The translations under genes and the position numbers were made by a program. The notes beneath the pieces are model-generated. The model ran no database searches and was not told the origin of the DNA. It saw only the letters and a list, made by a program, of their open reading frames with translations. This document shows positions 1 to 64,000 of a stretch of DNA of 64,000 nucleotides, piece after piece. This DNA comes from Octopus sinensis (taxonomy: Eukaryota), in NCBI RefSeq assembly GCF_006345805.1, contig NC_043007.1, forward strand, positions 22,878,001-22,942,000. Direction: 5' to 3'. Every line of letters begins with the position of its first letter. Positions within the stretch are counted from its first letter, which is position 1.

Positions 1-274
1 ATCTAGTTCGCCAGCCCTCAGTCATTCGTCCAACCCATGCTAGCATGGAAAGCGGACATTAAGCGATGATTTGTTTCAGTCACTAGATTGTGGCCATGCT
101 GGGGCACTGTGTTAAAAATTTAGTCAAATGAATCGACCCCAGTATGCCATTTTTTTTTTTAAGAAGTGGTATTTATTAGAGCAGTGTCTTTTGCTGAACT
201 GCTAAGTTATAGGGACATAAACACACCAACACTGGTTGTTGAGTGGTGATGAGGGAGACAAAGCCACAGATATA

Positions 275-540
275 TATAAAAAATAAATGTGCCCTTTTTA
301 ATGCCTAGCCAGACTCATGGGCCCAGTTTTCCCGGTTTCAATGGCATATGTGTTCCCCAGCTGAATGGGACGCCAGTCCATCGCAGCGTTGCTCATTTTT
401 GCCAGCTGAGTGGACTGGATCAACATGAAATGAAGTGCTTTGCTCAAGAACACAACGCGCCACCCGGTCCAGGAACCGAAACCACAATCTTACGATCATG
501 GTGCCCGACACCCAAACCACTAAGCCATGCGCCTCCACAC
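275..540 (-). mobile_element. tRNA-derived SINE family C (head GGAGGCGCATGGCTTAGTGGTTAGGG...), representative copy
   Basis: Pol III A-box/B-box-like head (TGGCTTAGTGG...GGTTCGATTCC) and a shared body. Related copies at about 3978-4245(+), 13265-13565(-), 19770-20135(+), 25150-25360(-), 27130-27432(-), 31070-31338(-) and 56195-56445(-). Boundaries approximate. Confidence 0.8.
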
Positions 541-544
541 AGAT

Positions 545-565
545 ATATATATCTATCTATCTATC

Positions 566-595
<30 letters not shown>
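545..595. repeat. (TA)n/(TATC)n microsatellite
   Basis: Direct reading. Similar simple repeats at about 819-865, 14230-14375, 15272-15345 (TAGA)n, 15581-15678 compound (TACA)n(CT)n(TA)n, 16020-16185 and 55823-55895. Confidence 0.95.
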
Positions 596-597
<2 letters not shown>

Positions 598-837
598 TGG
601 ATTCAAAATGTGACCGCGTGTGTACCATTGTCGATTTTTTTTTTTTTTTCCTCTGTCTTCCCTTCTCTGGATCTTTCCTTCTCCTATGTTTCCGATGAAG
701 AGCACCGCACGAGATGTTAAACCCCTCCTTCTTTCCTGAGCGTCCAATAATACTATATTTGTTCCATGTCCTTGCGTTGTTGTGTTTTTCTGTGCTTTCA
801 TGTTTGGATTAACTAACTATATATATCTGTATATATC

Positions 838-869
<32 letters not shown>

Positions 870-1114
870 AATATTAAATGAAATAGAGAAATACAATTGA
901 CGAACTAAAAATTTATTTATAAGAGAACATAAATCTTTAAAAGACACATATAAAGCCAACAATTTGTTTCGACTTACATGCAGTAGTGAATTTATAAAAA
1001 ATTCTTATCTATGTATACGAGCCTCTTCAGGGCTATGGGTCAAAAAAAGAAGAAATATAAAAATGCCCTGTAAGGACTGCCAAATTGCAAAAAAGCATGA
1101 GATTTATTATTATA

Positions 1115-2007
1115 CTAGCAGTATCGCCCGGCATTGCTCGGGTTTGTAAGGGAAATAACTATACATCATTTTAAGAGAGTTATAGCCAAAAAATAGCAAA
1201 AAAATGCATTAAAAATGGAAAAAATATGATGGTAAATTTTTTTTTAAATCGTTGACTCATCGTAGACATTTTTAGAGAGTTACTTCCCTTTAAAAAAATA
1301 TGCATGAAAATGGAAAAAAATGATGGTAAATTACTTTTAAAATCGTAGACGCGCGCTAATACCCAGAAGGGCTCGATATGAATCACGACTATAAGATACC
1401 CGGTTTTGGTTAAACTGCACCGCAAAATGTGGGAGTAGTTAGGAATCTAAATCGAAGGGGACAGACACTCACACAACTACAGTTTTATATATAAAGACTA
1501 GCAGTATCGCCCGGCGTTGCTCGGGTTTGTAAGGGAAATAACTATATAAGCATTTTTAGAGAGTTACTTCCCTTATAGATGCCAATTCGGGCTTTCTTAG
1601 CCATTTCTGTTTTGGTGTCTTCAAGCCATGAAGTCGTTGTTCTAAAAGAACGCTGGTCTCCTTGACAACGCTTTACGACGTTGATTTCCTTACACTCCCT
1701 TCCCCACAGCTTCACGAGGGAGGGAAGAAGCAAACAGGTGCAGGTGTGACCATGGACGCCAACTCCGCCGCCATCGACACACGAAATATTATGCATTAAA
1801 ATGGAATAAAAAAATGATGTTAAATTATTTTTTAAAATCGTAGACTCATCGTAGACGCGCGCTAATACTCAGACGGGCTCGATATGAATCACGACTATAA
1901 GATACCCGAATTTGGTTAAACTGCACCGCAAAATGTGGGAGTAGTTAGGAATCTAAATCGAAGGGGACAGACACTCACACAACTACAGTTTTATATATAT
2001 ATATAGA
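1115..2007 (-). mobile_element. Two head-to-tail non-autonomous Helitron copies (1115-1497 and 1498-2007) in the RNASEK intron
   Basis: On the minus strand each copy starts TC(T)TATATA and ends with a GC-rich hairpin (CCCGAGCAAYGCCGGG) then ATACTGCTAG. The pair sits between A and T with no TSD, which is the canonical Helitron signature. Confidence 0.75.
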
Positions 2008-2069
2008 TATGTTGTCTGTGGAAGATGTTATAAATTTCTGTTTCATCTTTATACTTTTATTTTTTTCAG

Positions 2070-2291
2070 TCCTTAATGGGTGTATTTTTACACATTCGAA
2101 GTCCAGCCTTCTTTGAGGATCTACCTATTTCTGAATGGGAGTCTCATGAGTACAAACCTGATTATATCAACAATATGTACTCGCAGGCATCCGTGAATTG
2201 TTTCATCGCAGCTGGACTTTATGTAGCAGTGCTGATCTTCTCGGTAATTCAACAACGACAGAATGCCAGAGCCAGTTACGTCCTCTCCTAA
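2070..2291 (+). CDS. RNASEK: Ribonuclease kappa (V-ATPase subunit f), terminal coding exon; first exon lies upstream of the window
   Basis: Acceptor TTTTTTCAG at 2061-2069, then phase-0 exon SLMGVFLHIRSPAFFEDLP...NMYSQASVNCFIAAGLYVAVLIFSVIQQRQNARASYVLS*. This matches the RNASEK C-terminal motifs (EDxP; YxQxxxNCFIAAGLY). No N-terminal CCGPK-type exon was found in 1-2069. Confidence 0.92.
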   Translation, partial: SLMGVFLHIRSPAFFEDLPISEWESHEYKPDYINNMYSQASVNCFIAAGLYVAVLIFSVIQQRQNARASYVLS

Positions 2292-2906
2292 TGAAAAAAA
2301 TCCGATGAGCTTACATGATGTAGAGCACAAAATAGTTGGGCCTGCCTCTCGCGAATTGGTTGCTTTTGAAGGAAACCAAGCTGTAAACTAGAAAATGGTG
2401 TTTAAAAACAGAATGTGTATAAAAATTGTGCTGTGTCAGTCATGGAAAAATGATTTTCTTGAAAACAAACCGAGTAAAATGTTGATAAGCAACAAGGCTT
2501 GCCCAATTTTTAGATGTGTGTGTGTATGGGTGTGACAGATTTTTGTTTTTTCTTCATAGTCAAGAAAAGTTTTAGCTGTAAATTTAAACTGGTAGCTGAA
2601 TTGTTTAATTCAAATGAATGGATTAATTACCGTGGGATAATTGAATGGACTAAAATTGAGCAATAGAAGTGATTTATTTCCCCCCCTTTTCTTTTTGTTC
2701 AGTATGGAAATATTTTTAGTAAAAACGGATTTGAAAGAAGATAATAAAAAAAAACACAAACATTCCTTGCATTATTTTAATGCATTTTTTGTAACCCCAA
2801 ACCCCTTTTTACTTTATATATATATATTTTGTTTCTCTGGGGGTGTATGCTGTTATTTTATTTTTCTCTGTAATTGTTGTTTGGAGTGAGATCCTGTTAA
2901 TATTGA

Positions 2907-2912
2907 AATAAA
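2907..2912 (+). terminator. Candidate polyadenylation signal of RNASEK
   Basis: AATAAA about 620 nt after the stop, followed by T/GT-rich sequence. Use of this site is inferred. Confidence 0.45.
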
Positions 2913-3079
2913 ATTTGTTGAAATTTATCATACCACACTTATATTGGTCCTTCTTTCCACTTCAAGCCAGCTGGAACATAAAGCTTCCATTCTCTCTCTC
3001 TCCATCCATGTTGCACCTCACACATGGTTCCACATTTCTCATTTCTCAACTATTGGCCTATCTCTTTATTTCTTCTTTC

Positions 3080-3489
3080 GGATCTTTTCGGTTTGAACGG
3101 CAGTTTTTTAAAATAGTTTCCATGTAACTAAACACTTTTAAACTTCGTACAGTGGTAGAATGTGTTTATAAAACATCGTTTTCTCTTGGCTTTATTGAGA
3201 AAATTCTATAGTTTGTAAGATATTTGTTGTTTTTTTTTTCAATTTCTGTAATTTCAACTTATCAATGACCTCTATTGAGGTGAAAACATTCTGTGCCGTA
3301 TGAATATGTCTCTCGTTTAAGAAACAGATTGGGTTTATTTACATTTGTGAAGAAAAAAAGATACCCTTCCCCCCACCCCTAACCCTAAAACAGATTGAAA
3401 TGCAATAGATCGATACTATGGTCATAATTATGGGTGACAATTTCATATGACACCACTAGAAAAAACTGCCGTTCAAACCGAAAAGTTCC
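3080..3489. mobile_element. MITE of about 400 bp with 28-30 bp TIRs (GGATCTTTTCGGTTTGAACGGCAGTTTTT), superfamily unassigned
   Basis: Inverted termini at 3080-3109 and 3460-3489. Further copies at about 18002-18410 (inverted), 21010-21376 and a partial copy at 19135-19320. Confidence 0.8.
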
Positions 3490-4442
3490 CTTCCTCCTCT
3501 TTACAGATTATGAACCACTGCCTCTCCAAAGTGTTCTGGTTTCTTCATTCTTCTGTCTGTTTGAAGTGTTTGTAATCTGAATTTTTTTCAGGACCAGGTG
3601 ATTAGCCTAATGTTAAATAAAAATAAAAAATAAGAAACAAGTGGAAATTTTACCGGTGAGTGTGTTACATTATAAGGCACAAAAAGAAAATGACTCTCCC
3701 CAGACACAAAAAAATTGAGCTGGTTTTCTATTGGAGTTGTCTCCCCTTAGATCATTGCATTGCTGCTCACACTTATAAGCTCCATCTGTCCAGGATTTCA
3801 AATTGGAATTTCCTTTCCCTTGGAGATTCTCTCCTTCTTGACCACCCTAGTCCGTAACTCCTCTCAAAAGGAGATGCTGAAAAGTAGTCTTGATATCATA
3901 TTAGTTGTTCGCATCCGTACCACATTAGTCATAACTTGTGCCCATCTTGCTCCATGTCCTGAGAGAATACCCAAACTGTGGAGGCACGTGGCTTAGTGGT
4001 TAGGGTGTCAGCATCATGATCGTAAGGTTGTGGTTTCAATACCTGGACCGGGCGATGCGTTGTGTTCTTGAGCAAAACACTTCATTTCACGTTGCTCCAG
4101 TCCACTCAGCTGGCAAAAATGAGTAATCCTATGACGGACCGGTGTCCCGTCCAGGTGGGGAATTTCTACGCCACTGAAACCGGGAAACCGGTCCTTATGA
4201 GCCTGGCATGGCTCGAGAAGGAACAGAATACCGAAACTGACGTGTAAAAGTACAGCAATGGAGTTCACCCCTATCCTGGGAACTATTAGCAGGGCTTGTA
4301 TTGGTTATTGAACACCTTTTGTTTTTGTAAATAAAATCATTGATATTGATCTTAGAGTCCACAGTAAGTTTTGAACTAAGAATGCAGAGAATTTGAGAAA
4401 AAAACCCCACAAGCTATTTTCTCCTATGTTCTTACAGCTTTT

Positions 4443-4671
4443 ATTTCTTTATTGCCCACAAGGGGCTAAACATAGAGGGGACAAACAAGTACAGTGCATA
4501 ACTGGTACTTAATTTATCGACCCCAGTGCATAACTGGTACTTAATTTATCGACCCCGAAAGGATGAAAGGCAAATTCGACCTCAGCGGAATTTGAACTCG
4601 GAATGTAACGGCAGACGAAATACTGCTAAGCATTTCGCCCGGCGTGCTAACCATTCTGCCAGATCGCCACC
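4443..4671 (-). mobile_element. tRNA-derived SINE family A (GGCGGCGAGCTGGCAGAAACGTTAGCACG...GCCCCTTGTGGGYAATAAAGAAA), representative copy
   Basis: Copies at about 6142-6345(+), 21861-22075(+), 32250-32480(+), 44960-45175(+), 46465-46675(-), 54600-54735(+, truncated), 55220-55415(+) and 59695-59922(-). This copy has an internal 32-bp tandem duplication (about 4494-4557). Confidence 0.85.
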
Positions 4672-5329
4672 TTATGTTCTTACAGCTCTAACTCACTCCT
4701 TAATATATGCCACAGACTACAAAACCCCAACAATCTATTTCCTGTGAGTCTTCATATTGGTTTTAAATTTTGGTACAAGGTGAGCAATTTCAGTAGAGGG
4801 GTTCATCCAATTATGTCGACCCTGGTGCTCAACTGGTACTTATTGTATCGACCCCCCCCCCCAAATAAAAGGCAAAGTCACCCTCAGCAGGATTTGAACT
4901 CAGGACATAAAGATGAATGAAATGCCTGCAAGCATTTTGCCCGGTGTGGTAATGATTCTGCCAACTCACCACTTTCATGAGTCTTCATATTATCCAGACT
5001 TTATGAGAGTTTGTGAAGGTGCATGGCCTGGTGGTTAGAGCTTTTGATCATCAGATCCTGGGTTCCGTTCCTGGACTGGGCACTGCATTATGTCCTTCAG
5101 CAGTGCACTTCATTTCATGTTGTCCCAATGTTCTCGGCTCTAATGAGTATGAACCAAGTGCTGGTGTAGCTCTCTCTCTCTCTCCTCCCCTTCTCTCTCG
5201 TCTCTCTCCACATCTCTCTCTCCTCCCCCTCTCCCCACATCTCTCTCCTCCCCCTCTCTCCCACCTCCCTTCTCTTCTCCAAATTATTATAACAGAAACA
5301 TTTACCACTCATTGTGGCTGCCCTTTTGG

Positions 5330-6130
5330 GAAATTACTGCCTCTATATGAGAACAAAATTTTTTGCAGCTGCCACAATCGCTGCCTTCTTCGATTTTTCT
5401 TGTCACACGCACGATGTAGGTCTTGAAACTGTTGACACTCGAGTGCTTGCTTAAAGTATGCTCCATAAAAAGTAATGGGGAAGGTCGAAATCTGGGCTAT
5501 TACTGGACCTGATGTTGGCCCCAAAAAAAAATAGCACCCCACCAAAGAAGGCCTGTGTTGCTTTTGACCTATGGCATGTGCAGAAACCTGGATAAACACC
5601 ACATTGTCAAACCCAAACTTCTGCTCCATCCAAGGTAACAGAGTTCTTCAGGATGTCCAGATACTCCTTTGTGCTGATCTTCAAGCCAGACTTGATGAAG
5701 TGTGGGTCCATGACTTCCATCACTCACCACAGCTCCAAATACCATCTGAGAGGCAGGATTCTTAGTCTCAAACACAGGAGGGACGTCAGAAGGGTTGTAT
5801 GCAATCACTCGAGAATTTCTGTGATTCACCTCAGCGTCCACAGTGAAATTCTCGCCCACCTTGATGCTTGGTGAATGACAGAAGCTTTGGGCATCTCTCG
5901 GCTCTGATTGCTTCGGCCTTGGCTGTTAGGTGATAGCGTCGTCGAACACAGCTAGTCATGCCAAGGTTCCTGTTCACAGCTCTGGACGCCGTGGAAAGGG
6001 ACACGTTGCGTTTCTTTGCCATGGATGTGAATGGGTTGGCTTTAATCGAGCGTTTGAGGCCAGCGAGAAACTGGAAATCACTTCGAGTCTTGTGTTCTTT
6101 TCTATCAATCTTTTTCTCTTCATTAAATTG
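5330..6130 (-). mobile_element. Degraded Tc1/mariner-superfamily (maT/DD37D-like) transposase remnant
   Basis: Frameshifted peptides SLSTASRAVNRNLGMTSCVRRRYHLT..AIRAERCPKLL and FTVDAEVNHRNSRVIAY...ETKNPASQMVFGAVVSDG resemble the maT/Bmmar1-type HTH and catalytic N-half. Confidence 0.7.
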
Positions 6131-7619
6131 TTTACACACAAGGTGGCGAGCTGGCAGAAACGTTAGCACGCCAGGCGAAATGCGTAGCCGTATTTCGTCT
6201 GCCGTTACGCTCTGAGTTCAAATTCCGCCGAGGTCGACTTTGCCTTTTATCCTTTTGGGGTCGATAAATTAAGTACCAGTTACGCACTGCGGTCGATGTA
6301 ATCGACTTAATCCGTTTGTCCCCTTGTGGGCAATAAAGAAACAGATAAACTGTTGCTTTTGGAAGTTTCGTCAACTAAACAATTTTAATGGCAGCGTGTC
6401 CGGCGCGCGCCAAACAACAATGGCGGAACGATTCTGTTGTTCCATGAATTTCTGCTGTCGAATCAGTTTGCTATATACCTGAAAAATAAAGAGGAGGATT
6501 AAATTTTCAAACAAGGAAGTTTTTATCAAATAACGAAATGTTAAACCTATGTCAACAGCTTAAATTTGATCTCAATTTAAGATAGCTTTATTTCAGTTTT
6601 CATCGATCAAATCCACTCGATGCTTTGGTCAGCCTGGGGCTATATAGTTGAAGGCACCTGTCTAAGGTGTCTTGCAATGGGACTGAACCCAAGACCACAT
6701 GCATGGTTGGAAAGCGAGCTTCTTGATCACACATTCACACTCCGTGTGTATTTTATCAATAACCGGAGTAGTGTGATCATGAAATATAATGTTTAAATGG
6801 TGGTGTTCTCAGGTTGTGAAGCCATCTAATGACGATTCTGTTCGGAAGGCTGTAATATTATTTGATAAAGGATCACGGTACAATGAATTCATAGAACAAA
6901 GCTGTAATTTCAAATACCTTTACTCTCGGTCTCAAATATACACAAGTTGAATGATAATGGAAAGAGTTCGTAAGCGAAGGGCCATGTTCATCTTCTGCGT
7001 AACCTCATGTGCGAGAGATAGGTAGGTCATGTCTTTGCTCTCGGGCGTCCCGATACGAAAGATGAAGTGTCTGAAGTTTAGTGCTGCTTGTGCCAGCTAG
7101 TGGCGAGCTATTTTAAACAGCCGCCGTCATGGAGGTAACTGCGCCTACAAATGAAACATCTGATGGCTCAAATGGAAAATTGTATTTTTCTCAGACACAT
7201 CACGGATAACAAATGCCAGTGACAAACACTAAGATCTCTAAGTCAGAAAGTGGAGAGATGTGAATTGGAAAACCATTTCTGTGCAGTTCTTTCGGTTATA
7301 GTATCTTTCAAGTGTCTACTCTGGCGTGGTTCCTACTTCTGGATTCCTTTCCTAACGTCAATCATTTCGTATGTACAGGCTTTTTTCAACTTGGAAGATT
7401 ACGAACTCCGAGAACCGGGGCGGGATGGTGCTGCTCTCTGCGAAGAGATGGTGGGGTTTGAAGTACGAAAAAAGAGGAAGAGCAAGTTTATTGCTGCAAA
7501 GGAACCACATGGCTCCTCACATTTAGAAGAGAGGGTGAAAATTATCTGGTGGAGCTGGAAAGAGATAAACCAGTGATAATGAAGTGTTTTCTCTCTTGCA
7601 CACTACATCTGATTCCAGT

Positions 7620-7889
7620 TCTTTTCTCTCAGCATATTTGGACTACGTCGTTCATGCGTACTTAAATTGTAAATCTAACGGAGCATACTGGCTTCATTTC
7701 ATTCCAGTGTTCTCGTGTCATCTGCTTGTTGAAATATCCTGGGGTTCCTGTCTTCTTTCTTAGACCAGGATTGGTGGAAGTAAACTTTCGAGGCCAGATA
7801 CTCACGCTGGCTCCCATGTCCACCATAAAGGACTTTGAAGAAATAGCATCTCGGATTAAAAATGCACAGTAAGGTGAGTCAATGGGGGA
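7620..7889 (-). mobile_element. Older Gypsy LTR-retrotransposon remnant (aspartic protease), continued at 12431-12490 beyond the nested element
   Basis: Peptide AFLIRDAISSKSFMVDMGASVSIWP has a retroviral-type protease motif (D-x-G-A). It joins in frame with KLGREALATSVVSP from 12431-12470 when the nested element and one TSD are removed. Confidence 0.7.
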
Positions 7890-10800
7890 TGTTATGTAAT
7901 CATCACACAAACATGAACAATCAACGTTGCCCATTGTCTCCCTTGATACAAGGACATTCAGTAAGTTTCCCGCCACAACAAATACCTTGTACAACAACGG
8001 CAGTCTAATAAAGTATCTCGTATCGTTAACACGTTTTTTCAGTCTCTCTCATTTTCTTAATCTTTCATACTAAGTACTCACGACTTCCTTTAATACTCAA
8101 TACATTATATATATATAACAACAACATGGTGTCAGAATACTAAAAGAACCCAAAATATAGAAACCAAAAGAAAAAAGAAGTTGAAATCATACTTCAAAGA
8201 CGAAATGGAAAATTTACCGCATCCAAAAGACCTAGACTTTAATCAGGAAAATCTATCCGCAGCATGGAAAAAGTGGAAAAAAGAATTCAATCTCTTTTTG
8301 ATAGCAACAGAAAGTGACATGAAGCCAGACAAAGTAAAAACTTCAATGTTTTTAACTTGCATCGGTTCCAAAGGCCGAGACATCCATTCCACTCTGGATT
8401 TCGATTCACCCGACGAAGAAATGAACCTTCAGACAGTAATCGAAAAATTCGATGCATATTGTGAACCCAGGAAAAACATAACTTTCCTGAGACACAAATT
8501 CTTCACACGTGGACAAGCGGAACATCAAAAATTCGATGAGTACGTGGTAGAGTTGCGCCAAAAGGCACAACAGTGCGAATTCGGCAACCTCACAGACAGT
8601 CTCACCAAAGATATTCTGATATGTGGAATCAGAGACATGAGATTAAGAGAAAGATTATTGAGAGAACCAAATTTAGACTTACAAAAAACAATTCAAGCAG
8701 GTCAGAGTGCAGAGCAAACACGACTCCAATCAAGGATGCTAAATGCTACATCCAAAACAAGAGATAACCAAATCTCGAGGGTATATAGTCAACACGACAG
8801 AAAAGGCGCCAAAACTCAAATAACTCGCCATATGCAATCCAGACATCAAAACGAACAAGGCGGAAGTGACAGAGAGCCCGCGAAGTTTCAAGCGCCAAGT
8901 CAACACTACGTCACTAACTGTCACTATTGTGGTTATAATCACAAAAGAAATAAATGCCCAGCATTTCACAAGACACGTGAAAAATGCAAGAAACAAGGAC
9001 ACTATGCAAAAATGTGCAAATCAAGAAAATTTGTACATAAAGTAGAGATACATACCGACGATGAATCAGATGATGATACACATGCACTCGAAATGATCAC
9101 TGCAAATAATTCCCGCGTGCACAAAATCGAAAAGTTCAAGACTCCAAAAGACATTTGGACGGTCGAACTAAAAGTGAACAACTCGAATGTAACATTCAAA
9201 ATTGATACTGGAGCAGACGTAACCGTACTGCCATTTAGAGAATATAAAAATATAATTCCAAAACCACAACTGCAAAAAACCTCAACTCGATTATCAGCTT
9301 ACAATAACACAGCTATAAAAGTTCTAGGAAAATGCACAGCAGTCATTAAATACAAAGAATTATCAAAACAAATAAAATTCATTATTGCAAAAACAAACTC
9401 GCACGCAGTTATAGATGCAAAGACAGCTAAAGATCTGAACCTAATTCAGAGAATTTCAAAAATAAACTCGTCGAACACAAACGACATAATAGAAAAATAT
9501 GAAGACTGTTTCAGAGAAATCGGCACTTTGTCAATAACACATCATATCACAGTGGATCCACAAATAACTCCTGTAATTCATCCACCAAGATCGGTTCCTT
9601 TTTCTATAAAAGAAAAACTCAACAAAGAATTAAAAAGAATGACAGAATTAGGTATCATAAAACCTGTTAGTGAATCTACAGACTGGGTAAATTCCCTAGT
9701 CATCGTTGAAAAAGCCAACGGAAAACTCCGACTCTGTTTAGACCCCAAGAATCTAAACAAAGCCATAAAAAGGCAACATTTCAAACTCCCTACAGCGGAG
9801 GACATTTTTGCACAAATGCATAACCCTAAATATTTTTCGAAACTCGATGCATCTAATGGATACTGGCAAATTCCAGTTGACGAAGAAAGCTCCCATCTGT
9901 TAACGTTCAACACACCTTTTGGAAGGTATCGCTTCACACGACTACCCTTTGGAATTCACAGCGCCAGTGAAGTTTTCCAAAAAGAAATTGCAAAAATAAT
10001 AGAGGGCATAGAAGGAGCAAGAAATTCACAGGATGACATCATAATCTGGTCCAGCACTTTAGAAGAACACACAAATAGACTACAACAAGTTTTCGATCGA
10101 ATCCGAAAGCACGGATTAAAGTTAAATAAATCAAAGTGTATCTTCTATGAATCACAAATCACGTACCTTGGGCATCTATTAACCAGCGAAGGGATAAAAC
10201 AAGATCCAACCAAAGTACAAGCAATCATTCACATGTCACTGCCAACAAGTAAAAAAGAATTACAAAGATTCCTAGGTATGACAAATTACCTATGTAAATT
10301 TTTATCAAATTACTCCGAAGTTACAGCACCATTACGCCAGCTTCTACAGAGTGACACGTTATGGTCATTCGACAAACCACAAATCGAAGCAATAAAAAAG
10401 CTAAAAGAAATGATTACCAGAAAACCAGTGCTACAATTTTATAATCCAGATCTACCAATAAAAATAACTACAGATGCTAGTAAGCATGGGCTCGGAGCGA
10501 TACTTGAGCAGAAACACAACGAAAGATGGCTACCTGTTTCGTTTGCATCTCGTGCAACAACTCAAGCAGAACAAAACTACTGTCCGATAGAGAGCGAAGC
10601 TCTCAGTATAGTTTTCGCATGCAAGAAATTTCATCAGTTTATATACGGAACTCATTTCAGAATCGAAAATGACCATAAACCGTTGAAGCAAATATTCAAA
10701 AACTCGATCATTAAATGCCCCCCCCCCACCAGAATCCAAAGATTTCTACTAACATTACAAAGATACGATTTTGACCTAAACCACATACCTGGTAAAGAAT

Positions 10801-12425
10801 CAGTTGTTGCAGATACCCTATCACGTGCATACCTTGAGCAAAATACTCCAGAAGTATCAGACGAAGATATGAAATCGCACATACATGCAGTAATAAAAAA
10901 TTACCCCATAACCGACACTAAATTAAAAGAGTATAAAGAAGCCACTGCAGACGACCCGTCACTACAGACACTCATCACATATACATGAACAGAATGGCCC
11001 CCAAAAGACAAAATACCAATAAACATCAAACCATTCGTCTCCGTTCGTGATGAAATATCAATCGTCAATGGTCTCGTTCTAAAAGGTTCAAGAATAATTG
11101 TACCTAAGTCATTACGTAGAGAAGCTCTACAGGAAATACATACCGGACACATGGGTATCGAAAAATGCATAGAGAGAGCGAAGGAATGTATATACTGGCC
11201 TGGCATTAACGCTCAAATCAAAGACACGATTAACACATGCTCATACTGCATCGACTACAAAAACCAACAACCAGCCGAACCACTAATAAATCATGAAATA
11301 CCTACTACACCATGGACCAAAGTGGGTACAGACGTATTTCACCTATCTGGAAATTCGTATGTCACAATTATTGACTATACAACAAGATTTTTTGATCTAC
11401 ACGAAATAAATGTTTGCCAGTCAAAAACCGTAATCAAAAAATTAAAAGAAACTTTTGCTAAATTCGGAATTCCGCAAACAGTTGTAAGTGACAACGGTCC
11501 AGAATTCAATTCGGCTGAATTCAAAAAATTTGCAAAAAATTGGCATTTTCATCACACGAAGACAAGCCCGCATTATCATCAAGCGAATGGCATGGTTGAG
11601 AGAAATGTACAGACAATAAAAAAGACGCTAAAAAAGGCATTCAAGAGTGGCGAAGAACCTCAGTTAGCGCTCTTAGCATTACGCACGACTAAATTACAAA
11701 ATTGCAAATCAAATAATGAATAGAACATTGCGAACAAATCTCCCAAACTTACTACACGACAAAATTGGTATCAGGCTTCACGAAAAGAAGAAATCAAACA
11801 TTACAACAGAGCTCCCAGAGTTAAAACCACACGACACGGTTAGAATTAAGTTTAACAACAATTGGTTTAGAAGGGGCAAAATAATTAAAAAACTAGAGCA
11901 ACCTCGTTCATACTTAGTAATAACAGAGGAAGGTAATACAGTCAAACGAAATAGACAACATATTCTTAAAACAAACGAACACGTTCGCATAACAGAAGAA
12001 TTAGATTATGAAAATATATTTCCAAAGTCAACAAACACGCATGAAAAAACAAAAACAGCACAACTACAGAATTCAACACTACAAAATAATAAAACCACAA
12101 AAAGTGGACGACGAATAATTATTCCCTGTAGATACAGATGATGATAATAAAAAATTTAAAAATTAAAAAAAAAAAAAAAAGGGAAGATGCTATGTAATCA
12201 TCACAACAAACATGAACAATCAACGTTGCCCATTGTCTCCCTTGATACAAGGACATTCAGTAAGTTTCCCGCCACAACAAATACCTTGTACAACAACGGC
12301 AGTCTAATAAAGTATCTCGTATCGTTAACACGTTTTTTCAGTCTCTCTCATTTTCTTAATCTTTCATACTAAATACTCACTACTTCCTTTAATACTCAAT
12401 ACATTATATATATATAACAACAACA
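7890..12425 (+). mobile_element. Full-length Gypsy (Mag-like) LTR retrotransposon with gag-pol; recently inserted but defective
   Basis: LTRs at 7890-8126 and 12188-12425 (TG...CA, about 4 differences). TSD GGGGA at 7885-7889 and 12426-12430. PBS TGGTGTCAGAA at 8127 and a purine tract before the 3' LTR. The ORF from 8181 holds gag with Cys/His knuckles, protease (IDTGAD), RT (SQDD), RNase H (TDAS..E..DHKPL) and integrase (HTGH..C..C; TDVF, SDNG, MVER). Confidence 0.97.
8181..12141 (+). pseudogene. Gypsy gag-pol polyprotein, interrupted
   Basis: In-frame TGA at 10986-10988; the same frame resumes through 11151-11723. A frameshifting deletion near 11710 moves CKS...MNRTLRTNLP into the 11716-12141 frame. 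Confidence 0.9.
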
Positions 12426-13565
12426 GGGGAGACAACTGATGTGGCCAGTGCTTCCCGGCCTAGTTTCCTTGGCAAGAGTAAGAGCAGGGGTACTCTTTTA
12501 CTTGTTTCAGTCATTTGACTGCGGCCATGCTGGAGCACCGCCTTTAGTCGAGCAAATCGACCCCAGGACTTATTCTTTGTAAGCCTAGGGGGACAAACAC
12601 AGACACACAAACACACACACGCATATATATATACATATATACGACGGGCTTCTCTCAGTTTCCGTCTACCAAATCAACTCATAAGGCTTTGGTCGGCCCG
12701 AGGCTATAGTAGAAGACACTTGCCCAAGATGCCACGCAGTGGGACTGAACCTGGAACCATGTGGTTGGTAAACAAGCTACTTACCATACAGCCACTCCTG
12801 CGCCTGTGCACACTTTGTCTTTACAAAGTTTACCTTAAGACCTCTCGAATTTAGATTTAGCTTCAATGCTTGGAACTTCTCTAATTTCCTTATAGATTCG
12901 ACTACAAGGAGTAGATCATAAGGATATAGGGGTTCCCATGGAGATTCAGTTTTAAATTCAGTCGTGGATGGCCTGCGAGACTCTGATGCTCCGGAAGAGA
13001 TTGAAGACTAAGATTAAGCTTTGATGGCCTTCAACCCTCATATTAAATTTATCACTAAAGTCGTTGTTGATTCAAACTTTACTGAATATTTATATATGGC
13101 TTCTACAGCCATTACAAGCTATTCGTCAATACATAGTTTCTTCAGTGACCACCAGATAACTGAATGTCAAATGGCTTTTCTAAGTCAACGAGTGTCGGGA
13201 ATAATAGTTTACTCTTAACCAAGCATTTTCCTTCCACTTGCCTCAGTAAGAAAATTTGTTTTGTTTTGTTCCTTCTCGAATCATGCATGGCTCATCAGGG
13301 CCGGTTTCCTGGTTTCTTGGCGTATAGGTTCCCCACCTGGACGGGACGCCAGTCCATCGCAGGTGAGCTGCAAGATGCAGGAGGAAAGAGTGAGAGGAAC
13401 TTGTGGCGAAAAAGTCAACAGAAGTTCGCTATTACCTACTGCCGGAGCCGCGTGGAGCTTAGGTGTTTCTCTCATAAACACACACATCGCCCGGTATGAG
13501 ATTCGAACCCGCGATCCCTCGACCGCGAGTCCGCTGCTCTAACCACTAGGCCACGTGCCTCCACT

Positions 13566-14045
13566 ATAAGAAAATTGCATCCGTGGCACATTTTCCGGAC
13601 ACGAAACCAAACTGCATCTCACCTAAGTCTACCCTGTCACGAATCAATTTCGCCAAGACTCTGTCTGTGACCTTCCTAACCTGATCTAGTAATTTGATTC
13701 TTCTAGAGTTGCTTCTCTCTTAGGCATCTCTTTTGCTTTTGTAGTAGTTTACGATGATACTGTTATGTCAGTCATTTGGTATGACATCTTGTATACCTTG
13801 ATTAACTGTTCGAATGGTAATGATGTCCCTACCACACCAGATATTGTCAGCATCTCCACAACTATCCCTGATGGACCTACAGCGTTCCCTCTCGTCATGC
13901 TCCTCATTACTACACTGCTGTCAACTTCAATTGCTGGCTTCTTTGTAGCGTCAACATGAGATAACCCTACTTTATCCCATGAGTTCTCCACACTCAACAG
14001 CTTCTCATAAAAAGCACTTCTACGCAATTTTCTTGGCTTCCACAT
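13566..14045 (-). mobile_element. RTE-clade LINE reverse transcriptase fragment; further pieces at 14530-14697(+) and about 14725-14900(-)
   Basis: Peptides GNAVGPSGIVVEML, IKLLDQVRKVTDRVLAKLIRDRVDLGEMQFGFVSGKCATDAIF and HVVRMSLERLARHILQAEATGKRFRGRPR are typical of RTE ORF2. Confidence 0.8.
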
Positions 14046-14239
14046 CTATGCTTTCTATATTTATAGGCGCAGAAGTGGATGTGTGGTAGGTAGCTTGCTA
14101 ACCAACCACATGGTTCCAGGTTCAGTCCCACTGCGTGGATTCTTGGGCAAGTGTCTTCTGCTATAGCCTCGGGCCGACCAAAGCCTTGTCAGTGGATTTG
14201 GTAGACGGAAACTGAAAGAAGCCTGTCGTATATATGTAT

Positions 14240-14333
<94 letters not shown>

Positions 14334-15271
14334 CATATGTATATACATATATGTATATACATATATACATATATACAAGTAAAAGAGTAAAAGAGAGTAA
14401 AGAGTTATCTTCATTTTGAATACACTTCTAACTAATGACATCTCGGTTCTCTCTCTCAAGTTGTTTCGCGATCCCGAACATCTCACGCTTCTGGTTCACA
14501 CGTTGCAAGACAAGCGTGGATTTCTTCCCAAGAGATGCCTAAGAGAGAAGCAACTCTAGAAGAATCAAATTACTAGATCAGGTTAAGAAGGTCACAGACA
14601 GAGTCTTAGCGAAATTGATTCGTGACAGGGTAGACTTAGGTGAGATGCAGTTTGGTTTCGTGTCCGGAAAATGTGCCACGGATGCAATTTTCTTATAGTG
14701 AAGGCACATGGCCTAGTGGTTAACCTTAACCCTCTTGTTCTTGGTCTACCCCTAAATCTCTTGCCAGTTGCCTCTGCTTGCAGAATATGTCTTGCGAGCC
14801 TTTCCAGCGACATTCTAACCACATGTCTGTAGAACCGGAGCTGTGACCCCTCAACGCGAAGAATCGTCTCGACTTGGGAAGAAATTTTTCCTTGTGAACT
14901 CTGCATAATTTTAGTAGAGAGGAGAAACACGAGCACCATAACTTTTCTTTGAATTAAAACTTCTGACATCCCTTCTGTTGTTTCGACGAGTACCTCTCGA
15001 GGGAGGTGATGGTACCAGTGACAGGTAAGGATCCTTTATTAACATGCGTGGTAAGCAAGAGAAAGTTTTAACCCCTTCACACCTTGCGCTCGTAGTCAAT
15101 TGCTCCCCTCATCCCAAACTTTGGTTTACCACTGGACGGTACACAACGAAATACGGCTGAAATAAAAGACATTAATAAACAGCTGGCTACAAGAGCTGAG
15201 AACTGTTGATTTGATGGGTTCCATGTGAATCTAAACCACAAAATGGTCATAACATTTACTGGGAGGGAAAC

Positions 15272-15340
<69 letters not shown>

Positions 15341-15610
15341 GAGAGAGTATCTTTTGAGGGCGCCTGACGTTGCAGCCGAATTTTTCAAATCACATTCGAC
15401 AGTCTTTAAAAAGAAAAGAAAAATGCGAAGACGAATAGAATAATGTAGTATTCTGGACGGGACAAATCCGTCTTTTTCGACAGGATGGTAACGGCTAGAA
15501 TATCTTTGATTGGTCCGCTCTAACATGGCTGACTGAGTCAAACAACAACTGGAAGAGAGAGAAATAAAGATTATACGCTGTACATACATACATACATACA
15601 TACATACATA

Positions 15611-15678
<68 letters not shown>

Positions 15679-15682
<4 letters not shown>

Positions 15683-15872
15683 ACAATTATTCGGTAGCCA
15701 TGATAAAACTCCGAGTTTCGGATGCCGAGGTGGAAATCCACGCCGCCATCTCTTCAGTTATCCGGCCATAGCATTTTTTCGATGGTCGGATAACTGAAGA
15801 GATGGCGGCGTGGATTTCCACTTCGGCATCCGAAACTCGGAGTTTTATCATGGCTACCGAATAATCGTCACA
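15679..15872. mobile_element. Palindromic (foldback) MITE-like element with 91-bp arms and a 12-nt loop
   Basis: 15679-15769 is the reverse complement of 15782-15872 with 3 mismatches. It is flanked by TA and lies at the end of a (TA)n tract. Confidence 0.85.
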
Positions 15873-16017
15873 TATTACATTTACAGATAAATTCCTCTAT
15901 TTACATAATACCGAGGTCTCTTTCTTTCTTTTGTCGTCTCACCATTTTTATCAATATATATATATATATCGTTTATAAAAAACATAAATCCGAAAGCACA
16001 CTCTAAGATGTAGAGCA

Positions 16018-16077
<60 letters not shown>

Positions 16078-16116
16078 CATACACATATATATATATAATA
16101 TATATATATATATATA

Positions 16117-16161
<45 letters not shown>

Positions 16162-16554
16162 TATATAATATATATATATATATTGAGTGAGAGTGAGAGA
16201 GGGAGCGAGAGAGAAAGACAGAGAGAGAAAGGAAGAAAACAACGGTTACAAATTACATTTGCTGATTACAGTTGAAATATAATTTATTGATTGAGATTTT
16301 CAATAGCTAGATTTATAAACTGTTATAAAGGTACGAGTGGGAATTGAACTTTCGATAACTCGGGAACATAGTTTCTAAAGACAGTGAAACATCATTTTAC
16401 ACTTTGAAAAAAAAAAAAAAAAAAGAAAAAAAGAATCGCCACGAAACTGTTTTGAATGCAGTTTGTCTAAATTTGCATAAGTCTCAGTAAGAGAGGATAA
16501 AAATCAGATTGGCAGGCTGCAAAAATAACAGAAGTCAAACCCAAAGACGACACC

Positions 16555-16728
16555 ATGGGCAGCGGACAGTCAGCAGACTCGCAATCAACGGATAATTCCG
16601 GTTCAGAATCAAACCCAGGACTTCTACTTCTTTCAGATCTCATGAATGAACAATATCCGATTGAAAACCTCGTTTTTGAAGGATGCGGGACCAAAGCATT
16701 AGCTTACGTTGGAGCCATTAAGGTAATG

Positions 16729-16769
<41 letters not shown>

Positions 16770-19700
16770 CTCTTTTACTTGTTTCAGTCATTTGACTGCG
16801 GCCATGCTGGAGCACCACCTTAAATCGAGCAACTCGACCCCGGGACTTATTCTTTTGTAAGCCCAGTACTTATTCTATCGTTTTTTTTGCCGAACCGCTA
16901 AGTTACGGGGACGTAGACACACCGGCATCGGTTGTCAAGCAATGCTAGGGGGACAGACACAAACACACATACATATATACGACGGGCTTCTTTCAGTTTC
17001 CGTCTACCAAATCCACTCACAAGGCTTTGATCGGCCCGAGGCTATAATAGAAGACACTTGCCCAAGGTGCCACGCAGGGGCACTGAACCCGGAACCATGT
17101 GGTTGGTAAACAAGCTACTTACCACAAACGATATCAATTATGACGCTCTTCGAACGCATTCAATGTCGTAATTTTACTTATGGTCGATACCAACCTCATT
17201 TTTTTTTCCTTCTTTAAAATGTTGAATCGACATTTATTGCTTTGTTTAATCTCCGTTTTCTTTCAATTTAAACTTAATTTTGTTACTACTGTAATTCGAC
17301 AGGTCCTCGAAAAGATTGATGCTCTTCCTAAAATCAAGCGATTTGCTGGTGTCGGCACTGGTGCTGTTGTAGCTTGTCTCTTGGCTGCAGGCTTCGACTG
17401 CTACGCTCTGCGAGACTCGCTCAAACAACACTTGGAAAATGTACTTACTGGTAAGCATGTCACTTCTATACGAACAAGGGTAAAAAAAAAAAACTCCTGA
17501 GGTTTTTATATATGACTTCTACAGTTTTTTCTATCTCAGCATATTTGGACGATGTCGTTCATGCGCACTTATATTGTAAATCTAACGGAGCATACTGGTT
17601 TCACTTCATTTCGGTGTTCTCGTATCATCTGCTTGAAAGTCCTGGTGTTCCTGTCTTTCTTAGATACTAAAGCCTTTGTCTTTACAAAGTTTACCTTAAG
17701 ACTTATATAAAAAAAAAAAAATCCTCAGGATTGTTTGAATCTTATTTGTCGTTAACAGAACAATTCTCTGCGCAGGAACGGACAGTGTCAATATTGTCTT
17801 GCACACCTGGGTAGCTGATTGTGGGGTCCACGAGGCTAGAGAATACCCACTTCTGTAACTTGCAATCAATAAGTATTATAAGCCACGCTGCATTGCTTTG
17901 CTTGAAGTTTCGAAGTCTTATAATGCTACTAAAAATGTCCTTGGCTGTGCTCGTGGCTTTCCACTGTTAATTTATAGCTTGCACAGCTTTCGTACACACA
18001 CGGATATTTTCGGTTTAAACAGCAGTTTTTACTAGCGGTGTCATATGAAATTGTCAACCATAATTATGACCCTGGTATCGATCTATTGCATTTCAATCTG
18101 TTTTAGGGTTAGGGGTGGGTGGAAGGGTATCTTTTTTTTCTTCACAAATGTAAACAAGCCCAATCTGTTTCTTAAACGAGGGACATTTTCATACGGCACT
18201 GAATGTTTTCACCTCAATAGACGTCATTGATTGGTTGAAAGTGCAGAAATTGAAGGAAAAAAAACAAATCTTACAAACTATAGAATTTTCTCAATAAAGC
18301 CAAGAGAAAAAGATGTTTTATAAACACATTCTACCAGTATACTAAGTTTAAAAGTGTTTAGTTACGTGGAAATTATTAAAAAAAAACTGCCGTTCAAACC
18401 GAAAAGATCCGAAACGGTCGATGTCTTGCTTTCCATATTTTGCTTTACTGCTGAAGTATTTTTGTTAACGCGAGTTGCTTTACAGGTCCTGAATGAATGC
18501 ATTAAACAGCATGCTTTAAGAAATCTAATATCTCTGGTCTAATGCATCCCTTTCTACTCTATAGTAGAAACCTACAACTATTTTCTCTACACATCAAAAT
18601 GCCTTTAATGCAGGATCTAGCGTACTTTTAGATTTTGTCGACGGTAGCGGAGAGAAAGCTATAACTTTTGAAACTTGTCGTTTGTATTGTTTTCAGCCAA
18701 CCACTACAACAAAAAGGGTCAAGTGAATGAATTACTTAATAAGTTTGGTTGGAATTCCGGCAATAAATTCCTTGATTGGTTAGGGACTCTTCTAAAGGAG
18801 AAATACGAAGACGCCGATATAACGTTCCGAGAGGTGAGTACTTGGTATCGTCAACCCTGATAGACATTGACTGATATTTCCTAGTCGGCACTTTAGTAGC
18901 TTAAATCTGTTCTAAATCTCTTTCTCTGATATTTTTTTTTTTTTTTTTTTTTTTGTTCCCCCAGCTTTATGAGAAGACCGGCAAGGAGTTGTGCATCGTA
19001 GTTCTGAATCTAAACCGTAGGCGAGAAGAGTACTTTCACTGCAAGACCACACCGACTACCGCTATCCGTCGGGCAGTTGAGATGTCCATAAGTATTCCTG
19101 GTAACTTTTATCGATTGTTTCTCGTTTGCTTGTTTAACATAGAATGTGTTTATAAAAATCTTTTTCTCTTGGCTTTGAGAAAATTCTATAGTTTGTAAGA
19201 TATTTGTTTTTTTCTTCAATTTCTGCACTTTCAACCAATCAATGACGTCTATTGAGGTGAAAACATTCAGTGCCGTATGAAAATGCCCCTCGTTTAAGAA
19301 ACGGATTGAGCTTATAAACAATAGTTCTGTGTAAGTGGATTGGTAGTCAACATCACAGAACAAAGACGATGAGCTAGCAGAATCGTTAGTACGCCGGGTT
19401 GAATGCTTAGACATTTCGACTGCCACTACGTTCCAAGTACAGAATCTGATGTTGACTTTGCCTTTTTAATCCTAAGCCGATAAAATAAGAACCGGTTGAG
19501 TACTGGGGTCGACGTTCCAGAAATTGCTGGCCTCGTGCCAAAATTTTGAAACTATCACCAAACTAGCATTCACACTGAATCTCGATTAATTGAAACAAAC
19601 GCATCTATTAATGGTAAAACTCACTTAATTTTCCTATCACTGTCGGCGATTGTTTTTCTAGAAACTTTTCTAACACGGCCTTGAGCCTTATCAAAAATTT

Positions 19701-22700
19701 AAGCTATTAAAATTTATTTCTAATTGTCTTGTCTTAAATCTAGCTGGTGTCCTACTGTATATTTGTTCTTGGTGGAGGCCCAGTGGTTAGGGCAGCGGAC
19801 TCGCGGTCGGAGGATCGCGGTTTCGATTCCCAGACCGGGCATTGAGTGTTTATTGAGCGAAAACACCTAAAGCTCCACGAGGCTCCGGCAGGGGGTGGTG
19901 GTGAACCCTGCTGTACTCTTTCACCACAACTTTCTCTCGCTCTTTCTTCCTGTTTCTCTTGTACCTGTATTTCAAAGGGCCAGCCTTGTCACACTCTGTG
20001 TCGCGCTGAATCTCCTCGAGAACTACGTTAAGGGTACACGTGTCTGGAGTGCTCAGCCACTTGCACGTTAATATCACGAGCAAGCTGTTCCGTTGATAGT
20101 ATCAGCTGGGACCCTCCTCGTCGCAACCGACGGAGTGCTCCTACTATTGGTTCTTGATTTATCCTGCCTAAACCCAAAATGCAAAGGTGCTGGCCCTTAT
20201 GATGTTGGCCCCTACTTCTGCATGATCATTATGCAACAGAACATTCATACCATAATAATGGGGTTCCTCACTTTGTATCTTTCAGGTCTTTTTCAACCCT
20301 TTCAATTCAACGCTGGAAAATCGCGCAAAAACTATTACTTAGATGGTGGAATTCTCTGCAATTACCCCATCCATTGTTTTGATGGTAAGTTTTTTTTATT
20401 TTATTTTATTTATTTATTTATTTATTTATTTTTTATATAGGATTTAAATCTTTAGTACTGTTTAATTGGTTTTAAAACTCCTTGTAGGTTGGTGGCTTTC
20501 AATGGAACCCGGAAAAAAAGTCCCTCACAAATATCAACCAACTTCTGACTTAAAGACTCTGATTCGAGAACGCTTCTCTAGTTACAACTCGAAAACCATT
20601 GGATTCGCGCTGGTAAGGTTTATAAGTAAAACAATATAATTAAGCGTAATTTTTACATCGATCTTAAAAAATATTTGATCACCTACTTAACTGATCCCAA
20701 TTGAAATCTTGGTCGTTAAAATGTTTTTTCTACAATAGTTTGACGATTCCCACAGCCATGGTGAAGTGGACATTGAAATGAAACTGAGACTACATCAAAG
20801 TAAAGCAGTGGTCCCTATACCGACAACCAAACTTGGCAGGTGAGAATTCTAATAGTAATTCAGTAGCCGAGACTTCGCAATAAAAATCTTAGATCTTGCT
20901 TATCCTTAATTTCATTAACCATGTGCAGCACGGCTAAGGTTTCATACGCATCGATTTTTTTTTTTTTTTTTTTTATTGCTACTTTTATAAGTAGCATAGT
21001 TACATATTTCGGATCTTTTCGGCTTGAATTGCAGTTTTTAACATTTCTAGATAACTAAAAAATTTTAAACTTCGTATACTGGTAGAATGTGTTTATAAAA
21101 CATCTCTTGGCTTTATTGAGAAAATTCTATAGTTTGTAAGATTGTTTTCTTAAATTTCTGCAATTTCAACCAATCACTGACGTCTATTGAGTTAAAAAGC
21201 ATTCTGTGCCGTATGAATGTCCCTCGTTTAAGAAGCCGATTGGGTTTATTTATATTTGTGAAGAAAAGATGCCCTAAAACGGATTGAAATGCAATAGATC
21301 GATTCTAGGGTCATAATTACGGGTGACAATTTCATGACGCCACTAGAAAAAACTGCCGTTCAAACCGAAAAGATCTGCCTCTTATTTTGTGGTGTAGACA
21401 CAATAACTAGGTTACTTTCTAGACTGATTTCTGTTCTTACAGCATTTTTTACAAATACTAACAATATTTTCCCCACTTTTTTTTTTCTTCCAGAAAATAC
21501 AAAGCTGACGTAGAAAATGAGGATAAATTGAAAGACTTGTTCAAGAGCCTTCCAGAAGCTACCAAAAAGCTTGAAGCTGTTCGTACCAAAATGGCTACTT
21601 ATTTCTTTTAAGATATTTCCATCGCCGATTCGATCTTTTAGCATACGGCTGCTTCAGTATAGTAACACTTTATTTATACTTTCAGGCTTTGTTGAAAATC
21701 AAAAAAAGTGATAGTAATCTAGTGTCGGTTGTTCAATTGGTAAAGACATTGACCGGGAAGGTAAATATAAAAAAAAACAAACTTTGTTTTGCCTTCACCA
21801 GTGGCTTATAACAAATATCGTTGGCACAATTTCATTTAACTATATTAACCCACCTTGTAAGGGCGGCGAGCTGGCAGAAACGTTGGCACGCAAGGCGAAA
21901 TGCTTAGCGGTATTTCTGTGTTCAAATTCCGCCGAGGTCGACTTTGCCTTTCATCCTTTCGGGTCGATAATTTAAGTACCAGTTACGCACTGGGTTAGAT
22001 GTAATCGACTTAATCCGTTTGTCTGTCCTTGTTTGTTCCTTGTGTTTAGCCCCTTGTGGGTAGTAAAGAAATATATATATCTTACTCTTTTACTTGTTTC
22101 AGTCATTTGACTGCGGCCATGCTGGAGCACCGCCTTTAATCGAGCAACTCTACTCCGGTACTTAATCTTTTGTAAGCCCAGAACTTATTCTATCGGTCTC
22201 TTTTGCCGAACCGCTAAGTGACGGACGTAAACACACCAGCATCGATTGTCAAGCAATACTAGAGGGACAAACGCAAACAAACATATACACGCACGCGCAG
22301 ACATATACACGCGCAGACATATATATATACATATATACGACAGGTTTCTTTCAGTTTCCGTCTACCAAATCCACTCACAAGGCTTTGGTCGGCCCGAGGC
22401 TATAATAGACACTTGCCCAAGGTGCCACGCAGTGGGACTGAACCCGGAACCATGCGGTTCGTAAGCATGCTACTTACCACACAGCCACTCCTACGTCTAT
22501 CGATATATATATATACATATATATATATTAATTAACCCACCTTAATTTCTGCAGGAATCTAATTTCACTCAAACTGACATCGAAGCATTGTTTGGCATTG
22601 AAAAGAACGAAGACCAGTGTTCGAAACTACTGAAGAATGTCAGTACCAAAGAGATGGTGAGTAGGGTTGTTCTTATTCTTAGTTTCATTGGGGCTATGTG

Positions 22701-23500
22701 AAGGCTAAAAGGTCTTGTTCTTCTTACAGATCGCAATTATTGACCTGCTGTATTTTCTTGATCAGACCAGTCGCTTTCTCTACAAGTCCAACAAGCGTAC
22801 ATCAAGAACTGAAGTGACAAATATACTTTCATTCTGGAGTGCAATCAACGGTGTTGCGCACGGAAACGGTAAATTATTGGTAAGCATATCTCTTATATTG
22901 TCTTTGTCGTTAGACTGCAGCTATGCTGGGGTACCGACTTTTATTTAGTAGAACAAGTCAATCCAGGTCTTAAGGCTTGTTCTGTCTCTTGTAGAAATCG
23001 CTAAACGATATGGACGTGAATAAACTGTCAGCGGTTGTCAAACGGTAGACATTCAGCTGACGTACTACCAGTTTCCTTCTACCGAAACTACTCGTAAAGC
23101 ACCAGTTGACCTGGTATTTTAGTAGGTTCCACAGGACAACCTTGGGTACCTGTGGTGGCAAAGAATTTTTGTCACACAAACATTTCTGTACCTATTAACC
23201 GCTTTTATTTTCCTTTTGTAAATAGTCGAATGACATTAAAAGCTTTGACTTATTTTTCTCACCTCCAGAAAGAAAACTTGAAACGTACCGTTGGTATTTA
23301 CACTGGTCATGTAACTGGTAATTATGTCAAACTTGAGGAAGCTGACGAAACTTACCTTTTTCAGGTAAGGTCTTCACATTTTATCGTTTACTACCAATTC
23401 TATATCGTATCCTTATAGTATTTCTGTAATTGCAAATTTCTTTTTTCAGCAAGGATGGAACAGTACAGTGGCTTTCTTGCGTCAACTACAGAAGCAATAG
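16555..23500 (+). CDS. Patatin-like (ExoU/VipD-like) protein, gene A, predicted catalytically inactive, 490 aa, 13 exons
   Basis: Exons 16555-16722, 17303-17450, 18697-18833, 18965-19100, 20286-20384, 20488-20612, 20739-20839, 21494-21578, 21686-21760, 22555-22656, 22730-22879, 23269-23364 and 23450-23500. All are GT-AG and phase-compatible (1473 nt). Motifs: NLVFEGCGTKA, KRFAGVGTG, KELC..NLN...EYFH.KTTP, YLDGGILCNYPIHCFDGWWLSM, RTVGIYTGHV. AATAAA at 23673-23678. Confidence 0.9.
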
Positions 23501-26500
23501 TACCGCGTTAATTACAGAATTGGCAACGGCTATACCTTATCGATCGACTACTCCCGGAACACGAATTCGTCTATTGGAATGTGAATTTTTGCAAGAATTT
23601 TGCTCGCTTTACCTTTTTGGATGTTATCGCTTTTGCAAAATTGCTTTTGCTCGTTTCTTTTACTTTTATTGAAATAAAGCTTCTGAATTGCCATTATTCG
23701 TCAAGTCGATTCTTTAAATGCCCACAATTTAAAAAATCTAAAGTTTAGAATTAGTGAATTTAGTTCTAACGTTTGACTCCTTTTGGTTCATTTAAGCAAA
23801 TTTTGGCTGAACTCGAAGCGCAAGTCTATAAATGGCGTGTAAATATTAGTAGTCGAACGTTATACCATGTTGTAGTTTTGATACAATAATCCCTCGACTA
23901 TTTCCGGTGCTACGTTCCAAAACCCCACCGCGATAGATGAAAAATCTACGAAGTAGAAACCTGCTCTTTTTCTCTTCTACTTGTTTCAGTCATTTGACTA
24001 GCCTTGCTGGAACACCACCTTTTTAGTGGAGCAAATCGGCTCCAGGACTTTTTGTAAGCATAGTACTTATTCTATTGATCTCTTTGGTCCAACCGCTAAG
24101 TGACGGACATAAACACACCAGCATCGGTTGTCAAGCAATGTTTGTTGTGGGACACACAATACGGGCTTATCTCAGTTTTCGTTTACCAAATCCACTCACA
24201 AGACCTTGGTCGGACCAAGGTTATAGATGACACTTGCCCAAGGTGCCACGCAGTGGGACTGAACTATGTGGCTGGTAAGCAAGCTGCTTACCACACAGCC
24301 ACTCCTATACCAATATATATATTTTTTGTATTTTATAAATGCAAAGCTTTACGGAGGAATCTACGTAAAATTAGTCAACTGCGATATTACGGTATAGCGA
24401 GATCCTGTCTTCAGACTAGATGTGAAATTTTAGTTGATAGCAAATAACGGCCATGTTAGCCAACCGTGGCATTTATTCACTAGCTAGCACTTCACATTTA
24501 AACACCTGACTAGTTGACTTTTCTCGTACAGGTTGGACACCAATTTAACTATTGAACAGCCTTTGTAGAACGGATTTTTTGGTTAATTTACTCGTAACAT
24601 GACACTAAAATTGAAGGCTTTCGATTGAACTCCTTTTGGCATTATGAAAAATACAATAATATTCCATCGATGTGCATATGGCAGGAATTAGCATTTAGCT
24701 TCCGAATTAGCTACAGGATAAACTGAAATTTACTTTTTCGCTTTACAAAGGCGTAATCTGATGAAAACCAGATTTAAGGAACCTTCATTGTTGCTGCTTT
24801 TAGCTTTTTAAAACAGATGTTCACTTATTTAGGTATGGGTTTAACAAAATCGGTCGTTGACTGAACTTAAAGCAAGTATTACAAATGACGAAAGCTAGTT
24901 TGGTTTTTATCTGTAAGCGGTCAATTTCCACGCTCTAAGACGGTCATGTACTTGCAGAGGAATTTAGGAAGTAGAGGAAAATTTTTTTTTCTCGTCTTCC
25001 TGCATTTAGCTAAGAAATAGTATTTCACGTTTAAGTGATCGTAGTGTTTCGAATTTTAGGTAAGAAATTCATAGATTTTAGTAAATCTTTTTCCGATAAT
25101 GAAAACTTTGCATACTTTTAATCTCTATGCAGGATTCTTTTATGCACCCTTTTCAAGCTTAGCCAGGCTCATGGGCCCGGTTTCTGTAGCGTATGTGGTC
25201 GCCCCAGCTGGACGGGCGTTACTCAAGAATCAGTGAGAGTTAGGGCGAAAGAGTACAACAGGGGTCGCCCCCTGCCGGAGCATCGTGGAGCTTTAGGTGT
25301 TTTCGTTCAATAAGCACACACAACGCCCGGTCTGGGAATCGAAACCGCGATCCTCCGACCGTTTTTGTAAAACCTTTTCGTTTAGTATTACAGCTTAATC
25401 TGCGATGAAATTGCTCTTTCAGTTTAAAATAAATTCCCAACACTAAAAGGAATCTGCATTTAAACGTTTTAATTTATTAGGGAAAGTGGCGAAGAGGCAG
25501 CATCGTTAGCTCCCCGGGTAAAATGCTTAGCGGCTTTTCGCCCATCCTTGAGTTCAAATTCTGCCGAGGTCGACTTTGCTTTCCAACTTCTTCGGGGTCG
25601 ATAAAATGAGTACTACTTGAACACTTAGGTCGATGTAATCGACTTACCACTTTCTCCGAAATTGACCTTGTGACAATTTGGAAACTCTTTTGCCCGGAAT
25701 AATGTTAAAATTTCATCGATTCATACGCAATTCTTATGGGATGTCCACAAATACAACTTAAAATTACACTTATTGCGGTCTGAAACGCACAACAAAACTA
25801 AATATAAAGAAATTTGATATTAATATGTAAATTTAGCTGTTACCTATTTTCGTTTTTTGAAAACGTCTCGACTTTGATCATCCTGTAATTTGAACCAGCA
25901 ACAGATCTGCTCGTCTGATTGCTCTCCAGCCCGGCTGAAAGCAACATATAACTGACTACATTAGTATTGAAAAAAAAAGTAAACTTTGAACGGAGATTCA
26001 TAATTTTCTTTGTTAAAATATAAGAGTAATTCATTTCGTCCATCAGGGTAAAATAAAAGCCACAAATGTATGTACGAATGGATAACCTTTGATTTGTATA
26101 AAAAGTCTGTTACTTTATATTCTCGTTCACACTATATAAATATAGCAAACGGTATTCAGTGGGTACATCGAGCAAGTATCCATTTAGCTTACTTCCAAAC
26201 AACGTGGTTCCGGGTTCAGTCTCACTGAGTGGCACCTTCGGCAAGTGTCGTCTACTATAGTCTCGTACCGACCAAGCCTTGAGGATGTATTTGCTAGACG
26301 GAAGCTGAAAAGCTTGTAGATGTGTCTGTTTCCTCTCACCGTTTGACAACCTGTGTCGGTGTAGCTTACGTCCTCCGTAACTTAGAGGCTCGGCAAAAAT
26401 GATCGATAGAATAAATACCAAGCTTAAAAAATAAGTACAGAGTTCGATTCATCTGACTAAAAATTCAAGGCGGTACTCCAGTATGGCCGCATTCAAACAA

Positions 26501-27461
26501 ATAAAAGCCAATCGAAGCTGCAGAACAAATAAAATTCACCTAACATATCACTCAAGGAAAAAACAAAACCATATGCATGGATTATATGGCCCCAGGAACG
26601 GGGGTACAAAAGCACCTAAAACTTTTAGGGGAGTGCAAAATCAAAACTTAGGTCCCTACTTAGTTTTCTCGTGTTTACAAAACGATGCGTAAAAAGTGAT
26701 TTGTAAAAAGTAGCTCGAAATTAGGTCTCTTCTCAAAGTACAAAAATAAATAGATAAAAAATAAATCCTTTTTGTGTATAAAAAAAAAAGGTACCCCCTA
26801 GGCAAATTTCGTTCCTGAGCGAGTGGAACCATATACACCCTATATTTTATCAAATTCGTGGAACACCTGAATAACATCTAGTTGTGAGCAGTAACTATAT
26901 TACAAAAGCTATAGAAACCTTTCAACGCCAGACCACAAACTGAACATACTTTAGATGGTTAATTAGAATATATTTCAATGCAAACATGAAAGCCAAATTT
27001 TTTTTAAGGCACCAGTTTTACATCAAACATACAGGTAAGGTACTTTCTCGTGAGTTGACTGCATATTTATAAGAATCTATTGCAAAAACTTATACTGTAC
27101 AAATACGAAAAAAACATTGTTTGAAAGCATGTTTGTTCCTTCTCGAGCCATGCCTGGCTCATAAGGGCCGGTTTCCCGGTTTCCTTGGCGTTTAGGTTCC
27201 CCACCTGAACGGGACGCCGGTCCGTCGCAGGTGAGCTGCAAGATGCAGGAGGAAAGAGTGAGGAAGTTGTGGCGAAAGAGTCAGCAGAAGTTTGCCTTTA
27301 CCTTCTGCTGGAACCGCGTGGAGCTTAGGTGTTTCGCTCATAAACACACACATCGCCTGGTTTGAGATTCGAACCTGCGATCTCTCGACCACGAGTCCGC
27401 TGCTCTAACCACTAGGCCGTGTGCCTCCACCTTTGAAAGCATAGCAACCTTTTAGTTAGGA

Positions 27462-28340
27462 CAGTGTTTCCCAAACCTTTTTGCGCCAAATTGCAATATC
27501 GTCCGCGTATCGGCCAAAAAATGCTCCGTAGCCCACCCGTGTAAAAAAAAAAAATCCCTGACACTAAATCCCTCACCAACACCCCTAAGAGAACCCCACC
27601 TATCATTTGACACACACACTACGTCGTAGACTCGTTGCCCTGTTTGAATTAAATATGCATAGTTTAAAAATCCCTTATTGTGGGTTTAGTTTTGCCATTA
27701 GTGTGAATAAAATTCTAACGTTAACTCTATATTTTTCAGACAGATTAACTTCTGGAAACTTGCGCTTTCTTTTACACTGATTTTCATTTTCCCCAAATGA
27801 ATCATTGATCAGAACTACCGATGCAGAAATAATTAATGATTGTATCATAAAGAAAAAGAATAAAACTTTTTAATGAGAACCATGAGTCTGGTGCGATACA
27901 TTCGGTTTCAAACTTGTCAATTTTAGACGCCAGTCTTCTCATTGTGTCACATCCAGTCCAATTCTATTCTGGGAAAGTAAAGTTCCAATATGTCTAAAAC
28001 TAGATTCAACCAGGTGCGAAGTAGGGAAGGCAAGCAAAAGTAATTTCAGATGTTACCGCTGATTGAGGTAGGAATTCAATCTACTTTGATGCTACTACAA
28101 ACCTTTGCTATAATGGCGATATCGCATTGTGGCTTCATTGTCATTTTGTAATGCTATCAATTCCTCCTGAACGTCTTCCTTGCAATCGACTGCATTAACC
28201 TCAAACGGATTGCTATACCAATTTGAAATATTCGGCGCAATAACATCTTGAAATCGCTCCACCATGTCATCGTGCAATGATTGTGAATAGCTGCGATATG
28301 TAGTTAAATCCTCATCAACTAATTCATCTTTCAAAGAACT
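27462..28340 (-). mobile_element. hAT (Charlie/Buster-like) DNA transposon 3' remnant
   Basis: Terminal CAGTGTTTCCCAAAC at 27462. Peptide SLHDDMVERFQD...WYSNPFEV...VQEELIALQND matches the C-terminal region of hAT Buster/ZBED-type transposases. Confidence 0.65.
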
Positions 28341-28776
28341 TTTCGTGGAAGAAGGTTCATGTTCCTATAACCTGTATTAATTCTGTAACCCTTTAAAATG
28401 GAAGTTCATTTTCGGCACTTGATGCTTTGGGAACCAGACAGAAATTGCAGAAGACTAGTATCAAGAGTCGTCCATGGAACAAACATGATGTGCTTTGGTT
28501 TTGAAAGTTATCAGATAACGTTCTACCAGTTGGCGGCAGGTTTTCGTCACATTAAAAAGAAACTAAAAAAAACATAGAGCGATGTATTTCGCATGGAATT
28601 TTTGGTTCTCCAAGTCGACCTACCTTTTTTCTCTTCTTTTTAAGGTTTAATCTGTAAAATTCGACTTGCATGCTGGAAAATACTGTGGTTTTGAGGGTAT
28701 AGCGGCTGCCGTTGGCTGTCCAAGTGCGTGTTATTAAATGGAAAAACAGTTAGTATGAATCACCATAAGACATACC

Positions 28777-28925
28777 TTTGCCGAACCGCGAAGGTATTTT
28801 ATCGCTCTCGATTGGCGAAACGCTAAGTTATTTTATCGATCTCCTTTTGCGAACCGCTAAGTTATTTTATCGATCTCCTTTGGCGAACCGGTAAGTTATT
28901 TTATCGATCTCGAACTGCTAAGTCA
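28777..28925. repeat. Minisatellite with a unit of about 33-34 bp (TTATTTTATCGATCTCCTTTGGCGAACCGCTAAG), about 4 copies
   Basis: Direct reading. The unit resembles the SINE-B segment TATTCTATCGGTCTCTTTTGCCGAACCGCTAAGT. Confidence 0.75.
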
Positions 28926-29974
28926 TTTTAAGATTGGGCACCTTTTGCTCGATTTCAATCTAATTTTCAACATGGTAAATTGGAAGCGGATTAGTAATTT
29001 AAGCGCGGAAATCTAATTTTTTGTAAATAGAAGAGAGAGAGATTGAGAAAGGTGGAGAGTAAGAGAAAGCGATGGAGAGTCCGAGAGAAAGGAAGAGTAA
29101 GAGAGTGGGAAAGTGAGAAAGAAAGGAGAGAGAAACAAAGAGGGAGAATGTGGCGATAAGAAACAGAAAGGAAGCAACAGAAAGTAGCAACCACACCCTC
29201 ACCCGCGCGTAGAGCGGGTCACTTTAAGTTAGTCTGTGTATGTGTGTGTTTGTGTGAGTGTGTGTATTTGTGCGCGTGTGTATGTGTATACCTGAATGTA
29301 ATTTATGCACGTCCACAAATTAGCACGCATGTTGCTCCAATTTTAGGAGGACATTCATCATGATCCTAGCTGTATTTTCGTCAGCTTATTTTCCCCAGAG
29401 GCACCAGCGAATAGCAGTAAAAATAAATTTTCAACCAAAACTTTTAACAATTTTCAAGTCAGAGAAATCACCATTCTTTGCAAACGGGAGTTATATCCCC
29501 TTTTAGTTTTTGCTAAGACTTTTGTTGGGGTTTTTTCCATCGAGGAAAAAGTGTTTTGTTGATATACGGGCAACACACACGAACGTGTATGCGTACAAAA
29601 AACATGTATGCAATAGGCGTACGTATGTGTGTGTGTATGGGTGTGTTTGTGTGTGTGTGTGTTGCCCATATATATATATATATATATAAATGAGGCTTTG
29701 GGTCAAAATTGTGTGCACATTTTGCTATGTCAGAGGTTGGCGGCCAGTGGTCGGATGGAGCTGAAAATTGACACAGGTATAGAAGCTGAAAATTGACACA
29801 GGTATAGAAGGCGTGATGAGGCAGAGAACTGAGTAGGTTAAAACTTGCCATCTGGAAAGCTGCGGTTGATATGGTGAGAAGAGTGATTTTTTTATCGATT
29901 CAAGGGGGCTCTAAGCCTCTCGAGATTGGCATCTAACGCCCAACAGCATGCACTTTGGGCTGTTGTGCTTTATA

Positions 29975-32245
29975 CAGTGATCCCTCGCTAATTCGCGGTT
30001 CAACTATCACGGATTCACAACTTCGGAGATTTTAAAAACATATATATATGAACACCTAAATTTTTTCATTAAATCCATTAAAATATTAATAATAAACATT
30101 ATTTCCTGGTCTAGGAACAACAAAACAAGCGCAAAATAGCAAAAAAGCATATATAGGAGTATTTGAACTTAAGACAGGCTGTGATTGGTGCAATAGAGAG
30201 AGACGACGAATCACAGCTTTTTATTTTGTATTCTGGCCTGTGATTGGTGCTTTGACCGATGCTCAGATCCGCAGCATCATTCCTTGTCTCTCTCTCGCGG
30301 CCATTTCGCTTCAAGCTTTCTCGCCGAGTGGTTTACTGTACTAATTTACGCTGTGCCGTGTATGGATTTTTTTGTTTCTTTGCTTTGAACTTTGCGTTTA
30401 TAATAATAAAGGACGTTACTGTATGCATTTTTACAAACTAAGGACGTTATATAGACCCCCTTGACTCAAGTTAGAGAAAGGGTGCGTATTATACACGAGG
30501 TTTAGGTTTTTCAGAGGTACAGGCCCCTAAAAATCCCCTGCAATGGCTCCCAAGCATGCTGCTTCTTCCAAGGCTGGTACTGAGCCTAAACGCAAACGAA
30601 GATTAATGACGATCGCTGAGAAGGTGAAACTTCTAGATATGTTGAAGGAAGGGAGAACTTTCGCTGCCGTAGCTCGCCATTTTAGCGTGAACGAATCCAC
30701 CGTCCGCTACATCAAGAAGGACGAAGCTAACATTAGGAAGACGGCTGCCATCACATTTAATAAGTTGGCAAAGAGAGTGGTTACGGCTTGTAATAAAACT
30801 ATCATCCGCATGGAAGCTGCTTTGGCCGTATGGATAGCCGACTGCCGAAAGAAGAACATAGCCTTGGATACGAACATCATCTAAGCAAAGGCTAGGAGCC
30901 TGTACGAGACTTTCGCCGCTAAGGAACCTGAGGACGACAGTGGCGACCACGAAGAAGAGGACAAAGACGACGTAGAAGATCCGTAACCAGGGACGTCCAG
31001 AGCTCGCAAGATGGGAGAAATCCGAAACGTGGTCCTTTTGCTATTCGTAAGACCCGCAGAAGAGAGAGCAGGTCAACACCGAAAGCATCGACGGATGGAT
31101 GAATGCGCATCCAGGCTCAGCTGTTGCGTAGGAAGTCGGGGACAAGAAACAAGAAGAAAGAGTGAGAAAAAGTTGGGCGAAAGAGTACAACAGGGATCGC
31201 CACCACTCCCTGGCGGAGCCTCGTGGAGCTTTAGGTGTTTTCGCTCAATAACCACACACAACGCCCGGTCTGGGAATCGAAACCGCGATCCTCCGACCGC
31301 GAGTCCGCTGCCCTAATCACTGGGCCATTGCGCCTCCACTGCTACTTCTGCTGACACGAGCGCTGCTGAAACATAAGTGAATGAAACTTTCAAGAAGATT
31401 ATCTCCGAAGGTGGATATAAGCTCGAACATGTTTTTAATATGGACGAGACGGGTTTGTTTTGGAAAAGAATGCCGTCCCGAACTTTCCTGTTCAAAGAGG
31501 AAGCAAAACCTCTGGCTTTAGCATACAAAGATCGTGTGACCCTCGTGATGTGGGGCATTGCTGCGGGATTTTGTTTAAAGCCAGGACTTATTTACAAGTC
31601 TAAAAACCCAAGGGCTTTAAAAAACAAAAACAAGAATCTGCTACCCGTACATTGGCTGCACAATCCAAAGGCGTGGATAACGAAGATGCTGACCTTCGAC
31701 TGGTTCCACCAGTGTTTTATCCCGCAAGTCAAGGTGTATCTATTAGAGAAGGGCTTGCCATTCGAAATGATTCTCCTTATGGATTAAGCTGGTGGCCACG
31801 CTACTGATCTGTCGCATGAAGGCATTCATATTGAGTTCCTGCCGCCCTACAACACTACGTCACTTATTCAACCAGTGGATCAGGGGGTTATCAGGACGTT
31901 CAAGGCCCTATACACGAGGAATGTCCTGGCGAACCTGGTTGCTTCTGTGGATGCCGCCCAAGAAGACGAAGACGAAAATTTTGATTTGAAGGCATACTGG
32001 CGGCATTACACAATTGCAACGTGCCTTCAAAACATCCAGAAGGCATTGCAAGAAATGAAACCTGCCACCATTAACGCGAGCTGGAAAAATTTGCGGCCCG
32101 AGGTTATTTAGGACAACAAAGGATTTACACCTGCCGAAATCCAACACTCCGCAGTACAGAAAGCTTCGCAGTTGGCTGCGATCATTGGAGGTGACGGCTT
32201 TGCAGACATGACCACGGGAGACATCGACGCGTTATTAGACTGCCC
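29975..32245 (+). mobile_element. Tigger/pogo DNA transposon with a disrupted transposase
   Basis: TA then CAGTGATCCCTCGC...TTCGCGG left terminus at 29975. ORF 30543-30884 has CENP-B-type HTHs (KRRLMTIAEKVKLLDML...NESTVRYI). DDE_1 pieces (VFNMDETGLFWKRMP, LMD, MDQGVIRTFK) lie at 31377-32111. It has stops, frameshifts and a SINE insertion at about 31070-31338. No right TIR was found. Confidence 0.88.
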
Positions 32246-32653
32246 TAAGGCAGCGAGCTGGCAGAACCGTTAGCACGCCGGGCGAAATGCGTAGCCGTAT
32301 TTCGTCTACTGTTACGTTCTGAATTCAAATTCCGCCGAGGTCGGCTTTGCCTTTCATCCTTCCGGGGTCGATAAATTAAGTACCAGTTACGCACTGGGGT
32401 CGATGTAATCGACTTAATCCGTTTGTCTGTCCTTGTTTGTCCCCTCTATATTTAGCCCCTTGTGGATAATAAAGAAACAGTTATTAGACTGCCACGTTTC
32501 TTCTGAAGGAGTACGGAGTAGATATTTTAGAAGGCTCCGGGTTCAAAAAGGAGGTAAAAATGTAGAAGCTCAGAGGTGGGGCTGAGGAAACTTTATTCCA
32601 TTTCTCATCTTCATCTTATCATTCATTATAACACACACTTCTCTTTTCTTTTA

Positions 32654-33165
32654 CCGTAAATCCTCGAGTATAATCCGCATTTTCCCCGCAAAATTTAAAG
32701 GTCAAAATCCCTAGTGCGTACTATATACGAGGTTAAAAATGAAAATTATTTTCTAAGCAATGTCCGAGTGTCTATTTGCTGTCCGGCAATGTTTATTCAG
32801 ATGCATTTTGTGATGAAGGGCGCGAAAATACCTTAAGCTAAGCCTGAAAGCAATGAAGTCATAAAAGAATCATCCATAGCTTGCAGTAAGCAACATTTAT
32901 TAAACGTTATTACTGTTATTTCTTTATTTTCTGCAAACAAAATGCACAAAAAAGCTACATGTTTGCATTTTGTTATATATACAATAATAATAAAGGATGT
33001 TACTGTATACATTTTTACAAACCAAGGACGTTATCTGGACCTCCTTGACTCAAGATAGAGAAGGGGTGCGTATTATACACAAGGTTTAGGTTTTTCAGAG
33101 GTACAGCCCCCTAAAAATCCCCTGCGTATTATACTCAAGGGTGGATTATACTCAAGGATTTACGA
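32654..33165. mobile_element. pogo-type MITE (TIR CCGTAAATCCTCGAGTATAATCC) with TA TSD
   Basis: TA|CCGTAAATCCTCGAGTATAATCC at the left end and GGATTATACTCAAGGATTTACGA|TA at the right end. Confidence 0.75.
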
Positions 33166-33532
33166 TATTTGTTATGTATCCCCACATGTCTTTGTGTTAT
33201 CCTCTCTGTGTTGGCCCCTTGTGGGCAATAAAGAAAAGGGGTGTCAACTCCAACTAGTCTGTGATTGGACGGGTACGACTCGATACCTTATAGAGATATG
33301 TCAAATGATATGAATAAACATTGACTTAAATCAGTTATGGGCAGCCTACGGCCCATGGGATTTTCTGGAAGGCCCGCCTAACAAAAACTACCTTCCAAAA
33401 ATGTTTAGCTGTGCGGTCCACCTGGTGATGCGCTATGTCTAATGCGATCCGCTTCTCGACAAAGGTTGCCCATGCTTGGCTTAAATAGCCAGTGGAAGGA
33501 AAGATGCGGTGAAAGTATCGTAAGATGAAATA

Positions 33533-33885
33533 TTGGGTTGTCCGGAAAGGTCGTGCAGATTTTTAAAGGAAAGAAAAAGGTCTATAAATACTTGCCATTA
33601 CATTTTTAATCAACCAAATATGAACCATTTTGTTGCACAATGCGTCTCCATCTTTCCTTTAACTTGAAAATACCCTTTTCCCAGAACTGAGGTGGTTTCA
33701 TGGCAAAGAATTCATCAAGGTATCTCTTTACGTCATCCAAGGAATTGAAATTTTTACCATTAAGACTATTCTTCAGAGACCTGAATAAGTGGAAATCCGA
33801 AGGAGCAATATCTGGTGAATATGGAGGGTGGGGTAACACATCCCAGCCAAGCTGCAGCAATTTTTGTCTGGCTCCCAAAGCATCA
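33533..33885 (-). mobile_element. Mariner transposon 3' fragment
   Basis: Peptide LGWDVLPHPPYSPDIAPSDFHLFRSL...WEKGIFKLKERWRRIVQQNGSY* contains the YSPDLAP signature. Mariner-type terminus TA|TTGGGTTG at 33531-33540. Confidence 0.9.
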
Positions 33886-34329
33886 AGTGCCGAAAATGAA
33901 CTTTATTATCTTCCATTTTTAAAGGGTTACAGAATTAATACAGGTTATAGGAACATGAACCTTCTTCCACGAAAAGATAGCTTAAATTGTGCTCTAAATG
34001 GAGGTGTTGTCAAATCCTATTTTATGAACTCAATTATGTTCTAAAATAAGTCGAAAGGTTAGCTACTATAAATCGGTAACCCAATACATGTCATGTGATA
34101 AGAAAACAGATGGAAAATAGAAAAGAAAGCAGATGAAAAATTTTATCCACAAATTTTACTTGTTTTACGCATTACTTTAATAGAACGGGCAGGAACTGAA
34201 CTTAAAACTTTCAGTAATATAATTGCAATTCACGGAGGTAATTTTCACTTCACCTGGTCACGTAAAATAAAAACGGGCGGAACAATTTCAAATGGAATCT
34301 ACTCAAATTTGCATAGGTCTTAAACAAGC

Positions 34330-34336
34330 TATAAAT
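34330..34336 (+). promoter_or_regulatory. Candidate TATA box of gene B
   Basis: TATAAAT 46 nt upstream of the MGNQSS ATG (CAACATGG context). This would place the upstream in-frame ATG at 34292 outside the transcript. Confidence 0.5.
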
Positions 34337-34375
34337 ATTGATTGTCAGAGCTCAGCGAGTACTGACGCCAGCAAC

Positions 34376-35308
34376 ATGGGAAACCAAAGTTCACGTAACC
34401 TCGGATCTGAATCGAGCCCAGGACTTCTGCCTCTAACATCCCTTAAGAAAAAGCAGTACCCATTTGAAAATCTAATCTTTGAAGGATGTGGTGCCAAAGC
34501 ATTTGCTTATGCCGGAGCAATAAAAGTAAGTTTATTTTTATCTTCCCCCTTTTCTTTTATTCAATAGTTCTATTTCTAAAATACGCAAACGCTGTCTTCT
34601 TTTAAATTACTCTGATAAATATATTAGTACTTAAATATACAGTTTAAAGCTATCGTATCTTTTTTTCAACTACTGACTGTAGTTTTATATCTTTTTAAAC
34701 TTGAAGCTTCTTACATTAATCGCAATCGCCTTGTTCTCATAAGCTCTTTAGCCACATTTTGTTCTAATAAACACTTCCCTTTTAAACTTCTGGAAATCTT
34801 GCAGGTCCTCGAGAAAACTGGCATTCTCTCTAATATCAAACGATTTAGTGGTGTTGGAACTGGTGCTATCGTAGCCTGTCTTTTGGCCGCTGGTTTCAGT
34901 TGCAATTCTCTACAACAGACTGTCAGTGAACATCTGGAAAAACTTTTGATTGGTAAGAAATGTTTTTGATATTCGTTAATACTGTCACTCTCTCCCTCGA
35001 TAATTTTGCATAGAAAACTTATTGCTTACCTACTCGAATAGGTGTCTCCACTGCAATTGATAAATAGTATTGTTGTATACGTAACTAGCAGTATCGCCCG
35101 GCGTTGCTCTGGTTTGTTTTGACCCTTTAGAATTATAATTTTTGAAAAGTAAAAATTTTGCATTCTGTAGCTTGTTATTCTCTTTTAAGTGAACATTTTT
35201 CTGGTTGCAATATACCGAAAACTGACGACACAGTAGTCAAAAAATCGTTAAAAAATAGGGATTTTCATAGAAAAAAAAGCACCTTTTTGGTGTTAACATG
35301 GTCCGATT

Positions 35309-35352
<44 letters not shown>

Positions 35353-38325
35353 CTCTTTCCTTCTACGGAAGGAAGAGCAAGCCTTCTATCGTACTCTCAA
35401 TTTTGGTCAACTTTTGCCGCAGGGTCTCGGAGGAGATAGTGTTAGTTGAAGGCTGCCATACACAGACAATTTCAGCTTTATATATATATATACATATAAT
35501 ATATAGAGAGAGATTAGTGTTTATAACTGATTCCAGCATCGTTAAAATTGCAGTTTTAGGATTCGATATCTTTCGTATAACTCTTGGTAATTGTTGTTAG
35601 ATCTACATTTATTGGCATTCGGAAGTCACGGCAAAAAAAACTAAATCCCTGTGTGGCAACTAAGCTTAATCTAGAACAAATTTTTTTACCCTTTTCAGAC
35701 AACCAATGCACTGATGAGGTTACCCAAGATGAGGTGTTCGAGAAATTCGGTTGGAATTCTGGCCAAAAATTCTTTGACTGGTTCGGCAATGTTCTAACGC
35801 AAAAGTGTGGAAACGCTGACATAACATTTCAAGAGGTAAGTACACAATGCATGTCTTTGTTACAAAGAATATGTACTGGGAACACAATTCTAACACTAAT
35901 TCCTGTTCATACTCTTTCAGCTTTACAAAAAGACTGGCAAGGAATTGTGTATTGTTGTTGTGAACGTAAACCGAATGAAGGAAGAATATTTTCACCCCAA
36001 AACAACACCTGATGTCGTTGTTCGTCTTGCAGTCCTTATGACCATCTCTGTTCCCGGTAATTATGCAATCTACAGTTCAATTTTCCTCATCGGTAACCTA
36101 ATGGTTTGCTGTCTTGTTCCAACATTTAAAAATTAATGTTTTTAAGTTAGACGTTTGACCAACTCAATGTAGCTTTTAGCCTATATTACCTGATAATTTG
36201 TAAATTTGCCCACTTAGAAAATTTTTTATCCTCTTGCCCTAACTATTTTGCTTCATCCATTTGTCTTCGAATCCAATTCTATATTTTGAAAACCTAGCTT
36301 GACTCTTAATTTCCATAAAATCGTTTCTGTTCTTCCCATGACCGTTGGAAACCCGTTTTTGAATACTTATCACTCATAAATTTATTAATAGGTTTGTCCC
36401 AGCCTGTGAAATTTAGTGTCGCTGATTCCCCCGAAAGCTACTACCTGGATGGTGGGATACTTTGCAACTACCCCATTCATTGCTTCGATGGTTGGTGGCT
36501 ATCGATGGAATCCTATAACTCATTTCTTCAGAAATGTCCAACTCCTGATATTAGAACGCTGCATCGAGAACGTTTCTCTGGCGTCAATTCCCAAAGCCTC
36601 GGATTTATCATGGTAAGTTTGTTTCCCCACTTTTATATTCGTTTCAGTACTGCAGTCCACTGCGTTCAGTTTTGTATCCTGGTTTATAAAGATGTCCCAG
36701 TTAATCACGAGCTATCCTTGTTTATTAACGAATACCAGTAAACAGGAATAATTTACAAAAATGGAATAACGTAAGTTACTGTGTAGAGTTTCTGTAAGAA
36801 TTTCCAAGAACTACGAAATTGTTCACACTAAGGCCTATCGTTCAAAAAAAATTTGAATTTTGACTTCATGTTTCTCAGCGCATTAAATTTGTATTCTCGT
36901 TTAAATCCAGTTCGACGATTACCACACCGCTAAGACATATAAAACAATGAAGGAACGCCTGGATCTTACTGAAGCTGCTATCGCCATACCCGAAAGCGAC
37001 CTTGGCAAGTAAGTATTTTACGAGTACATATGCTGTATGGAAAGCTGAGTAGTAAACCAATTCTACGGAGTGGGCGTAGACTATAACTTCAGATAATTTA
37101 ATCTTTATTTAAATACGAACTTAACTTTTATAACTGATGGCATTTAGTTTCAACTAAATTGTATTTCTTTTAAAGGAAATACAAAGAGGTCTGTCAAAAT
37201 ATTAAGCAGATGAAAATGCTATTTGAGGAGTTTCCAGAGGCCATGACAAAGCTTTGTGGGGTAAGTTACAAATTTTCAAATTTAAATCTGTCTATTGAGC
37301 TTAATCCTTTTGAGCCCTTGTGGCTATAATAAAGTTAGCTTAATCCTGATGATGTAAATGGTTTAAAATATAACTGAATTCCTGTCCATAAACAGGTTTT
37401 GGAGAAAATCAAAGACTGCAACAATTTGGCATCGGTTTCTGACTTGACAAAGGAGATAACCAACCAAGTAAGCGTTGAAACTAAATTCTTCTAAATCGTA
37501 TTTATCGTTCACTTTGATACACGGACATTTGAAAATGGGTTTGGTCACTTTTCTGTTTATAGGAATCTTTCTCTGCGATAGAAATTCGGGCGTTATTTGG
37601 AGTTGAAAATAATGAAAATGAGTGCCTTGCTTTTTTCCAAAAGCATTTTGATGCCAAGGAGATGGTGAGTTGGTTGGCCTTAGATATACCTAAACTTGTA
37701 TTGGATTTTTTTTGTAAACTTTTCACTCTTATTTCTTTCAGCTTCCAGTTACTGAAATTATAAGTTTTATTGAGAAAAGAACCTCTCGCAATTTTTACAA
37801 CTATAGTAAATTGTCAGCAAGGTCGAATATAACCAATTTATCCTCATTCTGGGGGACAATTAATAACGCTATCCATGAAACCAATAAACTGACTTCGGTA
37901 AGTATCGTTGTATATAGTTGACGTAACAATATCAGCATATATAAGATGGTTGAACTTACTCCTCCTGTTTATCTTCCAGGAAGCCGACTTGACCCGTACT
38001 GTTGGTATTTACACTGGTCATATTACCAATAATGATATTGACCTGGATGAAGCCGACGAAATCTATTTATTTCAAGTAAGTCCTCGATTTCTTTGACTCG
38101 TTTCTCCGTCAAATTCTTTGTCTTCTATAACTGCAACTTTCTAATTTGTAGCATGGCTGGAACTGCACAGTGGCCTTCTTGCGACAATTCGGCGCCCTAT
38201 CGATTATAACACCAGAAGAAATGGTATCTATCAGTACCCAGGCACCACCAGATGAACCAGACCAAGAGCTCGAAACAACAACGGAACAGACAACTGAATC
38301 GAAAACCACGGACCTTGAAGATTGA
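34376..38325 (+). CDS. Patatin-like (ExoU/VipD-like) protein, gene B, predicted catalytically inactive, 524 aa, 12 exons
   Basis: Exons 34376-34525, 34805-34952, 35699-35835, 35921-36056, 36392-36612, 36911-37008, 37176-37260, 37396-37467, 37563-37664, 37742-37897, 37980-38075 and 38152-38325. All are GT-AG and in phase (1575 nt). Motifs: NLIFEGCGAKA, KRFSGVGTG, YLDGGILCNYPIHCFDGWWLSM, RTVGIYTGHI. AATAAA at 38400-38405. Confidence 0.9.
35085..35507 (-). mobile_element. Non-autonomous Helitron in intron 2 of gene B
   Basis: Same 3' terminus as the 1115/1498 copies (...GCAACGCCGGGCGATACTGCTAG|T) and a TC/TA-rich 5' end, but a different body. Confidence 0.65.
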
Positions 38326-40236
38326 CTTTAAAATTTATATGCACCTGGAATCTTGATTTGTTACCGCTTCATTTTTTGGCCTCGTTTTTGATTTCTAGAA
38401 ATAAAATAATTCTTTAAAATATTTTCGACTTTACTATTTCACTTAAAATTTAAGGTCGATGGTGTAACTTGACCATACGACGTGCGTAAAAACTAAAAGC
38501 TCTTGAAGACTAGCAGCTCCTCGTGTTGTTACCAATGTTACCAATGTGGGCGCAGGTTTTGACGTCAGAACGTAAACAGCCGGTTATAGATGCCGCAAAG
38601 TATCTGGTTCGACTCTAACAGTTCCGCTGATGTTAGGTGAGCTTTTAATCGAACTCTGAAAAGATGAAAAGTGGTTGATCTCGGGACAATTCAAAGGAAT
38701 TCGAGACAAGGCCAATTGCCCAACGTTGAGATCTTTCAACTGGAAGTGTCCGTCAAATGACTTTAAAACTTTTGACGCAAGTAGCTATTGATAGCACCAT
38801 AACCCTGGCTCATGCTGAAAACGATGGTCACTAAGAAATTGATAGGTTGGCCTTCATTAAAAAAAAAAATCGATCTTGGTAATGCATTGTAAGATTGTTT
38901 TAGGAAATAAAAACTGAAGAAAAATTACCTAAATCTTTCGAGAAGTATAAAAAGTATACTGTATTTTCTTCAGCTTGTATTTCCTAAAATTTAATCTTAC
39001 TTTCAATGCCTTGCCAATATTCTTTTTCTGCTCGAAAATTTAGCTTTTATTTTATACTTAATGAATCCAAGTTTTAAATTTGTTTCATATTCGATATCGT
39101 TAAATTTCGAGCAGAACTTTTCTAATCCAAGTCGCGATAGCAATAATTTGGTATAATGGAAGCATCTGATCTTTTATCTACCAATTTAGTTTTTCATTTT
39201 AGCAAGACCTGAGGTGGGGAAACTCTGACATTGCTTAAGCAAGTTTTCATATGACTGACAAATATTGAACTCATTTCAATAGTTACTTCACTCCATTACA
39301 ACTTTTATCTTTTCTAATAAATGCCAATAGTATTATAAATTGTTCTATAAACCAGTTTTCTTTTTGTACTTGGTACAGCCAGGAAATCGTGTTCATTTTT
39401 TCTCCTCCGCTAACTGGAAAATTATCAAGTTAAATTTCTCAGCGTTTTAAGTTCGGAATCTGATTCTTAAGAGGAATTTTTCGCTTAATATCCTTAATTA
39501 AAATTTGCTTAAGTAAAATTGGATTTTGTCACTTTATAAGCAGTAACTTAACATCAGTTCTCACACATTTGAATTTTATTCGTGACTCTTGCACCTTGCC
39601 TATTTTCTGATTTCTGTAGCCAATCGTCTTGTTCCCAAAATAATAGTTCCCTCCAACCCACCATATTTATTTCCGTTTAGAGGCCATAAACTTATGCTAG
39701 TTAATATGAACGATATTAATACCTGCACCCCCCCTCAAAAAGTAGTGGCAGTATGACAATATAGTAACCACATCACAGCGCAGATGTAGTTTGGTAACTC
39801 TACGACCAAAGACTAACAAAAGCGATATTACGAAACTTAAGACAAACTACATTAGGTCATTCATTCTACAAGACATTGAGCAAAATCTTCGATAACACTA
39901 GTTCGACTTAATTGTTGCATAATCTTTCTCCAATAGCAAAGTGCTCTTAGATCTTTAATCTGCTTCAGCTAGTAAATAGCAATTGCGATAAATTCGCAGT
40001 ATCCCGATATTCGGTAGTCACCCCAAATTCATAAACTGTAAAAGTTCACACAGGTCTTTCACGTCTCTTTGTCCAAGGCGTAGCGGCGACAGCAATAAAA
40101 TGCTAGTTTTCTCGAATATAGAATTAACTTCATGGAGCGCTCGAAATGCTATTGCTTAACCAGTTCATCTTGGCATCCTTTGCCAACTGTTTCTTTCTTA
40201 TATCGACTCTGATGTTCAATCTATAGGTTACTTGTT

Positions 40237-40620
40237 GTTTTTTTTTTTTTTTTTTTTTTTATTACCCACAAAGGGACAATACAACCTGATTTGGGGTCAG
40301 ATTCAAGAATGATTTTACACAAAGGATGAAATTAGAAATTTACACATAATTACAAACATATAATGAAATCGGAGAAATCAAATGCTAAGACAAACCGGAA
40401 GACATTACGGATGGAGTGGGCGGCGGGTTTAGCTCGGAGCACCCGCCTCGCCACTGATACCTGGGTTTTGTCCTGTTTTGCATTCATGTGGTTCCATCCA
40501 CACGCAACATCCGTGCTTCACTCTTCCATCGATTTTCAAACACTGAAGTAATTCACCAATCCAGGGCCAGAGATGAAATTGCCTGACTCCAGTTTATAGA
40601 TTACTGCCTGTTACTGCCTC
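40237..40620 (-). mobile_element. 3' end fragment of the Tx1/L1-like LINE family; a third, shorter copy lies at 46948-47030
   Basis: Clear similarity to 51869-52260 (CTGATTTGGGGTCAGA, GGAAGACATTACGGATGGAGTG, CCAGGGCCAGAGATGAAATTGCCTGACTC) with a poly(A) tail on the minus strand. Confidence 0.8.
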
Positions 40621-41188
40621 ATAACACGCCTGTTTTCAACTGAGAAATGCTTTCGAAGCCACAACTTTATATTTTAGTCTGTCACTAATTTTTTTTTAAG
40701 TGGATCGTCGTAAGCAAAAGGACATGGTTGTGGGGAAACCAAAATGAAGCTTTTGCGACGATCAAGCAGCGCACACCAGTAAGTCTTTAATTCGCCTGTT
40801 AACGGTTTTAAAGTGTGTGCAGCTATGAGAAACTTATCTGCTGCAGTTCTCTTGCATTCCACCGAATTTCTATTTGACATTTCCATCAGACTGAAATCAA
40901 AACCTATCGACAAGTTGAAATTTGAACCCACGCTCCTCGGTTCTGAATAATTCACTGCAACTAGAAGATGAATAAACATCGACTATGTCCATTGCACGAT
41001 TTTACAGACTCGACAAATTCTGCTTTTTAATTAATTTCATTGTGTGGTAAGTAGCTTGCTTACCAACCACATGGTTCCGTGTTCAGTCCCACTGCGTGGC
41101 ATCTTGGGCAAGTGTCTTCTGCTATAGCCCCGGGCCGACCAATGCCTTCTGAGTGGATTTGGTAGACGGAAACTGAAAGAAGCCTGTC

Positions 41189-41229
<41 letters not shown>

Positions 41230-41244
<15 letters not shown>

Positions 41245-41588
41245 AACGGCAGTTTGTCTGTGTGTGTTTCTGTGTGTCTGTTAGGTTGTACCCTCACCCT
41301 GACCACGGCTTTTAACCGATTCTGATGAAACTTGACACACACATAGCCCAATGTCATAATTCAAAACTAACGCAGCGAAAATTTTGAAAAGTTCCCCCAG
41401 TTCTGAAAAAAATCGATAAATTCGACATGGGGTCGAGAATCAGAAACACGAACCACAGACTGTCTAGGGGACGCAACTCCACCTTTTTAACTCTCAAAAA
41501 AATTTACCATTTTTTGGCTATAACTCTCTAAAAATGCTTTATAGTTATTTCCCTTACAAACCTGAGCAATGCCGGGCGATACTGCTAG
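41230..41588 (+). mobile_element. Non-autonomous Helitron inserted into the (TA)n tract of a SINE-B copy (41040-41822)
   Basis: Ends CCTGAGCAATGCCGGGCGATACTGCTAG|T. The SINE halves flank it on both sides. Confidence 0.7.
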
Positions 41589-44239
41589 TATATATATATA
41601 TATGTGTGTGTGTTTGTGTGTCTGTGTTTGTCCCCCTAGCATTGCTTGACAACCAATGCTGGTGTGTTTACGTCTCCGTAACTTAGCGGTTCGGCAAAAG
41701 AGACCGATAGATTAAGTACTGGGCTTACAAAGAATAAGTCCCGGGGTCGATTTGCTCGACTAAAGGTGGTGCTCCAGCATGGCCACAGTCAAATGACTGA
41801 AACAAGTAAAAGAGTAAGGAGTAAACGTCTCTGAACGTCAGTATATTGACTAGTTTTATTCGACTTATCTTCTACCCTTTTTAAACATCAATTTCTATTT
41901 TCTTTTTCAAGCTCACAGTTGTAATATTCTCCGTAATTTTGCTTCATCCCATAATCTTTATTTATATGGAAGCTTAACACTTGGTCATATAAATGAAGGT
42001 TCTTTCGAATATTCTGGGAAAGTATTTTGCCTGTTTTACTCACGCGACGATTTCTTACATTCTCTTGACATCTTACAAATATTGAGTGGTATTCATTCGT
42101 TTCAGTCATTTGACTGCGGCCATTCTGGGGCGCCGCATTGAATTTTTGTCGAACGAATCGATCCCTGCATTTTTAGAGCCTGGTACTTATTCAAGCAGTT
42201 TCCTTTGCCGAACCGCTAAGTTACGGGGACGTAATTGCACCAGCACCGGTTTTCGAGGGTCGGTAGACGACTCTTGCTGAAGGTGTCACAGAGTGGACTG
42301 AAACCGAAACCATGTGGTTGGGGGAACTAACTTGCTACACAGCTAGGCCCGCGTGTACACACATACCTCATCTATCCTCATGAATTGAAAAGGATTAACT
42401 TTTCGTCCAATATCAACTGAAATCTATTGATTTAGAAAATTATTTTACTTCATATATCAACGCCCGATCTCAGTCGATTAGGGATTTAATTGATTAATTA
42501 GAAAGCCGCCGTTACAGATAGATCGAATTTATCAAAATATGAATACCCCAAATATCTCTTTACTCTCTCTCTCTCTCTCTCTCTTTACTTGTTTCAGTCA
42601 TTTGACTGAGGCCATGCTGGAGCACCGCCTTTAGTCGAGCAAATTGACCCCGGGACTTATTCTTTTGTAAGCCCAGTACTTATTCTATCGGTCTCTTTTG
42701 CCGAACCGCTAAGTGACGGGGACGTAAACACACCAGCATCGGTTGTCAAGCAATGCTAGGGGGACAAACACAGACACACAAACGATACAAATCTTTGACC
42801 AATTAGCGTACTGAATAAGAAAATTACGAAAACAAAAAAATGACTAACTCGAAAAAATAACTTACGTTCAAAGTATGTGCAGTGAGCCTTCCTCTCACCC
42901 CGTTCCGAAAGGTGGTGCAGATTGCAGGACTGTCTTAGCATATGCTCTAGGGCAAATCAATGCACTGGGCACCTATACTATCTATTTGCAGCAATCCAAA
43001 AACAGATCAGAATTGAACCCCCTAGACAATTGCTCAGTGTTCCCATACATTAAGACAGTCCAGGCAGATTAAATGGCTACAGGGTTGTATGCCCTTTGCA
43101 TAGTAAATATTTATCATGCTAAGAAAATACTTTCATTGAATGGTAAGCTAGTTATCTGTTTCTTTATTGCCCACAAGGGCCTATCTATATGATGAATCTA
43201 GTGGATCTTGCATGCATGAAGTGGATTCGATCCACCATAGCCAAATTTAAATTAACACTGCAACAGAACTTTTCTCCACGATGGAACAATGTTTTTTCTC
43301 TGGCAGCAGTTTTACATTTTCCAGATGCCTTTAGCTAGGCCGAAATAATGTCTTCACCACTTTACTCTTTCTAACCTCTTCTATTTCACCAAAAGCTAGA
43401 ATAGAGATAACAAGACCACCAACTAAATCTATTGTTCTCAGTGATATATTTGTCCCTTCTTTGTTGGCCCCTTGTGGGTAGTAAAAAAATCATCAACCAA
43501 GTAGTCACTTCAGTGACGACGAAGTCTGGTTGACAAGCTAGAACCTTGGTCAGAGGGAGAAATGAAGTTTACTGTCAGCAACTGTGAGACAACGTCCCAC
43601 ACCATACAACTCTTACTAGCTCTAATTCTGTTCTCTTAAAACATCATTCTATCTCTCTGTAATTACTACTAAACAATGAAGAGGACACAAACACAAACTT
43701 TACTTCGCATGCTTTCAGCTTTATCATAACCTGCCTGTCGAGGCAAAGTATTTGTAAGGTAACGGTAAATAAAAACTTCATGCATTGTTCATCTTTCACA
43801 TCCTACAACATACAATAACAATTTTTTATCGTGACAACTGACATAATAATGTTTAATCAATCTTACCCGTTACAAATCAGAAGATATGCATTATTTTTAA
43901 TATTTCACTTCAATTCAGCTACCTGGTTATCATCTCTACATAGCATGGAACTAGGCATAGAATCATGACAATCAGAGGCACTGGAGAACATTTCCTATAT
44001 GCTCCATGATCCGTGCAGTTTGAGCACAATGTCTGAAGAGAATGAATACAGCAAGAGCATTCTGCACTGCGAGAACTAATTGTTTCGCCAAAGGATTCGA
44101 TGTATTAATGTAGATCGCATCCTTACGTAGCTCCCCCCCCCCCAAATGTCTACAGCTCTGTCAATCACTGGCGACCAGCACTGCGAAGTAAAAGACAATG
44201 TTCCAGGTTGTAAATAGTGATTACTCTGACGCAGTCCTC

Positions 44240-44470
44240 AAATTGTGGAGAGAACTAAAGTCTTGACTAACGATTTAGTTTCAGGAAGTAGTGGAGACGT
44301 TTCCGCGATAAACGTCAAAATTCTGAACGAAATTGCCTCCTGAATTTTCTGAAATATCGAATTGTTTCCAGCAGTTCCACTTTCGCGAAGATAAAGATTA
44401 AAGCAGCAGCAAAAAGGCAACGCTAGGCCCAGAACTCCAGCCAAGACCACCAGCCGCCCTGCCATGCAGT
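44240..44470 (-). mobile_element. Probable decayed LINE apurinic-endonuclease (APE) domain fragment
   Basis: GRLVVLAGVLG...FNLYL...NNSIFQKIQEAI...TFIAE follows the GR-x-VV...NxYxP...FF..L...IxGDFN pattern of LINE endonucleases. The match is degenerate. Confidence 0.35.
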
Positions 44471-45915
44471 CAATGCCGAAGACCGTTCCATTCCCGACTT
44501 GGCTTTCTAAACCACGTCAGGTTTAAGCATCATTGAGGCACCCGATGAACAAAACACGATTGGTGCCAACGACTAGCTGAAATTGATTTTAAATTGACAA
44601 GGCCAGTAAGCTTGAGGATAGGAGATTAGGCTATTACATTGCTCCTTATGTTCAATTTGTCCTTATTTTATCGACTCCGAAAAGTAAAGCCGGCATCGAT
44701 GGAATTTAAACGACTAAAACACAGACGAAATTCTTAACACTTTACCCGGCGTGCTCACGATCCTGGCAGCTCGCCGCCTGTACTGGCTGAAATATTAAAA
44801 TAGCGTCATTGGAAGGGTTATTTCCGATATATTTCAGTTTGTGTCACGTCACTTCAACACCAGATGGTTAATAGCTAGGAAATAATTTAAGCAGTATGAT
44901 GGTGGCAAAACGATGTTATTCCCCCCACTTACAGAAATTGAGTTACTCCGCTATATAAGCAAGCAGCTGGCAGACACGTTAGCACGCCGGGCGAAATGCT
45001 TAGCGGTATTTCGTCAGCCGCTGCGTTCTGAGTTCAAATTCCACCGAGGTCAACTTTGCCTTTCATCCTTTCGGGGTCGATTAAATGAGTACTAGTTATA
45101 CACTGGGGTCGATATAATCGACTTAATCTGTTTGTCCCCTCTATGTGTAGTCCCTTGTGGGCAATAAAGAAATAAGAAACGTTAGCACGTCAGGCGAAAT
45201 GCTTAGCAGTATTTCGTTTGTCTACGTTCCGAGTTCAAATTCTGCCGTGGTCGACTTTGCAGTTCATACTTTCTGGGTCGATAAAGGTCAATCCAAGAGT
45301 ATATGTTGATTTATCTCCATTGAGCTCGTGTTAATGAAGGAGATAATTCCTGGTAACACATTCTGATTCAAAGTCGTGATCGTCTTAGGTAGAGGAAATT
45401 GGTTGCGATTCGAGGGAAAGTGATTGCCGTATCTATCAGGTCCTGTTGAATAGACGGCGTTTTATGCGGGTTAATATAGAAAAGGGACTAAAAGAATAAC
45501 TATTTTAGGTAAAGTGAAGATTGTACGTCGATTATTCAGTAATCCGATGAAGTTTGTTTTGAAGTCGAAACCGTCTGCAAAGGACAGTCATTTTTCTACC
45601 GATTACATCACTGGTCTTAAATGTAGTTTTGTATATTTAATACACGGTGTTTATGCATAATAAATATTAATACTTCGTAGTCATCTTAACATTTAGCTTC
45701 TATTGAAGCGATTATATATTGTGAACAAAAAATATAACCACATACATTCGTTGTAAAACTTTATTTCGATAACAACAATTCATTAAAGCCATAAACTATT
45801 TCGTTGAAATAAACAAAAAACTGCAAATTTTAGACGAGTTCAAATTGATCAAAGATTTTCGGGTATTCGTAGCCATTGTTGATGCAAATTCGTTTAAAGG
45901 GATTCGTCTTCGGAT

Positions 45916-48900
45916 TCAGGAAGTATCTGAACTACTAGATAGCAGGCTTTTCACTCCTGACGTGGAAGGCATGGACATCAGGTTGATATCTCGCAAGAAT
46001 GCCACAGCGCAGTTCCAACCATGCTAAAGAAAAAAAAAATAAAGTTGAAATTACACAAGACATTCTTGGTGAGAATGGCGGTCTGAGAATGGAAATATAT
46101 AAACTCACCTGATACAGGTAGGCTGCGTCGGCTTCATGCAGGCTATCATCATTATTGGTAACGTGACCAGTGTAGATGCCAACAGTGCGGAACAAATCGG
46201 TTTTCTGGAGGTTAGATATCAAAAGTAAAACTTGAAAGTTTCTAAACTGTCGTCAAATTGTGAATCTATATAATTTAAAATAATTGCAGTGTGGAAGGTG
46301 TTTATAAGCAATTTAAGAAACACAAAATCCGTTAGATTCACTTCATTTAAATTTAATTTGTCAAAATATTTTCGTCGCTTGGAGACTGCGACCAGTTCAC
46401 TGACAAAATTCCGTGCTGACATTTGTTACTGACGTAGTTCGGCACAACTCATTACAATACCTATTTCTTTACTACCCACAAGGGGCTAAACACAGAGGAC
46501 AGACAAACAGATCAAGTCGATTATATCGACCCCAGTGTGTAACTGGTACTTCTTTAACCGACCCCGAAAGGATGAAAGGCAAAGTCGACCTCGGAGGAAT
46601 TTGAACTCAGAACGTAGCGGCAGACGAAATACTGCTAAGCATTTCGTCCGGCGTGCTAACGTTTCTGTCAGCTCGTTATGACAATACCGGTGAGGGGCAA
46701 CCCAAGTTAAGATTTAAGGTGGCCCTCGTTTAAATTATATCAAATCTGGCAAAATAATGTGGATTTTAATTATTTTGAAACCAGGTACCTGAAGATAATG
46801 CCTTAGCCAACTAGCGTTGCTAGAATATGTGCCGCCCGGGGCAGCCCATCCATTTACCACCCCCGGATCCCACAAGCAGCACATTGCTTACAGACCCCAA
46901 AGTGCCGTCCTCATTCGACACCGCTAGTGGTCCTAGCTTTGTTTAGATTTTTTATTACCCACAAGGGGCGAACATAGAGGGGACACTACAATCTGATTTG
47001 GTGTCAGACTTACGAATGATAAATACACAAAATTAAATTTAAAAATTAACACAAAATGACAATATAATTAAAAACAAAAATTCAGGAAACGAAAAGTACT
47101 TAAATTCGATGTCTTTAACAATTCTTAATTACTTGGAAAATTGATATAAAAACAAATATAGAAAAAGCTGCACTTACCGTAACTGCTTTGTTCTTTTCGT
47201 TCGATACACTATTAACCGCTCCCCAAAATGAAGACAAATTATTCACTGCAAACTTTGGTGTTATCTGGCTGTAGTCGTAGAAAGACTGCCAGTGTCTTCT
47301 CTCGACAAAAGACACCACCTTGAAAGCTGGCATCTAAAAGACAATATAGGAAGATCACCTTTTAGCATTCGGATTACTCAATCAAATATCATTCACGTGG
47401 TTTCAAACTAATCATGCATCATCTCCGTTTCTAGATTTCGGTGATATGACTTATTTTTTAAAAAAGAAAACATTGTACGACACGTTAAGCTGGCTCTGGC
47501 CGGTTTGTAAAAGAAATTTAAAATGCTAGGCTAATCTATCTTGCAGACAATTATTTAGAGGCAAAGTAAATTCAAGCTTGACAACCTACCCTATCATCAC
47601 TGTTGGCATATGCTCGAAGCAATTCGTAACATTCTCTTGCGTTGTTACCCACTCCAAATAATACATTGATTTCAGCCGTACTGAAATTATTCTAGGAAAA
47701 AGGAAATGAAAGCTACATAAATGCATTTGAAACAAAAAATCCTTGTGATTACAGACTAATCGTTTACGTATATAATGGTATGGATTATAATGGTATGGAT
47801 TACATACGAAAAAATAATTTACTCACGCCTTTGGTCACTTCTCCTACCAAGTTAACTATGGATACTAAGTTGTCAGTTCCCTTAAGTGTCTCCAAAATCT
47901 GAAAAGTTACATAACCAAGTATTAAAAAGGTAAAAGCTATCGAGTCTAAAATGTTTCAAACTTTGGCATATGACCAGCAGTTTAAGGGGAGGGGCTAAGT
48001 CGATTACATCGACCCCAGTGCTGAACTGGTACTTGAACCTAAAAGGATGAAAGATGAAAAAAGGCAAGTCGATCCCGGTGGAATTTGAACTCACCACGCT
48101 GAGCAAGATGCTTTGCATTTTGCCTGTCATTACGTTCTAATTATTCTTCCAACCCGCCGCCTTTTATCAAGTTTAAGAATACTGATAGAGAAAAGGGTCA
48201 AATTCTTATTAAATCCCACTATTTCATTAGAGAGAAGCATGCATATCCAAGATACATAAAAATGAATAATTATTTAAGTCTTTTATCATAGCTCTAATTC
48301 ACCAGGGTTGCACTGGGCTAGACAAAAACTTAATCTTGAATTTAAGATCTAATTTAGAAGCGGGAGGAGGACACTCACATGTCTTAGTTTTTCATAGGCT
48401 TCTTCAAAGCCCGTACACATTAGTTGCATCTGTTGCAGCTTGTCTCTGGCCTCTTTCCATTTCCTTAGAATAAAAACAAATTCAGAAAAGTACATTACAC
48501 TAAATATTGCCACCGATGACCTCGAGATCATTTTAATACAGATTTAGAACGTTATTGAAAAGTCAGTGAGAAAGAAAATACTTACATGCTAAGTTCGGTT
48601 GCTGGCAAAGGGACAACGCCTCCGGTTTGGTCAAGTCGCCGTTTCATTATATCGTATATCTCGTCGTTGTGATAATCGTCAAACTGGAAAAAAAAAAAAA
48701 AAGAAGTTGCAAACAGATTTGACGGATGCTATTGAAATTTAAGAGACTACAGGCACTTATGAAAAAAGTTTTAATCAAACATTTAAGGAGCAAATAGGAT
48801 TAAAAAACTTTCAACTTGTAGATTTAACCAACGAAATACATTAAAATGATTAACATTTATGAAGAAAAAAAAAAATCACTTTACCGTCATAATGCCAAGA

Positions 48901-49291
48901 CTCATGTGGTTAAATCCAAAGAAACAGTCAAGCTCCAAAGAACTCAAGTTAACAGACGGTTGACATTTGCGAAGAAAGCGGTCACCGGGCTCCATCGATA
49001 GCCACCATCCTACAAAAGAATTTCAAAGCTCATGAGATCTGCGACAATTTTTTTTTTCTAGAAAAAAGAAAAGTCGCTGCACATACCATCAAAGCAGTGA
49101 ATTGGATAGTTGCAGATAATCCCACCATCCATGTAGAAATCTCCGGAGGACTCACTCAGACTTAATTTGCGGGGACGGTATATACCTATATTAAAAGAAA
49201 ACGGGTCGAGTTCGAATAATTTAGCCAATTAGTCTTGACAACTAAATATTAGTCAGGTTACAATATTTTGTGAACTAAATATTTTCTGTTA

Positions 49292-49333
<42 letters not shown>

Positions 49334-51661
49334 TTTCACTGAAGTACAACGGGGGAAAGTACATTTACAACTAAATCAGCGAGAAATTAAGTTGGAAGCT
49401 ATGCAGAACTAGCTTAAATTGTAGAGAAAATAGAATTAATCGAAAGTCACAAAATAAAAATTCAGATGTAAAAAAAAAAAAATTTTTTAATTTAATCATT
49501 TAAAAGATAAGAAAAAATTACACGAATTCAACCAAGAGATATTCCTGGAAGCAAGTGAAGTTGAGGCAGGCGAATTCGTTAGGAAAAATCTATTCAATAC
49601 AAAACTGGCACACGGTTACAACGACGAAAGCTTCAGTTGATCCGATCAAAGGAACAGTTTGCTCGTGAAATTAATGCGCATGTGGCCGAGTACTCCACAA
49701 ACATGAATACTATTAACGCAGTTCTCGGGGAGATTCAGCACAACAGTGGGACAATACTAGTCCTTTGCATAACAGGTACAACTTCCTTTTTGCCAGCTGA
49801 GTGGATTGGGACTACGTGAAATAAAGTATTTTGCTCAAGGACAACTCGCAACTAGGAATCGAACTCGCGGCCTTACAATCGTGAGCCGATTACCCTAGCC
49901 ATTATACTACGCGCCTTCAATCAATACAAGTGAGAACCAATTTTAACCGAAAATTGCATTAAATATAATTAGTAAATCACTTGACAGTTCAACTGCTGCA
50001 AAAGGAACATTACCAAATGGGACAAAATCCTAGCGAAGATTTGAAAGAGCTGAAAAAAGGCCACCGTCGTGTCTATGGTGTTTTCACCACTTTACAACCG
50101 GCGTTGGTGCATTTACGTCCCATAATTTAGCGATTCGATAAAAGAGACTAACAGAATCAGCACCTGGGTAGGCTTATTCGACTAAAAATTCAAGGCGGTG
50201 CCCTACCACTATCGCTGTCTAATGACCGAAACAAATTAAAAGAAAAAAAATTACCCGGGATAGACATGGCTAAGGAAACTGCCCGTCGGATGACAAAGTC
50301 GGGAGTAGTCTTCGGGTGGAAATATTCCATTTTATTTTGATTTAAATTCATGACCGGAATACACAGCTCATGACCAATTTTGTCGTATAACTGAAATAAT
50401 GAAAAGAAAATTAATCGGAATCAAAAGGGCTCCATTTTAAAAACGGAAAAAAAAGAATCTTCACAGCAGACTCACCACAGTAAGAGAGAATGGGGTGGGG
50501 TGAAAAACAACCTTGCGCCAGATTAAAAACCATGCTCTCACCTGCTGAAAGGAAATGTCAGCGTCTTGAAACCTATGTGTCAAAATTTCTCCTAACCAAT
50601 CATGAAATCTACGGCCGTCTTTCCACCCAAGCGCCTCTTCGTGGCTAACATTGGGGGTATATTGAAGATCTGAAATGGAAATTAGAAGGCTGGAAATTCG
50701 ATACGAAATATTCAGTCCTAGAATATACCCAAATAATCATCATTTTCAGTCAATTATCCACGGTGTACGATACACAGTTCATTCATAGCAATCAAACTTG
50801 ATTTGTAGACTTTCGGAGCCCGTTAGTAAGTTAGTCAAGAAGGTCTAAATTTCGTACATTCCGAACAGTAAAATTTCTAATCAACGGTGAATGAGATTAA
50901 CGAAATGTAATTCGTCAACTGAAAAGGAAAGAAGAAAAAAAAGCTTACCGACAGTCAAGCTTTGCAGGTGCATATCAAGTAGAGACTGCACAGAATTTGC
51001 ATCATAACCAATAGCCAAGAGGCAAGCTACGATAGCACCGCTACCCATTCCTGCGAATCGCTTAATATTATAGAGAATACCGACTTTTTCGAGGACCTGT
51101 TGGATTGTGAAAGGAAGAAACTTAAGACGATACACGAAGAGATGGAACTGCAAAATTTAATTTTTATATTGAAAAATATTTCTTTAAAAAATTACAATAA
51201 AGGCCGAAAACGCCTTTATATCTCTTTGTTATAGGCATATAGCCTGAAAACACATAGTGGACATTACAAAATTTAGGGTACATATAATAAATGATTAATA
51301 TGAAATGAGTTATTTGTAATGGAATGGCTTACTAGCCCCCCCCCCCAAAGCTCGCAGTTTCATTTTACAGTTCTTTTATACAGTTTGTAATACAGCTGAA
51401 AATGCCTTTAGACAGAATCAGGACCAGCGAATTCAATAAACTTAACAATTTTTTTTTTTTTAGAGAAATATCAAAGATGTTGGGGGAAAATACCTTCAGA
51501 GTTCCAACAAAAGCATAGCCTTTAACACCGCATCCTTCGAAGACAAGGTTTGTGAATGGATAACGTTTACCGATTAGATCAGTTACAGGCAGAAGCCCTG
51601 GGCTAGCTTCAGAGCCAATGTCACGTGGGGCGCTTGCGTTACACGACAGTGATAATCCCAT
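45916..51661 (-). CDS. Patatin-like (ExoU/VipD-like) protein, gene C, predicted catalytically inactive, 506 aa, 13 exons
   Basis: Minus-strand exons 51661-51494, 51096-50949, 50669-50542, 50390-50255, 49185-49087, 49009-48885, 48683-48586, 48463-48379, 47898-47827, 47691-47590, 47333-47178, 46204-46109 and 46023-45916. All are GT-AG and in phase (1521 nt). Motifs: NLVFEGCGVKG, KRFAGMGSG, YMDGGIICNYPIHCFDGWWLSM, RTVGIYTGHV. AATAAA(-) at 45760-45765. Confidence 0.9.
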
Positions 51662-51700
51662 GCTGCTTGGTTTCGCTATTTTGCACACCATCTAACATGG

Positions 51701-51710
51701 TTTATATATA
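51701..51710 (-). promoter_or_regulatory. Candidate TATA box of gene C
   Basis: TATATATAAA on the minus strand, 40 nt upstream of the MGLSLS ATG (CAGCATGG context). Confidence 0.5.
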
Positions 51711-51865
51711 GGCCAAATGCAGATCTGGAAAGGTACCATTTGAAAATAGTTTCGTCCATTTATAATGCTATTTAACTCGTACGAAATCTAATTCTATAAG
51801 TAAAATTATAGTTACTAAGGCCGTGTGTTCAATTCCACTTAACAGCTATTTTAATTATTATTGGT

Positions 51866-54585
51866 TGATTTTTTTTATTACCCACAAGGGGCGAACAAAG
51901 AGGGGACAACACAATCTGATTTGGGGTCAGACTATCGGATGATTTTACATATATGATGAAATTAAAAATTTTAATACAATAAAATCGGATGAGAGGTGAG
52001 ACCGGAAGACATTACGGATGGAGTGAGGGGGCGGGTTTAGCTCGGACCTCACGAGTCCCCCCTCCCTCGCCACTGATACCTTGGTTTCATCCTGTCCCAC
52101 ATTCATGTGGTACCATTCATACGCAACATCTGTGCTACATACTTCCATCGTTTTTTGAACACTTTCTCAGTCAGGCATTTTCTCTCCAGCCCTATTTTCC
52201 TTTTCAGGTGGAAGATGAAGTAATTCATCAATCCAGGGCCAGAGATGAAATTGCCTGACTCTATACCTTTCAGCCTCGTCTTCCAAATCACCTCTCTCGC
52301 AATTGCAACTACACTGAGAAAACAATTCTTACCTTCTTTCAAGAGGAAATCCGGAGGGTCAATTTTTATAATAGACTCAGTCGACAGCTGTACTCTTCGT
52401 GTGTTTGTCAACGGTTGTTCGGCATAAACCCATACCTCTGACACCTCCGGACATTGAACAATAGCGTGCGAGACGGTTTCCCTATCCCGCTCGCATCTTG
52501 GACATGTCGGATTGGCTCGGCCACCATGCCTTACGAGTTTGTCCCGAACAGGTAAGGCTCCTCTGTAACACTGCCATGCCAGAGACTTCTGAAAGTTGTC
52601 CAGGGTCTTCGGCCTGAATGTACGTCGGAACAGACTGGCCAACTGATTATCGTCGAGACCTAGGGTTTCCACTAAAGTATCTTCACATTTCGCCTCTACC
52701 AGCCCTCTATAGAAGAATGTGGTGGAACCCCCACCGCAGGCGTTGCCCGAGCGACGGAATAGCAGGAGAGCCTTGCGACACTCCGTAAACCATGTGCCCA
52801 GTTTCGATCTTCGATTCAACCAGGCTTCCCGTCCACCGAAACTAGTGAACTTGGAAAACATCAGTTTAGCTAGCAGAGACCACACCCGTTCACCATCCAG
52901 GTAGAGCCACAGATGCCTCAACCTCAGTGCATGTCAGCGCATCAACAGCCAAGGCATCCCTAGCCCACCCTTTAACGGTTGTTGACAGTAAGTAGAGCGT
53001 TTCACAAGCGGTTTCCAGCCCCTCCACAAAAAGTGAAAGAGCTGTCTTTCCAGCTTGGTCAACCACGAATCAGGGCAAGGAACGACGGATAGGCGGTAGG
53101 TAATGACCGATGCGATAAACACATTGGCTACCTCCGCCCTTCCTTCCAGGGATAGCCACCGCCAAGACCAGGTCTTGACTACTGCAGCCACCCTGCCCGA
53201 TACCTCGGCCCAGTTCTTCTCTATTTGGAGGTCTGGTCCAAACCAAACCCCTAGCAACTTAATCGGACTCTCCGTCCAACGTCCCACGACGCTGTCGGGA
53301 GGCATCGACTTGCCTCTCCAGGTGCCGAGCTGCAAGCCGACTGACTTTTCACGATTAACTTTTGTTCCTGCCAACGTCTCGTAAACCTCTATGGCCTTGC
53401 CTACCCTCTGTAGGTGATCCATTTCGGTTACGTAGTCTGACACCGATTTTCCACAACCTGGCTGTCTCGGGATGCCGCTCAATTTTCGCAGTAATGGCTC
53501 AAGAGCCATCACGTACAAAAGCGGGGAGAGCGGACACCCTTGACGAACCAAGCGTTTGATGTTGAACGGCTTCGAAAAGAAACCGTTCACCCGAACTACC
53601 GAGTCGATGTTGTCATAAATCTGAATGATCCACCTGAGGAAGCCAAGGCCCAGGCCGAACTGTGCCAGAACGGACACCAGGTAGCGATGGTCAACCCTAC
53701 CAAAAGCTTTAGATAGGTCTAAATGGACCAGTGCCCCATCCTTGCCAGAATCACTATTAAACCCCTCTAAAGTGTACCGCATAAGATGGAGATTATCCTG
53801 AATGGTTCTGCCAGGAACGGCACATGTCTGTGCCTCCCCGATCAGACCATCCGCGACACGCGCCAATCTTTTCGATAACACTTTGGCCAAAATCTTTAAC
53901 TCTGTGTTTAGCAGAGTGATGGGCCGGAAATTATCAATACAATCCCCCTTGTTCGGGTCCTTTCTGACAAGCGTCACTACTCCCCGGTGCACAGATATGG
54001 GAATAAACCCGTTCTGCTGCCAGTTCGTGTAGACATCCGCCAGTAGGTGCCCGAACAAGTCTGGCATGCTATTATATAACTCATAGGGTAGACCATCCTG
54101 ACCTGGCGCCTTACCCGCGCCGTAGTCCGCCATAGCCTCTTCCACCTCCTCAGGCGTGATCGGCCCTTCACAGCTCTCCGCGTCTCGCCCCGATAGGCGC
54201 GGCAGCCCGTCGAGGAGGTCCGTAAAGTCCCTCCTACTGTCCGGTCCGTCGCCCCCACCGAAAAGCTGAGCGAAGTGCTCCTGAAAGGCCTCACACATCT
54301 CCTCGGGTTCGTCTATCAACTTACCTTGTTGGTTCGTCAAAGATCGAATTGTGGCATCATTACCACGTTTAGCCTCCACCACTCGGGCCCATCCTGCGGC
54401 CTTCATTCCCTCACAACCCACTGCGCGGATCCTAGCCCTGACAATACAGCCCATGTGTTTGGCCTCGAGGTGCTGGTTTAACGCCAGTCTCTTGGCCGTC
54501 ACTTGAGCCGTAGAGCCAGTTTTCATGGCTTCCTCTAATTCCTTAACTAGAGTTGATCCCCTCATAGCCTCTCTAGCCACTAATC
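51866..54585 (-). mobile_element. 5'-truncated Tx1/L1-clade non-LTR retrotransposon (ORF2 RT plus C-terminal zf-RVT), inactive
   Basis: ORFs 54580-52934 (GKAPGQDGLPYE, NFRPITLLNTELKILAK, LDLSKAFGRV, VRQGCPLSPLLY) and 52921-52103 (WQCYRGALPVRDKL...CPRC...ETVSHAIVQC). The YADD motif is deleted (KSVSDYVTE) and there is a frameshift near 52930. The 3' UTR ends in poly(A). Confidence 0.92.
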
Positions 54586-55820
54586 ATATGCTATATCTAG
54601 ACTTTGCCTTTCATCCTTTCAGGGTCGATAAATTAAGTACCAGTTACGCACTGGGATTGATGGAATCTACTTAATCGCTTTGTCTGTCCTTGTTTGTCCC
54701 CTCTGTGTTTGGCCCCTTGTGGGTAGTAAAGAAATATATATCTAATAGACTCGAATTTAATGGCCCGCTTGAGAGCATACCACCATTTATTATCCTGTAG
54801 ATATGAAAGTCTTTTGAAGTCGTTTTTTCAACTCGTTTGGCAGTTGGGATAACTGCCAAACGGTTGACCAGTCTATTATTTGAGGCCTTTATGGCTATGT
54901 ATATGTTTTCTTTCTTTTTTAAATTCACTTTGGGAGGGGTGGACTAGCTATTTTAATTATTATTGGTGTCTTACTGGCGGGGCAGAAGCAAATTTGCGTC
55001 CAATCAATCCTGGTATTCAGGCAGTGGATTACTAGATTCATTAAGACGATGCGATATTTAATTACGGTCGTTTACGTTCTACGTTCAAATCTCGCCGAGG
55101 TCAACTTTACTTTTCATTTTTCTGTGGTCGAAAAATAAAATAATAGTGAGATACTACGGGTTGATAGAATTGACTATAACTGTATCCATTTTGGAGACAG
55201 GTATATGTGGTATATTTAGACGGCGAGCTGGCAGAAACGTTAGCACGCCGAGCGGAATGCGTAGCCGTATTTCGTCTGTCGTTACGTTGTGAGTTCAAAT
55301 TCCGCCGAGGTCGACTTTGCCTTTCATCCTTTCGGGGTCGATAAATTAAGTACCAGTTACGCACTGGGGTCGATATAATCGACTTAATACATATGTCTGT
55401 CTTTGTTTGTCCCCTGCACATTACCATATCTCTGTCTATGGTCTACTACTACAATAGGAACATGCAGATCGAAATTAACTTGTTTTTACTTCCCATGCTC
55501 TAGGATTTTATCACCTGCCCGTCGAGGCAAGGTATTGTATAATGTAACGGTAAGCATAAATATTTTCTTTACAACTTCAATCACTGCTCTTTTTGCTTTA
55601 CATAATGGTAATCAACGAATAACCAATCTTTACAAACTAATTACGACGCCGACATTCTATCCTACTGTGTATCAACTATCGTTTATCATATTATTGTTTA
55701 CAAATCTATTTCAATCGAAACAAATCAATCACAACAGTAACAAACTCAATTTCATCCGATACAAATCAATCACAACAGTAACAAACTCAATTCATCCGAT
55801 ACAAACTAATCTTTATCCGT

Positions 55821-55894
<74 letters not shown>

Positions 55895-56859
55895 CTCTCT
55901 TTTACACTTTTACTCGTTTCAGTCATTTGACTGCGGCCATGCTGGAGCACCACCTTTTTTTTTTTTAATCGAGCAACTCGACGCCGGGACTTATTCTTTT
56001 GTAAGCCCAGTACTTATTCTATCGGTCTCTTTTGCCGAACCGCTAAGTAACGGGGACATAAACACACCAGCATCGGTTGTCAAGCAATGCTAGGGGGGGA
56101 CAAACACAGACACGCATATATATACATAAATATATACGACGGGCTTCTTTCAGTTTCCGTCTACCAAATTCATTCACAAGGCTTATATAATAAAAATAAA
56201 TGCGCCCTTTTAAAGCCTAGCCAGGCTCATGGGCCCGGTTTCCCGGTTTCTATGGAGTGTTCCCCACCTGGATGGGACGCCAGTCCATTGCAGCGTTACC
56301 CATTTTTGCCAGCTGAGTGGACTGGAGCAACGTGAAATGAAGTGTTTTGCTCAAGAACACAATGCATCGGCCGGTCCAGGAATCGAAACCACATTCTTAC
56401 GATCATGATGCTGACACCCTAACCACTAAGCCATGCGCCTCCACACACACATTCTAGTCATTTGACTGCAGCCATGCTGGAGCACCCCCTTAAAGGGTTT
56501 TAGTTGAATAAATCAACACCAGGACATACTTTTGTAAGCCTAGCACTTATTCTATCGGTGTCTATCTTTTGCTGCACCGCTAAGTTACAGGGACGTAAAT
56601 ACAACCACATCGGTTGTCAAACAATGGTAGTGGAAACAAACACAAACATACACACACACACATATATATATATATTGTTTTTTGTCTTTGTTGTCGTACA
56701 CATTCGCTTGTTTTTTCCCAAAATATTCAATGATCTTAGCTTAGATTTTGGGGGCCAGCCAGATTTGAACAGGCTCGAATGTAAGAATAATCTGGAAACT
56801 TGACTGAAGAAAGACGGCCACGAATGACCCCTCCTTGTTTTGTCCTGTCCATCTATCAG

Positions 56860-57150
56860 TTCAGATGTTTTGTCACATCCGATCGTGGCCGTGCCAGCCT
56901 CCGTGCCGGTGACATGTAAAAAACACCATCCGAGCGTGGCCGTTCGCCTCGTCTGGCATCTGTGTCGGTGGCACATAAAAAGCACCCACTACACTCACGG
57001 AGTGGTTGGTGTTAGGAAGGGCATCCAGCTGTAGAAACACCACCAGATCTGACTGGCCTGGTACAGCCTTCGGGCTTCCCAGACCCCAGTTGAACCGTCC
57101 AACCCATGCTAGCATGGAAAGCGGACGTTAAACGATGATTATGATGATGA
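56860..57150 (+). mobile_element. SINE/LINE-tail repeat ending in (GAT)n (…GGAAGGGCATCCAGCTGTAGAAAC…CCCATGCTAGCATGGAAAGCGGACGTTAAA)
   Basis: Related copies at 1-70 and about 58935-59090. Confidence 0.7.
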
Positions 57151-58285
57151 TGATCTCCCCTCTCAATGATGAAACACTTCTAGCTATCTTTGGCAGGCAG
57201 CTGCAACACCACTTTTTCTCAGTTGCAGCTCAAGATGGAGCTTAACCCTTTCGTTACCAACCTGGCCAAAACCGGCTCTGACTCTGTAGTACAAATGTCT
57301 TGTTTTCATAAGTTCTGAATTAAAATCTCCCATCAAACCTTAATCACAATTTATGTTCCTAACACTAGCTTAATGATAACTAAGTTAATTTACTAAATTC
57401 TTTATGTTTAAAATAATTGAAAGAAACACAGAGCATCTCAATATAAATACAGTAACTAAAGGGTTAAGGGGTAAACCAAACCATGCTAAAAGTGAGAATG
57501 TATCAGTGAGATGTATTTTCCAAACCATTTAGCAGAGCAATAACTCCAAATAAGACCTGACTTGGGCCATTCCTGATACAGTCCACCCTCTGCCAACATG
57601 GAGATATGAGGATGACTTTAACAGCCTGGAAAATTCTAACATTTTTTAAAAAATCAAAAACATTTAACCTAAAGGTATCCAATAGTTTGTACTTGGGCTT
57701 TGGACATTGCAAAACAAAAACACATAAAAAATTAGAACTTTTATTGAAAATGTAGCATATTTGAATTTTATAGTTTTCATTTACATATTTCTTTATTAAA
57801 TATTGGAAAAAAAAAAAAAAACAACAGATGTTGAAATATAAAAAGCCATAAATATTAACCTGTATTGAAAGCTTAGAAGCTTTAACTTTGCAGCCAAGGT
57901 CAAGACAACTTCCACATGCCAGCAGATAAAAAAAAAAAAAATGATAAAATGATGTAACTAAAAAAAATAATAGATCAGAACTAATTGTGAAGAATTTGAG
58001 TCACTCCTAAAAAGGGTCACACGGGATCTTTTTTCAATCATTTCACATTATTTCCCAATCCTGACAACTGGGTCATTCAATTTATTTGTTTCTATATTTT
58101 ATTTATTTTTTTTTTGTCAGGCCTTTACACTACAAAATGATGTAAAGACTTGACTAAAATCAAATTTGTAGAATAGAAACATTCTTTGGAATATTAAGAC
58201 TTTGGGCATTTGTTCATTATTAACCCGCACCTTGTGTTATTTTGTTTGCTGACCCTTTCATTGTGACAAAAAATAGTCAAAAAAT

Positions 58286-58685
58286 AGGCGCAGGAGTGGT
58301 TGTATGGTAAGTAGCTTGTCTACCAACCACATGGTTGCGGGTTCAGTCCCACTGCGTGGCACCTTGGGCAAGTGTCTTCTACTATAGCCTCGGGCCGACC
58401 AAAGCCTTGTGAGTCGATTTGGTAGATGGAAACTGAAAGAAGCCCGTCGTATATATGTATATATATGTTTGCGAGTGTGTATTTGTGTGTCTGTGTTTGT
58501 CCCCCTAGCATTGCTTGACAACCGATGCTGGTGTGCTTATGTCCCCGTTACTTAGCGGTTCGGCAAAAGAGACCGATAGAATAAGTACTGGGCTTACAAA
58601 AGAATAAGTCCCGGGGTCGAGTTGCTCGACTAAAGGCGGTGCTCCAGCATGGCCGCAGTCAAATGACTGACACAAGTAAAAGAAT
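58286..58685 (+). mobile_element. tRNA-derived SINE family B (AGGCGCAGGAGTGGCTGTGTGGTAAG...CAAGTAAAAGAGTA), representative full copy
   Basis: Copies at about 12490-12805(-), 14066-14400(+), 16768-17128(-), 22080-22496(-), 23975-24310(-), 41040-41822(+), 42590-42780(-) and 55895-56185(-). Confidence 0.85.
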
Positions 58686-61019
58686 AAAAGAAAAGAAAAA
58701 GAATTTGAGGTTAATTTTGGAGAATTTGTTTGGAAACTGAGGATAGTGACCACAAAATAGAATTTTAAAGAAAATCCTTGTTGTCCCATTGACTAGGTGG
58801 TCCTGAAATGAGTGAACCAAGGTAAAATTGCAGGGATGGTGGGCATTTATGGTGATGATGATATTGCAAATAAACATCCATCAGAAAGAATTCTTTAAGA
58901 AAATAAATTAAAATTGGAATAAATAATTGAGACATTGGCGTTAGGAAGGGCATCCAGCTGTAGAAACTCTGCCAGATCAGATTGGAGTCTGGTGCAGCCA
59001 TCTGGTTTGCCAAACCTCAGTCAAATCGTCCAACCCATGCTAGCATGGAGGAAAGTGGACGTTAAACAATGATGATGATGATGATGATTGTTCCCATTTT
59101 GAAATGCAAGGTAATAATAAAGAGCCAAATTTTGAGAGTGGTCAGCATTTCAACTGATTCTTCATTAAGATTGGCTGAAATGACACATTGATGATTAAAT
59201 GAGTCTGGCCAATTCCAGGCCATACATAAAAAGTCCTCCAGAATTCTGTGTGTAGGTGGAGGAACAGACTGTAAATGTGATTTAAGGTTTGAGGTTAGCC
59301 AATAAGGAAAAGAACTATTAGTGATTTTTGTGAAGGTCCCTGCCCAAAACATCACATATTTTTAGTATATTTTATTTTAAATATTTTGTACTATCACTGG
59401 TTTCCAAGAACTGAAGACAGAGAGAGTGAAAGTTTTCTTATCTGTAATTTCAATACAATTGTTCTACAGTTGTGTTCATGCTACAGTAGAATTTGTCCTT
59501 CTCTACATCTCTGAATGCTGGTCTCTTACAGTGGCCCAACAATGCTCACTACATGGCATGAATACTTGACTTCTGCGCAAGGCTTTTAACAGTTCTTAAG
59601 CTGACCATATATCAAACAAGTCGCTGTATCAATCCTCTGCCACTTGTCAGCCAGACAATCAGAGATGGCTAAAATTTTGCAGGACACTGTTTCTTATTTC
59701 TTTACTGCCCACAAAGAGCTAAACACAGAAGGGACAAACAATGACAGACAAATGGATTAAGTCGATTATATTGACCCCAGTGTGTAACTGGTACTTATTT
59801 AATCGCCCCCGAAAGGATGAAAGGCAAAGTCGACCGTAGCAGAATTTGAACTCAGAACATAGTGGCAGACGAAATACTGCTAAGCTTTTTGCTCGGAGTG
59901 CTAATGTTTCTACCAGCTCGACACCTGTTTCTGTCAAACCTGTCACTGTACTTTTTTTCTATAACCCCGTAAGTCAGGCCAGTATGACGTATATCCATGA
60001 GCTTATGCAAAACAAAGAACTATGCACTGTCTCACAGCTGGTACATACAATGTCATCTTGTACAGCCCAGAGGGAAATTTGCTCACAAGTTGGTGGGAGA
60101 GGGGATCAATGTCCAAGAGCGATGTGGCATACACTATGAAGAAGTGAAGCTACAGAATTCTCATGGCTTGTCTAAAACTAATTTACAAAGTGGTTATTGC
60201 ATTGAACATTCCTCTAAATGTATCATGGTATAAAGACAGTCTTAAACACTTCCAGTTTTAAAACTATCAAAAAGAATTAAAGAAAGAACTTGTGATGATA
60301 TAAAAGCTCAGCATTGAGTGGTTTTCTCGAAGGCAGCAGCAGTACCCAGTTTCAACATTTTTTTATGATTCAACAAATAAAAATATACAAAATATAAATT
60401 TCAAATGAAAAACAAGTATTTGAAGTTCTGTTTCAGAGATTCTGTACACTTCATAACCATTTGAAGACACCCTACATAAGGTTTTTAACTGTCTACTAAA
60501 GACTCTCTAAAGATGACTTGAATTCAATACTAGAAACTGACAAAAACACTTGTTAGCTGTAAAGTGCTCCCACTGTCAACAAGCAGATTGTACTTGTTTA
60601 CAGCTGGGTACGTGATGTTGATGTCTTTGTCCAGTCTGCGTGTGATTCCATAATTTGTTAGAGAGGCACGAGTCATACATTTTTTGTCAGGGAGGCAGAG
60701 ATGGTAGTGGGGAATGTCTTTAATGGAATTAAGTTTCGGACATGAATGTTATCGTGGTTTTAGAATACAACACTTTTTAGAGTTCTGTTACAACCTGCAG
60801 GGATATTGAACACTATACCCTTGTGTTTTAAGAGGCAACTGGAGTAGACAATAGGAAATGTATCTGACCATAAAAAATATTGCCTCACAAAGAGAAAAAC
60901 CATGATGAGAGAAGATACGCATGGAGTTTTATGATGTCAATTCCACTTTAACAAGAATTTGTCTTAAAATGAATGATGCCATCACTATTATTAGTCATAA
61001 TAATTAGTCACCAAGTCCT

Positions 61020-61672
61020 TTGTGAGCTGCTCTCCGGCTATCTATCTGCGGCTTTATATAGCTATGGTACGACCTCACCTGGAATTTGCATCACCGGTCT
61101 GGAACCCCTATCTTGCCCAGGATATTAATTGTCTGGAAGCTGTTCAGCGACGTGCAACCAAGAGAATACCCTCCATCAGGCATTTGCCATATTCTGAGCG
61201 CCTTACTTCCCTGGGCATGGATAAATTGAAACTCCGACGTCTGGCAGCCGACTTGGCAGACACCCATAAAATTATTAACCATCTTACAAACAATAACTCT
61301 TAGCATCTTTTCAAACTCCACCCGCCTAACACCCGTGGACATGTTTACAAAGTCAGAAAACAGCACAGCTCCCATGACTTTCAGAAACATTTTTTCTTGC
61401 TAAGAGTTGCTGAAGCATGGAACAAACTGCCGGCATCAGTTGTTAGTTGTTGGAGCACTGCATCCTTCAAAACTTCCATGCTTTCTGAGATTCGCCAACA
61501 CTACACCTGATTTTCTCCCCTCCATACATACGCAAGCATGTATCTGACTCATACACTGTTCACTTTCCAGACATTTGTACATTACTGTATATGCTTTATA
61601 CACACTTTTGACAAGTTGTGGTGCACCTGAGCACTGTATACAATAATTTCATCATTATTATTATTATTATAA
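61020..61672 (+). mobile_element. CR1-clade LINE 3' fragment with 3' UTR and (ATT)n tail
   Basis: LYIAMVRPHLEFASPVWNPY...LEAVQRRATK...YSERLTSLG...LRRLAADL...NTRGH...FF..RVAEAWNKLP is the classic CR1 ORF2 C-terminus. Confidence 0.9.
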
Positions 61673-62284
61673 TATCATCAAAACTTTTAGTATTTTTATT
61701 GACATCAAGGCAGTGAAGAAGAGCAAACAAAATTCTAAACCTTCCAGTTGAATTAAAACTCTGAATATGGAGAACTGGAATGGTGGAAAGCAGCATCTAT
61801 TACAGCACTGTATAGCCTTCAGTACAGATAATGTCGTCTTATACAGCCATAAAAGATTCACAGACAAATGTACAAGAATGAAACTGAAACTAGTCATTGT
61901 TTAGCCCTAGGTAGCTTTGATCAAGTAGATCTATGATCAAAGACAAACTAGTTATGACCATCCATTCTTTTTATATGTTACTGTGCAATGAATTTTGTTT
62001 TTAAGACACTGGGATGTCCTATGAGGAAGATTTTGCTAGCTATTTCTAGAGGGTAAGTGACTGCATAGCGGCTTCCTTATTGAAACTAGTTTTCAGACCA
62101 GGCATATAGGAGTTTACCACAGAATACTAGCTACTTTTGTTGAGGCACAAGTCTGTGACTGAGGAGGCACATGGTTGTCTTCTGATCACATGGCTGCAAA
62201 ATCAGACACAAAACTTTATTTTTTTTTTAAAGAAACAAGCAATGAAGGCTTGTAACATTTTGAGATAAAAATGAAGTCTTAGAT

Positions 62285-63330
62285 GACCCTAGCTGTATTT
62301 TCGTCAACTTATTTTTCCCAGAGGCACCAGCGAATAGCAGTAAAAATAAATTTTCAATCAAAACTTTTAACAATTTTCAAGTTGGAGAAATCACCATTGT
62401 TTGCAAACAGGAGTTAAGTCCCCTTCTAGTGACGAGTAAGTTTTTAAGAGTTTTGTTGTCTTTTTTTTCCATCGAAGAAAAAAGTGCTTTGTTGATATAT
62501 GGGCAACACACACACACACACGAACATGTATGCAATAGGTGTACATACGTACGTGTGTGTGTATGAGTGTGTTGCCCATATATGTATATATATAAAGACT
62601 TAGTTGTGATCTGAACATAACCGCTTCTGACAGAGGATCGGGAGCCCTTTTGGGCATTCTATTTTCCTTGCTGGAAGGGTTCCCAACTCATGGGCAAATG
62701 GGGGTTAGATGATGGGGGTGGTGTTTTCAAAGGGCTGGCATGTGCAACCTGATCACCTCTGCCAATCAAACTCCCAACCCATGCGCTCCCGTCACGACAC
62801 TGATTCTGCAGAACTGGGTTGGGTGTGAAAACCAACTTTAAAGTATAAATATAAATGCTTTTGAATCAGTAATATTGTTTGGTTAAGTCCTATTTGGGGT
62901 GAAAAATCAATAAACTGATTCCTTATGGGGTTTTCCATTTAATCAGGATAAAAAAAAAAAATCGATAAACCGATTCCGTGTAGGATTTCCTAATAAAATT
63001 GGCTACACCCCATTTTCAACCATAACTTATACCAATTTTGATGTATTTTGTTCAAACTTGATGCCAGCATTACTTAGGACTCATGGGATCTTTGAATGCT
63101 CTAAGTTCTCCAAAAACGAAAAAAAAAAAAAATAATCGATGAGTAGGAAAAATCGATAAACCAATTCCTTATGGGATTACCCAATCAAGTTATCTGCGAC
63201 TCATTTTCAGCCAAATGTTTACCAAATTCAACGGATTTCGCCCAAATTTGATGTCGACGTTACTTAGTTTGGTTTGAAATAAAGAACTTGATTAGCTTAA
63301 TCCTAACTCAATCCCGGATTATACTGCTAG
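62285..63330 (+). mobile_element. Composite Helitron-like element
   Basis: Ends CCCGGATTATACTGCTAG|T and has internal subrepeats (AAAAATCGATAAACCRATTCC). Its first 310 bp or so are shared with 29360-29690. Confidence 0.5.
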
Positions 63331-64000
63331 TTTTGAGATAAAAATGAAGTCTTAGATCTACCAGAATAATTCTACAGATTAAGTGAATGAGATATGAGAT
63401 GCCAGTCAACTTAAGGAAATTGGCTTAAAGGAAGAATAAATGGAGGGAGAAGTTTAATATGTAAAATATTGATTTTTGGGTGCTGTATTAATGCCATGGT
63501 ACCATTTTACAGCTAGATGGACTGAGCAAATTTAGTTGTAACTATAAACATTGAACAGCTGTAGGATATAAACCATTTAGTGTTTTGGTGGTATTAGTCT
63601 GACAGTTTACTGAGCAATTGGTGGCTGCCCACCATTGGCGTAGCTTTGACCCTCTGACATCCAACTGGCACAGTTAGTAATGGGCCCCACGTTAAAAGTG
63701 ACCCTAGGTTAAACCACAGAAAGATATCTTCTAAATTTGGTGCATATAATCAGCTGACTAGGTAACCAGAAAACGAAAATGTAACAAATCAGCAGAAAAA
63801 AGATCTGGATTTTGTGGGTGTCTGCGAATGATGGTGTGTGTGAAAGAGAGGGTGGGATGACTGGATAGGGGTGAGTGAAATAACCGTTGCAGACAGATTA
63901 CTCACTGGGGATAAAATATGGCCAGGAATGGAGCAAAGGAAGATGGAATTAACTAACATGGTTCCCTGTGGTATTGTTGTTGTTTAACCAAGGTCAGACT

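Follow-up and report, generated by a model that had tools for sequence, protein, structure and literature searches.

Three intact multi-exon patatin-fold paralogues (g1–g3), each with glycine at the position of the catalytic serine, were recovered from the Octopus sinensis window (the whole 64 kb stretch of DNA analysed) by splice-aware reconstruction, with GT-AG introns and no internal stops. The explanation that we favour, with moderate confidence, is that these genes belong to a Ser-less coleoid subfamily that arose from one ancient loss of the serine and has been kept as non-catalytic patatin-fold proteins.

Gene models and active-site motifs

All 524 residues of the g2 model were identical (100%) to those of the O. 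sinensis protein P0001, the g3 model equalled P0004 minus the 10-residue N-terminal extension of the latter, and an O. bimaculoides model with the g1 exon structure reproduced the public protein P0003 exactly (Table 1). In the public annotation, g2 (552 aa) and g3 (516 aa) begin at in-frame upstream ATGs that are not conserved in O. bimaculoides, whereas the MG of the conserved MGxxxS start is kept with a good Kozak context; the public N-termini are therefore mis-set and the annotation is imperfect. The public octopus models were located on genome records only.

Table 1. Gene models and active-site motifs of the three paralogues (window positions)
Feature	Position	Strand	Description
g1	16555-23500	+	Ser-less patatin paralogue; 13 exons, 490 aa
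g1 exons 1-7	16555-16722, 17303-17450, 18697-18833, 18965-19100, 20286-20384, 20488-20612, 20739-20839	+	
g1 exons 8-13	21494-21578, 21686-21760, 22555-22656, 22730-22879, 23269-23364, 23450-23500	+	
g1 oxyanion/anion-binding loop	16678-16698	+	E-G-C-G-T-K-A, degenerate; family consensus G-G-G-x-K-G
g1 nucleophile elbow	17348-17362	+	G-V-G-T-G (GGT GTC GGC ACT GGT); exon 2; position 74 = family's Ser
g1 dyad Asp	20339-20350	+	L-D-G-G, retained; family alignment
g2 = LOC115217280	34376-38325	+	12 exons; 524 aa from conserved MGNQSS start
g2 exons 1-6	34376-34525, 34805-34952, 35699-35835, 35921-36056, 36392-36612, 36911-37008	+	36392-36612 is a fusion of exons 5 + 6
g2 exons 7-12	37176-37260, 37396-37467, 37563-37664, 37742-37897, 37980-38075, 38152-38325	+	
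g2 oxyanion loop	34481-34501	+	E-G-C-G-A-K-A, degenerate; family consensus G-G-G-x-K-G
g2 nucleophile elbow	34850-34864	+	G-V-G-T-G (GGT GTT GGA ACT GGT); exon 2; Gly68 = family's Ser
g2 dyad Asp	36445-36456	+	L-D-G-G, retained; family alignment
g3 = LOC115217281	45916-51661	-	13 exons, 506 aa
g3 exons 1-7	51661-51494, 51096-50949, 50669-50542, 50390-50255, 49185-49087, 49009-48885, 48683-48586	-	
g3 exons 8-13	48463-48379, 47898-47827, 47691-47590, 47333-47178, 46204-46109, 46023-45916	-	
g3 oxyanion loop	51538-51518	-	E-G-C-G-V-K-G, degenerate; family consensus G-G-G-x-K-G
g3 nucleophile elbow	51051-51037	-	G-M-G-S-G (GGA ATG GGT AGC GGT); exon 2
g3 dyad Asp	49132-49121	-	M-D-G-G, retained; family alignment

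Pfam Patatin (PF01734; cutoff, 27.7 bits), the domain that the initial annotation expected, was matched by g1 (E = 1e-24), g2 (2e-21), and g3 (1e-18). The AlphaFold2 model of g2 has a patatin fold (pLDDT 78, pTM 0.76) and matches VipD, CapE/CapV, PlpD, potato patatin, iPLA2-beta, and cPLA2 (Foldseek probability 1.0). The middle glycine of the elbow aligns exactly with the catalytic serine of the 210-sequence family alignment, and in a HMMER alignment Gly68 of g2 falls on the catalytic serine of a solved bacterial patatin effector. The positions of the three elbows, the three glycine codons (GGC in g1, GGA in g2, and GGT in g3), and the DGG aspartate in all three genes, as first annotated, were verified in the sequence.

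A Ser-less clade and the decay of its catalytic apparatus

The parent family consists of a large, uncharacterised set of invertebrate patatin proteins with EF-hands in which GGGxKG, GxSxG, and DGG are almost universal, and full-length homologues occur in molluscs, cnidarians, echinoderms, amphioxus, and a sponge (33–38% identity over 84–97% of the query). Members from Magallana gigas, Haliotis, Nematostella, and Strongylocentrotus have full-length homology (E = 1e-74 to 1e-97) and the same domain order; their entries are named ‘PNPLA domain-containing’ or mis-named ‘calmodulin’. Many members have the MG start, and ‘CHPKTTP’, ‘CNYPIH.FDGWWLS’, and ‘RTVGI’ are shared across the family, which includes the LOC115216501- and LOC115216174-type Ser-containing paralogues that octopus also keeps. 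In these relatives GGGxKG, GxSxG, and DGG are kept and an EF-hand can still be recognised (Pfam EF-hand, aa 400–468 of P0017), whereas the window's proteins have lost the serine, the calcium-binding loop, and two of the glycines in the oxyanion loop.

The family alignment contained 181 Ser-type and 24 Gly-type sequences, and in the Ser-type members the second glycine of the GGGxKG loop was present in 97% and DGG in 169 (93%). Because serine occupies the nucleophile column in 181 of 210 sequences and the 20 clade-A sequences with glycine form one clade, glycine in this column is not a matter of chance. These 20 GxG[T/S]G sequences were monophyletic in a neighbour-joining tree, with octopod and decapodiform subclades, the latter including Acanthosepion pharaonis CAE1247306.1 and CAE1266215.1; the clade also takes in Argonauta. 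Among 1.84 billion representatives, a clade profile scored members at 616–689 bits and all others at ≤460 bits. The same intact 488-aa ORF of the decapodiform P0010 was present on ten contigs of 2.5–3.3 kb (Logan assemblies, several sequencing runs), some with common end points, as expected of transcripts. A leech relative has lost the serine in parallel, and the clade that contains it (clade B) is separate from the coleoid clade. As the Ser-to-Gly change is common to every clade member, including Argonauta and the cuttlefish A. pharaonis, it predates both the duplications, bearing out the initial annotation, and the octopod/cuttlefish split. Nothing indicates the ‘system’ that the annotation had proposed: g1–g3 are paralogues arranged in tandem, and octopods have a fourth one on a different chromosome.

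Further catalytic and regulatory elements decayed along with the nucleophile. Nearly every Gly-type sequence has a changed oxyanion loop (GGGxKG to GCGxK[A/G] in the clade), Arg184 and Ser186 of the conserved ‘VRMS’ motif are lost in the Ser-less clade, and the EF-hand loop occurs in 0/20 clade-A sequences compared to 130/181 Ser-type sequences. The aspartate is lost in 14/24 Gly-type sequences, including 9/10 decapodiform members and clade B. The coordinated decay of the oxyanion loop, the EF-hand calcium loop, and the cuttlefish aspartate points to a real loss of Ser-Asp catalysis in the clade.

Ancestrally, the family combined an N-terminal MGxxxS start, which was probably myristoylated, with a patatin phospholipase domain, two paired EF-hands, and a conserved segment at the C-terminus. 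Before octopods and cuttlefish diverged, one copy in their common ancestor lost the nucleophile serine, probably through a single AGY to GGY transition, after which constraint was lost on the Gly-rich oxyanion loop, two otherwise near-invariant residues of the active-site region, and the EF-hand calcium ligands; the cuttlefish lineage additionally lost the dyad aspartate, and g1–g3 are tandem paralogues of the resulting coleoid-cephalopod subfamily.

Retention of the genes and alternative explanations

In O. bimaculoides, g1–g3 occur in the same order and orientation, with open reading frames, all GT-AG sites kept, and in-frame indels only. The probability of acquiring no stop under random substitution was low for each gene (g1, 0.009; g2, 0.018; g3, 0.0008), and substitutions avoided the 84 clade-conserved columns (0 in g1, Fisher p = 1.6e-7; 1 in g2, p = 1.9e-4; 6 in g3, p = 1.7e-6) compared to 15–30% elsewhere. 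The fold, the N-terminal MG start, ‘FDGWWLS’, and the C-terminal ‘RTVGI...QGWN’ are conserved in the clade and shielded from substitution between the Octopus species. Pairwise whole-gene dN/dS was 0.26–0.39 for g2, 0.53–0.75 for g1, and 0.81–1.03 for g3, and about 0.22–0.27 between paralogues, where dS is saturated. Selection still acts on the genes, as first proposed from their intact frames, and synteny, open reading frames, and guarded sites agree with this, but overall constraint is weak.

The g3 value, not significantly below 1 (Z = 1.3), together with only 73.7% amino-acid identity to the O. bimaculoides orthologue and the intermediate dN/dS of g1, would fit one or more of the genes, g3 above all, being recently inactivated or functionless duplicates drifting towards pseudogenes. 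We consider this improbable. A dN/dS near 1 had been named beforehand as a mark of neutral evolution that would tell against the initial proposal, and the whole-gene g3 value lies there, but the uneven spread of changes among sites and the retained ORF speak against pseudogene status: both Octopus species keep the g3 reading frame and the GT-AG sites of all 12 introns, indels are whole codons only, escape from stops by chance is unlikely as given above, the few changes at clade-conserved columns contrast with about 30% elsewhere, and the Argonauta orthologue P0005 is intact too. It is more improbable by far that the missing serine is an artefact of assembly, annotation, or the wrong choice of exon 2, as the same glycine recurs in separately made assemblies from five species (O. 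sinensis, O. bimaculoides, O. vulgaris, Argonauta hians, and A. pharaonis) and on assembled Logan contigs bearing cuttlefish-clade genes; apart from the imperfect annotation of the N-termini, nothing was found in favour of an artefact. Exon 2 is 89–97% identical in DNA between two Octopus species, and the window, in which permissive tblastn recovered no alternative exon 2 with GxSxG, is without any second exon-2-like sequence.

A less remote, though still unlikely, alternative is that the proteins remain enzymes, carrying out acyl hydrolysis or transfer without the canonical serine, for which the neighbouring Thr/Ser (a nucleophile shifted by one) with the retained aspartate, or a Ser-independent mechanism, might serve. 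Plant pPLAIII patatins (Arabidopsis, rice, ginseng) have GxGxG in place of GxSxG, with the DGG aspartate replaced by G, S, or T in many members and kept in some, and lipid hydrolysis is reported for them (PMC7031755, PMC4623698). Because of this reported activity, motif loss alone is no proof of inactivity, and the initial annotation's premise that substitution of the serine abolishes hydrolysis is not safe. Residual or altered chemistry would also fit the octopod subclade, which retains DGG (Argonauta P0005 alone has NGG), a GCGxK loop that is still intact in part, and, beside the glycine, a hydroxyl residue that never varies; across the alignment this residue is Thr/Ser in 23/24 Gly-type compared to 4/181 Ser-type sequences, in at least two separate clades (coleoids and the leech-containing clade). 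A working hydroxyl at this position should, however, keep the aspartate and the oxyanion loop conserved, and the former is gone from most decapodiforms and clade B while the latter is degenerate almost everywhere in Gly-type sequences; evolutionary rates are also high for an enzyme. Threonine and serine are generally favoured as capping residues at the N-terminus of a helix. In the g2 model the elbow helix starts at residue 69, placing Thr69 at its N-terminus and providing a structural reason for Thr/Ser, which most likely re-caps the elbow helix after the new glycine instead of acting as a nucleophile.

Related systems and putative role

The pPLAIII proteins are the closest parallel in motif, with a GxGxG box and variable aspartate forming the exact pattern seen across the decapodiform and octopod members, but the origins are independent: the Ser-less cephalopod sequences branch from within the animal Ser-type proteins, whose C-terminal half they share in conserved form. 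The architecture differs as well, through the MG start, the EF-hand pair in degenerate form, and a coleoid-specific ‘QGWN’ C-terminal motif, and catalytic activity is reported for pPLAIIIs whereas the octopus proteins are putatively inactive. This precedent confines the initial claim of novelty to animals; no published work on cephalopod Ser-less patatin genes was found. Among solved structures the best sequence and structure matches were ExoU, VipD, VpdC, and CBASS CapV/CapE, which have the patatin core and loop-elbow-Asp spacing in common with the octopus proteins. The scores fell far below the cut-offs for VpdC (56.7–70.5 bits; cut-off, 1000) and the CBASS lipase (23–28; cut-off, 200), and these bacterial effectors and defence lipases differ in a C-terminal domain that is not shared, while g1–g3 are eukaryotic genes with introns and without the serine.

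ABHD5/CGI-58 is a pseudo-hydrolase without a nucleophile that acts as co-activator of the patatin lipase PNPLA2/ATGL. The literature consulted presents it as regulating PNPLA lipases, and as a nucleophile-less lipase fold kept as a regulator of lipid metabolism it offers a working precedent for the proposed non-catalytic role, though it has an alpha/beta-hydrolase fold unrelated in sequence to patatins and contact of the octopus proteins with a lipase is purely hypothetical.

As the genes are kept intact by selection, they probably have a non-enzymatic job. We infer that the clade's proteins are no longer Ser-Asp acyl hydrolases and may have been retained as cytosolic, membrane-peripheral, non-catalytic patatin-fold proteins, with binding of lipid, membrane, or a partner protein as their likely role; modulation of the Ser-containing octopus paralogues is one conceivable form of it. 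Overall, g1–g3 are a real and ancient animal variant of an already known patatin change, with a putatively non-catalytic role.

Gene models and active-site motifs

When open segments from all six frames were compared with one another, the exon-sized matches fell into three collinear sets, and models of the genes g1-g3 were built from consensus GT-AG sites that preserve both the reading frame and the alignment of the paralogues. Exon lengths and phases match one to one across the three genes, except that exons 5 and 6 of g2 are fused through the loss of their intron; O. bimaculoides shares this fusion, which places the loss before the split of O. sinensis and O. bimaculoides. The g2 protein is 100% identical to O. 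sinensis LOC115217280, and O. bimaculoides carries orthologues of all three genes with order and orientation unchanged. Moving the g1 exon boundaries onto the O. bimaculoides locus yielded exactly its public g1 protein (P0003), which validates the g1 model, including the weak donor of intron 8 (GTTCGT; GTTTGT in O. bimaculoides) that is conserved and also serves as donor in the public model of that species. P0001 and P0004, the public g2 and g3 proteins, and P0006 were found on genome records only.

Positions of the patatin genes, their landmarks, related loci and repeats (window coordinates unless a locus is named)
Feature	Position	Strand	Exons	Protein (aa)	Remark
g1	16555-23500	+	13	490	match set ~16.5-23.5 kb
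g1 intron between exons 5 and 6	20385-20487	+			
g1 intron 8	21579-21685	+			weak donor
g2 (LOC115217280)	34376-38325	+	12	524	match set 34.3-38.3 kb
Start of public g2 model	34292-34375	+		552	upstream in-frame ATG
g2 fused exon	36392-36612	+			
g2 residues 421-476	~37850-38170	+			matches to 'Pizza' proteins
g3 (LOC115217281)	45916-51661	-	13	506	match set 51.7-45.9 kb
g3 intron between exons 5 and 6	49086-49010	-			
Start of public g3 model	51662-51691	-		516	upstream in-frame ATG
O. bimaculoides fused model	L001 17816-23457			1131	g3 orthologue and neighbour
Decapodiform ORF	L002 10001-11614	+			uninterrupted
Decapodiform ORF	L002 17475-18926	-			uninterrupted
Decapodiform ORF	L003 10001-11458				uninterrupted
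LTR retrotransposon	7907-12428				
Direct repeats of LTR element	7907-8129, 12206-12428				223 nt
Reverse transcriptase and RNase H ORF	8094-10985				964 codons, followed by one in-frame stop
Integrase ORF	10989-11720				
Pogo/Tigger-type transposase	30531-32108	+			broken, three frames
Mariner-like fragment	33609-33902	-			
LINE-like element	52106-54583	-			
Reverse transcriptase of LINE-like element	52937-54583	-			
zf-RVT of LINE-like element	52106-52933	-			
Short interspersed repeats (examples)	12519-12851, 14064-14495, 22263-22532, 41040-41360, 58261-58536				
Short interspersed repeats (further examples)	4502-4744, 6135-6374, 32248-32445, 46490-46678, 55110-55442				
TA-rich microsatellites (examples)	15880-16260, 16730-16790				

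All three proteins matched the Pfam Patatin profile (PF01734; 88.3, 77.3, and 68.6 bits for g1, g2, and g3 against a cut-off of 27.7 bits) over profile positions 1-188 of 191, well above threshold; a match to this profile had been expected by the initial annotation. The AlphaFold2 model of g2 (pLDDT 78, pTM 0.76) is built around a patatin core. All of its top 42 Foldseek matches in the PDB were patatin or cPLA2-type, with VipD, CapE/CapV, PlpD, potato patatin, ExoU, iPLA2-beta, and cPLA2 as the best structural neighbours. The nucleophile elbows read GVGTG (g1 and g2) and GMGSG (g3) in place of the catalytic G-x-S-x-G, and the middle Gly falls on the catalytic Ser whether alignment is by HMMER with a bacterial patatin effector of solved structure or within the family. 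The dyad Asp (D-G-[GA]) is kept (LDGG in g1 and g2, MDGG in g3), and the Gly-rich oxyanion or anion-binding loop departs from G-G-G-x-[KR]-G in each protein (GCGTKA, GCGAKA, and GCGVKG for g1, g2, and g3). On re-reading of the sequence, the positions of the elbows, their Gly codons, and the Asp of DGG in all three genes were as first annotated. An alternative exon 2 encoding GxSxG, which the initial annotation had named as evidence that would count against it, was rejected, as a tblastn search of the window (E up to 100) with five exon-2 peptides, those of g1-g3 plus two from Ser-type relatives, which carry the GxSxG elbow, recovered only the three known exons and no other exon-2-like sequence.

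The conserved translation start is an MGxxxS in good Kozak context (MGSGQS in g1, MGNQSS in g2, and MGLSLS in g3), a candidate N-myristoylation site, and is kept in O. bimaculoides. The public models of g2 and g3 begin at upstream in-frame ATGs, in stretches that are broken by stop codons in O. bimaculoides, and the start codons of both are corrected here; the longer models mask the candidate myristoylation site. As no hydrophobic signal follows the MG start when inspected by eye, the proteins are most likely cytosolic and would be membrane-peripheral if myristoylated. A secreted or venom protein was judged unlikely, the N-termini being polar. In the O. bimaculoides annotation the g3 orthologue is fused with a neighbour possessing Thioredoxin_8 and NHL domains, a gene that was not seen inside the window, and this fused model is probably the source of the 'NHL repeat-containing 2-like' names on the O. 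vulgaris orthologues, which would account for these misleading names. A C-terminal NHL or beta-propeller domain was rejected. A PDB sequence search gave low whole-sequence E-values for a C-terminal segment of g2 against 'Pizza' NHL propellers, but the stretches of these designer proteins were singly non-significant (E = 18-94) and the low value looks like an artefact of a single query segment matched repeatedly to repeats; the AlphaFold2 model has a strand and a long helix in this region.

The window has a G+C content of 39% and abundant interspersed repeats. An LTR retrotransposon lies upstream of g1, with direct repeats that are 99% identical, suggesting a recent insertion. A LINE-like element lies upstream of g3, <500 bp from the start codon, and may affect the g3 promoter. 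A pogo/Tigger-type transposase with a CENP-B N-terminal domain and DDE_1 lies between g1 and g2, and a further, short fragment resembles the mariner transposase C-terminus and is without a Pfam match. Short interspersed repeats belonging to two or more families are scattered over both strands in many copies, including within the introns of g1 and g3, alongside long TA-rich microsatellites. No tRNA or Rfam families were detected in the window.

The invertebrate patatin family and the age of the serine loss

The g2 protein shares 33-38% identity over 84-97% of its length, C-terminal half included, with more than 100 named proteins of an invertebrate family that spans molluscs, cnidarians, echinoderms, amphioxus, and a sponge, and motifs shared with g1-g3 are visible in the alignment. 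The family architecture consists of a patatin domain, an EF-hand pair (identified by Pfam at aa 400-468 of the relative P0017), and a conserved C-terminal segment, with a Met-Gly start in many members. There was no Pfam EF-hand match in g1-g3. Among 210 aligned sequences, the elbow residue is Ser in 181 (Ser-type) and Gly in 24 (Gly-type). Within the Ser-type, the second Gly of GGGxKG is conserved in 97%, the last Gly in 91%, and DGG in 169 of 181 (93%).

In a neighbour-joining tree, 20 of the 24 Gly-type sequences group in one coleoid clade (clade A; elbow G-[V/M/A]-G-[T/S]-G), and a profile of this clade scored its members at 616-689 bits and everything else at ≤460 bits among 1.84 billion representative proteins. 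The EF-hand loop pattern is present in 0/20 members of the clade, compared to 130/181 Ser-type sequences. The octopod half comprises O. sinensis, O. bimaculoides, O. vulgaris, and Argonauta hians and has four paralogue lineages, three clustered here and one on another chromosome. The second half consists of 90%-identity clusters that hold named Acanthosepion (Sepia) pharaonis proteins, with a GVGTG elbow and, in one case, TGA replacing DGG. Since both halves share the Gly, the Ser-to-Gly change predates the octopod-decapodiform split, which published clocks place about 250-300 million years ago. The proposal that the serine was lost before all of the duplications is likewise upheld by a single Gly clade spanning octopods and cuttlefish.

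The sister of the Gly clade differed by method: the neighbour-joining tree gave a long-branched group made up of clade B (which contains the leech protein), P0123, and the limpet protein P0167, and the profile search ranked an octopus Ser-type protein (P0080) first. Two octopus Ser-type paralogues (P0053 and P0080) are retained elsewhere in the genome. The genes of the cuttlefish half are intronless and clustered on contigs, with at least seven lineages in cuttlefish and uninterrupted ORFs at two decapodiform loci (L002 and L003). Several decapodiform genes occupy one 76.5-kb contig (P0015, P0027, P0122, and a 483-aa neighbour), and one cuttlefish-clade gene with an intact ORF was present on ten short contigs from assemblies of several public sequencing runs. 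Compared to the 12-13 exons of the octopod genes, this organization suggests that the decapodiform genes arose as a retrocopy that was then tandemly duplicated. A second Ser-less group, including the leech Helobdella robusta (P0180, XP_009014220.1) and P0145, P0163, and P0171, has the elbow G-S-G-[T/S/A]-G with GGG or EGG replacing DGG, and the elbow of Lottia gigantea P0167 reads G-T-N-Y-G. Loss of the dyad is thus recurrent in the invertebrate patatin family.

Selection and catalytic status

Selection was assessed between two species, O. sinensis and O. bimaculoides, with dN/dS calculated by three methods and changes at 84 clade-conserved columns counted in the orthologue left out of the column definition.

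Sequence constraint on g1-g3 between O. sinensis and O. bimaculoides
Gene	dN/dS	P (no stop under random substitution)	Clade-conserved columns changed	Fisher p
g1	0.53-0.75	0.009	0/84	1.6e-7
g2	0.26-0.39	0.018	1/84	1.9e-4
g3	0.81-1.03	0.0008	6/84	1.7e-6

All ORFs and GT-AG sites of g1-g3 are intact in both species and indels are whole codons only, while positions outside the clade-conserved columns differ at 15-30% between orthologues. The genes consist of a conserved core amid fast-evolving surroundings, in which relaxed and positive selection are inseparable with two species. Pseudogenes were rejected on the intact ORFs and splice sites in two species, the low probability of stop-free frames (0.0008-0.018), and the protection of conserved sites, yet the whole-gene dN/dS of g3 is indistinguishable from 1 (Z = 1.3). 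The selection implied by the initial annotation is therefore borne out for ORFs, splice sites, and conserved columns, but the constraint is weak and g3 is near-neutral overall. The description of g1-g3 as a 'system' is not supported.

Several elements of the active site have changed alongside the Ser. The Gly-rich loop is GCGxK[A/G] in octopods, the 'VRMS' motif of the Gly clade has lost conservation at its Arg and Ser (93-96% conserved in the Ser-type), and in the cuttlefish half the Gly-rich loop is scrambled and 9/10 sequences lack the Asp. The EF-hand loop pattern has gone from the clade as well. Such joint decay of several catalytic elements is the pattern expected after catalysis ceased, and there is good support for a patatin clade that is ancient, under selection, and probably non-catalytic.

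Thr or Ser comes directly after the elbow residue in 23/24 Gly-type sequences, compared to 4/181 of the Ser-type, where Ala, Val, or Ile occupies the position in 170/181. A helix starts at residue 69 in the g2 model, and the Thr or Ser probably acts as a substitute helix N-cap for the lost Ser. The same hydroxyl could instead serve as an alternative nucleophile, a reading disfavoured by the decay of the Asp and the loop within the same clade. In a broader form, the Ser-to-Gly change would mark relocated or re-invented chemistry (transacylation, a thioesterase, or a slow 'single-turnover' lipid sensor) through the neighbouring hydroxyl or a Ser-independent mechanism, with cephalopods, the leech-containing clade, and, independently, plants converging on G-x-G-[T/S]-G. 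Plant pPLAIII proteins have a GxGxG box and often lack the Asp, with acyl-hydrolase activity reported as kept (PMC7031755, PMC4623698), such that the motif must not be equated with inactivity. Relocated chemistry is nevertheless considered improbable for these proteins; if true, patatins with GxGxG would count as a working class of enzyme that has arisen repeatedly, and not as dead enzymes.

Relation to known systems and implications

The known group closest in kind to g1-g3 is plant pPLAIII, in which GxGxG likewise replaces the GxSxG esterase box, whereas by descent g1-g3 stand nearest to the uncharacterised invertebrate EF-hand patatin family. The plant and octopus proteins differ in having no common descent, as the Gly clade is nested within an animal Ser-type family that shares its C-terminal half; with animal Ser-type proteins as its nearest relatives, the resemblance to pPLAIII is convergent. 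Membership in the bacterial VpdC and CBASS cGAMP-activated lipase groups (NCBIfam equivalogs) was rejected (56.7-70.5 against 1000 bits and 23-28 against 200 bits), and matches of the window proteins to PADLOC phospholipase effectors were weak and sub-threshold. A functional precedent for a putative regulatory role of the octopus proteins is ABHD5, a nucleophile-less lipase-fold regulator of a patatin lipase. The full-text literature search returned nothing on cephalopod patatins, animal patatin pseudoenzymes, or these LOC identifiers; the plant precedent lowers the novelty of the GxGxG change in a patatin.

The parental EF-hand patatin family is large, common in marine invertebrates, and entirely uncharacterised, and its Ser-less members offer an experimentally usable natural series, in which octopods have lost the Ser but keep the Asp and cuttlefish and leech have lost both. 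If the clade is truly non-catalytic, it would pose in animals the question raised by plant pPLAIII, how a patatin that lacks the Ser-Asp dyad can still matter, and coleoids would have retained a dead lipase, with repeated duplication, for approximately the age of the octopus-cuttlefish split, a retention and duplication that would imply a lineage-specific lipid- or membrane-linked function.
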